The notes below the pieces were generated by a model, which saw only the letters and a list, made by a program, of their open reading frames with translations, was not told where the DNA came from and ran no database searches. From Balanoglossus misakiensis (taxonomy: Eukaryota; Animalia; Hemichordata): a DNA stretch of 64,000 bases. This document shows, one piece after another, positions 1 to 64,000 of the stretch. The DNA lies in NCBI GenBank assembly GCA_040954595.2, contig CM082592.2:1798001-1862000 (forward strand), in the 5' to 3' direction. The translations under genes were made by a program, and so were the position numbers. How positions within the stretch are numbered: position 1 is the first letter of the stretch; every line of letters starts with the position of its first letter.

Positions 1-146
1 GAAGTTGCCCGTCATCTGGAAATTTGAATTCGAATGTAACTGCCGCCTGAGCATGTCTGACGTCATTTGATATCAAAGAATTGTATTTTAACTGGGTTTT
101 TTTATTGTTGTTTTTTACTATCTGTTTGTGCCTGTTTGTTTGTTTC

Positions 147-2149
147 TGTTATTGCTGAGTTTTTCTTCTTTCTTCTTGAGTTGTTTTTTTTGCCAACGTT
201 TTTCTCATAAACCCTGCACCTGCGCTTATCAAACTTGGCACGGTGGTTGGTTCCCATGAGTGCTGGTGCACCTGCCCTTTGAATTTGTAATTAGTCACGT
301 GACTTGGTGGCTATAATCAAGCGAAATTTTCAAATTGACCTATTTTGCACGTTAATGGGGGCATGTACGTTTTTTCACGATTTTTGTAGACCATGTGGCC
401 AAAATCCCCTGTGCCAAATTTCAAGGTCCTAGGTCACGTCAATTTTGAGAAGATTTTTGTAATATTTTTTGTATTTTTGGTGGGCTGAGAATGAACACTG
501 GGGCATCTGAGTCTGACCGTCATTCGCTAATGTAGTGGAGGTCTCATTAGCAGGGTACTCACTTTTGGCGGGTTGCAGAAGTCCTTGGAAAATCGGCTGA
601 AATACGTAGACAGACCATTGATTATTTTCCACGGAATGAATTTTGGGACAACACATTGTCGGAGTTCGGGCTGTGTTAGGGCGTTTTATTGAATTACGCT
701 GAGTTTGTTAGCTGTTGCCATTCAAATGTGTCTGCGCAGACCTGGCTACACTGGTTAGCGTTGCGGCAGTGGACTTTGACCCTCAGTCGCTAATGTTGTG
801 GGAGGTTTCATTAGCATGATAGTCACATGTAGTGGATAGTAGTTCGGGAAATTGGCCGAAATACGTAAGCAGACCAGTGATTTTCTTGCACGAAGGGAGT
901 ATGGTACCAGCAATAATCAGAGATCAGGCTTTGTTGCCGTTCAAAAGTTCCTACTTCAGTCGTGACGTTGCAACTGGACGTTCAGTGTGGGGGTCGGCCC
1001 GCAGGTGGCCGTGGGGGTTACCAGGTCGCCCGTGATGGCACGCAGCTTCATGCAGCTGTATGGGACCAAAATAATACGCCCGATTCGAGGGTCACCTGTG
1101 ACTCCTGTGTAACTCAATAATTATGTGCATACGTAATTGTGGGGTCAATAAAAGCGATGCTAGCGTGGTATTTGCTGCACATGGATCGATATGAAGTCCG
1201 ATTTTCCCGTCAAGTTGTGGGCGACCTTGCTTAGTGAGCATCCACAGCAGATGCATGCAGCTTTTGCATGGGGGGCATATACGGATGGAACCATAATGAT
1301 ATACCAAAGACGGGGTCACCTGTTGCATCTGCCTAAGTCAATGATTTTGTATATTTAATTGGACACTAACCAACAGGGCGATAGGTGTGGTTTTTGTTCC
1401 ACAGGAACGAATGTAAGTGTCAGTTGGTTTTTTCCAAATGTATAAGGTGATTTGGATGACCTCTGTCGTACAGTGCCATATCTCAGCACGTTGTACAGGT
1501 GCAGCTTTGGTATTTGGAGGGATGAAACTATCATGAAATGCCAAATACAGGGGGATACCTGCGACACCTGCGTGATTCATGTATTACGTGCATACATAAT
1601 GGTAGGCAAAGTGAAAGGGCTGCAAATGTAGGATTTGTTGCACATGACATAAACAGAAATGAAAATTTTTTGTCAAATTTTTGGGTGACCTCAGGTGTCC
1701 ATTGACCTGCTTTCCATATGTTAGCATGCACAGCATATATAGCCAGGTGTTTGGAGGGGTAGGGTAGGACCGTCATGAAACGCTTAATTCCTCGGCCCAC
1801 CTGTAAGTTACTTGCGTAACTCATTATTATGGCCATACCTAATTTGACAAACCCAAAGGGCGAGGATTTTCCGTAGTCTTGAATATGAACCAAATAGGAA
1901 TCCTAATTTTTGGGTACCCTCAGCTGCCCTTTGAAGTACTTACTGAAGTACTTACATAACGTAGAAGTTCACTTTTGGTTGTTGTGTTTGTACTTGTAGG
2001 ATGTCCATTTCGGGTGGTTGCCTACTTCCCCCTATCTCCACATCCAGAGCAAATACAGCCTACGCATTTGAATGGTACAACCCTGAATGGAGTCTAACGG
2101 TTATTACCTCTATGCTTGGGCCCCTTCAATGCTGCTTGCAGCTTTAATT
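147..2149 (+). mobile_element. Non-autonomous Helentron/DINE-like element, copy A (5' end damaged)
   Basis: Co-linear with 3255-5153 over ~2 kb. Ends in gcttgggccccttcaatgctgcttgcagctttaatt (subterminal IR plus short 3' hairpin). No credible ORF. Confidence 0.6.
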
Positions 2150-3254
2150 GTTTTTTTTTGTATTTATTTTCTCGGAAAAAAAAATAATAAAAGAAACTGT
2201 CCCGAGCCAATGGATGGGTTATACCGGCAAAATTGCAGCAACATCCACCGGAATCACCAGTCGTATTGATTCACTGGAGGATCATCGCCATCCTTCTCGG
2301 CCGGTTGACAGAAGAACAACGGGTTGAGTTTCGACCAGTGACAGCCACAGTGATAGAGGTAGAAATCAGAGTAGATCCTGCATCCCAAGAAATGCCAGCT
2401 CTGGAGGGGCCCTCAGAGCCACCGACACTGGGTAAGAATACTCCTCTATCTACCATTGTAAGCCAGTCCGAATGAGGGACACAGTCTTAATTGATGAGAA
2501 TAAAGAGATTCATCCACAACCTATGAAGTGTAGTCCTTCCATAGCATGGAACGCATTAGTTGACGATAACTTGGTGGGCAACAGTCCATTCCTACAGGGG
2601 GGCGTGTAAATAATTAGTATATCTGACATGGACAATGGGGTTGGTGTGTCATGGGGAGATCAGGCAGAATTAGCTGAATTGATACAGGACTCAGGAGACC
2701 AGCAAACTGACCAACCTGTGGAACCAGTGAAATAGGTGTCAGTGCTGGATGGTCAACAGAACGACCAGTACTTAGAAGCAGTCGACTGCCACTTCCACCT
2801 TGACTGAATGATACATAAATTTCGTAGTCAAAACTGCCCAACCACGTCATGTGGCTAAGTGGTCCTAAGGCAAATTTTCCAGTAAATATCGTTGGGGGCG
2901 TTGAAGTCTATTGCGACCCAGGGTACTTTCAATCAAAATTACATCTGCCCGGTGATAACAAATTTCAGTTGGACTACACCCAAGGAAAGCCCCAAAAGCT
3001 GATGAAAAGGCATTTAGAGCCCTGAAAAAGTTTGCAGTGCCATCGCAAGTTTCAGCCCTGTGGGAGGTAGGCTTAGATCTTGTCTAGTACCTAGCTGAAT
3101 TTTGTCTGCTTTGCTTCCAAAACTAACGTCCCATGCCACTGGCCCAATAAAACCCCATACCCCTTGCTGGGAATTGTGATGTAACTAGCATCCCCTTGTA
3201 GTCACTCACATAAACTGAACAATGGTGATTGGGTGAAAGGTTAGGCAGGGCTAA

Positions 3255-5153
3255 TTAGGGGACCTAAGGCACTTGGTCCCCTTCTGTTATTGCTGGAGTT
3301 TGTCTTCTTTCTTCTTGAGTCGTTTTTTGCGCCCATTTTTCTCTGAAATTCCGGCAGGTGCGCCTTCCAAATTTGGCACGGTGGTTGGGGCCCATGAGTA
3401 CTGGTGCACCTGCCCTTTGAATTTGTGATTAGTCACGTGACTTTGTGGCTATAATCGAGCGAAATTTTCAAATTGACCTAATTTGCACGTTAATGGGGGC
3501 ATGTACATTCTTTTCGCGATTTTTGTAGACCATGTGCCCAAAATTCCCTGTGCCAAATTTAAAGGTCCTAGGCCACGTCGATTTTGAGAAGAAGATTTTT
3601 GTAATATTTTTTCGCATTTTTTGGTGGGCTGAGGACGGACACTGGGGCAACGGACTTAGACCGTCATTACGTAATGTTATGGAGATCTCATTAGCAGGCT
3701 ACTCATTTCTGGCGGGTTGCAGTAGTCCTTGGAAAATTGGCTGAAATATGTAAACAGACCAGTGATTATTTTCCACGGAATGAATTTTGGGACAACACAT
3801 TATCGGAGTTCAGGCTGTGTTAGGGCGTTTTATTGAATTACGCTGAGTTTGTTAGCTGTTGCCGTTCAAATGTGTCTACGCAGACCCGGCTACGCTGGTT
3901 AACATTCAATGTAATGCGGCAGCGGACTTTGACCCTCAGTCGCTAATGTGACCGAAATACGTCAGCAGACCAGTGATTTTCTTGCACGAAGGGAGTATGG
4001 TACCAGCAATAATCAGAGATCAGGCTTCGTTGCCCTTCAAAAGTTCCTACTTCAGTCGTGACGTTGCAACTGGACGTTCAGTGTGGGGGTCGGCCCGCAG
4101 GTGGCCGTGGGGGTTACCAGGTCGCCCGTGATGGCACGCAGCTTCATGCAGCTGTATGGGACCAAAATAATACGCCCGATTCGAGGGTCACCTGTGACTC
4201 CTGTGTAACTCAATAATTATGTGCATGCGTAATTGTGGGGTCAATAAAAGCGATGCTAGCATGGTATTTGTTGCACATGGATCAATATGAAGTCCGATTT
4301 TCCTGTCAAGTTATGGGCGACCTTATGTGACATTTCACCTACTTTTGCTTAGTGAGCATCCACAGCAGATGCATGCAGCATTGGCGTGGGGGGGGGGGGG
4401 GCATATACAGAAGGAACCATAATGATATACCAAAGGCGGGGTCACCTGTTGCACCTGCCTAAGTAATTGATTTTGTACATTTAATTGGACACTAACCAAC
4501 AGGGCAATAGGTGTGGTTTTTGTTCCACAGGGACGAATGTAAGTGTCAGTTTGTTTTTGCCCAAATGTATAAGTTGATTTGGATGACCTCTGTCGTACAG
4601 TGCCATATCTCAGCCCGTTGTACAGGTGCAGCTTTGGTATTTGGAGGGATGAAACTATCATGAAATGCCAAATACAGGGGGATACCTGCGACACCTGCGT
4701 GATTCATGTATTACGTGCATACCTATTGGTAGGCAAAGTGTAAGGGCTGCAAATGTAGGATTTGTTGCACATGACATAAACAGGAATGAACATTTTTTGT
4801 CAATTTTTTTGGTGACCTCAGGTGTCCATTGACCTGCTTTCCATATGTTAGCACGCACATCATATATAGCCAGGTATGAACCAAATAAGAATCCTTATTT
4901 TTGGCCCAATTTTTGGGTACCCTCTGCTGACCTTTGAAGTATACTTTACTGAAGTACTTACAAAGTAGAAGTTCACCTTTGGTTGTTGTGTTTGTACTTG
5001 TAAGACATCCATTTCGGCTGGTTGCCTACTTCCCCATATCTCCACATCCAGAGCAAATACAGCCTACGCATTTGAATGGTACAACCCTGAATGGAGTCTA
5101 ATGGTTATTAACTCTATGCTTGGGCCCCTTCAATGCTGCTTGCAGCTTTAATT
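3255..5153 (+). mobile_element. Non-autonomous Helentron/DINE-like element, copy B (complete ends)
   Basis: Starts ttaggggacctaaggcacttggtcccct (5' hairpin/subTIR) and ends gcttgggcccct...gctgcttgcagc. The same 5' motif recurs at ~20,270-20,310 (-) and ~53,690 (+). Confidence 0.6.
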
Positions 5154-5585
5154 TGAATTTAAAATGTTACCCATCCTTAATTACACATATGTATATCGTT
5201 TGTCCAATCATTCGGAAAACAAAGTATCTGATTGCCTACAGACTACAGTAAATGGACATTTTGAAGAGATTGACTTTGAAGATATTCCCAACGACGAGGT
5301 TGAGTGGATCATGGTGAACGACAGCAGCGATGAGGACGACGCCAACGACGTTGCACTCGGTTGGTCGAGTGACATTTGTTTACCGGAAGATTTTGTCGTA
5401 CCGCCGTTTACAGGTAACCCGGGCCTGAATGTAGAAGTCCCAGTTAATGCTACACCTCTTGATTTCCTTTGGCTTTTTATTTCTGATGATGGCATTGACT
5501 GTTTCCCGCCATGTCCATCGCGATGCCGCTTGTCCACAAGCCCACAGGTGCTTGTATAGATGCTATTTCAGTTTTTTAGTAATTG

Positions 5586-7043
5586 ACAAGTGACCTGTCA
5601 AAAGAGCTCTGCTGACTCTAACAGTGTAACCTGGGCAATGATATCAATACACGAGGTTTTAATTCATAACAATTGTATTCGATTGAACAAAACCAAACAC
5701 AGACATCACAAGTATTTATCCAAATTCAGCTTGATTCATTGTGCTAAAGAAAGAAAGAATTGAATCCTAAAAAACAACATCAAAAGGAAGCACCAAGGTT
5801 CTAATTTGCATAGTCATGACCCCATCAAAATTCCAATTAACAAAATCAGGTAGGGGCACCATAACACACATTCCTACCAAATTTCAGCTCCATCGTACAT
5901 GTAGTTATGGAGAAGACGATTTTTAACCAAAAATTCTATTTTAAGATCTAATTTGCATATTCACGACCCGATCAAATCCAAATTAACAAAATCAGGTAGG
6001 GACACCATAACACACATTCCTACCAAATTTCAGCTGCATCGTACATGTAGTTAGGGAAAAGAAGTTTTTTGACCAAAAATTATATTTTTAGATCAAATTT
6101 GCATATTCATGACCCTATCAAATCCAAATTAACAAAATCAGGTAGGGGCACCATAGCACACATTCCTACCAAATTTCAGCTCCATCCTACATGTAGTTAT
6201 GGAGAAGAAGATTTTTGACCAAAAATTCTTTTTTTAGATCTAATTTGCATATTCATGACCCCATCAAATCCAAATTAACAAAATCAGGTATGGGCACCAT
6301 AACACACATTCCTACCAAATTTCAACTCCATCGTACGTGTAGTTATGGAGAAGAAGTTTTTTGACCAAAAATTATATTTTTAGATCCAATTTGCATATTC
6401 ATGACCCGATCATATCCAAATTAACAAAATCAGGTAGGGGCACCATAGCACACATTCCTACCAAATTTCAGCTCCATCCTACATGTAGTTATGGAGAAGA
6501 AGATTTTTGACCAAAAATTCTTTTTTTAGATCTAATTTGCATATTCATTACCCCATCAAATCCAAATTAACAAAATCAGGTATGGGCACCATAACGCATA
6601 TTCCTACCAAATTTCAGCTCCATCGTACGTGTAGTTATGGAGAAGAAGTTTTTTGACCAAAAATTATATTTTTAGATCCAATTTGCATATTCATGACCCG
6701 ATCATATCCAAATTAACAAAATCAGGTAGGGGCACCATAACACACATTCCTACCAAATTTCAACTCCATCGTACATGTAGTTACGGAGTAGAAGATTTTT
6801 GACCAAAAATTCTTATAGATCTCATTTGCATATTCATGACCCCATCAAATCCGAATTAACAAAATCAGGTAAGGGCACCATAACACACATTCCAACCAAA
6901 TTTCAGCTAAATATGCGAAGTTGTTTTAAAGAAGAAATACCAAAAGTTGACGGACGTTGGACGACAGACAGACATACGACGGATGCACACTTATCAACCT
7001 ACTGCTACAGCTCAGCTGACACAAGTGACAGCAGAGCTAAAAA
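5586..7043 (-). mobile_element. Helentron-associated (HINE-like) element carrying a satellite array, inserted in the piggyBac gene
   Basis: On the minus strand it starts tttttagctctgctg with a hairpin and (GTCT)-like tract, and ends ...cttgt. Subterminal IR agctctgctg (~5605) / cagcagagct (~7030). Confidence 0.7.
5801..6935. repeat. ~146-bp tandem satellite, ~7.7 units
   Basis: Anchor c(t/c/a)aatttgca recurs at 5801, 5948, 6094, 6240, 6386, 6532 and 6678, with a variant at 6821. Confidence 0.95.
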
Positions 7044-10000
7044 GTGGCTAAAAACGATAAATCAGTAGCTTAGACGATCTCCTGATTTTGCATCAAACGA
7101 GCGCTCCCGTAGGTCCCCAACAACATCATAGTTTAGACGAAGGGATGATGCCGTGGAGGCCGTTTCTGCCTGAAGGCCTATCAAATCAACGAGTCATCGA
7201 GCGGCTACACTTGAACCATGTTTGATGTTTACACCGGTGGCGACTACGATCCCAATAGAGACGGCGATGACGACGATGTTTTGAAAGGCCACACGTACAA
7301 TGTGGTTATGGGTTTTTGAACCAAGGCCACCAGGTTTACATGGATAATTACTATAACAGCCCCAATCTTGCAGAAACTCTAAAAGGCGAGGATACCATTG
7401 TAGTAGGTACCGTAAGGGCCAATCGATCTGAAATGCCGGCTGCCATGAAACAACCTGTGAACAAGGATAAGGCTGTCTTCAGGTGCAGAGATGGTGTACG
7501 TGGCAGTAACCAAGTGGCATGATAAACGTGATGTTATGATCAGTACAGCTGATAGACCTATAAGTGGCGTCTCAGTATGTCCAAAACTGGTGATTTGGTA
7601 ACCAAGCCTTCCAGTGTGGTCGACTACAATAAACACATGGGTGGCACTGACCAGGCTGACCAAATGGTTAGATCATACTCCATGCACAGACGTCGATCTA
7701 AGTGGTATGTAAAGCTGTTCTTCCATTTTCTAGCATTGGCCATCACAAATGCATACATACTGTACAGAAAGTATGGTGAAGGTAGGAAGATGAAGCATTC
7801 AAAGTTTCGGCTGGAAATCATCCGGACATTGGTGTCAACAGCCGCAGATGCTCCTATGCCAGCCCCCAAGGGACGACGATCTGTTGGTCAACCACTGAGG
7901 CGTCTTGATGAACGACATTTTCCATCACCAATACCACCCACACCTGGCTGTAGAAAGCAACGGCCTCTTGGCACTAGCCCTCTTCGACAGTGTGTAGTTC
8001 ACTGAGAGTACTACAGAAAACATCAAGATGGAAATCGTCCACCTGAAACCCGTCTGTGGTGTAGGAAATGTAAGATTGCCTTGTGTGTCCACCCATGTTT
8101 TCAGGTGTACCATTCTCGTCAGCACTATGGAGATGTGAACCCACAAGATGTGTAACTGTCCTTGTGCGTGTTTGTAAGCTGTCATCCAGGCATTTGTGTC
8201 AACAGTTGCAGGAAAATCAGCAGAAAGAAACTTGCAGTAGGACTTACCTGTTTAGTATTTTCAATTACCATGGTCAGATTTTGATGCTTGTGGTCCAGTT
8301 TGTTATTCAAGTATTGCAGTTTTATTGTAAGAAATCTTTATATTTATTCATATAAGTTTCTACATATTACATAAAAAATTCCTAGCTACATAATCACTTT
8401 CTGTAAATTTGCAGTTTTTGACCGAAAATCACATTTTTACCCAAAATTTTAGTAATTTATACTAATACTGACAGTATAGATTTCCAAATAAAGAAAATTT
8501 TACATTTTTCATGAAATACTGATACATAATTTTCATAATTTTCACACTTTACTTCATCCAAATTCATCATTTGCAAAGAAATCTTTATTTTTATTCATAT
8601 AAGTTTCTACATATTACATAAAAAAAATCCATGCTACACAATCCCTTTTACAGCTAAACATGTCGAGTATGGAATCAATATTATTTATAGCTAAATATGT
8701 GAAAGAATATTTGGAGACACTTATGATGAATGTGTTGTCATAGCAACAATAGAACTCCCAAATTTTTACCAACAACGTCAATCTTTAAGTGCAGCTTACC
8801 CATATTATGCAATAATTACCATGTCTTTGTTATCGCTTTAGTTTGTATGAATGACCAATTTGCAAGATTTCTGTAAATTTGCGGTTCTTGACCGAAAATC
8901 ACATTTTTACCCCACATTTTAGTAATTTATTCTAATACTGACAGTATAGATTTCCAAATAAAGAAAATTTTACATTTTTCATGAAATACTGATACATAAT
9001 TTTCATAATTTTCACACATTACTTCATCCAAATTCATCATTTGCAGAGTCAAAGTGTTCTGCTTGTAATGGGAAATTCTGTAGTATATTTGTATGTAAAT
9101 GATATTTAAATTACTTATCTAATATTCCATATGCCAAAAATATGCAAATTAGCTGGGAAAATGTGAAATTGTTCAAAACTAAAAAACTCAACAACCACTG
9201 GTCATACTGATTTGAAAATTGGTATGCATGTACCTTATGTCAACCTCATACAGGCCTGTGTGTGTTGAGCTAATATTATCCATTTCCTATTTTTTATGCA
9301 TTTTTTTGTATTTTTCAATGTTATTGGTAAAAAGTCTTCATTTCTGAAAGTGATGGGCTTACTTCTTTGAAATTTAGTATGAAGCTTCCTAATGGTTGAC
9401 TGAGTAACCATTGTTTTGTTCAAATTGTTGCAAAATTTGCATATTTATAATTTTGAGCAATATTTGCCATTTTTGGTCATTTTTTTTTTCTTTAAAACCG
9501 CATGCCAGATTGCTTTGCAATTTGGTAGGCATGTTCATAGGGGTAGCCTAAGTAATATGTTGTAAAAAATGTGATATTTGCATAAATGTGTTATCGCTGA
9601 AACTTTTGCATTTTTTGTCAACAATTGTTTTCTCTGAAATATGAAAATATGACTATATGACATTATTAGCATCATATTAAATAGATCATAATTTCAGGAT
9701 CATAAAAATATGGGGTTTGTTGTATTTCTTCCAGAAATAAAAATTTCCCAAAGCTTCATAAGTTAAATGAACAAATTGTTTGCCTGCTTTGAAAATATGC
9801 AGTGGCTAGGTAAACATAGCTATAGGGAATACAGCCCATTTAGGGCTAGACAAGGGAAGAAAGCCGTCTGGCCGTGATTTCGCTGGATAGCGAAATCACG
9901 GCCTGTCGCAGGTGATTTTTCAAATGTACCCCATATATAGTTTTCAGTTGTTTTTATCGTGCTGTTGACGATCAACAGTGTTGAAATTACCAACCACGAA

Positions 10001-10896
10001 GTCTACATTTGGAAGAATATGTTTACATTAGTGCACGAAGCTGTTGTAGCTTGGGAACCCTGTTCTAAGATGTTCATTATAATTGCTAATGAGAAAACAA
10101 CACCTAGTTAATCCGATGAATGACAACTGCAAAAAGGTGTGCCTAAGCTGTGGAATAAACAAGTGGCATATTGCTCCATACTCGATCAGCTGGTTACCCA
10201 TAGTGACAAAGACGCTTATTAATGCAAGCACATGCCCACCTAAATATATGAATATTTATGTACAACGAGCGTCTCGAGGTACATGCGTACGCTTATAAAT
10301 ACCAAGTGAAGTGGCCTTCTTCACTTGTCTAGTAAGGCATGGAGGTCAGGCGGTAGGCAGAGTTCACCAAAAGCATTTTATCAAGCATAATTATACTGTG
10401 CCATTGTTTATACTGTGTGCAAGCAGAGAAGCCTCAGGGACCGAGCCTCAGCACCACACAAACTTCTGGTTAGAACCGTTTCGGTGAGAAAAAGACAGAA
10501 GAGTTGCCAGACAACAAAATTATCAGTTTCCAGTTTGATTTGGAATCTCTCCCAGTGGTGCATTAACTTTCATCTCAGATGCATATGTATATGGGGTGAG
10601 ATCCCCGCCAAAACTAAAATAATTCGATTAATGCTTTTTGTTATTTAGTATTATTGACCATTTTTATAATTATTTGCTAAACATTTTATATTCGCATAGA
10701 TAGGTGCTGATTATTAGCAATTATGTGCTCAATTAAAAGCAGGTAAACGATTTGGCACTGGATTTTTCAAAGCTTTATAATTAGGTGCCGAATTATTAGT
10801 AGGTAAAATATTTGATGCTGAATTATTAGTAGCTTTATGATTAGGTGCTGAATTATTTGTACGTGAAAAAATTTGCTGCTGTGTCTTTCATTATAG

Positions 10897-13245
10897 ATTC
10901 AGACATGTCAAAGTGATGACCAACTCAGAGCTGCTTTGGAGAAGATTGGAGAGAGTAATGTTGCCAGTATAACAGGATTCACTGACCCAATATCGTCGAT
11001 CAGCATGTTCGATAAGGATGCTTTGCTACAGAACTTCAATGCACATCACTGCGTGTACAAGGCTGTTGCAGAAATCAAACAGTTTATTGATGGGATGAAT
11101 GAACCTTTGAAACTGGGAAAACTAATCCTGAGAGAACCAGGTAAAAATTTTGAAACTATACCCACAAATTTTCAGTATTGTAGTCTTATGATTTTATAAT
11201 GAGTAGCTCCACCGTCAGCAGCGCCAAACTTGTCAGATAGGCTGGTTGTTCCACCGTCGTTTGTCTGTCATCTGTCAACAATTGGCTTTTGTGCAACTAC
11301 TGGTCTGAACGTTTATAGTATTATTATGCAATTCACCCGGGGTGATCGCAGTTGGATTTGTTCAAATTATAGGGCAATTTGCATAATTGTATTTTTGGGG
11401 CAATTTCCTCAGTTTTTGGTCAAAAATCATTTTCTTTGAAATTTGGCAAACAGGTTCCACTCCTATAGATGATTTTAGTAAGTCATGATGAAATTGTGCT
11501 GATATATGCAACACTATTTTTCGGCAATTTTCACCACATTTGGTAAATAAAACTTCAAAAATCTTCATTTTAGATATCTGATATGCAGGATTCTAAAAAT
11601 TGTGTATATTAGTATTTTTGCAATCCCTCCACAATCCCCACCTACCCACCATTTTTCTGCTTTCCCACTCGTTTCAGGTTTGTTGCCCCCAACAAAAACC
11701 CAGTTTCTACTTTGTGGATCAAGTTATGTTTGGCTCTGTGGCCTGACTGGTAGGCTTTAACCTGCCCATCTTAATAGTTAGATACATGTAGCTACGTTGT
11801 GTTTGCAGCAAAATAATATATATAATTGCTGTTCATTTTTCAGGTTCAATGGAACATTTTCTGTGTCATAGTGCCAACCTACAACCATCAACACAATATT
11901 TCAAGCAGCTTGATGTGAACTTCAGTCCTAGAGGATCAAATGACCGAACTCTCGAGGAAAGCACAATTTACTATTGGTACGAGTTTCTAGATGAATGTGA
12001 AAAGGGTGAGTTCAATTTGGAACACAATTCAAATCTGTCATCACAATAAAATATGCTCATGTTACTTTGAAGTACTAATTCATCACTACCTGATCCAAGT
12101 ATTCAATCAGATGTATAAAATACAAAAATGTACGTCTACTTCAATCCTGAATGGTGATGACACGTGGAGGATGCATTCTCCATGGTATGCTTGAATTTTC
12201 AGAGCCCTCTGAAACATTCAACATATATTATTACCTATGATGTCACATTATCTTGCAGAGGAGGTGTTTTTTGTCATATGTAATAGTTTTCTGTCAATCT
12301 TCAATAGGGTACAAAGTATAATCCAGCTGTTTATGAGGTATCACATGTACCAGTCAACCAAACAACCATTAAAGCCTTGTGAGCTGCAACTCAATAAGGG
12401 AATTTGTCTTTTTAAGTAGAACATACCTTGGATTCTAAAGTAAGACTAATAGAGACAATTATAATATACCTCATGCTAATACTGTGCCGTGATTCGCCAG
12501 AATCCGTCACGTGATAGGAAAATAGAATCGACTATGAACCGCTAGGGAAATAGCAGAAAAAATATAAACCGGTCACGTGACTAACGTGGTCACGTCAATC
12601 AGCATCGCGTCGTCTGACACAATGGCCACCGTTGAAGATGTCGTCTGCCAGCCTCAAGAGAAATTTGCAAGGTTTTCCCAGCTGTTAGCATGAGGTTTAT
12701 TATAAAACACCTATAGCCTGGCCTATATTCGGGCCATAGCAGCCGTTTTTACTCCCTCGTGCCTGTGAGTTACCAGAATCATATGCTATTTCCCGAGGCC
12801 TGTGGCCTCGGGAAATAGCATATTATTCTGGTAACTCACAGCCCCTCGGGTGTAATAAACGGCCGCTATGGCCCTCATGGCCAGGCAATAAGTGTTCAAT
12901 ATGACACACACAACTGATGTAATTGTATTTTTAACAAGAATAAAAATGTCTGTACCTTTCACAGGGCATGGGAAATCAAGTATTGCCAATGAGGACAAGA
13001 ATGAATCAACTGAAGTTGTAGTTTCACTTGGTGATTTGTTGTCATTCTTCACTGACACAGATTCACTTCCACCTTTAGGTTTAACCCCTAAAGCTTCTGT
13101 GGCCTTATTCTAGCACTGTGCCTAGGCTAGGGCCAACATGTGTGCCAATATCTTGTATCTCCCCAAAAATGCAACTAGTGAAGAGGGTTTTACAGAGAGA
13201 ATCACCTTTGCGCTGACAAATTCGTTGGACTCTGGTAATGTGTAA
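10897..13245 (+). pseudogene. G2E3-like HECT E3 ligase C-terminal exons (~10897-11140, 11844-12005, 12965-13245), degenerate
   Basis: AEIKQFIDGM; VNFSPRGSNDRTLEESTIYYWYEFLDECE; LLSFFTDTDSLPPLG..ANMCANILYLP (catalytic Cys region). AG/GT boundaries. In-frame stops in the last exon. Confidence 0.75.
12461..12902 (+). mobile_element. Non-autonomous IR-IR-hairpin (Crypton-like) element, family 2
   Basis: 19-bp IR ataatatacctcatgctaa (12461-12479) / ttagcatgaggtttattat (12685-12703), then a ~190-nt imperfect palindrome centred on ttcccgaggcc-tgt-ggcctcgggaa. Confidence 0.75.
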
Positions 13246-14276
13246 CAGTAATTGTTAGTGTGATCACTCTACGTATGGTATAATTGGCATAAACAGAAGT
13301 TTCAAAAAAAGCTTTTTCTGAAATTTTCTCCAGTGATGCCTCATGCTAATATCTCAATCCAGCAGGTTATTTGGATTTTTCGATCGAATCATTGTAAGAT
13401 GATAGTTCATGGCTTTCTGATGCATAGAGTTTGAGCCTGAAAACATTGGTGATATTTTCCATTGATCTGTTCTATGCTCAACCAACTTCAGTATCCTCAG
13501 GCCCCATCTTCAGGTTTGCAAATGGAGACCAATTACATCTCATAGTGTAAGTGCCTTCGCTACTGAAAACTAGTCTCGGTTACCCAGAGCCCTCTGCTTC
13601 TTCCGTTGGGAACTCCAGAAAGAGGGTCTGGGGAAACCCAATAGAAAACTCTCCGGGCAAATCCAGCGCTAAATTGTTTACCTGCTTATAATTGAGCACA
13701 TAATTGCTAATAATCAGCACCTATGGATGCGAATATAAAATGTTTAGCAAATAATGATAAAAATAGTCAATAATACTAAATAACAAAAAGCATTAATCGA
13801 ATTATTTTAGTTTTGGCGGGGATCTCACCCCATATATGTAGAGTCAATATCAGATGTTGATATTATTGAGCGATCTGGTCTGCTTGACAAATTAGACAGA
13901 GGGGATCTTGTGCTTGCTGATCGAGGGTTCACTATCTCAAAGAAACACTAGCAGAAAGTGGCGTTGACCTGAATATTCCTCCCTTTTCAAATGGAAGAGA
14001 GAAAATAACACCGAATGAAGAAAAAAAAATTGCAAGAGTGGATATCAATGTTGAAAGGAGTATGAAGAGAGTAAAAAAGTTCAGACTATTCAGAAAGGTG
14101 ATCCCACTATCTTTACATCCAGTGTTCTCGCAAATGGTATTTGTAGCAGGCTCCCAAGTAAACTTTCGAGAACCTTTAGTGAAGTAGGAATTTATGTACT
14201 GTGTCAGATTGGGTGGAGTGTATAATCATTACGGCTTCTCAAGGGCAATTCAATTTATTTTTTGGGGGTATGACCA

Positions 14277-15375
14277 TTGGGTATTGTTCAAAGGTCATTA
14301 ATTTCCATTGGCGTGCAAAATTTAGATCTTGCGACAGATGTATACATGGCTACAGTTGCTGGAGCTCCATGTGGGGAAAGTAGCATAAAGCTTCACAGAG
14401 GGTGCAAAGATAACCATCTGCAACAGCGCAGACAAGCATTAAACACAGGCCTCCATGGGAAGAAAAAGGAAAAGGCCGCTCTGAGATCAGCAAATTCCCA
14501 GCTTTTTGACTATTTCGTGAAAATTATGAGGATGCACCATCATCACAGCAATCATCAGTCTAGTTTGCCATTGCCTGATAAATGTATCCTTTTCCTCAAG
14601 CCAGGCATGATTCAAGGTTGCCCACATCCTGTGTGCATGGGAGACACAGACCCTGCTTCAAGATGGTTGGATGAATAGCCGGAATTCCCCTACCCATAAA
14701 GGAAGGACCCAGAATGGCCATGAGGAGGGGGGGGGGGGTGGTAGCACATGTTATGCATGTGTTGGTGTTTGTAGCGGATATTACTTGCCACCAGAAAAGT
14801 AATTTGATGTTTGGAAGTCTCAGCGTAATTACATACACGTTTGCCAAACCCCATATGAGGTTATTAGATTATCCTTAGAAACCTCAACAAAAGAAAACAT
14901 TGAATTGATCAGTGATCTGCAGAAGGTGAGACAATTGGCAGAAAAAACACTGTTGTCAGTAAGTGAGGTGATAATGTGGCTGCAACATTTAACAGATATA
15001 CACAATAGAAGAATTAAAGGGGTGAAGAAAGCAGCTGCCACACGAAAAACGAGGAAATATCGTGTATGTGTGGTAGAGCCGATGGTGGAAAACATGGTAC
15101 AGTGTGAAGGTCACTGTACCATGAGTTACCATTATAGTTGTGCTGATTTATCAGATATTCCCAGTGGTACATGGACATATGCGAAATGTGTAGCCAACAG
15201 GAATTTGATGAAAGCTCAAGTGGTGATAAAACAATCTGTGTTTGTGGCAAACCAAATTCATTTGAAAGGATGATTGGTTGTGATTGCCCAGTTTGTTGGT
15301 ATCATTTTTCTTGTGCCACCATAACTGTGCCTCCCAGAGGAAAGTTGTATTGTCAAAATTTTAATAAGAAACCTG
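14277..15375 (+). pseudogene. Frameshifted TE-associated ORF with two C-terminal PHD fingers
   Basis: MVQCEGHCTMSYHYSC..W and ICVCGKP..MIGCDCPVCWYHFSC..PRGKLYC (PHD C4HC3-like). Upstream Cys-rich and basic segments are in shifting frames. Confidence 0.65.
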
Positions 15376-15556
15376 GAAAAATCGCGTCAAGGACATGGTG
15401 GTCCCATTTAGGGATTACACAAGAAAAAAGTCTACATCAGAGTTATATATACAGACAGACGCACACACACACATAGAGAGATTGTCAGGCAAACACTGAC
15501 TGAACCATAAGCTGCCAGTGGCATGTGCACTGTAAGTACACCAAATAGAACATCTG

Positions 15557-16014
15557 GGCTGCGTTTGGGTGCACCGTTCTTGCGATTGGAATCACGCCCT
15601 CATCGTTACAATACGATACATGTTCTCGTTACGGTCGCCCATACGAAAGCAACTTTGTTCTCCAATATGACGAAGGTGTACCACATTCATTTTCCCTAAA
15701 TACAACTTACAAGAAAACAAGTGAAGCCACAGAAATAAGAAACAACTGGAATATCATGAAAGTGTGTTGACTTTACTCACCACTTTGAATTTTATCAGCA
15801 TTCCGCCGACCAGTGCGTATTGTATACGTTTTATCATTGTAAACAACGTCCATATTGGAACTTTCCGTGTTTGCCGCCATCTTGTTCTCGTCTGCTCCCA
15901 GGTTTTTGCAGGAGTACGTTCTCGACTCGAGAACAGCCCTCGGCAATTTTCCGAATCTTAATCGAAGTCATTCGGGTCGTTCTCGAGTCAAGAACAGCGC
16001 ACCCAAACGCACCC
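15557..16014. mobile_element. PIF/Harbinger-type MITE
   Basis: TIR ggctgcgtttgggtgcaccgttctt / aagaacagcgcacccaaacgcaccc with 3-bp TSD CTG. An empty site is visible in the paralogous repeat at ~28,350. Confidence 0.85.
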
Positions 16015-16231
16015 CTGGTCTCTTTAACAGTTAGCCAGTTATGTAAACATGCAGGAATTTGCTGAGTACACAAATCTCAGGAGGGGGTTCCTATATACTA
16101 GTAGTTGCTGTTCTTGAGATTATTTTTTTTATGGTATAAGACAAAATAGCACACAAAACAAAAAAGTTCTGAATTACCTGTTATTTGATTCCATTATAAT
16201 GCTAAAATAGCCAATCACATTACTTACAACT

Positions 16232-18151
16232 CAAGCCAATTGTTGCAAAATTCAATAAAACCATTTTTGTGTTCATGAAAACCATTTTTATGTTCATACA
16301 ATTTATCAACACTAGATGGCGCTATGCAATGCTCTTTGCCTATAATGCATAGTTGTGGCGGGGCCCCTTTAGGAAGGGGTCACATGGACCCAAACATCCT
16401 GAGGACTAGCGTCTGTATCATAAAGAAAACAGGGCTTATTATTTGAATGTTACCAATCCTTTATTAAAGTTAATCATGTATATCCTGTGTCCACTTGATT
16501 GATGAACAAAATTTGAGATTCCCTTCAAGGGGATACCAGTTAGATCAAAATTCCCAGCAATGAGTATAAGGGCTTTGTTGTGTCAATCGCATGGTTATGC
16601 GTTGGCAAAGTGGACAACACAAGGGTAGATGTTACTAATACAGAACCAGGAGCACAACAAGAGACAAGAGTACCAAGTAAATACAGAGGTACACTTACAT
16701 ATAGAAAATGTAGCAAAAAACATAAAAGCCGTAATTATAAGTACCGCTATGTACAGTAACATAGTCTTATTATCTATAAATACATGTACATCTTTAGCCC
16801 CATAATTTATTAAATGAACGGGATGGGGGATTTTTGGAGAGAAAAATGCTAGCAGATGGTGCGGAGGAAACAATTTCTGTTATATTAATGATTTGAGAAA
16901 AATATGTTCAAACATAGATTGTCACATAAGATGGTAAATCTCACTTGTATTTTTTGAGTATTTTTGTCATTTAAATTGATGTTACACATGGGCTTAAATA
17001 TTCACAAAAATTGAGCATATCATTTGCTTTTTTAGCTGGCATTCATGCGATAAATGTATATTTTGTATTTAGAGTAACACACATGATATACAAATCCTCC
17101 ACCCTCTCCAGTACATTATAGTGTTGCAATAAAGAAATCTAATAATAAATTAATATGATAAGTCAATACAATGGTTGGTAGAATTGGTAAAACAAAAGAA
17201 GTGTGGGAGGGGGTGTAAAATACGGAGCTCAAAGTTGCATTTTAAGGAACTCAAAAACAAATCAACTCAATGTATTGTTAGCATCGGTGGGGGTTGGGTG
17301 ACATGTACTATGCCCTGGTACACTAGATAAACCAGGTAATAAATGAAATGTGGTGCAGAATGATGGAGGAGGGTTTAGAAAATTTTGTAAATAAAGGGCT
17401 CGAAACTGCATTTTTGTAGACTCCAAACAAAGCGTTGGGGGGGTGGGGGGGGGGGGCAAATCATATAACCCCCCCTAAACCTTTCGAAAAAAAGATGACC
17501 CCCACCCTTTTGGATGTCAAAATAAGCACAGGCTTGTATAAATAAATTTATAATATATCAATTGCACCAGGAAATTGGCTTAAAGTAGAGTGGTTTGGCA
17601 CAGTAACCCACCTTGCTGCACTTATGTAGCCCAACAACTCCCCATGACAACAATTTCTATACCTGAGCATTTTTACTCTAGCCGCTATAAACGATCCTGA
17701 ATTTTAAGTCAAATGCTGCATCCATTTTCGGACAACTCTCAGTTTTGGCTTAAATACGAATGTTTACTGATTAAAGACGAATGCAATTGATCAACCTCTA
17801 AATGAAATGTGTGACATTTTGCAAACGATAAAACTGTATCTGAATCCGAAGACGAATCCCACTCAGCATCGTCTGCTTGAAATATTACAGAGCGCCATCT
17901 AGTGTCGAAAAGTGTATGCTTTAAATATTGCAGAGCGCCATCTAGTGTTGAAAAAGAGTATGCTTTAAATATTGCAGAGCGCCATCTAGTGTTGAAAAAG
18001 TGTATCAACATAAACATGGTTTTCATGAACACAAAAATGTATTTGTTGAGACAAAAATGATTTTTATGAACTCAAACATAGATTTCATGAACACAAAAAT
18101 GTTTTTCATGAACGCAAAAATGTTTTATTGAATTTTGCAACACTTGGCTTG
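16232..18151. mobile_element. Putative foldback element with ~100-bp imperfect IRs and ~21- and ~41-bp internal tandem repeats
   Basis: caagccaa(t/g)tgttgcaaaattcaataaaac..acactagatggcgc at 16232 is inverted at ~17,890-18,151. No TSD recognised. Confidence 0.5.
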
Positions 18152-18315
18152 CCATATTTTTGCTGAGGTAACCATTTAGGTTCATGACTAAGTTTGGTTA
18201 AGAATCCATAAAACACACGTTTTACACAATGAATGAATTTCCTTAGAATTTCACAGCTGTGACAGATCTTGCAGTTATACAAAAAAAGTGTATTTTTCTG
18301 ATGGCAATGCATTTG

Positions 18316-19450
18316 CAACAACGGCTTCTAAACTTAATGGATTGTCTCTCTTCTACGAATCAGCAATTTCATTTTTAACCAGAACATGGCACTGATATGG
18401 CCATTTTTTTGTATTGAAGAAAATTCTGACTTATTATAAACATCATAACATGCATGTTTTTGTTACTTTAATGAACACCTCAAAAGTGTTCGACTATGTT
18501 CATCACTATGTTCTTTTTCAGAAATTGATGACAAGTGGGGTTAAGCCTTACTTAATACAATTTTGTTATATTTGTATACACTTCAAGATTTTGTTGTTAA
18601 ATGGAACGGCTCTATACTGCACCATTCCAGTCCAAAAAAGATGTTTAAACAGGACGGAATTTCATCTACGATTTCTTTCAAAGTGTACTTAGATGATCTC
18701 AGTAGGAATTTGTCAAACCTTCTGTTCGGATGACTTCATGGCGATTACAAGGTGAACCAATTCATTTACGCTGACGATACAGTTATTTTCTTCACTGGAG
18801 GCTAGTGTCACCAAGTGTTAGTTAATTGCTGTGGTTTTTCAATAAGAAAAAAAGACAGTGTTTATGCTAATTCAACCTGGTGTTGGGTAACTTAAAATAG
18901 TTCCAATTTATTGAAATGGTAGACTACTAAGTTATTTTAATGTTCACAAATATCTTGGTCATTTTAATATCTTTAATATCTTGTAGCCTTAAAGATATTA
19001 ACGCTGTCATTCGGGATTTTAAATTTGCATCTTTATCGGTCAAGTGTCATTTATTTTCTGTTTTTTTTTGCAATATTCTGTTCAGTTCTTATTTGTGGTG
19101 TAATTTTTCTATGAAAATGTTTTATACCGCTAGCAAATTCTCCGATATTTCGTAAATTAACAGGTTTCAAATATAGTCATGTTCAAAGTAATACTTTATT
19201 GCTTGATAATCTACATGTTTTAACTTTTGATGAGATACTTAGGAAAAAGTCATATAGTTTAATAAGCAAGTTTCAACTTTCTAGTACTTTGATCGTGTCT
19301 TCTGTACTGTCCAAGTCTATTTTTTTCAAATATTTTATTATAGAACGTTTGATGTCAAAGAATATTTTAACTTGTAGTATTTTTTTCTAACTTTTTTACC
19401 TGCTATGGACTATTTTTTATCCGAGATAAACATGAACAATAATTAATTTG
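18316..19450 (+). mobile_element. Old non-LTR retrotransposon RT remnant (RTE-X/CR1-like); mirrored at ~54,536-55,695
   Basis: TSKVFDYVHHYVLFQKL and FIYADDTVI motifs. An empty site is present in the paralogous segment at ~33,510. Confidence 0.7.
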
Positions 19451-20489
19451 ACTGTAAACAAATATTGTCGTCCATTAATAGCGCTATTTTGTCAGTGAAA
19501 TGGCTTCATCATTATCCCTCCAACCAAAGTTGAAACAGAGTTAAATATGCACTGCTTGAAATCATAAAATGTTGCAAAATTGAACCAAAAGTTCGGACAA
19601 CGATCAAGTTCTTACAGCTATTATTAGAACCAGACTGTCTCAGGGAACAAGAGACATGGACCTGATTTGCATTCCGAGTTGGAAGTGACTTTGCCTGCCA
19701 ACGGACCCGCCAATTTCAGTGAATCTTATCGTATTAAAAATGAATATGGAGAACTGTCCTCTGTGTTTGTATTGTTAGCCTGCATAGCTGCATGCATAGC
19801 TGTTGTCGTTCTAGTTTGTTTTTTCTGTACACCTAAATTTCCTGGGCGATGAGCATGCTGAATTTATCCGATGCTTCTCACCAGCAGAAGGACCACAAAA
19901 TGCAGATTTCTACGGCACAAGGGAATTATATACTTTGCGTTCAAATATAAATCCTGTTAAATTCTTCTATAAATTCTATATTGAGGATTCAAAAGTATTA
20001 TGACTGTTAATGTCAGTACCTGTATCTCAAAAAGCATGCTGTCAGTGTGCGTGTGATTGTGATCAATATCATATTTTCAAAATTTGCAGTGTGCCAGTTC
20101 AACACAGTTCGTGAGGATGGTAAAGCACGTGTGAATTTCAATTCATGATGAAAGTGGGCCATGGCTGCCACATTAGCAAATGATGGCTTACATTAAAATT
20201 TTCATAGGCACAGAGGCAACGGTTTCAGAGAAAAGTACGGCCGAAAAAAGACTCAAGAAGAAAGAAGAAAAACTCCAGCAATAACAGAAGAGGGCACTTG
20301 GGCCCCTAATAAGACTGCATATCTCATAGGAGATAATCCATTAAGAAGAATTACGAGAAAATCATTTCAATTCTATCAGGAACATAACATTTTAAAACAT
20401 ACACATAGACATGTATACACACATAGAGAAGTCAACGTGTACATACAATTTTCAGTGGGGGTTCCTACTTAATTGCAAAGAACAATGTA

Positions 20490-21390
20490 AAGGTTATTTC
20501 TCCAGAGTGACCTAAATCATCTATCCCAATGGAGCAACGATTGGCTGCTCAAATATCACCCTGACAAGTGCAAAGTTTACCAATTCACAGCAAAAATAAG
20601 TCAACAAATACTACTCCTTTCCATTATGTGCCGTCCACATGGACCAAATACCACTTTAGAAGTTGTCAAGTATGAAAAATACATTGGCGTCAAATTTTGA
20701 GAAGCGCATCCAAACCCAAGTGAACATAGCCAATAAAATTGTTGGACTCATCAGGAGAACTTTCAACTATCTCAATAACGACATTTTCAAGCTACTATTT
20801 ATAGCTTTAGTTCGCCCTATTCTGGAATATGGCAGTTGTGTGTAACATAAAGCATAGGACATTGACTTGTGACTGTATTGAGAACGTTCACGCAGAGCAA
20901 CCAAACTGCTGCCTGGACTCAAAAATCTTTCTTATGAAGAACGTCTCAAGTTACTTGATCTGCCATCTCTGACATATTGAAGACTACGTGGTGACCTCAT
21001 TGAAACTTTTAAAATCTTGAGTGGTGTATATGACTGCCGTGTATGAGGACTATTCAGTCTCAGTTCACACAAACACACCAGAGGTCATCCGTTTAAAGTT
21101 GACATAGGACACTGCAAAATGAACACTAGAAAAATTTTTTTTTTCACAAATAGGATAGCTGCAATTTGGAACAATCTACCAGACCATGTTGTCACCGCAA
21201 ACTCTGTGAACTCTTTCAAGAATCGTGTTGACAAATTTTTGGCAAAACAGCCCATGAAATACAACTACTCCGAACCCTACGTCATGCAAACCAGATCCGA
21301 CAAAACTACTTCAAGGATGGACTGAAGTGGAGCTGAATATAGAAGCTCACAAGACTGCGTTCAGTACCTGCCCAGAACCTAACCTAACCC
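20490..21390 (+). mobile_element. CR1-type LINE 3' fragment; mirrored at ~52,604-53,505
   Basis: LQSDL..WSNDWLL..PDKCKV, ANKIVGLIRRTF..LVRPILEY, LSYEERLKLLDLPSL, LRGDLIETFKIL, TRGH, FTNRIAAIWNNLP; (CCTAA)n tail. Confidence 0.9.
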
Positions 21391-22330
21391 ATAATAACAT
21401 ATTTGTGGTATAAGATAATATAGCTAAATTGAGCTATGATTTAATTCCATTATAATTTTAAAGAAGAACATATCATTAACTTGCAACTAAAATTTTAAAT
21501 TTATCAGTCATGCACATTCTGATAAAAAGTTAGTTTTTTTATCAACATTCGAAAACATGCCCCAAAAATACAATATTTTCAGCAGACTTTTCATATATAT
21601 CACAGTAAGAATTCCCCTTGAAACTGCAAACAAAGTTGAAAAGCAATCACAGAAAAATGGCAAAATTTGCCAACAAAAAAAATATTGACACTTCCATCAA
21701 AGGGTTTTCTAAATATTCTTGAAAACACACCTAGGAACCTGGAAACCAAATTTCAAAAAAAAATATGGGTAAAGGTTTCCGAGTATTTGGCCAAAAAGGC
21801 AAAAATCGCTCCAAAAATATACTTCAAAAAAATGAAAATAATCTGTATAAGGTCTCAATAAAATACAATGTACACACCAATTTCTAAAGCAATCTGACCA
21901 GCACCTTCTTATGTTTCTGAGTTTTGACCAAGTTCACATGGGTCCCAATGGTATACGAAATGGGACCCAAAGAGTAAAACACTTGTTAAAGATTTTACAA
22001 CTACAGGCTCACAAGATGCCAAATTTTAGAAGTCTTTTTACTTGGTAAAAAAATTCCCACTGAGCCATATTGCTTGTATATGCATGGCTTTGTCATCTCT
22101 TGCCGATGCATACCACAATAGTTGTATACCCTTCATATGGGGGTTGATTAAAACAGCGAGGAACTCGTTTAATATCTAACTTCTTTATATTGCAACATAC
22201 AGCCACATTCATTTGTCCATAACATTTTCATGTATATCTATCAGTTAAGCTTATTTAGATTGAGCAATCTAAGATCGAAAGTTAAATCATGAAAATAATG
22301 AAAGATTGGCAACTTTGAGTTTGAGTCTAA

Positions 22331-24879
22331 TAGTGGAGCGGCCAAACCCCGATTTTCATATGGATTGTGCATTTTGTGATAAAAGCACCAAACTTGGCTC
22401 AGATGTGTGTTACTGTGTACTAAGCAAATTCAGATAGCGAGCCACTTAATATCTGTTAACGGGTAGCCATGGCAACCATTTTTCAAAATGGCCGCCACTA
22501 CATTTATCTTACCCACAAAATAACGACTAAAAACACCAAGGTAATTTCAGAGTATGATATTTGGAACTAGAAACTATAGAAAGGGTGATTTGCAAAATAT
22601 TTGCGGTCACCAAAATGGTTATAAATACATAATGAAGGATAAAATACAGTTTAACGTCTACAGTGGAGCGGCATAACAGATCAATTGTGTATTTGTGTTA
22701 AATTAAAAGCACCAAACTTGGCTCAGATGTGCGTTAATGTGTACTAAACAAATTCAGATAGCGAGCCACAATATCTGTTGATGAGTTTCCATGGCAACCA
22801 TTTCTTCATTTTTTTCACAAATGGCCGTCAATACAGATAATCTCACCCACAAAATAACAATTATAAAACACCACAAAACTGCTCAAAGGGTAATTTTCAA
22901 AATATTAAACATCACTAAACTAGTTATATGGGTAAATACAGGATCGAGATTCAGTCGCTAGAGAAATTCAAGTTTGGTAATAACCGCGGTTACAACAAAC
23001 TTAGTTAAAACACTGTATAACCATAGATATATTATAATAGTGGCCTGGCATAAACAAAATTTTCATAACATTTGTGCATTTTGTGATAAAAGTTTAACAA
23101 GTAAAGCTCAGTTGATTTGTTATTTTCCCCATAAAAATATCTTTGACGAACAAAATTCCAAATTTAGTCAACCCAGGAAAAAACGGCATCTTGTTTCTCA
23201 ACCTTAGAAATTGATCTGACCAGTTTGAGTCAGTGCAGAATCTGGCTTTTCTATTTTATCTTCATCAAATGATTCATGCAAATAAAGAATCACTTCCCCA
23301 TAAAATGATGGCAGAAAGTCAATATCAGGACAGTCGATTGGTTTGTTAAAGTTTCTATAGAAACTAACTATGTCTAGGTTGCATGTACATAGATAGATGT
23401 TAGGAATCAAAATCAAAATCTGTTTCAAACTATGTAAGTGCTTTGTCGCTTAAGTGCTCAAGTTATCGAAAATTTTAATCGAACCTTGATGATAGTCATC
23501 AGTTCTATTTTGACATGTTATTTTGTGTATTTTTGAACCCCAAAATCAAAGAATAAAATGATAAAGTGTAATTAAGCTTCAAAACACAAAAAGTCTTCAG
23601 GATCACAACTTTACTGTAAAGAGTAAGATTTCGCTTACTTCATGCTATTAAATGAAATGAAGTTTTCCGTAATATCTCTTGCAAAGTCGGATCTTTACAC
23701 ATTGAGATATTAGAATGGAAGTACATTCCAAGTGACTTGTTGTGAGCATCGGGCCACCTAATCCCAGAAAATTGCAATAAGACCCGCTTTTCCATTTACC
23801 AATCTAAAGGCCAACTGCTTGTATATTTAGTTGGGTTTCTTTAATTAACACACATTTTTGACAATATTCATGGCATGATGAACACTATTCTCGACAAATA
23901 AAATAATGTTGTGTCCTCCGGTGTAATTTTTATTAGTTTGGAATCAGACACCATTTATCTTTTGGTCAACTCTGTTAACAGTCGCCAAAATTGCTGGAGT
24001 CGAACTGATACATGATCTAAAGTATCAAGACATATGGTCGATTATTAACGTTTCAGCAGTTCGACTTAAGTTTCTTTAATTTCCTATGGCATTTTGACAA
24101 ACATCAATGCCCCGAAAAAAGTTTTCAACGCTGTGGTCGCTATTGTGGTCTAAACAAAGCCGACATTTTCGCATGGTTCGTTACCCGGGGTCCATTTAGA
24201 TTGCATTGCGTTTGAGGCCCTATGTGTATGTCTGTCGACCAATAAACGCGACGGCCGCGGACTCAGTTTGGATCAACGTCTATTTGGGCAGTGGACTCTC
24301 CTATCAAGTTGATAAGGAAATTTTACCAGTCACGAGTAAGCCAAGCCCACATCCGTGTGCAATTCGAATATATCGGTGATCTGTTTATGATTATCATTAG
24401 CTAAGGTGGTAAACTGTTGTGATTCATATGTGTAATTTACGTACTTCAAGTTAAATATCGCAATTAGCCTAATGTTTGACCATAGACAGTATGGTTTGAC
24501 TTCTAGAGGAGCACCTATTAATCCGAGAACAAAGGGATTAAAAGTTGCGCCTTTAAATTGTGTTTTGATAACTTACCTACCCCTATAAGTAGTTTAGTAA
24601 CCATAATATCTTTGCAAATTATTCTTCCCGCAGTTCCTTGTATCAAATACAGTAGTCCACATTTATTTCGGTGTTTACAGATGTTATTTGGTGGGTGAAA
24701 TTATCTGTATTGGCGGCCATTTTGAAAAAAATGGTTGCCATGGAAACTCATCAACAGATATTTAGTGGCTCGCTATCTGAATTTGTTTAGTACACATTAA
24801 CACACATCTGAGCCAAGTTTGGTGCTTTTATCACAAAATGCACAATCCATATGAAAATCGGGGTTTGGCCGCTCCACTA
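22331..24879. mobile_element. Non-autonomous DNA transposon with ~190-bp TIRs and 3-bp TAA TSD (Academ-like); arm 1 only
   Basis: tagtggagcggccaaacccc...ggggtttggccgctccacta flanked by TAA. Arm 2 has the empty site at ~51,660. An extra TIR copy lies at ~22,660-22,850. Family call is tentative. Confidence 0.8.
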
Positions 24880-25136
24880 TAAAGATATAATGATGACATT
24901 AAGGTTTTATTGAAATAACATGAGAACCTCTCTACTATTTGAAGCACTTAAGTTTAAAATGAAACACTTCCTTCTTCCCCTCAAACTTTTTTTCAAGAAT
25001 ATGTTCTACTCTGGGACAACAATTCTCGACCCCTTTACCAAATGTCAGGGACCAGATTTCTGTAAGCAAAATTACAAATGACTTTGCGGTGACTTTTTAC
25101 CTACACTCCCATATTGGGTAGTATGAAACACCGAAT

Positions 25137-26333
25137 GGCTTACCAGAAGGGTTAGAGATACAGTGTTTCATATTAACATGAATTAACATGAAACTAGAAT
25201 TTGATGGTTAATTTAGGACTGCCTTGATCTATGGTAAAATCATTAAATATGTGCATATATAATTCTAAGCTATCCAGTTGAGGTAGATCCCTAAACGTGG
25301 ACAACTTTGGGGTCCAAATTTGATGACAAAATTTTGGGTGATCTGGGTAAACTTTGACATACATTCCTATATCTTGGCATCCAAAGCTGATACATCCTTG
25401 ACATTTGGAGTGATGCAACTATGTAATGGAGTATTATGTCTCTTTTAGTCACAGTGCTTTTGCTGTGTTTTATATGTCTTTTATTAAGCCACATTAGATG
25501 TTTTTTCATACCACTATGGCTATGTTTGCCAGTACTTTTTACCTGGTCACACAACGTGTTCTCAAAATACTATGCATTCTTTATGAAGCATATACAGCAG
25601 ACAAAGTTGTGGTAAGACTGAACTTGCCCTTCTTTGTAATTAAAGCATGACTGGCCTGTCTTAGGTGGCCCCTACCTAGAGGCTTTACCCGTCATTGGCT
25701 CACAGTCTGAGAAATCAGCTCTGCAGGGAAGTTAACGATGTAACCCACCATTCAAGCTATTTCCGCTTTCTTTTTATTTGAAACCTGGCTGAGGCCTTCT
25801 TAGGATCTACCCAACGCTGAGTAGGCTATCCCGTCATTGGCACACAGTCTCAGGGAAGGGAAGTAAAAAGTTCAGCCTACCATTTAAGCCTTTATATTTT
25901 CCATTCTTTTCTAAGTGAAGCATGGCTGCTGTAGGAAAATGCTGATCTCAAATTCATTATGTCAAACAAAAGCCAGACTTTCAGCCATTTTGGTTAGCCT
26001 GGCATGAGTGCACAAAATTAATGAAGTAAGACATAATAGTCCATTACATAGTTCCATCAGTCCAAGTGTCATGGATGTATCTGCTCCGGATCCCAAAATA
26101 TAGGAATGTAGGGCAAAGTTTACCCAAGATTACCCAGGAGTTTGTCAAAAGATTTTGACCCCAAAGTTTGCCATGTCCAGGTTTCTACCTCCAATGGAAA
26201 GCCTAGAATTAGATATGCACATATTTATGAGGTCACCATAGATCAAGGGAGTCCTAAATTAACCATCAAATTCTAGTTTCATATTAATGCATGTTAATAT
26301 AAAACACTTTATCTCTAACCCTACTGGTGAGCC
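25137..26333. mobile_element. Old foldback/TIR element with ~300-bp imperfect IRs; mirrored at 50,207-51,403
   Basis: ggcttaccagaagggttagagata...tatctctaaccctactggtgagcc. No clear TSD. Confidence 0.6.
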
Positions 26334-26638
26334 TAGAATTAGGTACATTGTACATATACATGCGGAAGTTTTTGACAAGATAGCTAAGTTGTAAGATATG
26401 TACATGAACCTTGACAATTGACTTAAAATAACATAAAGGCATAATTGATACTGATTGGCGATAGATACTAATAACAACAGTGATGTTAATTACACTGGGA
26501 ATGTTTGTCTTATTACAGCTAATTGACTGATTGAGGTAGTGTAATGAAAGTGGCCATTTGTGATTCACCATCAAAGTACTATGCAAGTCTATGGTACGGT
26601 ATGGATTACACAAAGGATATATACATATGTGTAATTAA

Positions 26639-27366
26639 GGTGGCATTGCATGAATAGTTGTGATTTTTGCCAAATTTTACTTTTTTACATAAATCGGTAG
26701 GCCTAGTACTGACCCACATCCTGACTAATACGTCTTGGCGGAAATGGTGCATAATCACCCCAAAATAGCACTTTTCTGAATGAGTTTACAGCTTAACAAA
26801 TAGGTGTCAACAATGCAAATGGCCGTTTTTCTCAGTTTGCATTTTCCCTGTTCTTGACAACTTCAGACGAAAATAGCTTCGCTCTGCGTTGGCCGAATTT
26901 GCTCAAATTTTAACTGGGGATTGTGTATTGTGTATAAACAGTATTTTTGTTAGTCGATAAATTGTCCCTGGCGGGAATAAACTCTGATTCAATACAACTC
27001 ACCGTGAATTTGATCAAATTTTACTAAAAATCTAACTTTCAAACGCTGTTACTCCTCAATTGAAGCAGATAACGCAAAACAAAATTACCGTTTTTTTGCA
27101 CGTGTACTCTAGTTTCGAATGACATATTAAGATGCATGATGCATGGTCAACTTTTTTACCTATTTTAAATTTTATGACATAATATCAAAAAATGTTTTTT
27201 TTAACCCAAAATCACCACCATTTCCAGGGATCAATAATATTTGCAACGCAAACAAAAGTTCAAAAACTCGGCTTCCAGAATATATATGGTTTATGGGGGT
27301 TTTAACGTTGTCTTTGATGAGAAATAGGCCTTTGAAAAAGTCTCGACGGTTTCATGCAATGCCACC
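26639..27366. mobile_element. Kolobok-like non-autonomous element; mirrored at 49,167-49,901
   Basis: 16-bp TIR ggtggcattgcatgaa, TTAA on both sides, RR..YY termini. Confidence 0.8.
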
Positions 27367-30300
27367 TTAAGGCTGGTAGCATTTTCAATGATATAAGCCT
27401 TGCCTTCACTATAATCTATTTTTTTTATCTTACACTTTAATCAACACTGTTCAGTTTATGCGATTGACTTCAAAGGGACACTACTTACATCACTATTCCC
27501 AGCTAGGGGTTCCAGTTTATTTGGCCAATGGTATGCATGACTCTAGGTGTTAGTTTTGGAAGCAAAGCAGACAGACATAGACTAGGTAGTTCTGAATGTG
27601 ACCATGGACTGTACCACACACTCTGTATTGTATGTTTGTGAAGAATCCCATTTAACCCAAACATCAACATATTTCAAAGTTGCCAGAAGTAGAACATACA
27701 GGATTTACCAGTAAATATTGGTCAGGTTATAACACACTGTGGACCCATCTGGGGATTACACAAAATTAGTTGTGTACACGAAAAAAAAATCACAACTGAC
27801 ATTGGCAAGCAGATATGACCTACTGTAATAAAATTTCAAAGGAATCTGACAAGTATTTTCAGCAAAAATAATATGTGTTCAACAATGACAAAAACTGCCT
27901 CAAACCACAAAAATTCAATATCAACAAATTGTACAATATCTTACTTCAATCACCACCAGGAACATGCCAACCAAAGTTGGAAGCAATCTGACAAGTGGTT
28001 TCACAGAATATAAATTCCAAAAATTGCCTCAAGACCACAAATGTACAAATTTCACCAAAATGATGCAACATTACGAGGGTTACCACTTTACCACTTGGAA
28101 CAAGAATACCAAACTTTAAAAGCAATCTAGCAAGGAGTCTCAGAGAAAATGATTTTTGGCCAAAAATCGTGTCAAGGACACAGTGGTCCCATTGAGGTAT
28201 TACACAAGAAAAAGTCTACACCGGAGTACATGGCCAAATACAGACAGACAGACACACACACACACACATATAACGAGAGATCAATGGGCAAGCACTGACT
28301 GACCAAAGAGCTGCCAATGGCATATGTACTACATACATACACTAAATAGAACAGCTGGCCTCTTTATAAACTTACCCAGTTTTGTAATCATTCAGGAATT
28401 TGCTGTGTATACATAAATCACACTGAGGGGGCTTCCTGCCTAATTAAAACAACTCAATCAAGTAAATACACACCACTTTGCAAAGCAATCTGACCAGTAG
28501 TTCTTTAGTTACTGAGTTTTGACCAATTCATGTTTCCAGCTAATTAGCATATTTTCGGCAATGACAACTTGATTTGATCAAACTCCCATCTACAGCCCAG
28601 CCTGCATCTGCACATCAAATATCAATGTGATACACGCAGCGGTTTTCAAGTTTTTGATGTGGACGGACATACAGACATACATCCATCCACCCATACATAC
28701 AGACGCAACCGATCCCATAAAATGGCAAAAATTGCCCCCAAATGAAAAGTTGCCACAATTCACGATATTAGCTCAAAGTATATCGGGCATGACATAAGCT
28801 ACATGCATACAAATGTTTAAAGTAATCTGACCAGTTGTTGAGTTTCTGAATTTTGATCAATTTAACATTTTACCAGGTAACTTCATTTGAACCGTATACA
28901 GACCGGCCTGCACCTACCCACCAAATATTCAGGTGATACTAGGCCTCAAACTTTTTTTTGCCCATTTTTTTTACCTACCCATGCCAAGTTCACTTTTTTT
29001 TCAGTGCAGAACGTCATTTACATGTGTGGTACTATGTAACCTTCTACCAAGGGCTCTAATATTAAACCGTTTTAATTTTTGGAATTAAAAATGGCCTCAC
29101 ACAATATATTTCCCAGGGCTGACCAAATTCAGAATTTCAGTTTCAGATCTATAAGTTTTAGAAAATGGTTACTGTTTGTTCAAAACATCCTAAAACATCT
29201 CAGATTTAGTATCCTGTGTTATACTGCTATATTAAATGGTGATGGAATTCATTGTGTATTTATATCAAATCACACCAGTGCAATGTATGAGAGATGCATT
29301 TTAAAAGAAAAAAAATGGTGCACCAGTAGAAGTTATGAGATAAATTCATTTTTAAAACAAATATCAGCATTCAGGATCAGCTGAAATGTTTTGATGAAAA
29401 GTTTTCCCTTTTGAAGTATATCCTGTTATGTACTGACTATAGTATTGTAGGTGCCAAGTTAGCAAAGGGAGAAATGAGCATTAAAATACTAATTCACAAA
29501 ACCAAAAAATATGTACAAAGCATACATAGCAGAAAATACTACAGCACATGAAATACTGTTGGAGTCCAATATCCACATATTTCCAACAGGCGATAACAAT
29601 AACTGAATGTCCAAGTATTGTTTGACCATGGCAGTACACTGTAACACATGCAACTGTTCATTGTATTTGTACTTTCATCAACTCTGAATAAAAGCTTGAA
29701 AAACTCACAAAAACATGAAACATTCTTCCAAATTATTACAGTTGACTGTTCTTGAGACACTAATACATCATTTCATCTCAATAATAGAAGTGGATGTCAA
29801 CGATTGAACACTTTTAACAAAAAGTTACAAACCTACTCATAGCAGCCAAGTTTAGCAAAGAGAAGGGTTGTATCTCTTTGCTTCATGAGGGCCCTGTACA
29901 CCTGGTCAAGGTTCACATTATGCAAATACGTACTGGACAGTCATTGGAAGAGCAGCACTTTCAATAAATTATCAGTAAGCAAAGAACTGTCTTTGTATCA
30001 ATCTATCAGAAAATCACAAAATCCGGGTCACATAGCGAAATACATGAATTATTCAAACAGACAGTTCAATCATATACTTTCCCCAGTTAATGGGAGCACA
30101 GCAGTTGTAAACATAGTATTTGAAATAAATTAAAATAGTCATTGCTCTCTGGTTCATCATGGAGGTAGTAGACTCCTGACAGTGTCATTGTCTTTCCTTT
30201 CCCACTTCGATGGCACACTGAGTACAAATTTCCTTCTAAGTGTGTGTAAACTTAAACTTTTATAAGACTCATGTTTATTCTATCAGACAAACTTCAGAAG

Positions 30301-30969
30301 AACATAAGTATGAACAAAGCTGTAATTTATGCAAATGTAACCGAGCTTTATTTAGACACACTTACGCAGTGAGCATGGCCTGGGCACTGTGGAAGGGGTC
30401 TGGTAGGGTTCACCAATGCGCGCGTATTGGCTGCTCCTAATTTACATATCAATCACTGAGTCAGTAGTTCAATGAACTTTATAGTCTCACATGCATTTTT
30501 AGATCACGTAACCCTGCTAGTGCGTTGACGGCCAATTATATCTTCGATAATATAAAATTTAAAAACGGCACACAAAGACACACAACTTTGTTTTTTCTTC
30601 AAATCTGTCTTTCTAAATTCATGCTAACCCGGTGGACCCAGACCAGCTGTTTTCATGCTGGACCAGTAATTTGATAAAGAAGCAGACCCAATGTCCTGCT
30701 GTTAATAGAGAGGGGGGTGGCAATTTTTAAGTTTCTGACCCTATACTGCTAAATTCTCAAATAATCAAAGCCCAAAATTTAGATAAAATGAAAACTGAAC
30801 AGATCGATCAGCAAAATCAACTTGGCGAAAGCCTTTAAAGCTAAGCATCTCTGGCGACTTGCGAGAGTGGTGGCGCTAGTCTACATCCCCATATGTTATG
30901 CATTGGTGGTAGATTCGAGATCTCGTTTATTCAAAATGGATTCCTTGTTTTGATGGGCTTTATGCGTGA

Positions 30970-31370
30970 GTCAAACATGTACAGATATTTAAATATTGAG
31001 GCACCAGCAGCGAAAAAGAAGCGATCAACAGAATATCGCTGTGCTGCAAACAAAGTCTTCGATGCACAGAAATGGGAAAGGAAGTTTCAAGAGGCTTGGG
31101 AAAAAGATTTTCCATGGCTAATACACGATCCCGGTAAGCGTGATGAACACATCTCCAAAATGTTCTGCCAGTCTTGCAGTGTGTAGTGTGTACGTCCGCT
31201 GGTTGTTAACAAGCGACAGTCTGGAATTCTTGATAAGTACACAAAATATGCAGCAGGTCCTTTCGTAACTTGGTGTACCAACATGAAAAGGAGTTTTATC
31301 GAGCCATGCGTTATCTGAGGGGCACAAACAAGCCATTGCAAACATCGCTCATAGAACCGGTGGGCCGGCA
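30970..31370 (+). pseudogene. hAT/ZNF862-like N-terminal TTF-type zinc-finger remnant; mirrored at ~45,620-46,020
   Basis: RKFQEAWEKDFPWL..MFCQSC followed by a frameshifted GPFVT.CTNMK segment. Confidence 0.6.
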
Positions 31371-31374
31371 TTAA

Positions 31375-31561
31375 AGGTATACAGTCACCTCCCATTTACA
31401 TACGCCCATATTTGGCTGAAATGGCGTATTTGAGCGTTCCAAAGAACATATGATGGCGCTCTTTTTTCCGCGTGTGCCATCCAGTGAAAATCAGCGATTG
31501 GCTAGATCTCAAGTTTACAAATGGTAACTGTAGCTAAATTTCCATAGGTGACCGTATACCT
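31375..31561. mobile_element. Kolobok-like MITE (187 bp); mirrored at 45,430-45,616
   Basis: TIR aggtatacagtcacct / aggtgaccgtatacct with TTAA flanks. Confidence 0.8.
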
Positions 31562-31565
31562 TTAA

Positions 31566-32069
31566 AGGCACGTAAGCTGTAACTTTTGGGATAATTTTCA
31601 TAATTTTTGTTTCAAATTGCACTACCATTAGTCCATACAGATGAAGGCAGTGAACTATACACGAGCATTATAAACCCTAAATATGAGTGCATATGCAAGT
31701 TTTAACCAGATAAATAATAAAGCTTTGCCGCAAGCGATTATGGCCGCCACCGTGGGAAAATGCAAGAAACAATGAAAATGTTGCATTTCCGGTTGTGTAA
31801 CTTCATAAACAAAACATGATCTCATCCACTTGAGCTCATGGAAGTAAATGTACACCACTGAGACATCAGATTTTCATTTTTCATTGCAATATTGCACTTT
31901 TTTTAAAATTGCAGGAATTTTCGTTTTTCTTTAATTTTTGGCCATTTTGTCATAAATAAGAGTTGAGCTTGATATATTATCATGAAATATCATTTAATAG
32001 ACATAATTAAAAGCATATATGAGATTATTTAAAACTTTAATTTTTTATCCAGTTGCAGCTTACGTGCCT
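31566..32069. mobile_element. Kolobok-like MITE (~500 bp); mirrored at 44,914-45,425
   Basis: TIR aggcacgtaagctg(t/c)aact with TTAA flanks; the left TTAA is shared with the preceding MITE. Confidence 0.8.
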
Positions 32070-34934
32070 TTAAGCTCGAGGCCTGGATACGCGAAGTGGT
32101 TTTCAAGTTTTTGATGTGGACGGACATCAAACCATCCATCCAAACAGAAGCAACTGACTGGTTAGAAAGCATGAGCAAAAAATGGGGCAATCAAATGTTG
32201 TATCAAGACATTTGATATAACAGGAGTTTGATGATAATCATTCAGAGAAGCAAATTTTGAAAATGTAAAATTAATATCAATCACATGAAAACTGACAGCA
32301 TTCTTATATTTGGAAATTTAGGTATTGTAATTAACACTAACAGTCATGAAACTTTAGAATTGTCAATAAAATCATACAGCATAATTTAATTGGGTTTCTA
32401 TTTATATGCAATGTGAAAATGCAACTGGTGATCCTTCGACCAGTAAGAGGCATCAGATTAATTCGACAGACCCAGTTGCCCGGTCAATTAGGTCTTTGCA
32501 CTCATTCCAGCCGTGCCCCACACTAAAACTGAGCAGGTTGGACCAGTCACACCTCCCTTAAATAATCCTATTGTTCCCAATGTTTATCTCGTCAATATAT
32601 CTATTGCATGCTTTTAGCACCTTTTCTCAGGTTCTTGAAGCTGGTTGGTTAAAATTGGCTGTTCTGGCCATCTTGATAACCACCTTTGAAATAATTGGGT
32701 AGGTGACTTGGAAGGAAAGATTGTAATTAACATCTTATTGGCAGTTTCGCGAACACAACAGGACATTGCAAACTACAAGTTTTCGGTAGGTGGTAAAGTT
32801 GAGGCCCGTGATGACTGTAACTGGTGGGTAAAGGGTGCAGTTAAGGAAATAGTTGGAGCTGAAGGACTGCATTCTCATATTTGGAAATTTAGGTATTGTA
32901 ATTAACACTAACAGTCATGAAACTTTTGAATTGTCAATAAAATTACACTGCATAATTTAATTGGGTTTTTGTTTATATGCGATGTGAAAATGCAACTGGT
33001 GGTCCTTCAGCCGGTAAGAGGCATCAGATTAATTTGACAGACCTGGTTGCCCAGTTGATTAGGTCTTTGAATTGTGAGAAGTGCGGGTTTTGGTATCTGA
33101 ATCCGAGAAGCGCCTGTTTTGGTGACTAAATTCTCATTTACAGGATACGGAAGAAACCAGAATCACTCAAGGTACATTAATGATGTATGCAGGCTAACAA
33201 TCAGAATACAGAGGATAGTTCTCCATATTCATATTTAAATACAATAAGATTCACTGAAATTGGTAGGTCCGTGGGCAGGCAAAATCATTTCCAACTCGGC
33301 TTGCAAATCAGGCCCATGTCTCTTGTTCCCCCATACAGTCTGGTTCTAATAATAGCTGTAAGAACGTGATTGTTGACCGAACTGTTGGCTCAATTTTGCA
33401 ACATTTTATAATTTCAAGCTGTGTTTCAACTTTGGTTGGAGGAATAATGATGAAGCCATTTCACTGACACAATAGCGCTAAGAATGGACGTCAATATTTG
33501 TTTACAGTTAAATGCATTGCCATCAGAAAAATGCATCTGAAAAATTTCTTATGCAAACTCTCTCACAGTTGTGAATTCTAAGCACATTCATTCATTTGGT
33601 AGAATTCATGTTTTAAATGGTTACCTCAGAGTAACTGTAAAATTTGATCATCAAATACTTGAAATGACTCACAAATTATACGGCAAAACTTCATAAAGCA
33701 TAAATAATACTCACTGAAACGCCATGCAACCCAAGTTTGCAGGCCATCTCCACAGCATGATTGAATCCCAAGCACATACACAAATCATATCACATAATGT
33801 TGTAAGTTCCTTTCACTGAATACACACATGGAGGTTCGACTTCTGGGATATAACTGTCTTGAATTAATGTGTAAGTAATTCCATACAAATCCATACGATT
33901 ACCTGGATGAACACAAGTTAATTCAAAATAAATACATTAGAATAATGACCCGGACAGAATCAACAATGACCAACACATTTTTTTTTACAAAGTCGCATCA
34001 GCCCCGGCCGGGTGAAGAGTTCACATGAGAAATTAAATATTATTCCGATTATTTCTAATTCCGTCTTCAAACGCACGAAGGTACATATTTCCATTATTTA
34101 CTGTAGTCATAACTCTGTTTTCGCAACATTGATGCCGGCGTCTGTGGATATTTCTACAGTCAAAAACCATTACAGGATCGCGATTACACACATTAAACAT
34201 CGTGAACGCCTCCCGCCCGGGTCTGTTTCAAAGTCAAACCGCGTGCGGAGTAAATGTTGTTGATAAATGTTGTCGTTTTTTTGCGAAGACAATATTTAAA
34301 AGACCAGTTTTCTGAGAGGCACTTGCCAACTATTCTTAATACCTCGTACACACGGACACAATATTGTTAAAAATTACCCACCTTTGAATTTTTTGTAGCT
34401 GTACGTACATCGACCAAGCAAAATCCATCGCGTGAGTTCTAGAATCAAACCTCATGACGTCACACTGACCTTTGCCCATATATCCTCGTTCATAACGTAT
34501 ATTTATTTTGAGGAAGAAGTCGGCCGGCCAGCCGCAACTTTTATCAACTAATCAGGGCAGTTGTAAGGTTTTGATACAAATTACGTCTGTCAAGTGTTCA
34601 AATCGTTAAATAACCGGTCAAACTAAGTTGTCGAACGATGATATGCGTGCAGCACCGGACGTCGCTTGCATAAGCCAAAACTGGGATAGGCGTACAATTA
34701 TGGCGCTCAAATGGGGCCAAAATTCAAATCGCCATTTCACTCAACTCAAATCGAAATTTCACTCGACTCAAATCAGCATTTCGTGAGAGTCAACAACATT
34801 TCAGTCAACTCAAATCGCAATTTCACTCAAATCGCAATTGCCATTCTGTGATTTTGTAAAATAATTTCTTTCGTGCGTTTTGACAGGCGAAGTATTCTGT
34901 TTTGGGGATTACTTTCCGCAAATGGGTAGGGTTA

Positions 34935-35365
34935 CAATCCGTGGCACATTTCGGCCAACCAATAAACCGATTTGCAACTTCAAAAAAGGAAATTGAAAAA
35001 AATGCTAAATGTCAATTTTCAAATTGTTTCTTCATCTTGATTATTACATTTTAGGCCTATTTTCAGCCCCCCCCCCTTTCATTAGGATAAAGAGATATTT
35101 GGTAAATTGAAAATTGGGAAAACGGAAATAGTGCATTGTTGGAAATGACGTTCGTCGGAGGGAAATTTGAATGGCCGCAAAGTGCCATCCTCACAGCAGT
35201 ATATACCAATTTCCCATTTGTCAATCTCAGACGAAGAATATGTAGTTAGAAAATAGGCCTAAAATTTAATAATCAAGATGAAGAATTGACATTTAGCATT
35301 TTTTCTATTTCCTTTTTTGAAGTTGCAAATCGGTTTATTGGTTGGCCGAAATGTACCACGGATTG
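34935..35365. mobile_element. MITE with ~120-bp TIRs and 4-bp TSD; mirrored at 41,623-42,055
   Basis: caatccgtgg...ccacggattg flanked by GTTA on both sides. Confidence 0.8.
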
Positions 35366-35384
35366 GTTACAAGCAGTAATTATT

Positions 35385-37557
35385 TAAGCAATAACCCCCG
35401 CCGAAGGCGGGTATACACGAGATTTTGGTACAATTCGCGACATATAGCATGAGCCGATAGGCGAGTGCTATATGGAGCGAATTGTACCAAAATCGAGTGT
35501 ATACCCGACTTCGGCGGGGGTTATTGCTATTATATTATATCAAAATATGTGTCTATACCGTTGTAATCCGATTCTCCGGTTATTTTACGCCTGAAAAAGC
35601 AAGTCACAGCTTCGAGAAATACATCGTCAGAAATATTGGACCTGGGACCGAGCATATTTATACCTGTCACATCGCCAACACACAGCGTACCCGGCACACA
35701 CACTGCATGAATACAACCGTACAAAACACATTACACTGCATTGCATTGACAAATAACTTTATTTACATAGAGTTCAAAACGATAACTTGTCGAAAAATAG
35801 CAACACATGAACAAGAAATGGGGCAAGAGGTCAAATCAAAGCCCGTTATCAAACAAAGTATCAATTTAAAGCTAGAGTCAAGTACGTTGCGTTGCGGCGC
35901 ACCCTCGTCCACCGTACGCTACTTATCGTGAACAATTTGAACATTAACAGGACCAGAAAACGTACAATTTTGAAATAATCCAGAAGCAGCATGACTTGAT
36001 CTATGATTGAACGTTAGTTGCGTGTTGCTCGATTCAGAGAGAGCGGGACGCTGATACTGATCGTCGTTGCATCGGATGTCAGCCGTGGCCAAGGGTGTTG
36101 GAGCTTCAGGTCCGATGTCAACAATGGTGGAAATATTTGGCCTGGTATAACCCAAACTTTCAGAAAGGATATCTGACATACCTTTGCTCTGTGGAAGTGT
36201 TAACTTATTTGTGTACGAACGAACACTAGCTTCATTTTTGTGAGCAGTGAAGTACATTATGTGTCGCGTCTCGACTCCCGCCGAATCAAGCAGAGTGCAA
36301 GCAGTTGCCCTGATACAGTGGTTTGTATACATTTGACTCAAATTTGCTGCTTCGGATATTTCTTTCATCATAGATCCAAGTTTGTTTTCGCCGAGAGGTG
36401 AGTTGCAAAACCATATATTATCTGTGTATTCAATGTCAGACTTTGGTCGGTGGAATAAAGCTGACTGCTTCGGATTGAGCTTAGAGAGATACAGTTCAAA
36501 CGCGGCTACAGGGCAATTTACGCCACCGGTTGCATGCATTTTGGCCTGTGTCTCGTAGTTGTCGTCGGAGTGATTTTTGGTTTTCTCCGATATCGCGAAC
36601 TCTACAAATTTCGTGTCACCACGTTCTACAACTCTGTAGCTTTCCCTCTTCATAGATCGGAAACCTTCGCGACCCCTCCTAGCAAAATGGAGGGTTAAAT
36701 CGAACCAAACTTTCCGCAACAACGACAGTGGGTTGTTGACGGAAAGGACGCCGCTACTCACTAGTTTTAACAAGTCCGCCCGCGTTATAGGTTGTTTGTG
36801 CTGTACCCTATCAAGGCCTTCTGATTTAAGCTGTTTTATAAGTGCCTTGAAGATGTTGTTTGCAGCTTTAAACTCTTGGTCGCGGATTATGTTTATATTC
36901 CGGTGGAAAGCTGGCGAGTTTAAATGCCGGTTGTTCGCTGCACGTAACCCGCTGAGGGCAGATTTGCCGTATCTCTCGCCGTGTTTGGTTCGTGCCTCGG
37001 CATAGAATCGACGTAGCATCGCCGCCAAATCTTCAGGTTGTTGTTTTTCAAATTCCGGGTCTAATCCCTTTTCTGCTAGCCATTCTGCAGAAAAAGATGG
37101 ACATAGAAATAATTATAGTGCAACATCCTTGTAATTTGGGATTTGTTTTAGCTTGGGGTATCGTCTGATATGCATACTCGTACACATAACGTACATAGCC
37201 TACTCACCTTTTAGTATTTTCACTCCCCAAACAGTCTGTTTTGTCGTCGCTTTCTCGTCTTTAAGAATTTCGATTTTGTCAAGCTCTTCCTCTCCAAAAC
37301 TTGCAAACCGGGACGGGATTTTTCTTTCCAATTCGGCAGTCTCATTTAAAAAATCGTCTTCCGTAAGCTCTTCCGTGTACGAAGCCATAGTTGTAGCAGA
37401 CGACAAAAAGTGACATCACTAGTCGCAGGGCATTCGTACTATGCTAGTTCAGGGGCCCGTTTTACCATTGCTAGCCATGGTAAAACAGTATTTTACCATG
37501 GCTGGAGTCAGCTCTCGTCCAATCAGAATCGCGGACGGTAGCATGATATAATATAAT
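35385..37557 (-). mobile_element. Autonomous Crypton-type tyrosine-recombinase element, copy 1
   Basis: YR gene bracketed by a 14-bp IR, attatattatatca (35529-35542) / tgatataatataat (37544-37557), plus a terminal hairpin at 35387-35528. No TSD and no RT. Confidence 0.88.
35919..37388 (-). CDS. Crypton-type tyrosine recombinase (DUF3504-like), 2 exons (37388-37208, 37084-35919), ~448 aa
   Basis: A 123-bp GT-AG intron joins the exons in frame. Catalytic set FARRGRE (R), EKTKN (K), TNHCIRAT (HxxR), HKNEASVRSY (H..Y). N-terminal LRRFYAEAR..G..Y..SAL..LRAA motif of Crypton/KCTD1-ZMYM type. Confidence 0.9.
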
Positions 37558-37670
37558 CGATATCAAATGACGTCAGACGCACTCAGGCCGGTTAGCCTAT
37601 TCAAGATTCATGTTTCAAGTTTCACGTTTCACGTTCCACGGCCCAAGATTCAGCGGTGAACTTGGATTCA

Positions 37671-38207
37671 AAAATAAAGGGCGCGAAACTGCATTTTTAT
37701 TAAACTGAAAAGCAAATTATCTCAATGTTTGGGAGGACCAATTTTATTTTTTGCCACTCCACTCAAAGTTAGAAGATTTGACGTCATCTTTGTCATGACA
37801 TCATTTATAAAACTTCTAGTATATAGAAGATGCAGCGCGAAAGTATAAGTTTTGGGAAATGGTTTAAACGATTATTCTCCTTTATGTATTTACTTTGTTA
37901 AATAATATCATCGGTGGGGTTGGGGTGGCAAGCAATCTGCGCTGGTACACTAGACAAACCAGCAAAAATCGAAATGTGGCGGAGAATGAAGGGGGTGGGT
38001 GTGGGAGGGGGTAAAATAAAGGGCGCGAAACTGCAATTTTGTGGACTCAAAAGTAAAAGTTCGGTGGCAAAAGTATGTGACCCCCCCCCCCTAAACGTTT
38101 AAAAAAACAGATGACCCCCCCTTTTGGACTTCAAAATTTAAGTGACCCCCCCCTCCCCCCTGGATTTTGCCGGGGCCCCCCTGCCGTAAAAACTGAACGG
38201 TCCCTTA
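37671..38207. mobile_element. One-ended MITE-like fragment in the palindrome spacer
   Basis: Ends ...aaaactgaacggtccctta. The body resembles ~17,220-17,525 (aaataaagggc.cgaaactgca, ctggtacactaga, gatgacccc). Confidence 0.5.
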
Positions 38208-38486
38208 GCCTAATAATTCAAGATTCACGTTTCAAGTTTCAAGATTCACGTTTCAAGTTTCACGTTTCACGGCCCAAGATTCAGCAGTGAACTTGGATTC
38301 ACGATTCACTTCTCAATTCCAACACTAAACTCATGTTCTAATTCAGATTCGAGTCTTGTCTAATATGTTTATGCTGCCGTAACCAGGGGTGCGTAGCAAA
38401 ATGTGACACAGTGAATAGCGCCCCCACACAGCAGTGGCTGGTATATGGATTTAGTGGGACGTCGTCGTCGGAGACCCTAGGCTTGA

Positions 38487-38542
38487 GATGAATGAATCTT
38501 TATTCGACCAGACCATAAAAAATAAATAAATAAATAAATACA

Positions 38543-38577
<35 letters not shown>

Positions 38578-39110
38578 GCAAACAGAGTTGAACATAAGCC
38601 AATTGTTACACAATTACAATGCGTCACAAATGTAAAACAAAAGAGTCTTTATCTGGTTTGGACCATTGAAATAGTCCCAATGGACTAATCGAGTCCACGA
38701 CCCAGGATTTAATAAATATTTAACAAATTTAATAAATTTAATAAATATAATTTTAAAGCTCCTTGAAAATTACATCTCGATTTTATTTGTTTGAGGTGAT
38801 ACGGTAGTGAATTCCAGTGTTTGACTGCAGAAAAGACAATGTTATGTTGAGTAATACTAAGTCTAGCATTCGGTATTCGAAGATTGCCACAACCAGACGA
38901 TCGAGTAGAATAGGTATGGGTAAAGATTTCAAAATAGTTGGAAATGTTTGTTGGGAAATTATTATTTAATGAATCAAAGATAAATAAACAGGAAGAGTAT
39001 TTACTGAGTTTCGGAAGAGTTAATATATTTAGTTGGCGGAATAAAGGTTCGGAGTGTGCAGTGAAGTCAGAAAACGTAATAAAAGATCGCACCATGGCCG
39101 GCAATCTCGG
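38487..39110 (-). mobile_element. L2/Crack-like LINE 3' fragment
   Basis: ORF 38709-39104: HSEPLFRQLNIL..HTYSTRS..KHWNSLP..FQGALKLYLL. 3' UTR with (TTTA)n, AATAAA and an (ATTC)n tail at ~38,490. Confidence 0.85.
38520..38577. repeat. (AAAT)n microsatellite
   Basis: Direct reading, ~14 units. Confidence 0.95.
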
Positions 39111-39425
39111 TATTCACAGATACTTTTAAGCGTAATTCTGATATAATTGATAGGTTTAGGGTCCGGGTATATTTTACAACCGATAACTAAAGCAAAAGGA
39201 CTAATTCCTATATTCTGAATCAAGTGAATGCAATGTAGACGGCGAAAGGACGTGACAAGACTCGAATCTGAATCAGAATATAAGTTTAGTGTTGGAAGTG
39301 AATCGTGAATCCAAGTTCACCGCTGAATCTTGGGCCGTGGAACGTGAAACGTGAATCTTGAAACTTGAAACGTGAATCTTGAATAGGCTAACCGGCCTGA
39401 GCGCGTCTGACGTCATTTGATATCG

Positions 39426-41603
39426 ATTATATTATATCATGCTACCATGCTACCGTACGCGATTCTGATTGGACGAGAGCTGACACCAGCCATGGTAAAA
39501 TACTGTTTTACCATGGCTAGCAATGGTAAAACGGGCCCCTGAACTAGCATAGTACGAATGCCCTGCGACTAGTCATGTCACTTTTTGTCGTCTGCTACAA
39601 CTATGGCTTCGTACACGGAAGAGCTTACGGAAGACGATTTTTTAAATGAGACTGCCGAATTGGAAAGAAAAATCCCGTCCCGGTTTGCAAGTTTTGGAGA
39701 GGAAGAGCTTGACAAAATCGAAATTCTTAAAGACGAGAAAGCGACGACAAAACAGAGAGTTTGGGGAGTGAAAATACTAAAAGGTGAGTAGGCTATGTAC
39801 GTTATGTGTACGAGTATGCATATCAGACGATACCCCAAGCTAAAAAAAATCCCAAATTACAAGGATGTTGCACTATAATTATTTCTATGTCCATCTTTTT
39901 CTGCAGAACGGCTAGCAGAAAAGGGATTAGACCCGGAATTTGAAAAACAACAACCTGAAGATTTGGCGGCGATGCTACGTCGATTCTATGCCGAGGCACG
40001 AACCAAACACGGCGAGAGATACGGCAAATCTGCCCTCAGCGGGTTACGTGCAGCGATCAACCGGCATTTAAACTCGCCAGCTTTCCACCGAAATATAAAC
40101 ATAATCCGTGACCAAGAGTTTAAAGCTGCAAACAACATCTTCAAGGCACTTATAAAACAGCTTAAATCAGAAGGCCTTGATAGGGTACAGCACAAACAAC
40201 CTATAACGCGGGCGGACTTGTTAAAACTAGTGAGTAGCGGCGTCCTTTCCGTCAACAACCCACTGTCGTTGTTGCGGAAAGTTTGGTTCGATTTAACCCT
40301 CCATTTTGCTAGGAGGGGTCGCGAAGGTTTCCGATCTATGAAGAGGGAAAGCTACAGAGTTGTAGAACGTGGTGACACGAAATTTGTAGAGTTCTCGATA
40401 TCGGAGAAAACCAAAAATCACTCCGACGACAACTACGAGACACAGGCCAAAATGCATGCAACCGGTGGCGTAAATTGCCCTGTAGCCGCGTTTGAACTGT
40501 ATCTCTCTAAGCTCAATCCGAAGCAGTCAGCTTTATTCCACCGACCAAAGTCTGACATTGAATACACAGATAATATATGGTTTTGCAACTCACCTCTCGG
40601 CGAAAACAAACTTGGATCTATGATGAAAGAAATATCCGAAGCAGCAAATTTGAGTCAAATGTATACAAACCACTGTATCAGGGCAACTTGCACTCTGCTT
40701 GATTCGGCGGGAGTCGAGACGCGACACATAATGTACTTCACTGCTCACAAAAATGAAGCTAGTGTTCGTTCGTACACAAATAAGTTAACACTTCCACAGA
40801 GCAAAGGTATGTCAGATATCCTTTCTGAAAGTTTGGGTTATACCAGGCCAAATATTTCCACCATTGTTGACATCGGACCTGAAGCTCCAACACCCTTTGC
40901 CACGGCTGACATCCGATGCAACGACGATCAGTATCAGCGTCCCGCTCTCTCTGAATCGAGCAACACGCAACTAACGTTCAATCATAGATCAAGTCATGCT
41001 GCTTCTGGATTATTTCAAAATTGTACGTTTTCTGGTCCTGTTAATGTTCAAATTGTTCACGATAAGTAGCGTACGGTGGACGAGGGTGCGCCGCAACGCA
41101 ACGTACTTGACTCTAGCTTTAAATTGATACTTTGTTTGATAACGGGCTTTGATTTGACCTCTTGCCCCATTTCTTGTTCATGTGTTGCTATTTTTCGACA
41201 AGTTATCGTTTTGAACTCTATGTAAATAAAGTTATTTGTCAATGCAATGCAGTGTAATGTGTTTTGTACGGTTGTATTCATGCAGTGTGTGTGCCGGGTA
41301 CGCTGTGTGTTGGCGATGTGACAGGTATAAATATGCTCGGTCCCAGGTCCAATATTTCTGACGATGTATTTCTCGAAGCTGTGACTTGCTTTTTCAGGCG
41401 TAAAATAACCGGAGAATCGGATTACAACGGTATAGACACATATTTTGATATAATATAATAGCAATAACCCCCGCCGAAGTCGGGTATACACTCGATTTTG
41501 GTACAATTCGCTCCATATAGCACTCGCCTATCGGCTCATGCTATATGTCGCGAATTGTACCAAAATCTCGTGTATACCCGCCTTCGGCGGGGGTTATTGC
41601 TTA
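39426..41603 (+). mobile_element. Autonomous Crypton-type tyrosine-recombinase element, copy 2
   Basis: Mirror of 35385-37557; terminal hairpin at 41460-41601. Confidence 0.88.
39603..41069 (+). CDS. Crypton-type tyrosine recombinase, 2 exons (39603-39783, 39907-41069), ~447 aa
   Basis: Intron 39784-39906 (gtgagt..ctgcag), same catalytic motifs as copy 1. Differs by a few substitutions and a one-codon deletion (RATAC to RATC). Confidence 0.9.
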
Positions 41604-44600
41604 AATAATTACTGCTTGTAACCAATCCGTGGTACATTTCGGCCAACCAATAAACCGATTTGCAACTTCAAAAAAGGAAATAGAAAAAATGCTAAATGTC
41701 AATTCTTCATCTTGATTATTAAATTTTAGGCCTATTTTCTAACTACATATTCTTCGTCTGAGATTGACAAATGGGAAATTGGTATATACTGCTGTGAGGA
41801 TGGCACTTTGCGGCCATTCAAATTTCCCTCCGACGAACGTCATTTCCAACAATGCACTATTTCCGTTTTCCCAATTTTCAATTTACCAAATATCTCTTTA
41901 TCCTAATGAAAGGGGGGGGGGGGCTGAAAATAGGCCTAAAATGTAATAATCAAGATGAAGAAACAATTTGAAAATTGACATTTAGCATTTTTTTCAATTT
42001 CCTTTTTTGAAGTTGCAAATCGGTTTATTGGTTGGCCGAAATGTGCCACGGATTGTAACCCTACCCATTTGCGGAAAGTAATCCCCAAAACAGAATACTT
42101 CGCCTGTCAAAACGCACGAAAGAAATTATTTTACAAAATCACAGAATGGCAATTGCGATTTGAGTGAAATTGCGATTTGAGTTGACTGAAATGTTGTTGA
42201 CTCTCACGAAATGCTGATTTGAGTCGAGTGAAATTTCGATTTGAGTTGAGTGAAATGGCGATTTGAATTTTGGCCCCATTTGAGCGCCATAATTGTACGC
42301 CTATCCCAGTTTTGGCTTATGCAAGCGACGTCCGGTGCTGCACGCATATCATCGTTCGACAACTTAGTTTGACCGGTTATTTAACGATTTGAACACTTGA
42401 CAGACGTAATTTGTATCAAAACCTTACAACTGCCCTGATTAGTTGATAAAAGTTGCGGCTGGCCGGCCGACTTCTTCCTCAAAATAAATATACGTTATGA
42501 ACGAGGATATATGGGCAAAGGTCAGTGTGACGTCATGAGGTTTGATTCTAGAACTCACGCGATGGATTTTGCTTGGTCGATGTACGTACAGCTACAAAAA
42601 TTTCAAAGGTGGGTAATTTTTAACAATATTGTGACCGTGTGTACGAGGTATTAAGAATAGTTGGCAAGTGCCTCTCAGAAAACTGGTCTTTTAAATATTG
42701 TCTTCGCAAAAAAACGACAACATTTATCAACAACATTTACTCCGCACGCGGTTTGACTTTGAAACAGACCCGGGCGGGAGGCGTTCACGATGTTTAATGT
42801 GTGTAATCGCGATCCTGTAATGGTTTTTGACTGTAGAAATATCCACAGACGCCGGCATCAATGTTGCGAAAACAGAGTTATGACTACAGTAAATAATGGA
42901 AATATGTACCTTCGTGCGTTTGAAGACGGAATTAGAAATAATCGGAATAATATTTAATTTCTCATGTGAACTCTTCACCCGGCCGGGGCTGATGCGACTT
43001 TGTAAAAAAAATGTGTTGGTCATTGTTGATTCTGTCATTATTCTAATGTATTTATTTTGAATTAACTTGTGTTCATCCAGGTAATCGTATGGATTTGTAT
43101 GGAATTACTTACACAATAATTCAAGACAGTTATATCCCAGAAGTCGAACCTCCATGTGTGTATTCAGTGAAAGGAACTTACAACATTATGTGATATGATT
43201 TGTGTATGTGCTTGGGATTCAATCATGCTGTGGAGATGGCCTGCAAACTTGGGTTGCATGGCGTTTCAGTGAGTATTATTTATGCTTTATGAAGTTTTGC
43301 CGTATAATTTGTGAGTCATTTCAAGTATTTGATGATCAAATTTTACAGTTACTCTGAGGTAACCATTTAAAACATGAATTCTACCAAATGAATGAATGTG
43401 CTTAGAATTCACAACTGTGAGAGAGTTTGCATAAGAAATTTTTCAGATGCATTTTTCTGATGGCAATGCATTTAACTGTAAACAAATATTGACGTCCATT
43501 CTTAGCGCTATTGTGTCAGTGAAATGGCTTCATCATTATTCCTCCAACCAAAGTTGAAACACAGCTTGAAATTATAAAATGTTGCAAAATTGAGCCAACA
43601 GTTCGGTCAACAATCACGTTCTTACAGCTATTATTAGAACCAGACTGTATGGGGGAACAAGAGACATGGGCCTGATTTGCAAGCCGAGTTGGAAATGATT
43701 TTGCCTGCCCACGGACCTACCAATTTCAGTGAATCTTATTGTATTTAAATATGAATATGGAGAACTATCCTCTGTATTCTGATTGTTAGCCTGCATACAT
43801 CATTAATGTACCTTGAGTGATTCTGGTTTCTTCCGTATCCTGTAAATGAGAATTTAGTCACCAAAACAGGCGCTTCTCGGATTCAGATACCAAAACCCGC
43901 ACTTCTCACAATTCAAAGACCTAATCAACTGGGCAACCAGGTCTGTCAAATTAATCTGATGCCTCTTACCGGCTGAAGGACCACCAGTTGCATTTTCACA
44001 TCGCATATAAACAAAAACCCAATTAAATTATGCAGTATAATTTTATTGACAATTCAAAAGTTTCATGACTGTTAGTGTTAATTACAATACCTAAATTTCC
44101 AAATATGAGAATGCAGTCCTTCAGCTCCAACTATTTCCTTAACTGCACCCTTTACCCACCAGTTACAGTCATCACGGGCCTCAACTTTACCACCTACCGA
44201 AAACTTGTAGTTTGCAATGTCCTGTTGTGTTCGCGAAACTGCCAATAAGATGTTAATTACAATCTTTCCTTCCAAGTCACCTACCCAATTATTTCAAAGG
44301 TGGTTATCAAGATGGCCAGAACAGCCAATTTTAACCAACCAGCTTCAAGAACCTGAGAAAAGGTGCTAAAAGCATGCAATAGATATATTGACGAGATAAA
44401 CATTGGGAACAATAGGATTATTTAAGGGAGGTGTGACTGGTCCAACCTGCTCAGTTTTAGTGTGGGGCACGGCTGGAATGACTGCAAAGACCTAATTGAC
44501 CGGGCAACTGGGTCTGTCGAATTAATCTGATGCCTCTTACTGGTCGAAGGATCACCAGTTGCATTTTCACATTGCATATAAATAGAAACCCAATTAAATT

Positions 44601-47600
44601 ATGCTGTATGATTTTATTGACAATTCTAAAGTTTCATGACTGTTAGTGTTAATTACAATACCTAAATTTCCAAATATAAGAATGCTGTCAGTTTTCATGT
44701 GATTGATATTAATTTTACATTTTCAAAATTTGCTTCTCTGAATGATTATCATCAAACTCCTGTTATATCAAATGTCTTGATACAACATTTGATTGCCCCA
44801 TTTTTTGCTCATGCTTTCTAACCAGTCAGTTGCTTCTGTTTGGATGGATGGTTTGATGTCCGTCCACATCAAAAACTTGAAAACCACTTCGCGTATCCAG
44901 GCCTCGAGCTTAAAGGCACGTAAGCTGCAACTGGATAAAAAATTAAAGTTTTAAATAATCTCATATATGCTTTTAATTATGTCTATTAAATGATATTTCA
45001 TGATAATATATCAATTTTTGAAGCTCAACTCTTTTTTATGACAAAATGGCCAAAAATTAAAGAAAAACGAAAATTCCTGCAATTTTAAAAAAAGTGCAAT
45101 ATTGCAATGAAAAATGAAAATCTGATGTCTCAGTGGTGTACATTTACTTCCATGAGCTCAAGTGGATGAGATCATGTTTTGTTTATGAAGTTACACAACC
45201 GGAAATGCAACATTTTCATTGTTTCTTGCATTTTCCCACGGTGGCGGCCATAATCGCTTGCGGCAAAGCTTTATTATTTATCTGGTTAAAACTTGCATAT
45301 GCACTCATATTTAGGGTTTATAATGCTCGTGTATAGTTCACTGCCTTCATCTGTATGGACTAATGGTAGTGCAATTTGAAACAAAAATTATGAAAATTAT
45401 CCCAAAAGTTACAGCTTACGTGCCTTTAAAGGTATACGGTCACCTATGGAAATTTAGCTACAGTTACCATTTGTAAACTTGAGATCTAGCCAATCGCTGA
45501 TTTTCACTGGATGGCACACGCGAAAAAAAGAGCGCCATCATATGTTCTTTGGAACGCTCAAATACGCCATTTCAGCCAAATATGGGCGTATGTAAATGGG
45601 AGGTGACTGTATACCTTTAATGCCGGCCCACCGGTTCTATGAGCGATGTTTGCAATGGCTTGTTTGTGCCCCTCAGATAACGCATGGCTCGATAAAACTC
45701 CTTTTCATGTTGGTACACCAAGTTACGAAAGGACCTGCTGCATATTTTGTGTACTTATCAAGAATTCCAGACTGTCGCTTGTTAACAACCAGCGGACGTA
45801 CACACTACACACTGCAAGACTGGCAGAACATTTTGGAGATGTGTTCATCACGCTTACCGGGATCGTGTATTAGCCATGGAAAATCTTTTTCCCAAGCCTC
45901 TTGAAACTTCCTTTCCCATTTCTGTGCATCGAAGACTTTGTTTGCAGCACAGCGATCTTCTGTTGATCGCTTCTTTTTCGCTGCTGGTGCCTCAATATTT
46001 AAATATATGTACATGTTTGACTCACGCATAAAGCCCATCAAAACAAGGAATCCATTTTGAATAAACGAGATCTCGAATCTACCACCAATGCATAACATAT
46101 GGGGATGTAGACTAGCGCCACCACTCTCGCAAGTCGCCAGAGATGCTTAGCTTTAATGGCTTTCGCCAAGTTGATTTTGCTGATCGATCTGTTCAGTTTT
46201 CATTTTATCTAAATTTTGGGCTTTGATTATTTGAGAATTTAGCAGTATAGGGTCAGAAACTTAAAAATTGCCACCCCCCCTCTCTATTAACAGCAGGACA
46301 TTGGGTCTGCTTCTTTATCAAATTAAGTGGGAAAGGAAAGACAATGACACTGTCAGGAGTCTACTACCTCCATGATGAACCAGAGAGCAATGACTATTTT
46401 AATTTATTTCAAATACTATGTTTACAACTGCTGTGCTCCCATTAACTGGGGAAAGTATATGATTGAACTGTCTGTTTGAATAATTCATGTATTTCGCTAT
46501 GTGACCCGGATTTTGTGATTTTCTGATAGATTGATACAAAGACAGTTCTTTGCTTACTGATAATTTATTGAAAGTGCTGCTCTTCCAATGACTGTCCAGT
46601 ACGTATTTGCATAATGTGAACCTTGACCAGGTGTACAGGGCCCTCATGAAGCAAAGAGATACAACCCTTCTCTTTGCTAAACTTGGCTGCTATGAGTAGG
46701 TTTGTAACTTTTTGTTAAAAGTGTTCAATCGTTGACATCCACTTCTATTATTGAGATGAAATGATGTATTAGTGTCTCAAGAACAGTCAACTGTAATAAT
46801 TTGGAAGAATGTTTCATGTTTTTGTGAGTTTTTCAAGCTTTTATTCAGAGTTGATGAAAGTACAAATACAATGAACAGTTGCATGTGTTACAGTGTACTG
46901 CCATGGTCAAACAATACTTGGACATTCAGTTATTGTTATCGCCTGTTGGAAATATGTGGATATTGGACTCCAACAGTATTTCATGTGCTGTAGTATTTTC
47001 TGCTATGTATGCTTTGTACATATTTTTTGGTTTTGTGAATTAGTATTTTAATGCTCATTTCTCCCTTTGCTAACTTGGCACCTACAATACTATAGTCAGT
47101 ACATAACAGGATATACTTCAAAAGGGAAAACTTTTCATCAAAACATTTCAGCTGATCCTGAATGCTGATATTTGTTTTAAAAATGAATTTATCTCATAAC
47201 TTCTACTGGTGCACCATTTTTTTTCTTTTAAAATGCATCTCTCATACATTGCACTGGTGTGATTTGATATAAATACACAATGAATTCCATCACCATTTAA
47301 TATAGCAGTATAACACAGGATACTAAATCTGAGATGTTTTAGGATGTTTTGAACTAATCAGTAACCATTTTCTAAAACTTATAGATCTGAAACTGAAATT
47401 CTGAATTTGGTCAGCCCTGGGAAATATATTGTGTGAGGCCATTTTTAATTCCAAAAATTAAAACGGTTTAATATTAGAGCCCTTGGTAGAAGGTTACATA
47501 GTACCACACATGTAAATGACGTTCTGCACTGAAAAAAAAGTGAACTTGGCATGGGTAGGTAAAAAAAATGGGCAAAAAAAAGTTTGAGGCCTAGTATCAC

Positions 47601-50600
47601 CTGAATATTTGGTGGGTAGGTGCAGGCCGGTCTGTATACGGTTCAAATGAAGTTACCTGGTAAAATGTTAAATTGATCAAAATTCAGAAACTCAACAACT
47701 GGTCAGATTACTTTAAACATTTGTATGCATGTAGCTTATGTCATGCCCGATATACTTTGAGCTAATATCGTGAATTGTGGCAACTTTTCATTTGGGGGCA
47801 ATTTTTGCCATTTTATGGGATCGGTTGCGTCTGTATGTATGGGTGGATGGATGTATGTCTGTATGTCCGTCCACATCAAAAACTTGAAAACCGCTGCGTG
47901 TATCACATTGATATTTGATGTGCAGATGCAGGCTGGGCTGTAGATGGGAGTTTGATCAAATCAAGTTGTCATTGCCGAAAATATGCTAATTAGCTGGAAA
48001 CATGAATTGGTCAAAACTCAGTAACTAAAGAACTACTGGTCAGATTGCTTTGCAAAGTGGTGTGTATTTACTTGATTGAGTTGTTTTAATTAGGCAGGAA
48101 GCCCCCTCAGTGTGATTTATGTATACACAGCAAATTCCTGAATGATTACAAAACTGGGTAAGTTTATAAAGAGGCCAGCTGTTCTATTTAGTGTATGTAT
48201 GTAGTACATATGCCATTGGCAGCTCTTTGGTCAGTCAGTGCTTGCCCATTGATCTCTCGTTATATGTGTGTGTGTGTGTGTCTGTCTGTCTGTATTTGGC
48301 CATGTACTCCGGTGTAGACTTTTTCTTGTGTAATACCTCAATGGGACCACTGTGTCCTTGACACGATTTTTGGCCAAAAATCATTTTCTCTGAGACTCCT
48401 TGCTAGATTGCTTTTAAAGTTTGGTATTCTTGTTCCAAGTGGTAAAGTGGTAACCCTCGTAATGTTGCATCATTTTGGTGAAATTTGTACATTTGTGGTC
48501 TTGAGGCAATTTTTGGAATTTATATTCTGTGAAACCTCTTGTCAGATTGCTTCCAACTTTGGTTGGCATGTTCCTGGTGGTGATTGAAGTAAGATATTGT
48601 ACAATTTGTTGATATTGAATTTTTGTGGTTTGAGGCAGTTTTTGTCATTGTTGAACACATATTATTTTTGCTGAAAATACTTGTCAGATTCCTTTGAAAT
48701 TTTATTACAGTAGGTCATATCTGCTTGCCAATGTCAGTTGTGATTTTTTTTTCGTGTACACAACTAATTTTGTGTAATCCCCAGATGGGTCCACAGTGTG
48801 TTATAACCTGACCAATATTTACTGGTAAATCCTGTATGTTCTACTTCTGGCAACTTTGAAATATGTTGATGTTTGGGTTAAATGGGATTCTTCACAAACA
48901 TACAATACAGAGTGTGTGGTACAGTCCATGGTCACATTCAGAACTACCTAGTCTATATCTGTATGATTTGCTTCCAAAACTAACACCTAGAGTCATGCAT
49001 ACCATTGGCCAAATAAACTGGAACCCCTAGCTGGGAATAGTGATGTAAGTAGTGTCCCTTTGAAGTCAATCGCATAAACTGAACAGTGTTGATTAAAGTG
49101 TAAGATAAAAAAAATAGATTATAGTGAAGGCAAGGCTTATATCATTGAAAATGCTACAAGCCTTAAGGTGGCATTGCATGAAACCGTCGAGACTTTTTCA
49201 GAGGCCTATTTCTCATCAAAGACAACGTTAAAACCCCCATAAACCATATATATTCTGGAAGCCGAGTTTTTGAACTTTTGTTTGCATTGCAAATATTATT
49301 GATCCCTGGAAATGGTGGCGATTTTGGGTTAAAAAAACCCATTTTTTGATATTATGTCATAAAATTTAAAATAGGTAAAAAAGTTGACCATGCATCATGC
49401 ATCTTTATATGTCATTCGAAACTTGAGTACACGTGCAAAACAACGGTAATTTTGTTTTGCGTTATCTGCTTCCATTGAGGAGTAACAGCGTTTGAAAGTT
49501 AGATTTTTAGTAAAATTTGATCAAATTCACGGTGAGTTGTATTGAATCAGAGTTTATTCCCGCCAGAGACAATTTATCGACTAACAAAAATACCGTTTTG
49601 TTGGCTGGGTCATACACAATCCCCAGTTAAAATTTGAGCAAATTCGGCCAAGGCAGAGCGAAGCTATTTTCGTCTGAAGTTGTCAAGAACAGCGAAAATG
49701 CAAACTGAGAAAAACGGCCATTTGCATTGTTGACACCTATTTGTTAAGCTGTGAACTCATTCAGAAAAGTGCTATTTTGGGGTGATTATGCACCATTTCC
49801 GCCAAGACGTATTAGTCAGGATGTGGGTCAGTATTAGGCATACCGATTTATGTAAAAAAGTAAAATTTGGCAAAAATCACAACTATTCATGCAATGCCAC
49901 CTTAATTACACATATGTATATATCCTTTGTGTAATCCATACCGTACCATAGACTTGCATAGTACTTTGATGGTGAATCACAAATGGCCACTTTCATTACA
50001 CTACCTCAATCAGTCAATTAGCTGTAATAAGACAAACATTCCCAGTGTAATTTACATCACTGTTGTTATTAGTATCTATCGCCAATCAGTATCAATTATG
50101 CCTTTATGTTATTTTAAGTCAATTGTCAAGGTTCATGTACATATCTTACAACTTAACTATCTTGTCAAAAACTTCCGCATGTATATGTACAATGTACCTA
50201 ATTCTAGGCTCACCAGTAGGGTTAGAGATAAAGTGTTTTATATTAACATGCATTAATATGAAACTAGAATTTGATGGTTAATTTAGGACTCCCTTGATCT
50301 ATGGTGACCTCATAAATATGTGCATATCTAATTCTAGGCTATCCATTGGAGGTAGAAACCTGGACATGGCAAACTTTGGGGTCAAAATCTTTTGACAAAC
50401 TCCTGGGTAATCTTGGGTAAACTTTGCCCTACATTCCTATATTTTGGGATCCGGAGCAGATACATCCGTGACACTTGGACTGATGGAAATATGTAATGGA
50501 CTATTATGTCTTACTTCATTAATTTTGTGCACTCATGCCAGGCTAACCAAAATGGCTGAAAGTCTGGCTTTTGTTTGACATAATGAATTTGAGATCAGCA

Positions 50601-53600
50601 TTTTCCTACAGCAGCCATGCTTCACTTAGAAAAGAATGGAAAATATAAAGGCTTAAATGGTAGGCTGAACTTTTTACTTCCCTTCCCTGAGACTGTGTGC
50701 CAATGACGGGATAGCCTACTCAGCGTTGGGTAGATCCTAAGAAGGCCTCAGCCAGGTTTCAAATAAAAAGAAAGCGGAAATAGCTTGAATGGTGGGTTAC
50801 ATCGTTAACTTCCCTGCAGAGCTGATTTCTCAGACTGTGAGCCAATGACGGGTAAAGCCTCTAGGTAGGGGCCACCTAAGACAGGCCAGTCATGCTTTAA
50901 TTACAAAGAAGGGCAAGTTCAGTCTTACCACAACTTTGTCTGCTGTATATGCTTCATAAAGAATGCATAGTATTTTGAGAACACATTGTGTGACCATGTA
51001 AAAAGTACTGGCAAACATAGCCATAGTGGTATGAAAAAACATCTAATGTGGCTTAATAAAAGACATATAAAACACAGCAAAAGCACTGTGACTAAAAGAG
51101 ACATAATACTCCATTACATAGTTGCATCACTCCAAATGTCAAGGATGTATCAGCTTTGGATGCCAAGATATAGGAATGTATGTCAAAGTTTACCCAGATC
51201 ACCCAAAATTTTGTCATCAAATTTGGACCCCAAAATTGTCCCCGTTTAGGGATCTACCTCAACTGGATAGCTTAGAATTATATATGCACATATTTAATGA
51301 TGTTACCATAGATCAAGGCAGTCCTAAATTAACCATCAAATTCTAGTTTCATGTTAATTCATGTTAATATGAAACACTGTATCTCTAACCCTTCTGGTAA
51401 GCCATTCGGTGTTTCATACTACCCAATATGGGAGTGTAGGTAAAAAGTCACCGCAAAGTCATTTGTAATTTTGCTTACAGAAATCTGGTCCCTGACATTT
51501 GGTAAAGGGGTCGAGAATTGTTGTCCCAGAGTAGAACATATTCTTGAAAAAAAGTTTGAGGGGAAGAAGGAAGTGTTTCATTTTAAACTTAAGTGCTTCA
51601 AATAGTAGAGAGGTTCTCATGTTATTTCAATAAAACCTTAATGTCATCATTATATCTTTAGACTCAAACTCAAAGTTGCCAATCTTTCATTATTTTCATG
51701 ATTTAACTTTCGATCTTAGATTGCTCAATCTAAATAAGCTTAACTGATAGATATACATGAACATGTTATGGACAAATGAATGTGGCTGTATGTTGCAATA
51801 TAAAGAAGTTAGATATTAAACGAGTTCCTCGCTGTTTTAATCAACCCCCATATGAAGGGTATACAACTATTGTGGTATGCATCGGCAAGAGATGACAAAG
51901 CCATGCATATACAAGCAATATGGCTCAGTGGGAATTTTTTTACCAAGAAAAAAAGACTTCTAAAATTTGGCATCTTGTGAGCCTGTAGTTGTAAAATCTT
52001 TAAAAAGTGTTTTACTCTTTGGGTCCCATTTCGTATACCATTGGGACCCATGTGAAATTGTTCAAAACTCAGAAACATAAGAAGGTGCTGGTCAGATTGC
52101 TTTAGAAATTGGTGTGTACATTGTATTTTATTGAGACCTTATACAGATTATTTTCATTTTTTGAAGTATATTTTTGGAGCGATTTTTGCCTTTTTGGCCA
52201 AATACTCGGAAACCTTTACCCGTATTTTTTTTTTAATTTGGTTTCCAGGTTCCTAGGTGTGTTTTCAAGAATATTTAGAAAACCCTTTGATGGAAGTGTC
52301 GATATTCTTTTTTGTTGGCAAATTTTGCCATTTTTCTGTGATTGCTTTTCAACTTTGTTTGCAGTTTCAAGGGGAATTCTTACTGTGATATATATGAAAA
52401 GTCTGCTGAAAATATTGTATTTTTGGGGCACGTTTTCGAAATTGAATGTTGATAAAAAAACTAACATTTTATCAGAATGTGCATGACTGATAAATTTAAA
52501 ATTTTAGTTGTAAGTTAATGATATGTTCTTCTTTAAAATTATAATGGAATTAAATCATAGCTCAATTTAGCTATATTATCTTATACCACAAATATGTTAT
52601 TATGGGTTAGGTTAGGTTCTGGGCAGGTACTGAACGCAGTCTTGTGAGCCTCTATATTCAGCTCCACTTCAGTCCATCCTTGGAGTAGTTTTGTCGGATC
52701 TGGTTTGCATGACGTAGGGTTCGGAGTAGTTGTATTTCATGGGCTGTTTTGCCAAAATTTTGTCAAGACGATTCTTGAAAGAGTTCACAGAGTTTGCGGT
52801 GACAACATGGTCTGGTAGATTGTTCCAAATTGCAGCTATCCTATTTGTGAAAAAAAAAAATCTTCTAGTGTTCATTTTGCAGTGTCCTATGTCAACTTTA
52901 AACGGATGACCTCTGGTGTGTTTGTGTGAACTGAGACTGAATAGTCCTTCTCATACACGGCAGTCATATACACCACTCAAGATTTTAAAAGTTTCAATGA
53001 GGTCACCACGTAGTCTTCAATATGTCAGAGATGGCAGATCAAGTAACTTGAGACGTTCTTCATAAGAAAGATTTTTGAGTCCAGGCAGTAGTTTGGTTGC
53101 TCTGCGTGAACGTTCTCAATACAGTCACAAGTCAATGTCCTATGCTTTATGTTACACACAACCGCCATATTCCAGAATAGGGCGAACTAAAGCTATAAAT
53201 AGTAGCTTGAAAATGTCGTTATTGAGATAGTTGAAAGTTCTCCTGATGAGTCCAACAATTTTATTGGCTATGTTCACTTGGGTTTGGATGCGCTTCTCAA
53301 AATTTGACGCCAATGTTTTTTTCATACTTGACAACTTCTAAAGTGGTATTTGTTCCATGTGGACGGCACATAGTGGAAAGGAGTAGTATTTGTTGACTTA
53401 TTTTTGCTGTGAATTGGTAAACTTTGCACTTGTCAGGGTGAAATTTGAGCAGCCAATCGTTGCTCCATTGGGATAGATGATTTAGGTCACTCTGGAGAAA
53501 TAACCCTTACATTGTTCTTTGCAATTAAGTAGGAACCCCCCACTGAAAATTGTATGTACACGTTGACTTCTCTATGTCTGTATACATGTCTATGTGTATG

Positions 53601-56600
53601 TTTTAAAATGTTATGTTCCTGATAGAATTGAAATGATTTTCTCGTAATTCTTCTAAATGGATTATCTCCTATGAGATATGCAGGCTTATTAGGGGCCCTC
53701 AGGCGCTTGGGCCCCTTCTGTTATTGCTGGAGTTTTTCTTCTTTTTCGGCCGTACTTTTCTCTGAAACCGTTGCCTCTGTGCCAATGAAAATTTTAATGT
53801 AAGCCATCATGTGCTAATGTGGCAGCCATGGCCCACTTTCATCATGAATTGAAATTCACACGTGCTTTACCATCCTCACAAACTGTGTTGAACTGGCACA
53901 CTGCAAATTTTGAAAATATGATATTGATCACAATCACACGCACACTGACAGCATGCTTTTTGAAGATACAGGTACTGACATTATCAGTCATAATACTTTT
54001 GAATCCTCAATAAAGAATAGAAGAATTTAACAGGATTTATATTTGAACGCAAAGTATAAAATTCCCTTGTGCCGTAGAAATCTGCATTTTGTGGTCCTTC
54101 TGCTGGTGAGAAGCATCGGATAAATTCAGCATGCTCATCGCCCAGGAAATTTAGGTGTACAGAAAAAAAAAACTAGAACGACAACAGCTATGCATGCAGC
54201 TATGCAGGCTAACAATACAAACACAGAGAACAGTTCTCCATATTCATTTTTAATACGATAAGATTCACTGAAATTGGCGGGTCCGTTGGCAGGCAAAGTC
54301 ACTTCCAACTCGGAATGCAAATCAGGTCCATGTCTCTTGTTCCCTGAGACAGTCTGGTTCTAATAATAGCTGTAAGAACTTGATCGTTGTCCGAACTTTT
54401 GGTTCAATTTTGCAACATTTTATGATTTCAAGCAGTGCATATTTAACTCTGTTTCAACTTTGGTTGGAGGGATAATGATGAAGCCATTTCACTGACAAAA
54501 TAGCGCTATTAATGGACGACAATATTTGTTTACAGTCAAATTAATTATTGTTCATGTTTATCTCGGATAAAAAATAGTCCATAGCAGGTAAAAAAGTTAG
54601 AAAAAAATACTACAAGTTAAAATATTCTTTGACATCAAACGTTCTATAATAAAATATTTGAAAAAAATAGACTTGGACAGTACAGAAGACACGATCAAAG
54701 TACTAGAAAGTTGAAACTTGCTTATTAAACTATATGACTTTTTCCTAAGTATCTCATCAAAAGTTAAAACATGTAGATTATCAAGCAATAAAGTATTACT
54801 TTGAACATGACTATATTTGAAACCTGTTAATTTACGAAATATCGGAGAATTTGCTAGCGGTATAAAACATTTTCATAGAAAAATTACACCACAAATAAGA
54901 ACTGAACAGAATATTACAAAAAAAACAGAAAATAAATGACACTTGGCGATAAAGATGCAAATTTAAAATCCCGAATGACAGCGTTAATATCTTTAAGGCT
55001 ACAAGATATTAAAGATATTAAAATGACCAAGATATTTGTGAACATTAACATAACTTAGTAGTCTACCATTTCAATAAATTGGAACTATTTTAAGTTACCC
55101 AACACCAGGTTGAATTAGCATAAACACTGTCTTTTTTTCTTATTGAAAAACCACAGCAATTAACTAACACTTGGTGACAATAGCCTCCAGTGAAGAAAAT
55201 AACTGTATCGTCAGCGTAAATGAATTGGTTCACCTTGTAATCGCCATGAAGTCATCCGAACAGAAGGTTTGACAAATTCCTACTGAGATCATCTAAGTAC
55301 ACTTTGAAAGAAATCGTAGATGAAATTCCGTCCTGTTTAAACATCTTTTTTGGACTGGAATGGTGCAGTATAGAGCCGTTCCATTTAACAACAAAATCTT
55401 GAAATGTATACAAATATAACAAAATTGTATTAAGTAAGGCTTAACCCCACTTGTCATCAATTTCTGAAAAAGAACATAGTGATGAACATAGTCGAACACT
55501 TTTGAGGTGTTCATTAAAGTAACAAAAACATGCATGTTATGATGTTTATAATAAGTCAGAATTTTCTTCAATACAAAAAAATGGCCATATCAGTGCCATG
55601 TTCTGGTTAAAAATGATATGGCCATTTTTTTGTATTGAAGAAAATTCTGATTCGTAGAAGAGAGACAATCCATTAAGTTTAGAAGCCGTTGTTGCAAATG
55701 CATTGCCATCAGAAAAATACACTTTTTTGTATAACTGCAAGATCTGTCACAGCTGTGAAATTCTAAGGAAATTCATTCTGACATTCATTGTGTAAAATGT
55801 GTGTTTTATGGATTCTTAACCAAACTTAGTCATGAACCTAAATGGTTACCTCAGCAAAACTAAGGCAAGCCAAGTGTTGCAAAATTCAATAAAACATTTT
55901 TGTGTTCATGAAAAACATTTTTGTGTTCATGAAATCTATGTTTGAGTTCATAAAAATCATTTTTGTCTCAACAAATACATTTTTGTGTTCATGAAAACCA
56001 TGTTTATGTTGATACACTTTTTCAACACTAGATGGCGCTCTGCAATATTTAAAGCATACTCTTTTTCAACACTAGATGGCGCTCTGCAATATTTAAAGCA
56101 TACACTTTTCGACACTAGATGGCGCTCTGTAATATTTCAAGCAGACGATGCTGAGTGGGATTCGTCTTCGGATTCAGATACAGTTTTATCGTTTGCAAAA
56201 TGTCACACATTTCATTTAGAGGTTGATCAATTGCATTCGTCTTTAATCAGTAAACATTCGTATTTAAGCCAAAACTGAGAGTTGTCCGAAAATGGATGCA
56301 GCATTTGACTTAAAATTCAGGATCGTTTATAGCGGCTAGAGTAAAAATGCTCAGGTATAGAAATTGTTGTCATGGGGAGTTGTTGGGCTACATAAGTGCA
56401 GCAAGGTGGGTTACTGTGCCAAACCACTCTACTTTAAGCCAATTTCCTGGTGCAATTGATATATTATTTATACAAGCCTGTGCTTATTTTGACATCCAAA
56501 AGGGTGGGGGTCATCTTTTTTTCGAAAGGTTTAGGGGGGGTTATATGATTTGCCCCCCCCCCCCCCCAACGCTTTGTTTTTTTGTTTTTTTTTGTCTTTT

Positions 56601-56709
56601 ATTGTAAAAAAAATAAGAAATTTCGTTCCAAAGAGAGAAAAGCAAATAGAAGTATTACAAAAATTTTACAAAAGAAAGTAGATTACAGGCAAGTATAAAT
56701 ATAAATCAG

Positions 56710-59015
56710 TTACATAATATTGTGGACCTTATCAAAAAATTTTAACATGTCATCTCTTTTGTAAATTTCTTTTTCAAAATGATGTCTTAACATAAACTCG
56801 TTCTTAAGAATTATTTCAATGGGTGTCTTTCTCTCTGTGACCCAATATTTGTGTATGCTCCATTTACCAAGAAGAATTAGCAGTTTTACAAAATTGTGGT
56901 ACTTTTTGGGAACGGTGTCAGTTGAAATACATGTGAAAATAATATGGGATACAGTTAAGTGTGTATTACGATTGAGGAGGCTGGTTACAATAAAACCAAT
57001 TTTCCTCCAGCATTTCTCAGCAATTTGACAATACAAATATCTGTGTTCAAGAGAGTCAATTTGATGACAGCTCTTACAATACATAGAATCAACTTTTTTC
57101 CAGAAAAATAAATACTTGTTACAAGGTAGTAGACGATGTAAGAGTTTCCACTGAAATTCTCTCAACTTGGTATCCTTAGTGACGGCATAAATATTTTCCC
57201 AGATTTTGCAGTCACTTATAGTTTCATGTACGTCTATGTTTAGCTTCTGAGACCATTTAACGAGTGGATTTTTGGGGCACGTTGTACATGACTGTACAAG
57301 CGAACAGTAAAATGCCTTACATGTAAGCTTACGAAGTGGTGGATCATAATCATTGACAGGCGAAATTGCATAAAAACATCTGAATTTTCTAGACCAACCA
57401 AACACAGTTTGATGGCCGACACTAGTAAAACTGCGATTTACGCTATACCATGCATTTAAAATGTTTACATAGAACTGTGGTAGAAGACATTTAACGTGAT
57501 CTGGAACCTCACTCCAAATAACATACTGCTTTAATAAGCTGGTGGTATCATCTAGCTGGAAATATGAATGTGGTATTACAGTCCATGTGGCATCTGTACA
57601 GTCAAGCAATCGCTTGACCCACATTGCTTGCAATGCTTGCACCTGACACATCACATTGATATGTTTAACACCACCCTTGTGATGCTCTTTTTCAAGCACC
57701 TTGTTTGACAGAATTCTCTTGCGTTTTACAAAGTTGTCAATCAACTCCTGCACCTTTTTACATATATCATTTGGCATGCCAATTACGGACGACAAATACA
57801 TAATTTTTGACATTGCCAAAGCTTTTGTTACGACAATCCTACCATACATAGTTAATTGCCTACGGCACCAAGAATGTAAACATTTTTCCATCAAAGAAAT
57901 TTTCCCGTCCCAGTTAAGTCTTTTGCACTCAATTTCATTATACCCAAAGTACACACCCAAAGTTTTCACTGGTTGGGTTGTTACACAAATACTGTTTACC
58001 CAACTACCGTCTGGATTCATGCCGCCCAGCAGAAATACCTTGGTTTTCTTATTGTTTAATTTTAGACCACTGCAGCTGTGAAATTTCTCCATTACACTGA
58101 GTACCTTATCAATCGAAGTAGAATCCCTTACAAATATCGTCGTATCGTCCGCTAACAAAGATATTTTGGCTTCAGAAACTCTATCATTATGGTGAGGTAA
58201 CCGAAAACCATGTATAGTGCTATCACATCTGATTTTACAGGCAAGTATCTCTATGACGAGGACAAACAAAAGTGCAGAGAGTGAACAGCCTTGCCGAACA
58301 CCTCTTTGTAATTTGAAATAGCTGGAGCACCAGCCTTTATACAAAATACAACTCTCAACGTCTGTGTAAAAAGTCTTAACCCATTGTCTAAAAGAGTCCC
58401 CAAAGCTCATGTGCTGTAGCACTTCATCTACATACTCCCAATTAACACTATCAAAGGCTTTTTCATAATCGACAAAAATAGCAGCCCCTGGAATGTTATG
58501 CTTCTTAGAATAGTGAAAAATATCGGAAATGAGTCTTACATTTTCCCCAATAAATCGACCCTTGATGTACCCGGTTTGATCTCTGTTGATCAGATCAGGC
58601 AGAACCCCCTTTAACCGGTTGGATAGCGCTTTCGTGGCTATCTTGTAGTCTGTGTTAAGTAGTGAGATGGGACGCCAGTTGTTAAGATCACTTTCAGGAC
58701 CCTTTTTGTGCAAGAGCGTGAGGACACCACGTCTTTGAGACACACACAGGGACCCGCTTCTGTGAGCCTCATTCAGTGAGGCTAAAACAAGACTCTTGAT
58801 GTCTTTCCAAAAATGCTGATAAAATTCTACTGTGAGCCCGTCAGAACCAGGTGATTTGTTTGGGGCCATACTATCTAGGGCTTTCAAACACTCGTTATCT
58901 TGAAGTTCCCCTTCACAAGCTTTCATCTGATCTTCAGATAAGAATGGCACAGGAGTATCCCCTAAGAAATCATGTAAATTGGTCCCTCTCGCCCGCTCCT
59001 TATAAAGATTCTCAT
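56710..59015 (-). CDS. L1/Tx1 ORF2 part 3: reverse transcriptase and zf-RVT
   Basis: KSPGSDG, WRPISLLNTDYKI, DYEKAFDSV, GVRQGCSLS, LADD, CKSC..DSLEHRYLYC. The frame extends upstream of the 746-aa ORF to (Y)ENLYK. Confidence 0.93.
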
Positions 59016-60489
59016 TTAAACCACGATCGTGACGTCACACTATTCAATAGACAAGTCATTCACTGAGAGAACCTCCGTCTCACACAAAACCACAGGTTTA
59101 AAACCAAGTCCCGGGTAGTTCTAGAACTACCTCCGGGGGTTCTAGAACTACCGCAGGACTCAGTCTCACCTGTCGTAACAAAAATACAAATACACAATGC
59201 TTTATTTGCATAATTACATTTACTTCTATACCTGTATTCAAAGTACATTTCATTTGAATAGAGTAATTGTTATGTTAATTGAAAGCGAACTGGATATGCG
59301 ACAGTCTCCGGATCATTTCATTCAATGCTTCACATTCACAGTTTTGTCTACTGACGTACAAAGCTAATGTCTTGGTGGCTCTCGAGAGTCTTCATAACAT
59401 GATAATAAAAGTATAAAATAGACAAAAATCAATTCACCAGAAACAAACTAACGTTGCAATAAATTAACTACAAATTTCTAGAAAATTATACTAAATCACA
59501 TTATCCCCAGATTTGCTTGCATTACTCTAACCAGATGCTTCACTTCGATTTTGCTTCACTACCGACATGTAACAAGGTTGGCTGTTTTAGGCCTAAAACC
59601 CGCGTACCTTGCAAAATTCTGCTTACTTTTTGTTGCTGTTCACCAGACGTGGGTTTGTAATGTCGGACGGATTCACTTCGGTATCAAGTCTTTTCGCAGA
59701 TGAGTTACTCACCAATATCGCTACCATACAGACGTGTTGCCGCTGTGGCTCGCAGAGAGTGGTTCGTTCAAAAGCCAGGGAGGCCAATACACAGACGGGC
59801 AGTAGTACCATGTAGAGCATTGTTACCCGGTTTTTGCTTTACCAACATGTAGCCGCTTGTTTTCGCAGATGATATAGATCGGAACTACATGTATCTTCAG
59901 ATCGATTTCATGGACATTTGAAGGAAAATAAAAAAAAAAACGTGACACTTACATGTAGGCCTTCTGCATTTGGCCTAGAAAATTTTCGCGTAAGCTTACC
60001 ATGTGCACGCAAAACCCCAATAGCTGTAACGCTTCCCATAATACACTACGTAACACACCTGTAAAGTTTAATTTGATGCAAATTAGTGTTTGAAATTAGC
60101 ATATCACTCTGACACGTAAGCATGAACATTTAGAGTAACACCTGTCAAGCGTGGGCGATCTTGTAAGGCCCAGCAGGGCGGTCTAGAACTACCTGCCCAC
60201 GACATGATTCATTTATAGGAAAAGGGGTGGCCAACCAAATTTCACAGTCAGCAATGAAGAATAAGCCTCTTTTGATAAGCTTTTGTTCGTTCATTTTATT
60301 GAATCGTTGAGTAAAACGACGTCTTTGTGGTACACGAAGCTCCAATGGTGACAATGTCTGTGGGGGGTCGTGGTTTAAGTTAGAGAACCACCTCCCCCTC
60401 AGTGGTTCTTGGTTTCCAATCGCCTCGGGCCTGCGGCCCTCGGCAATTCGAAACCAAGAACCACCTCGGGGTCGGTGGTTCTCTATTAC
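59016..60489 (+). mobile_element. Non-autonomous IR-IR-hairpin (Crypton-like) element, family 3 (~1474 bp), in ORF2
   Basis: IR ttaaaccacga (59016-59026) / tcgtggtttaa (60368-60378) and hairpin 60381-60485. Removal restores KQFYENLY with no TSD. Confidence 0.8.
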
Positions 60490-60853
60490 AGAACTGTTTC
60501 TGAGCGTCCAGTATTTTTTCGGTGCCAGAAACACAATGGCCATCATTAATCTGTACACTTTTCATTTCTTTCTTGACAGCATTCGATTTTTCCAAACCTA
60601 AAAAATATTTCGTACTTCGCTCTCCTTTTTCAACCCACAATGCCCTCGACCGAATTTGAGCTCCCTCGGCGCTTAATTTATAAAGGTCTTCCAGGCGATT
60701 TTTGATATTCCCATAAATCTCAATATTTGCATCTGTGGGGTCATCGATCATATTCTGCTCTGCAATGCTTAACTGATTTTTCAATTCTGGCATAATGGTC
60801 TTACTGTCTCTTGTGGCATTTTGTGCGTAACGCATGGTGTACCCTTTGATATT
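60490..60853 (-). CDS. L1/Tx1 ORF2 part 2 (EN-RT linker)
   Basis: NIKGYTMRYA..GAQIRSRALWVEKGERSTKYFLGLEK, a typical Tx1 linker motif. Confidence 0.9.
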
Positions 60854-61167
60854 TAAGCAATAAAACACCCCCAGCCATGGTATACCACGAGATTTTGACC
60901 AGTTCACGACATATACGCACGAGCGATAGCGAGTGCGTATATGGAGTTGAACTGGTCAAAATCGAGTGGTATACCATGGCCGGGGGTGTTTTATTGCTAT
61001 TATATTATGCCAGTATATTGAAACTTTGCATAAAACATTTTAAAAAGGCATTTTCTTTGACTATGATATATGACTGTGGTATATGGCTAATATATCACGG
61101 TCACGTGTCGTGTCTCGACCAATCAAATAGCGTGATTTACACCATCAATATACTGGTATAATATAAT
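60854..61167 (-). mobile_element. Non-autonomous IR-IR-hairpin element (314 bp) related to the autonomous Crypton
   Basis: Same termini as the YR element (taagcaataa... / ...tataatataat); hairpin 60856-60998; 22-bp IR at 60999-61020 / 61146-61167. Removal restores WDLTKKNIKGY. Confidence 0.88.
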
Positions 61168-62046
61168 TTTCTTTGTTAAATCCCATTTAAGCCTACAATC
61201 AGTGATATCCTCATTGGCTTTAAAGGACATTATGATATCTTGAACCCCTTTGACATAATCCTGTTTTGTCAGCAAATGCTTATTAAATTTCCAAACACCT
61301 GGTCCCCTGTCATCTTTTGCCAGAATGATTGAAAAGTACACAGCCATGTGATCACTAAGTAAAGCTGGTCTTATATCTGCAGCGTTTACAGAGTTAATCA
61401 GGTTCTTCGAAATAAAAATATAATCCAACCTACTATGAATCGGAGTAGGATGCAAACGCCTCCAAGTGAATTTCCGTAAAGATGGGTTACGCTCTCTCCA
61501 AACATCTACTAAATCAAAAGTGTGAAGAAGTTTACGAAGCGCGACAATGGACTTGTCAACCTTTGCGGTAGATGATGTGGTATCCATACTTTTGAAATGT
61601 GCACAATTGAAATCTCCAGCAACTATAAAATTCTCATACAAACAACGTTCACTAATAACATCTACTAAATTTAAAAAGAAACTCCTTCTTTGAACACTGT
61701 CATTCGGTGCATACACACCGCAAACAGAATAGCCGACACCATTATGGGTGCCATTAACAACGACAAGCCTTCCACAGTTATCTTTATACACACCATCAAT
61801 GCGGAAATTAAAATTTTTGTCTATCAGAATCGCAACACCTCTGCTGTTATGTGCGCCTATAGAAAGAACAATTTCTCCGCCCCACTCACGCTTCCATTGG
61901 GAAATATCCAACCCTTCCCCGTGGACTTCCTGTAAAATACAAAGACTTGCCTTTTGACGTTTTAACCAATGGAAAATACTCTTGCGTTTGGCAGGGTCGC
62001 GTAGACCCCTTACATTAAGAGTAACTGTACTTAATTTATCAGTCAT
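61168..62046 (-). CDS. L1/Tx1 ORF2 part 1: APE-like endonuclease
   Basis: TLNVRGL, LQEVH, VYAPN, GDFN, SRLDYIF, SDH, GPGVWKFN. Confidence 0.93.
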
Positions 62047-63733
62047 TTTTTAGGTCCCATTGGTATAGGCCTATATACCATGGGACCTTATGGGATGGGT
62101 TGCGTCTGTATGTATGTATGGATGGATGTATGTATGGATGTATGGATGTATGGATGTATGTCTGTATGTCCGTCCACATCAAAAACTTGAAAACTGCTGC
62201 GCGTATCACCTCAATATTTGGTGTGTAGGTGCAGGCTGGGCTGTAGATGGGAGTTTGTCCAAACGAAGATGCCAGGCCCAAAAATATGCAAATTAGCTTG
62301 TAAAATGTGAAATTGATCAAAACTCTGTAACTCAACAATTACTGGTCAGATTGCTTTGAAAATTGATATGTATGTACCTTATGTCAACCTCACACCGACC
62401 TGTAAGTGTTAAGTTGATATCATGGATGTTTTATTTTTTATGAATTTTTTAGTCTTTTTCTTTACTTATACCTCTATGGTTAAGCTATGTCCACGTCTTA
62501 TTGTGGAATTCTGGTCTGTGCAATAGTCCTGTACAGTGACTGTCTATTGGCCAGTGAGCACAATGGAGCCAAAATAAAAGGCAAATTTTTGGGCTCACCT
62601 GTAACACCTGCTTAACACATTAATTATGTGCATACCTAATTCCGGGCTAATTAATAGGGCTAGAGGTTTCGTTCTTGTTGAACATGGACCAGTATAGGGT
62701 CAAAATTTCTTGCCCAAATTTTGCATGACCTTAGGTGACCTTTGACCTACTTTACCATATCTTGGCATCTAGAGCAGGTACAGACTTGGCGTTTGGAGGG
62801 TTGGCACTAAAATTGAAAAGCCAAAATTGGGGGTCACCTGTGACACCTGCATATCTCATTAATTATGTGCATACCTAATCCTAGGCTAACCAATAAGGCT
62901 ATAGGTTTGGTTTTTGTTGAACATGGACCAGTATAGGGTCAAAATTTCTTGCCCAAATTTTGCATGACCTTAGGTGACCTTTGACCTACTTTACCATATC
63001 TTGGCATCTAGAGCAGGTACAGACTTGGCGTTTGGAGGGTTGGCACTAAAATTGAAAAGCCAAAATTGGGGGTCACCTGTGACACCTGCATATCTCATTA
63101 ATTATGTGCATACCTAATCCTAGGCTAACCAATAAGGCTATAGGTTTGGTTTTTGTTGAACATGGACCAGTATAGGGTCAAAATTTCTTGCCCAAATTTT
63201 GCATGACCTTAGGTGACCTTTGACCTACTTTACCATATCTTGGCATCTAGAGCAGGTACAGACTTGGCGTTTGGAGGGTTGGCACTAAAATTAAAAAGCC
63301 AAAATTGGGGGTCACCTGTGACACCTGCATATCTCATTAATTATGTGCATACCTAATCCTAGGCTAACCAATAAGGCTATAGGTTTGGTTTTTATTGAAC
63401 ATGGACCAGTATAAAGTCAAAATTTCTTGCCCAAATTTTGCATGACCTCAGGTGACCTTTGACCTACTTTATCATATCTTGGCATCCAGAGCAAATACAG
63501 ACTTCGCGTTTGGAGGGTTGGGACTAAAATTGAAAAGCCAAAATATGGGTCACCTGTGACACCTGCATATCTCATTAATTATGTGCATACCTAATTACAG
63601 GCTAACCAATAGGGCTATAGGTTTGGTTTTTGTTCAACATGGACCAGTATAGGGTCAAAATTTCTTGCCCAAATTTTGCATGACCTCAGGTGACCTTTGA
63701 CCTACTTTTCCATATCTTGGCATCCAGAGCAGA
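62047..63733 (+). mobile_element. Helentron-associated (HINE-like) element, 3' end missing, replacing most of ORF1
   Basis: Starts tttttaggtcccattggtataggcctatataccatgggacct (hairpin) followed by a (GTAT/GGAT)n tract and then a satellite. Related pieces at ~28,480-28,720 and ~9,140-9,300. Confidence 0.7.
62585..63733. repeat. ~239-bp tandem satellite, ~4.8 units
   Basis: caaaatttcttgcccaaattttgcatgacc recurs with a 239/238-bp period from 62701. Confidence 0.95.
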
Positions 63734-63970
63734 TATGCTGATTGCTATGTTGCTATGTTCTATGTCCTCAGAGTCAAATGGGACCACAGTGTCCTTGACG
63801 CTATTTTTCTTCTGTGTCCTCTTTCTTTTTCGCATCTTCCTATTTCTATCGTCCGCATTTCTTTGTGCTGGTATGACGGTTGGCGACTCCACGGTTAGGT
63901 CCGATGGGTTTTCACGGGTGGTGTCACCTTCGACGTAATACCCGTCGTCGCTGTCGCTGATATGCGCCAT
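63734..63970 (-). pseudogene. Probable N-terminus of L1/Tx1 ORF1, truncated
   Basis: ATG at 63970 on the ORF2 strand; acidic start then a basic RKMRKRKR tract; runs directly into the satellite. Confidence 0.5.
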
Positions 63971-64000
63971 TGTATCACTGCTGTTTTCCCCTCGGTCCTG

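Follow-up and report, generated by a model that had tools for sequence, protein, structure and literature searches.

How are the ends of a transposon recognised and joined when its insertions carry no target site duplication (TSD)? The question is raised by 64,000 nucleotides of the hemichordate Balanoglossus misakiensis (this whole stretch is called the window here). An initial annotation of this DNA had proposed that four element families, one of them encoding a tyrosine recombinase (YR), share a single architecture: an inverted repeat (IR), a body, a second IR and a hairpin with GA opposite GA in its internal loops on one particular strand.

A shared layout with strand-biased hairpins

The proposed layout is present in all four elements, namely the autonomous YR element and three shorter elements near 60.8, 59 and 12.5 kb of the window. 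In each, one IR partner lies at the far end and the other beside the hairpin base. The IRs span 14 bp in the YR element, 23 bp (one mismatch) in the 60.8-kb element, 11 bp in the 59-kb element and 21 bp (one mismatch) in the 12.5-kb element. The hairpins occupy 35387-35528 and 41460-41601 (the two YR copies), 60856-60998, 60381-60485 and 12706-12896. As the annotation had stated, every hairpin carries two or three GA/GA loops on the strand that has the hairpin at its 5′ end. The strand with the hairpin at its 3′ end shows TC-opposite-TC loops (three each in the YR, 60.8-kb and 59-kb elements, two in the 12.5-kb element) and no GA-opposite-GA loop in any of the four. The apices claimed for the GA strand, GATA, GATA, GCA and ACA, were recovered, each closed by a C-G pair.

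A fold scan of the whole window returned 13 stems with at least 28 pairs, and the five element hairpins are the five longest; the scan detects the 60.8-kb hairpin, which an ungapped hairpin scan overlooks. The only other near-perfect stem in the window, a palindrome at 55556-55650, is free of TC/TC loops. By folding energy the GA strand is preferred in three hairpins but not in the 60.8-kb hairpin taken by itself (-67.3 vs -67.6). An Rfam search of the window gave no matches.

The IRs and bodies had been described as different in all four families. Three independent end types stand, not four, for the 60.8-kb element has the ends of the YR element: the termini are the same, the first 10 IR bases are equal and the hairpins are 79% identical over 138 nt.

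The autonomous element and its recombinase

The YR element occurs twice, and copy 2 is laid out as follows:

39426-41603, plus strand: autonomous DUF3504/CryptonA-type element, copy 2 (IR, YR gene, inner IR, hairpin)
39426-39439, plus strand: terminal 14-bp IR
39603-41069, plus strand: YR gene, 447 aa, predicted exons 39603-39783 and 39907-41069 with a predicted GT-AG intron
41446-41459, plus strand: inner IR, with no gap to the hairpin base; both together form the internal junction copy
41460-41601, minus strand: hairpin with three GA/GA loops and a GATA apex
35385-37557, minus strand: autonomous YR element, copy 1, 98.9% identical, on the other arm of an inverted duplication

Two terminal bases (41602-41603) stay unpaired beyond the hairpin of copy 2. 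The inverted duplication (∼20 kb, 17.4-37.7 and 39.3-56.6 kb, arms 97-99% identical) holds both copies. Because they lie in its arms with common flanks, they represent one insertion.

The encoded protein is a DUF3504/CryptonA-type enzyme with a Cre-like predicted fold. Its only Pfam domains are QRICH1, DUF3504 (E 3.9e-13) and Phage_integrase (E 4.2e-6), with no additional C-terminal domain. Of its 246 relatives at E<=1e-10, nearly all among those listed carry DUF3504 and/or Phage_integrase. All six catalytic residues of the R-K-H-R-H-Y set are kept (R137, K170, H256, R259, H281 and Y290 in alignment numbering); across 41 aligned relatives R, K and H are invariant, and R/K, H and Y are found in 36-41 of the 41. 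The predicted structure (pLDDT 89.7) resembles Cre (TM 0.63) more than the integron integrase 2a3v (TM 0.33). The window's open reading frames and a Pfam scan gave no reverse transcriptase (RT) or gag in the YR element, the only RT of the window being that of a host LINE. The viral contigs searched held no relative of either YR subfamily.

Two insertions in a LINE

The 59-kb and 60.8-kb elements interrupt the same LINE, and the relevant features are:

56710-62049, minus strand: L1/Tx1-type LINE ORF2 (endonuclease and RT), cut in three by the two elements
59016-60489, plus strand: non-autonomous 1474-nt element of a second YR subfamily; hairpin 60381-60485 (GA strand minus)
59016-59026 and 60368-60378: terminal and inner IRs of the 59-kb element
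59597-59845, minus strand: decayed YR C-terminal fragment in the 59-kb element (H-x-x-R, catalytic Tyr region, three stops)
60854-61167, plus strand: non-autonomous 314-nt element with YR-element ends; hairpin 60856-60998 (GA strand plus)
60999-61021 and 61145-61167: inner and terminal IRs of the 60.8-kb element

With both inserts omitted, the LINE frame is continuous over 1183 codons. Empty-site contigs from sequencing runs X1 and X2 skip both elements exactly, bearing out the claim that no TSD is present where a junction can be checked; run X3 had almost no matching words. At the 59-kb site the contigs omit exactly 59016-60489, with no ambiguous letters. At the 60.8-kb site they omit 314 bases, 60853-61166, with two ambiguous letters; their short sides are 23-28 letters long, and the interval is compatible with 60854-61167. 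A trinucleotide common to ends, junction and target is absent at both read-checked sites (0 and 2 ambiguous letters). A 3-bp TSD considered for the 59-kb site was ruled out by the empty-site contig.

The decayed YR of the 59-kb element gives a profile match at 59770-59603 on the minus strand (iE 2.4e-7). It shares 73% identity with its best database match and only 25% with the YR of the window. These sequence comparisons support a link of the 60.8-kb element to the intact YR through shared ends and of the 59-kb element to a YR through the gene remnant, in agreement with the suggestion of a YR system of autonomous and non-autonomous elements that has more than one recombinase-end pair. The remnant is coded on the opposite strand, here the GA strand, so GA polarity follows the geometry of the element and not its gene.

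Among the 60.8-kb joints listed, which come from contigs of one sample, two are head-to-tail (11 and 23 intervening letters) and none is an exact end-to-end junction; no circle or single-stranded form was seen in these contigs.

The 12.5-kb element

The fourth element has the shared layout, with ends that shift slightly from the 12461-12902 first proposed. The junction rule predicts 440 nt:

12459-12898, plus strand: non-autonomous ∼440-nt element, predicted ends; hairpin 12706-12896 (GA strand minus)
12459-12479 and 12685-12705: predicted terminal and inner IRs

Its predicted junction has a GTT-then-TTA pattern, as in the YR-linked families D and F. In the decayed HECT-like flank, removing 440 nt brings a plausible upstream frame into register with the downstream one, which removal of 442 does not, in a comparison where the upstream frames are without Pfam match and the downstream HECT match is weak (E 0.02). 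A profile search found no YR remnant in the body. When the window elements were compared by blastn with 80 YR loci, no match fell below E 0.24 and no cognate YR appeared for the 12.5-kb ends.

Polarity and junction copies at related loci

Of 55 sequence clusters, 28 are assessable, extending for 800 nt or more on the downstream side of the YR. Thirteen of these 28 have a hairpin at a distance of 360-1000 nt downstream (13 of 55 overall), and none was found in the other 15. The 20 hairpins counted hold 37 TC/TC and no GA/GA loops, and TC/TC makes up 27 of their 43 clean 2x2 loops; 14 of the 20 apices are GNA or GNNA on the GA strand. These families are related, so the counts are not independent events. 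Duplicate family members, hairpins resembling other repeats and those more than 1400 nt away were omitted (L013/14, L019 second, L022, L023, L046, L048, L052 second, L065 second and L073), and none of the 20 comes from L081-L086.

The expectation that GA polarity would be consistent across families held in 17 of the 20 hairpins, with none reversed; it fails at the related locus pair L083/L084, where one hairpin has GA/GA loops outside and TC/TC loops inside. L081 codes a YR of the second subfamily on its GA strand. Together with the 59-kb element, this makes polarity independent of gene direction. A terminal IR was looked for in L081-L083 and none was found.

The inner IR and the hairpin base together form a copy of the joined ends, a feature absent from the initial annotation. 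This copy, in reverse complement, falls 2 nt short of the true joined ends. The two extra bases at the hairpin end are constant within a family, and the bases preceding the IR end vary among copies. In 10 of 17 families, among them six metagenome families, the inner IR ends at most 2 nt from the hairpin base; among the seven without an abutting IR, at least four have less than 500 nt upstream and one is a truncated right end. Whole-element folds place the two stems end to end. Joined ends share 0-2 nt with the target, and neither 4-6 bp direct repeats nor a variable coupling sequence occurs.

The hairpin arms change in sequence while pairing is kept. Since single mismatches have no clear wobble bias (14 vs 10), an RNA fold is unsupported. 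Locus L031, where the hairpin arm of another element plus 2 nt directly precedes the IR end, was rejected as a circle junction: the arm is that of a foreign family and a single side is seen.

A proposed route of transposition and its alternatives

We regard the elements as DUF3504/CryptonA-type transposons with non-autonomous derivatives, and we propose with moderate confidence that the YR moves them, at excision and at insertion alike, in the form of one folded DNA strand. Passage of a replication fork, for instance, would briefly leave the DNA single-stranded. Of the two strands, the GA strand would fold first, its hairpin stabilised by tandem G-A pairs and a C-G-closed GNA or GNNA apex, and the opposite strand would carry TC/TC bubbles instead. 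The far-end IR could then pair on the inner IR. A single unbroken splint would in this way bring the two ends next to each other, and the host flanks would protrude as flaps. A pair of strand exchanges by the YR would reseal the donor strand and join the ends into a single-stranded circle bulged by 2 nt. The splinted junction would be a ready folded recombination site, able to enter AT-rich DNA by one strand exchange, and replication would complete the insertion. Short elements would use the YR of their own end type. A wider formulation, that animal DUF3504 Cryptons are single-strand YR transposons in which G-A hairpins select the strand, an ICR-like splint aligns the ends and a 2-nt-bulge circle results, is put forward tentatively. 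In the portions of the sources drawn on, d(GNA) loops with a C-G closing pair are extra-stable in DNA (PMC3201870), and single-strand precedents exist in the DIRS ICR (PMC7192593, PMC3266345) and integron attC (PMC7439510).

Several observations sit uneasily with single-strand movement. One of its two cuts would require a YR monomer on unconserved host flank. The predicted fold is nearer to Cre than to the integron integrase. Clusters without a hairpin, families without an abutting IR and the mixed polarity at L083/L084 also count against it.

Some of this would suit recombination of double-stranded DNA, in which the hairpin is a cruciform or accessory-site array and the junction copy an extra YR site aiding synapsis. 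We judge this reading unlikely. The Cre-like predicted fold gives no sign of integron-type specialisation, and the PDB sequence matches closest to the YR include Tn1549 Int, an enzyme that transfers DNA in double-stranded form. The 0-2 nt overlap could likewise come from a 2-nt stagger at AT-rich sites, and the published Crypton model, in the sections of PMC13565253 drawn on here, assumes a double-stranded circle. This route nevertheless leaves unexplained the GA/GA loops on one fixed strand, the DNA-stable apices, the free change of arm sequence with kept pairing, and the absence of 4-8 nt core homology or a coupling sequence. Improbable, in turn, is a hairpin that acts as a replication primer or origin of the rolling-hairpin type, with a host polymerase copying the element out and the YR only resolving or inserting it. 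The mixed L083/L084 hairpin resembles a flipped inner segment, 60.8-kb contigs contain back-turning joints and hairpin-internal deletions, and summed depth over that element is very high. Yet hairpin transfer is expected to yield both orientations often, flips are rare among the hairpins counted, and back-turning joints can be assembly artefacts of palindromes.

The remaining two readings are very improbable. An RNA route with a borrowed RT, the junction copy restoring the ends, would share the topology of the DIRS ICR as far as the part of PMC7192593 used here describes it. Set against it are an element without RT or gag, a YR gene that retains its predicted intron, apices that are DNA-type GNA loops, a polarity that disregards gene direction, and the empty Rfam search. 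Movement of the 12.5-kb family, or less plausibly the 59-kb family, by another enzyme such as a Helitron or Helentron HUH nuclease would make the layout convergent. A sub-terminal IR with a hairpin is also a Helentron trait, and the 12.5-kb body has neither a YR remnant nor a sequence match to YR-linked loci. The 59-kb element contains a YR remnant, however, and the 12.5-kb junction has the GTT-then-TTA pattern of families D and F. A Helitron origin had been named from the outset as an outcome that would count against a YR system; Helitron protein and ends were both looked for and neither was found. Helitrons end in TC...CTRR, which is absent here on both strands, and no Rep/HUH-helicase Pfam match occurs among the ORFs scanned.

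Relation to known systems

The closest relatives are CryptonA elements, which likewise have a lone DUF3504 YR gene without a C-terminal domain, animal hosts, many short derivatives and no TSD (PMC3212892; for Eulor5/6 and salmon Cryptons, PMC5753468). In the passages of Kojima and Jurka 2011 drawn on here, no terminal repeats were found in animal Cryptons (PMC3212892). Our elements differ: they combine IRs of 11-23 bp with an internal junction copy and with a hairpin of 42-90 bp whose loops are strand-biased. Because missing terminal repeats are a descriptive negative, we file our elements as a CryptonA-type variant, set apart by the 2011 description. CryptonF and CryptonS are also YR-only DNA transposons but, in the same passages, differ in domain layout and carry terminal direct repeats of 4-6 bp, unlike the 0-2 nt target overlap seen here (PMC3212892).

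DIRS1-like elements, as far as the excerpts used describe them, share a YR, the lack of a TSD and, close to one end, an internal stretch complementary to the two termini set next to each other; for DIRS-1 a single-stranded DNA intermediate and an ICR requirement have been shown (PMC7192593, PMC3266345). Our elements differ in being without RT, RNase H and gag, in their long GA/GA hairpin, in IRs far shorter than DIRS ITRs, and in a junction copy that stops 2 nt short where the DIRS ICR overlaps on a trinucleotide. The ORF and Pfam scan of the elements found no gag, RT/RNase H or methyltransferase ORFs of the DIRS1-like type.

Integron attC sites and IntI offer a further parallel in the parts of PMC7439510 used: a tyrosine recombinase, a palindrome kept in structure and not in sequence, strand asymmetry through unpaired bases and minimal crossover homology. 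They differ in belonging to bacterial cassettes and in marking the strand with single extrahelical bases, where tandem G-A is found here (PMC7439510); unlike IntI, our YR is modelled as Cre-like, and single-strand use is something we infer. IS200/IS605 elements and Helitrons similarly lack a TIR-type TSD and have end hairpins read strand-specifically, and IS200/IS605 excise as a single strand to give a circle, according to the sections of PMC13565253 drawn on. Those systems, however, use an HUH nuclease and short hairpins, and no HUH protein was found here.

Implications

Those sections also state that experimental demonstration of Crypton transposition is absent (PMC13565253). The window offers an intact 2.2-kb autonomous copy with base-exact ends from empty sites, and the mechanism is open to direct tests, since the GA/GA loops, the GNA apex, the junction copy and the 2-nt extension form a conserved design that can be mutated. 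If the single-strand reading is true, eukaryotes would have their own counterpart of integron attC recombination, common to YR subfamilies only 25% identical, and Crypton ends would be linked to the DIRS ICR. The elements point to a scar-free, nearly homology-free eukaryotic recombinase.

The layout descriptor can also sort gene-less repeats in invertebrate genomes, and the layout may account for the Eulor repeats of vertebrates, which are ancient and derived from Cryptons. Since we take the Eulor5/6 consensus sequences to be hairpin-forming, known Crypton-derived entries probably contain the hairpin unannotated.

Element layout and terminal hairpins

The end architecture of DUF3504/CryptonA-type transposons described here is real, selected and widespread. 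In the window, which is repeat-rich animal DNA of 32-45% GC, it is carried by four elements, whose positions in the initial annotation agree with our analysis:

35385-37557, minus strand: YR element, an intact tyrosine-recombinase (YR) transposon
39426-41603, plus strand: second copy of the YR element
39603-39783 and 39907-41069, plus strand: YR gene, two predicted exons, 447 aa (448 aa in the other copy)
60854-61167: 60.8-kb element, non-autonomous
59016-60489: 59-kb element, non-autonomous
about 12459-12898, predicted ends: 12.5-kb element, non-autonomous

As had been proposed, all four consist of a short terminal inverted repeat (IR), a body, a partner IR and then, at once, a long hairpin making up the opposite end. 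On the strand with the hairpin at its 3′ end, arm alignments place three TC-opposite-TC loops in each of the YR, 60.8-kb and 59-kb hairpins and two in the 12.5-kb hairpin, with no loop of the reverse kind (GA-opposite-GA) in any of the four. A TC/TC loop is two transversions away from a perfect palindrome and is therefore not simple decay. On the GA strand, which has the hairpin at its 5′ end, the apices are GATA, GATA, GCA and ACA (YR, 60.8-kb, 59-kb and 12.5-kb), exactly as first read, and each is closed by a C-G pair. Scanning the full 64 kb for folds yielded 13 stems of at least 28 pairs, the element hairpins being the five longest.

These elements had been counted as four different families, a number that falls to three end types. 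The YR copies occupy the two arms of an inverted duplication and are thus counted as one insertion, and the 60.8-kb element has the termini of the YR element, its hairpin being 79% identical to the YR hairpin. The duplication (17425-37670 versus 39306-56579, ∼20 kb, 97-99% identity falling outward) has a 1.6 kb spacer, an end of the YR element IR lies ∼120 nt from each inner edge, and the two YR copies differ at 23 positions. It is either a true palindrome or two alleles assembled together. A palindrome with 37-bp perfect arms and no TC/TC loops (55556-55650) is present in only one duplication arm. A short perfect hairpin with a GGCC-rich base (9868-9903) may be what remains of another element.

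All four elements have CCAAT-box, E-box and CRE-like motifs 15-120 nt inward of their IR ends (39468, the 61123 region, 59030 and 12508-12581), and comparable motifs occur in several related loci. This motif group may be a promoter.

Insertion sites

The 59-kb and 60.8-kb elements split a LINE ORF2 that, with both removed, is a single open frame of 1183 codons. Empty sites were found in contigs from one sample (two runs). Those for the 59-kb element omit precisely 59016-60489, with 0 ambiguous letters; those for the 60.8-kb element omit 314 bases with 2 ambiguous letters, on short sides of 23-28 letters. Each of these sites belongs either to another LINE copy or to the second allele, and their exactness implies that there is no target site duplication, the target overlap being 0-2 nt. 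Among the contig joints listed, none was an exact end-to-end joint, and the 60.8-kb family gave two head-to-tail joints with 11 and 23 letters between. Contigs of this family also contain a back-turning joint and hairpin-internal deletions (window 60890-60945). Another high-copy element starts near 62047 and cuts the LINE short.

An internal copy of the junction

On the opposite strand, the inner IR (the partner copy beside the hairpin) and the hairpin base spell out the right end with the left end immediately after it. This junction copy was tested in 22 rows representing 17 families. The IR match ended at most 2 nt from the hairpin base in 10 families, as the top-ranked match in nine and the second-ranked in the 59-kb element; six of the ten are metagenome families outside the initial annotation's choice (search spaces of 420-550 nt). 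No IR was found beside the hairpin base in the other seven, at least four of which have <500 nt of upstream DNA; one locus among the seven, L059, appears to have lost part of its right end.

In copies with different flanks, the hairpin end carries two additional family-constant bases, AA or TA, and the bases preceding the IR end differ from copy to copy. The true junction therefore exceeds its internal copy by 2 nt, and both read-defined element lengths are consistent with this extension. At metagenome locus L031 (1-70), a related family's hairpin arm is followed, after exactly 2 nt, by the IR end of an element, with only one side on the contig; the arrangement looks like an insertion at that family's junction copy.

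Recombinases and hairpin polarity

The intact YR protein has QRICH1, DUF3504 and Phage_integrase domain matches. All members of an alignment of 41 relatives carry the catalytic R, K and H; at the position of the second R, 36 have R and 5 have K, and 40/41 keep the last H and likewise the Y. By E-value the structure nearest to the model (pLDDT 89.7) is domesticated QRICH1; by TM-score it is Cre (0.63), with an integron integrase at 0.33.

The 59-kb body contains the C-terminus of a second, decayed YR (59770-59603, minus strand, iE 2.4e-7). Its best match is P0125, a DUF3504 database protein (73%) that is only 25% identical to the window's intact YR. The best protein matches of both window recombinases are from a hemichordate (69% and 73%), which suggests an invertebrate host.

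Gene-to-hairpin orientation in the 59-kb element is opposite to that of the intact element. The same holds at L081, a metagenome locus of this second subfamily, where the hairpin is upstream of a decayed gene and GA/GA loops lie on the coding strand, matching the prediction from the 59-kb element; a search there for a terminal IR found none. GA polarity thus tracks element geometry, independent of gene transcription, with one mixed case: the L083/L084 hairpin (4207-4304) has GA/GA outer and TC/TC inner loops, a flipped inner segment. No hairpin was seen at L082, L085 or L086.

Contigs of L081-L086 bear bacterial MAG titles and hold eukaryote-type DUF3504 elements and microsatellites; they are likely host contamination. 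That of L081 appears, from its repeats, to resemble animal DNA.

Distribution among metagenome loci

For the first subfamily, relatives of the intact YR, 80 of 398 confirmed metagenome loci were taken in, forming 55 clusters at 85% identity. A long hairpin lies 360-1000 nt downstream of the YR in 13 clusters. Among the clusters whose downstream DNA reaches at least 800 nt, this is 13 of 28; none was found in the other 15. Upstream hairpins numbered three, one of them belonging to a nearby element of this type (56.5 versus 60.5 kb scanned, similar lengths).

Twenty hairpins were delimited by hand (4 from the window, 13 YR-linked and 3 neighbours). Their hairpin-3′ strands hold 37 TC/TC and 0 GA/GA loops, counts that are not independent events, several of the families being kin. 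At least one TC/TC loop occurs in 17/20, TC/TC accounts for 27 of 43 clean 2x2 loops, and 14/20 have a GNA or GNNA apex on the GA strand.

Mechanism and relation to known systems

In whole-element folds, the IR stem and hairpin stem run end to end without a gap. We propose that the element, folded as a single strand, would form a duplex unbroken except for a nick, at which the two host flanks exit. The YR would then need a single pair of strand exchanges to circularize the element, leaving a 2-nt bulge, and to reseal the donor strand. Stable tandem G-A pairs, together with C-G-closed GNA loops, would favour one strand in folding; computed energies favour the GA strand in 3/4 hairpins and in both whole short elements. 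C-G-closed GNA loops are described as stable in DNA (PMC3201870). There is no 4-8 nt core or coupling sequence, which fits a single exchange completed by replication, as described for attC (PMC7439510). We lean modestly towards this route as a whole. A route through double-stranded DNA, in which the hairpin is an accessory, seems rather unlikely; a double-stranded circle is what has been assumed for Cryptons, whose mechanism is described as undemonstrated (PMC13565253).

No terminal repeats were found in animal Cryptons, for which non-autonomous derivatives are reported (Kojima and Jurka 2011, PMC3212892), Cryptons are described as lacking TIRs (PMC13465315), and Eulor5/6 are classed as Cryptons from their termini with hairpins unmentioned (PMC5753468). 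The junction copy has the same topology as the DIRS ICR, reported as essential for DIRS-1 (PMC7192593, PMC3266345). Among the papers listed by our literature searches, none describes such an arrangement in Cryptons; a description may exist in Repbase Reports, Dfam, the subscription literature or Additional file 1 of Kojima and Jurka 2011. The window contributes an intact autonomous copy and exact empty sites, together with the 2-nt rule and a polarity without dependence on gene direction.

Other features of the window

A piggyBac-type transposase fragment (7556-8002), a PHD-finger ORF (14803-15270) and a decayed HECT-like sequence (12898-13227) are also present, as are tandem arrays at 5794-6936 and 62571-63825 with units of 146 and 239 bp.

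Follow-up and report, generated by a model that had tools for sequence, protein, structure and literature searches.

We analyzed a window of 64,000 nucleotides of the hemichordate Balanoglossus misakiensis (assembly GCA_040954595.2, contig CM082592.2, positions 1,798,001 to 1,862,000); all positions below without a locus name refer to this window. It contains an autonomous Crypton element whose tyrosine recombinase gene lies on the − strand and whose right end carries a long hairpin. The element and its parts are as follows.

35384 to 37556, − (sense) strand: whole autonomous Crypton element, 2,173 bp, delimited by contig loose ends and the junction table
37557 to 37567, − strand: left flank, target half-site plus 6-nt target spacer, the sole exception at position −8 (see below)
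37544 to 37556, − strand: left end, complementary to 35530 to 35542
37519 to 37526, − strand: CTGATTGG (CCAAT-type) box, retained within the left end in many relatives
37208 to 37388, − strand: recombinase exon 1, 60 codons, predicted
37085 to 37207, − strand: predicted GT-AG intron, still present in the genomic copy
35919 to 37084, − strand: recombinase exon 2, 388 codons, with QRICH1, DUF3504 and phage-integrase matches and with R, K, H-x-x-R, H and Y present
35521 to 35542, + strand: internal complement of the predicted circle junction (two cores with a 5-nt spacer between them, followed by the asymmetric inverted repeat at 35529 to 35542)
35384 to 35394, + strand: right end, a 7-nt spacer followed by a WTA half-site, the putative recombinase core, at the hairpin base
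35380 to 35383, − strand: right flank, target WTA half-site

Contigs from two runs of one sample have loose ends at 35381/35384 and 37557. Splicing of the recombinase was predicted from GT/AG signals. The protein matched Pfam PF12012 (DUF3504; E 4e-13) and also PF00589, its catalytic residues (R-H-R-Y, also K) are intact, and its closest named protein, from the acorn worm Ptychodera flava, is 69% identical. An AlphaFold model of the recombinase of a twin copy in the window (pLDDT 90) had QRICH1, Cre and Tn1549 integrase as best fold matches, with integron integrase low among them (rank 45, TM 0.35). The ORF list and a Pfam scan of the main exon gave a single gene and no RT, DDE or GCR1_C domain, and no HUH gene was found inside 35384–37556 (ORF list, Pfam). 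Relatives were absent from viral contigs and from the bacterial and archaeal genomes searched; seven DNA matches in bacterial genome bins (L081–L087) look like animal host repeat DNA. The CTGATTGG box is presumably a promoter or host-factor site. Between this box and the start codon, the left end also contains a 31-nt palindrome (37473–37503), which shares its high contig depth.

Judged from its protein, its single gene and its lack of terminal inverted repeats and of target duplication, the element files as CryptonA-type, a label that does not separate CryptonA from CryptonV, as our tree was built without Repbase reference elements. It shares with CryptonA (PMC3212892; fungal Glomhoppers, PMC13465315) one tyrosine recombinase gene with R-H-R-Y and without GCR1_C, the lack of a terminal inverted repeat (its two termini have no mutual complementarity) and many non-autonomous derivatives. 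Kojima and Jurka (2011) described animal Cryptons as lacking detectable terminal repeats (PMC3212892); short direct repeats at both ends are known for CryptonF and CryptonS and were not found for CryptonA. What sets the present element apart from those descriptions is its strand-specific hairpin, together with an asymmetric inverted repeat and the target TAW-N6-WTA.

The hairpin has the following geometry.

35387 to 35528, + (antisense) strand: terminal hairpin, 142 nt with 71-nt arms, GA/GA loops and GATA cap
35419–35420/35495–35496, 35439–35440/35475–35476 and 35451–35452/35463–35464, + strand: three tandem GA/GA loops
35455 to 35460, + strand: C-GATA-G cap

It begins 3 nt inward of the right end of the element and about 390 nt beyond the recombinase stop codon. 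The stem also holds a single G.A on the + strand (35407/35508) and a G.T pair (35450/35465). The initial annotation had described a 142-nt palindrome with three GA/GA loops, one single G.A and a GATA cap, on the strand antisense to the gene, with TC/TC loops on the sense strand; the coordinates, the fold and the position of the gene on the − strand agree with it, except that the loops said to be evenly spaced are 20 and 12 bp apart. With DNA parameters, the + strand folds at −72.3 kcal/mol (z −19; 0 of 200 shuffles were equally stable) and the − strand, with its TC/TC loops, at −67.7 kcal/mol. Within the 5' arm, 35397–35411 can alternatively fold by itself into a side hairpin (6-bp stem, GAA triloop), possibly a folding intermediate; majority copies in the host retain a GNA there. 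Further short palindromes lacking a GA apex occur at 55556–55650 and 59114–59152.

We investigated whether related loci carry such a hairpin. Relatives were the best 80 of 310 loci from a scan with a 31-protein alignment, making 81 loci with the window. Among these 81, 18 have a downstream hairpin, 50 have less than 1,300 nt of downstream sequence, and 13 are longer and lack a hairpin. The hairpin-bearing loci are scattered over a quick tree (no outgroup, no reference elements). In three of the 13 hairpin-less loci (L007, L021 and L064), as well as in L030, similarity to a hairpin-bearing sibling breaks off at the hairpin or shortly ahead of it; nine or more short contigs terminate within the inner arm of the hairpin. 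Truncation thus accounts for only 3 of the 13, and the other 10 long loci lack an explanation. Two members of one recombinase clade have a shorter, GA-less hairpin 1.4–1.5 kb downstream (L024:3689-3762 and L025:2737-2808), which could represent an alternative design of the end or belong to a neighbor.

For comparison of structure, we used the 17 loci with a fold of −40 kcal/mol or lower within 1,300 nt downstream and removed three near-duplicates (L012, L038, L043) and a branched fold (L062), leaving 13 hairpins in 11 groups. The stems of the 11 groups are 38–59% alike, compared with a median of 41% and a 95th percentile of 51% for shuffles. On the antisense strand, the 2×2 loops are GA/GA in 25 of 29 cases, GC/AA in four and TC/TC in none, and 40 of 50 GA steps have the context Y-GA-R. 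Both Y-GA-R and GC/AA are sheared DNA motifs. GA/GA is kept on one strand in 12 of the 13 hairpins, L022 having none. As for the caps, the drawn folds have eight C-GNA-G triloops and two C-GNNA-G, both of DNA type, and no GNRA, and L049 and L056 have C-GAA-G in sequence, yet were drawn with larger loops. A d(GNA) loop closed by C:G is unusually stable in DNA (PMC3201870). When both strands were folded, the nearest-neighbor energy gaps between them were small, about 1–5 kcal/mol, and RNA parameters also favored the antisense strand in 11 of 13 hairpins; L022 (no GA loop) and the branched L062 favor the sense strand.

Covariation of the stems against invariance of the GA positions was a check proposed by the initial annotation. 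Across four related hairpins, in an alignment with one row shifted by 4 nt at the ends, 16 of 48 pairs showed two-sided changes and a single pair a one-sided change, and the GA loops stayed constant. In addition, the majority copies in the host have paired double changes at 35404/35511 and 35426/35489, a C-G in place of the G.T, and GTTA or GTCA as cap; the change at 35404/35511 can also be read as the side GNA mini-hairpin at 35397–35411. GA bases in host copies show just 1–4% G-to-A, and at no GA position is more than 4% of contig depth replaced; the majority changes fell on the 14 GA and cap-closing bases in 0 of 8 cases, a number too small alone for significance. Conversely, some hairpins have become symmetric, with GA/GA turned into perfect pairs (L084:1201-1305, L080:216-332 and window 12763–12841), which is evidence of palindrome self-correction or flip events. 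That the GA loops survive, though such correction would erase them, implies selection. Taken together, these comparisons indicate that the hairpin is a real, conserved cis-acting structure, common to unrelated families.

A second feature, absent from the initial annotation, concerns the far end of the element. Immediately inside the hairpin, 35529–35542 is the reverse complement of 37544–37557. We examined this asymmetric repeat at 16 loci, of which five had less than 500 nt upstream and 11 were testable against 44–49 decoys each. It scored above all decoys in 8 of the 11, as an exact match of 11–16 nt in seven and with two mismatches allowed in L049. L004 and L048 failed, as did L065 by the scoring rule, where a repeat of about 23 nt with mismatches was judged by eye. 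The sequence of the repeat varies between families. Because the far end is complementary to bases just inside the hairpin, the strand is predicted to take the shape of a dumbbell in which the two ends come together. The joined ends would read core–7 nt–core, and the internal complement core–5 nt–core.

Gene-less elements of the same build occur elsewhere in the window.

60853 to 61166, − strand: sister element, non-autonomous, 314 bp, same GA loops and cap, stems changed
12459 to 12898, + strand: non-autonomous element of another family, 440 bp, same layout, apex GA/GA now a perfect pair
59016 to 60485, + strand: gene-less element of a further family, ends approximate, GA/GA hairpin at 60381 to 60485 with a GCA triloop

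The asymmetric repeat is 23 nt with one G.T in the first and 11 nt in the third. Folded whole on the GA strand, the short elements form the dumbbell, in which a helix between the ends accompanies the hairpin and the two first bases stay unpaired at the joint. Summed contig depth in the two runs reached 53,601 and 185,514 at the hairpin and 71,370 and 206,732 at the left end, whereas the gene had 157–311 and 0–1,613; depth drops at 35543–35548, directly after the inner repeat, and contig joints bridge the ends, skipping the gene. These depths, which do not equal copy number, reveal that gene-less copies retaining the hairpin, the inner repeat and the left end are in large excess. Circle junctions and empty-site joints were not among the 15 listed of 23 joints, in contigs that prove presence, not absence.

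Insertion sites, likewise not covered by the initial annotation, give information on the strand of exchange. In L081, an element lies inside another's hairpin arm, and the empty site, taken from the partner arm and L084, indicates one crossover without duplication. Elements of this kind insert into each other's hairpins (L081:884-1190; L080:216-790), whose arms hold TAW-N6-WTA, and this may explain the nests they form. The 19 distinct left flanks were compared with 12,912 control sites. Of these flanks, 18 have A at −8 (P 1e-8), 18 have W at −7 (P 0.002) and 16 have A at −1 (P 5e-6); the preference for T at −9 and for A at −2 is weak (10 of 19, P 0.06). Among 21 right flanks, W, T and A occupy +1 to +3 in 21, 20 and 19. 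The preferences on both sides define the target TAW-N6-WTA, inverted cores around a 6-nt spacer, which is the usual layout for tyrosine recombinases (PMC4792948). Insertion into microsatellites, as known for some CryptonV families (PMC8869645), was not seen: the 8–11 nt flanks (19 left, 21 right) are varied and AT-rich with few short AT runs. All that both junctions share is a degenerate A|WTA(T). A requirement that the fourth target base match the element end was rejected, as it held at 2 of 2 sites in one family and at 1 of 7 in another.

Read in the direction of the gene, the crossover has a fixed place, the right-hand border of the spacer. Tyrosine recombinases cleave both strands at the respective 5' edge of the spacer; with this polarity, the right border would be cut on the antisense, GA-bearing strand. 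If both strands were exchanged between unlike spacers, the element spacer should appear at about half of the left junctions; it was seen at 0 of the 12 testable ones (2–4 of 6 bases match), or 2^−12, in a sample that is small and coral-heavy and that repair or selection could bias. Right junctions cannot serve for this count because they were located with motifs that contain element bases. The junctions, independently of the folds, point indirectly to exchange of the antisense strand alone.

The initial annotation had proposed that one strand is selected to fold and that the hairpin acts as the recombination substrate. Its first part gains comparative support from the antisense GA/GA loops, the GNA/GNNA caps, the two-sided stem changes and the junctions. 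As for its second part, the predicted site extends beyond the hairpin: the putative core is found at the base of the hairpin, and pairing of the far end with the 13–14 nt just inside the hairpin completes it. It is more likely that the GA loops, 30–65 nt from the core, set which strand folds than that they are themselves the site, and under the best model the recombination site would be the hairpin base.

We regard as probable a one-strand exchange on a folded single-stranded circle that replication completes, as for attC and CTX. Under this model, the antisense strand would become single-stranded, e.g., at a replication fork, where the cap and the sheared GA/GA pairs would drive its folding; the TC/TC strand would fold less, which would also restrict cruciform extrusion. 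The recombinase would then exchange the antisense strand at both ends, releasing a single-stranded circle while the other strand keeps the donor copy. In the circle, the end-to-end junction and the internal complement would form a double-stranded site with a 7-nt opposite a 5-nt spacer. This folded site would attack a double-stranded target in one exchange, with 1–2 nt of microhomology, and the uneven spacer would hinder a second. Replication would resolve the junction, and copies would multiply. A wider claim, that the recombinase reads the sheared G.A pairs and the 7/5 spacer as signals of strand and direction and that animal Cryptons are folded-single-strand transposons, stands in our estimate at an even balance; if true, it would be the first attC/CTX-like pathway in eukaryotes, with a design rule common to animal phyla.

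Other readings of the same data have to be weighed. The junctions suggest one-strand exchange and are silent on the form of the substrate, which leaves room for exchange on ordinary duplex sites; the hairpin and inner repeat would then serve to close a single-stranded circle or to prime its second strand. GNA hairpins also act as protein or priming signals. Partial precedents are the DIRS ICR, which can pair with both ends and is proposed to close a circle later made double-stranded (PMC7192593), and the Vibrio strand-biased circularizing elements (SEs), which circularize one strand via tyrosine recombinases (PMC9345347). Nevertheless, the internal complement repeats both cores with a conserved 5-nt spacer against the 7 nt of the junction, and a 7-nt duplex spacer suits a 6-nt target poorly, whereas 7 and 5 average 6; we consider this reading rather unlikely. 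Two exchanges on a double-stranded circle, with the hairpin as a cruciform or an accessory protein-binding site, is the published working model (PMC13565253; PMC3212892), and it agrees with the Cre- and Tn1549 Int-like fold of the enzyme and with a symmetric target around a 6-bp spacer. The mixed spacers it predicts at left junctions were seen in 0 of 12, it leaves the one-strand GA/GNA design and the inner complement without a reason, and it does not alone account for the great excess of short copies, which makes it improbable.

The structure could also act as RNA, in an antisense transcript, or its ends could be moved in trans by a Helitron2-type rolling-circle HUH enzyme. Tandem GA pairs are stable in RNA too, and RNA parameters favor the same strand (11 of 13); Eulor5A, a Crypton relic of human and mouse, was annotated as a pre-miRNA hairpin (PMC3495686; PMC5753468), and Helitron2 has a matching layout of asymmetric repeat and hairpin (PMC3627910). 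We hold both routes to be very improbable, as the caps are GNA/GNNA instead of GNRA, changes of the G-U type are rare, Rfam gave 0 matches at E 1, the intron is kept, RT and HUH genes are absent inside the element, and the symmetry of the target is of the recombinase type. Hardly credible, finally, is a neutral palindrome or an assembly artifact in which template switching keeps the stems matched. Self-correction does occur (the symmetrized L080, L084 and window 12763–12841) and the window contains a giant inverted duplication, but correction would erase GA/GA, which is found on one strand in 12 of 13 hairpins, independent reads support the hairpin, and conserved loop identity and strand contradict neutrality.

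The preferred reading, exchange of one strand on a folded circle, has parallels in several known systems. If it holds, the element shares with attC/IntI and CTXphi attP/XerCD a folded single strand recognized by structure over sequence, microhomology at the crossover, one exchange and replicative resolution (PMC4792948). Unlike in those systems, the enzyme is eukaryotic and self-encoded, the site consists of both ends plus an internal complement, and sheared GA pairs and GNA caps stand in place of single extrahelical bases; the recombinase also differs from the IntI clade, having no relatives in the bacterial genomes and viral contigs searched and matching the IntI fold only at rank 45 (TM 0.35). 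DIRS elements likewise encode a tyrosine recombinase and contain an internal sequence that can pair with their two outer ends placed next to each other, and they have an antisense single-stranded DNA intermediate, here proposed for the Crypton (PMC7192593); the Crypton lacks RT, Gag and RNase H, keeps its intron, and has its internal complement and right end united in a single hairpin. Helitron2/Helentron elements have an asymmetric terminal inverted repeat beside a 3' hairpin and make no target duplication (PMC3627910), in contrast to which the Crypton has no HUH nuclease/helicase, a hairpin of 110–190 nt with programmed GA loops, and a target of two-fold symmetry. The Vibrio elements resemble it in their tyrosine recombinase, 6-bp spacer, circularization of one strand and retention of the donor (PMC9345347), but are bacterial and site-specific with four genes, and the available part of that paper describes no folded hairpin site. 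The element resembles attC/IntI, CTXphi, DIRS and Helitron2 in parts and belongs to none.

The words "hairpin" and "palindrom" have 0 occurrences in the main texts of PMC3212892 and PMC13465315, and our literature search turned up no paper describing the structure; Repbase Reports, Dfam notes and subscription journals were outside its reach, and curators may have noted hairpins. A September 2026 review states that Crypton transposition lacks experimental demonstration and assumes a double-stranded circle (PMC13565253). Our results suggest that cutting of a folded single strand, a route known from bacteria and not for Cryptons, is likely here. With the ends mapped exactly, a consensus for the target, a prediction of where and on which strand the cut falls, and a minimal substrate of 300 nt, this mechanism is directly testable. 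The hairpin also offers a structural rule for locating and annotating Crypton ends, whose limits have been difficult to set. It may also be relevant to the origins of DNA binding in the domesticated DUF3504 genes (ZMYM, QRICH1, KCTD1) and to the human Eulor5/6 relics. A compact one-protein integrase that reads structure and makes no double-strand break could interest genome engineers.

The surroundings of the element include a second copy and a giant inverted duplication.

39427 to 41604, + strand: twin copy inside the giant inverted duplication, with an identical hairpin at 41460 to 41601

The duplication (about 17550–37670 / 39306–56467) has arms of about 19 kb with 99% identity and a 1.6-kb spacer, and is either a real fold-back event or an assembly artifact. 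Since the twin hairpin is part of it, that hairpin is not independent evidence. The twin recombinase has lost one codon beside the H-x-x-R motif. A role of the Crypton in causing the giant palindrome is unsupported: the inner boundary lies about 110 nt past the left end, in another repeat. This repeat is TTCAAG-rich and present as a short inverted pair. A MITE-like element with nested inverted repeats of 67 nt and 37 nt and raised contig depth (34935–35365) adjoins the right end of the Crypton, and upstream of it lies a tandem repeat of about 21 nt in 4–5 copies (34711–34833). The ORF fragments at 38709–39113 and 30845–31186, which had no Pfam match at E 0.1, presumably resemble the 3' part of a LINE and the zinc-finger start of a DNA transposase, which is our impression. 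The left arm of the duplication, and not the right, carries a 2.55-kb insert (22330–24880) with 154-nt terminal inverted repeats (95%).

Follow-up and report, generated by a model that had tools for sequence, protein, structure and literature searches.

Element A of the hemichordate Balanoglossus misakiensis is a Crypton-type DNA transposon with a DUF3504 tyrosine recombinase as its one gene. It belongs to a known transposon group, has an end structure that was not found in print, and carries sequence features pointing to a single-strand mechanism of movement. A hairpin lies close to its 3′ terminus and is directly preceded by a short copy complementary to its 5′ terminus. The same layout recurs in three further elements (B, C and D) of the 64,000-nucleotide stretch analysed here, called the window, and this end structure of A–D is a real, non-random feature. 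In the preferred reading, drawn by analogy with integron cassettes and given a probability of about 55%, the hairpin and the internal complement would together form a recombinase target on one folded single strand. The observations likely agree better with such a model than with templating as in DIRS or with the double-stranded circle that is usually assumed. The window is repeat-rich eukaryotic DNA, and the results concern this one window.

A one-gene transposon in a repeat-rich window

Element A covers 2178 bp (39427–41604, plus strand), as delimited by loose ends of contigs, and is similar in size to the published CryptonA elements (2073–2289 bp; PMC3212892). Exon 1 of the recombinase gene (39603–39783, plus) is placed by alignment with the start of the best homolog (P0001). 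It is followed by a GT–AG intron of 123 nt with in-frame stops (39784–39906, plus), matching a 41-residue gap against the same homolog, and by exon 2 (39907–41069, plus), assigned to DUF3504 and the tyrosine recombinases by Pfam, catalytic residues and predicted fold. The Pfam matches are PF12012 (DUF3504, E 3.9e-13) and PF00589 (Phage_integrase, E 4.2e-6). All six catalytic residues (R118, K151, H237, R240, H262 and Y271, numbered on the 368-aa query) are present and are conserved in 53–57 of 57 aligned proteins. Of 87 relatives obtained in a protein search, those that are named belong to marine invertebrates and fish; the best named homolog, from Ptychodera flava, shows 70% identity over 66% of the query. 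The predicted structure (pLDDT 83) compares best with XerA (Z 16.6, rmsd 2.7, 174 aligned) and Cre (Z 16.2, rmsd 4.4, 260 aligned), followed by the Crypton-derived QRICH1 (Z 14.7) and the integron integrase 2a3v (Z 12.3, rmsd 3.4, 163 aligned). The modelled fold thus appears nearer to XerA and Cre than to the integron integrase, with no single-strand specialisation visible in the protein.

A first-pass annotation of this DNA had stated that the element encodes no reverse transcriptase (RT). This is correct: open reading frames and a Pfam scan reveal no RT, RNase H, Gag or DDE transposase in A, and the tyrosine-recombinase gene, missing from that annotation, is present. By Pfam, a Rep-helicase is also absent from A, the recombinase being its one encoded protein, and a second long frame (41057–41527, minus) has no match. 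The sole RT in the Pfam scan of the window belongs to a LINE interrupted by B and C. The two termini of A are not complementary to each other, and neither terminal inverted repeats nor long direct repeats occur.

With a single DUF3504 recombinase gene, a length of about 2.2 kb, no terminal inverted repeats and many short non-autonomous derivatives, A resembles CryptonA; the hairpin, the internal complement, the 2-nt surplus described below and the strand bias set the ends of A–D apart from it. Animal Cryptons are described without terminal repeats in Kojima and Jurka 2011, as far as its account goes (PMC3212892), and direct repeats or microhomology of 4–6 bp at the ends are ascribed to fungal and oomycete members, not to animal ones, in the passages concerned. 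In a 2026 CryptonA paper on the Glomhoppers, the terminal repeats of fungal members are said to be poorly conserved, and neither ‘hairpin’ nor ‘circular’ occurs in the parts of that text drawn on here (PMC13465315). The human Eulor5/6 repeats have termini in common with salmon Cryptons (PMC5753468). No description of an end layout like that of A–D was found in the Crypton literature searched, a search of papers rather than of Repbase.

Element A lies in an inverted duplication of ∼39 kb (about 17.4–56.6 kb; arms 17425–37660 and 39330–56575, 97–99% alike, spacer 1.7 kb), which is either a real rearrangement or an assembly fold-back. Its inner edges fall ∼100 bp from the 5′ ends of both copies of A. 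The mirror copy in the left arm (35384–37557, minus) has the same flanks as A; it is the same insertion, mirrored, and provides no independent evidence. The codon directly after the HxxR motif (40686) is missing in the plus copy and present in the mirror copy and in contigs, and the mirror copy is one unit short in an 8-bp tandem repeat near the 5′ end (39438–39445). A separate repeat with 7-bp units occupies 39280–39426, and also 37557–37660 and 38200–38330; the insertion point of A is where contigs of this repeat diverge. Elsewhere, MITE-like or longer elements with terminal inverted repeats lie at 34997–35304, 41684–41993, 10588–13836 and 22330–24880, the one at 10.6–13.8 kb having element D inside. 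Tandem arrays are found at 5800–6908 (146-bp units, 7.6 copies) and 62576–63732 (239-bp units, 4.8 copies), and a piggyBac-type DDE transposase fragment (PF13843, E 7.9e-12) with a PHD-finger fragment at 7556–8005 and 14803–15273. Rfam gave 0 matches within the window.

Hairpin, internal complement and two surplus bases

The 5′ terminus of A (39427–39439, plus) is complementary to an internal copy at 41446–41459 (plus). This copy is the exact 14-nt reverse complement of 39426–39439, in which base 39426 also pairs and is probably a flank base. Directly after it comes a 142-nt hairpin (41460–41601, minus) with three GA/GA two-by-two loops and a folding energy of −68 kcal/mol (z −16.1), as good as which none of 200 shuffles folded. 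Between the hairpin and the predicted crossover lies the 3′ tail (41602–41604, plus), of which two bases are surplus and one is paired. The first-pass annotation had seen in the internal repeat a near-complement of the predicted circle junction, common to A and to elements at 60.85, 59 and 12.5 kb (B, C and D). Both observations hold, and ‘nearly’ means exactly two surplus junction bases. Self-alignment also reveals a small internal hairpin near the 5′ end of A (39488–39518, plus); together with one in C (59107–59160), it lies 60–90 bp inside the 5′ end. The first 60 nt of A, B, C and D contain CCAAT-, CRE- or E-box-like motifs.

The contigs used for the boundaries of A come from three runs of one sample, possibly the source of the window itself, and are not independent support. 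Among the loose ends listed, 18 of 250, at least 19 contigs of the left-flank repeat depart from the window sequence after 39426, and hairpin contigs depart after 41604 (13) or 41607 (17 and 16). The boundaries are taken as 39427–41604, with the exits at 41607 presumably reflecting an AT-rich target preference. In run X1, contig depth, which is not a copy number, reaches 25,001–61,571 at the ends of A versus 129–293 in most interior bins, about a 100-fold difference. Since contig joints skip the interior of A, short derivatives with both ends exist.

An unbiased self-alignment of the window yielded 12 hairpins, five of them with GA/GA loops (A, its mirror copy, B, C and D), and all five have an upstream complement of the bases preceding the hairpin. 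Element B (60853–61166, minus; 314 bp) is a non-coding relative of A, with a hairpin at 60856–60998 and an internal complement at 60999–61021 (both minus) that is complementary at 22 of 23 nt. The ends of A and B are 76% alike over 164 nt and hence related, so that the four elements represent three independent sequence types. Element C (59016–60489, plus; 1474 bp) has end sequences unlike those of A, an internal complement at about 60368–60380 (11 nt exact from the boundary) and a hairpin at 60381–60485 (both plus). Element D (12459–12898, plus; about 440 bp, boundaries by analogy only) is non-coding and represents a third end type, with an internal complement at about 12685–12705 (20 of 21 nt) and a hairpin at 12706–12896 (both plus). 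A further hairpin at 55556–55650 (95 nt), at the break between the palindrome arms, has neither GA/GA loop nor internal complement and was left out.

Within C, a decayed tyrosine-recombinase remnant (59585–59881, minus) is recognised by a profile match (E 6.6e-10, 27.1 bits; at most 0.4 bits for 50 shuffles and a reversed control) and a TNHSLRAT motif. Its sequence type differs from that of A, and its direction relative to the hairpin is opposite to that of the gene of A; as a single remnant, it could be an inverted or captured piece. A recombinase-like stretch on the plus strand of C (E 5e-4, one of five homologs realigned; profile −0.2 bits) was dismissed as chance; if it were real, the remnant would have been inverted internally. 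A profile search of D gave no credible recombinase remnant, and D is therefore a putative member.

B and C split the same nearly full-length LINE ORF2 (56710–62049, minus; endonuclease, RT, zinc finger), with 360 bp between them, and their empty sites are thereby known. At C, the F/Y-Y-x-x-L spacing found in 11 of 11 LINE homologs fixes the length of the element; a 3-bp target duplication was discarded because the LINE motif would become one residue longer than in these 11 homologs. At B, the length is fixed by the LINE frame and the spacing W-x3-K-x2-I/V-K/R. The element start and the right flank are alike at two or three of four bases in A, B and D, not in C. The target sites deduced are A^A or T^A.

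All four alignments agree that the predicted junction of the two ends is longer than the internal complement by exactly 2 nt, located at the hairpin foot (TA in A and B, TT in C and CA in D). The LINE frames fix this surplus in B and C, and the contig ends are consistent with it in A; in D it is assumed, and D, with a boundary set by analogy, is not an independent test of the rule. The crossover base of B can be shifted by a few positions with the surplus unchanged.

Chance matches were considered in several ways. Scores at least as high as those observed occur at 16 (A), 6 (B), 7 (C) and 6 (D) of 127,952 window positions. With the exception of 17548, rejected as an AT-rich chance match, the high-scoring positions listed (10 of the 16 for A) all belong to ends or internal copies of the elements themselves. 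A control with the hairpin-arm motif gave 134 oriented matches at 119 viral loci, the longest exact match being 9 nt versus 14 in A. For C, the location-free score is not distinctive (31 of 300 random positions reached at least 12), a value probably inflated by the giant palindrome and the repeats of the window; the case for C is carried by the position of its match, exactly at the break in the LINE reading frame. Inspection by eye found no symmetric recombinase arms around the crossover that were consistent across families. Protein searches gave no related locus among 42 metagenome-contig and 49 viral-contig candidates. In DNA-pattern scans, 2 viral, 15 metagenome and 5 prokaryote loci came up, and all 22 lacked both a long hairpin and a recombinase. 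These searches thus recovered no relative with its flanking DNA in other species, and the evidence comes from one window.

The surplus bases bear on the logic of the DIRS internal complementary region (ICR), through which the first-pass annotation had interpreted the layout. In DIRS elements the ICR is an exact template restoring ends lost from RNA (PMC7192593, PMC3266345), and in DIRS-1 it is an exact 88-bp template, required after reverse transcription (PMC7192593). This logic is not supported for A, where a template is lacking for two junction bases, the gene retains its intron and there is no inverted terminal repeat to restore the 5′ end. DIRS1-like elements and A share an internal region complementary to both joined ends, a tyrosine recombinase and the absence of target duplication. 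They differ in that A has no RT, RNase H or Gag, retains its intron and has none of the inverted terminal repeats, 66–316 bp long in DIRS (PMC3266345); in addition, an exact ICR of 85–130 bp contrasts with 11–23 nt on the 5′ side here, 2 nt shorter than the junction. A DIRS-like finish without RT is closest to the idea of the first-pass annotation. In it, a linear single strand would be freed, aligned by both ends on the internal copy as on a splint, sealed or repaired by the host, made double-stranded and integrated by the recombinase. The geometry indeed puts both ends together, and in DIRS-1, where the ICR is required once the first strand has been made, antisense DNA builds up in single-stranded form (PMC7192593). 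We nevertheless hold such a course to be quite improbable, given that the surplus bases, 0–2 nt from the joint, could not be copied from the splint, that DIRS ICRs are described as exact complements of 85–130 bp (PMC7192593, PMC3266345) and that, the recombinase aside, no encoded enzyme is able to release the strand.

The end layout also evokes elements moved by HUH enzymes. Helentrons with their HINE derivatives, DINE-1 (PMC4067079) and IS200/IS605 (PMC13565253) have a subterminal repeat, a terminal hairpin, single-strand handling and no target duplication. A subterminal inverted repeat with a 3′ stem-loop and no target modification is the HINE/DINE-1 signature, and the match of 11–23 nt seen here compares with the 12–15 bp given for the subterminal inverted repeat (PMC4067079). 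It could be supposed that A–D have Helentron- or HINE-type ends moved in trans by a HUH Rep-helicase, enzymes that act on single strands, the recombinase being cargo. This seems very improbable. The known systems use HUH enzymes, short hairpins and TT or tetranucleotide targets (PMC4067079; PMC13565253), with HINE palindromes of 5–10 bp at 8–35 bp from the end and TT targets (PMC4067079). The hairpins here are 105–191 nt long, lie 2–4 nt from the terminus and have the targets inferred above; moreover, two different recombinase sequences lie between such ends, and A has no Rep-helicase.

Strand bias of the hairpins

Two-by-two internal loops number 11 (A 3, B 3, C 3, D 2), and in every one the element strand reads TC/TC and the opposite strand GA/GA. 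Among 35 arm mismatches, 25 are A·G on the GA strand and none on the opposite strand; G·T wobbles number 5 on the GA strand versus 1 on the opposite strand, and 4 mismatches are neutral. With the internal copy of B included, the G·T count becomes 6 versus 1 (P = 0.125, not significant). When A and B are counted once, eight of eight loops lie on one strand (P = 0.008 for strand alone, with independence weakened by shared descent). An origin of the loops by CpG decay or random mutation was rejected by reasoning, each loop needing two transversions, all on one strand. Tandem GA mismatches stack strongly in DNA, in the sheared form (PMC8163305).

The GA strand folds better in three of the four elements as DNA and in all four as RNA; B, which has one G·T on the opposite strand, folds equally well on both strands as DNA. 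The terminal loops on the GA strand are GATA, GATA, GCA and ACA, closed by C–G. DNA loops of the GNA and GNNA types have an unusual stability, a pattern to which the terminal loop of D does not conform. In the variants of the A family, which are unphased, two double changes keep pairing (41477/41584 and 41499/41562) and one change restores it (41538). Among the variants listed, two (41476 and 41550) break pairs, unless their partners lie among 33 further rows.

Antisense to the gene in A and sense to the remnant in C, the GA strand is the one whose 5′ end bears the hairpin. The bias tracks the polarity of the hairpin and not the direction of the gene, an observation with one remnant, that of C, behind it. 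This observation is the chief reason to seek the cause in DNA and not in RNA. It bears on a scenario in which a transcript would be copied in trans by a DIRS or LINE RT, the folded species being cDNA or antisense RNA. The better folding of the favoured strand as RNA agrees with this, as do the ability of the DIRS-1 RT to act in trans (PMC7192593) and the antisense character of the favoured strand of A, like that of DIRS-1 cDNA. Against it stand the retained intron, the absence of a repeat able to restore the region upstream of the gene and the remnant of C, whose sense strand is the favoured one; furthermore, no intronless joint of A is seen among 12 contig joints listed, which is not evidence of absence. 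We consider RNA-mediated movement the least probable of the alternatives weighed.

The bias also bears on the published Crypton model of a double-stranded circle (PMC3212892; PMC13565253). Applied to A–D, the internal copy would be a second, inverted recombinase-binding site and the hairpin a cruciform or protein scaffold. The predicted fold of the A recombinase, of ordinary Cre/Xer type, suits this model, and so does the conserved 2-bp difference, which would inactivate the twin site: the spacer, 2 bp shorter, would prevent the internal copy from recombining. Still, the model leaves unexplained the stems of 50–90 bp, the GA/GA loops confined to one strand and the pairing kept by unrelated sequences, and a gain of copies is not obvious for cut-and-paste via a circle. 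We regard it as unlikely, though deserving of some weight, and the same holds for the inactivating role of the shorter spacer.

A folded single strand as the proposed recombinase target

From the observed gene, ends, pairing, surplus of two bases (in B and C) and strand bias, the following course may be inferred for the preferred reading, a folded strand as the target. The strand whose 5′ end bears the hairpin (minus in A) would become single-stranded through replication or cruciform extrusion and would fold, its internal copy capturing the far end of the element, so that both ends join at the hairpin base. Exchange of that one strand by the recombinase would release a putative single-stranded circle. 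In this circle, the junction would be a continuous stem with a 2-nt bulge 0–2 nt from the crossover. The junction stem would then recombine with a short AT-rich target, with no target duplication, and replication would resolve the product. As the element would stay on one donor strand, its copies would multiply, and this would account for the abundance of short end-only derivatives.

The first-pass annotation had likewise envisaged a single-stranded intermediate, folded so that the crossover falls within the stem. The strand-biased GA/GA and G·T mismatches, the 2-nt surplus and the covarying ends favour this idea indirectly; the circle junction itself does not appear, as no joint of the 3′ end to the 5′ end of A is found among the 12 contig joints listed, a weak negative given that contigs drop rare forms. 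For DIRS-1, junction PCR failed, possibly through self-pairing (PMC7192593).

The closest parallel is the integron attC site, where a long imperfect hairpin carries at its base an inverse core, with which a short core at one unit end pairs (PMC5027507). Its recombined strand has more G·T pairs and unpaired purines (PMC5027507), as the favoured strand is marked here, and the two systems share a tyrosine recombinase and unpaired bases near the crossover. The elements of the window differ in being eukaryotic, in forming a unit with its own recombinase and in having a paired core of 11–23 nt versus 7. The predicted bulge is on the crossover arm, the extrahelical bases of attC being on the opposite arm, and the modelled A recombinase does not appear especially close to IntI. 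The likeness is a claim about how the elements work, not about membership.

The attP site of the CTX phage also acts through folding. With it, and with the SE elements of Vibrio, the proposed course has in common that a tyrosine recombinase exchanges one strand and replication completes the reaction (PMC9345347); CTX integration is linked to replication (PMC9345347). These systems are bacterial, CTX uses the host XerCD, and the SE elements have several core genes, with no such hairpin described in the relevant parts of that source (PMC9345347).

The way in which Cryptons move has never been demonstrated. The literature, including a 2026 review in its treatment of the mechanism (PMC13565253), assumes a double-stranded circle and offers no terminal structure for animal members. 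In the window there is a 2.2-kb element whose recombinase gene is open, whose ends are defined and for which a crossover is predicted, together with three sequence rules from A–D (pairing, the bulge of two bases and strand bias), each testable by mutation. If the folded-strand reading is true, it would explain the high copy number of an element that encodes a recombinase only, and would allow many hairpin repeats that are still unclassified to be classified by a structural signature. It would also extend single-strand recombination of the integron type to animals and bear on the origin of the DIRS ICR. Tentatively, and at slightly less than even odds, it is tempting to propose that animal Cryptons are self-mobilising elements resembling integron cassettes, and the first eukaryotic tyrosine-recombinase system to act on a folded single strand, in which a 2-nt bulge lies at the crossover and sheared G·A pairs determine the choice of strand. 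The DIRS ICR, instead of originating as an RT template, may then descend from such a site.
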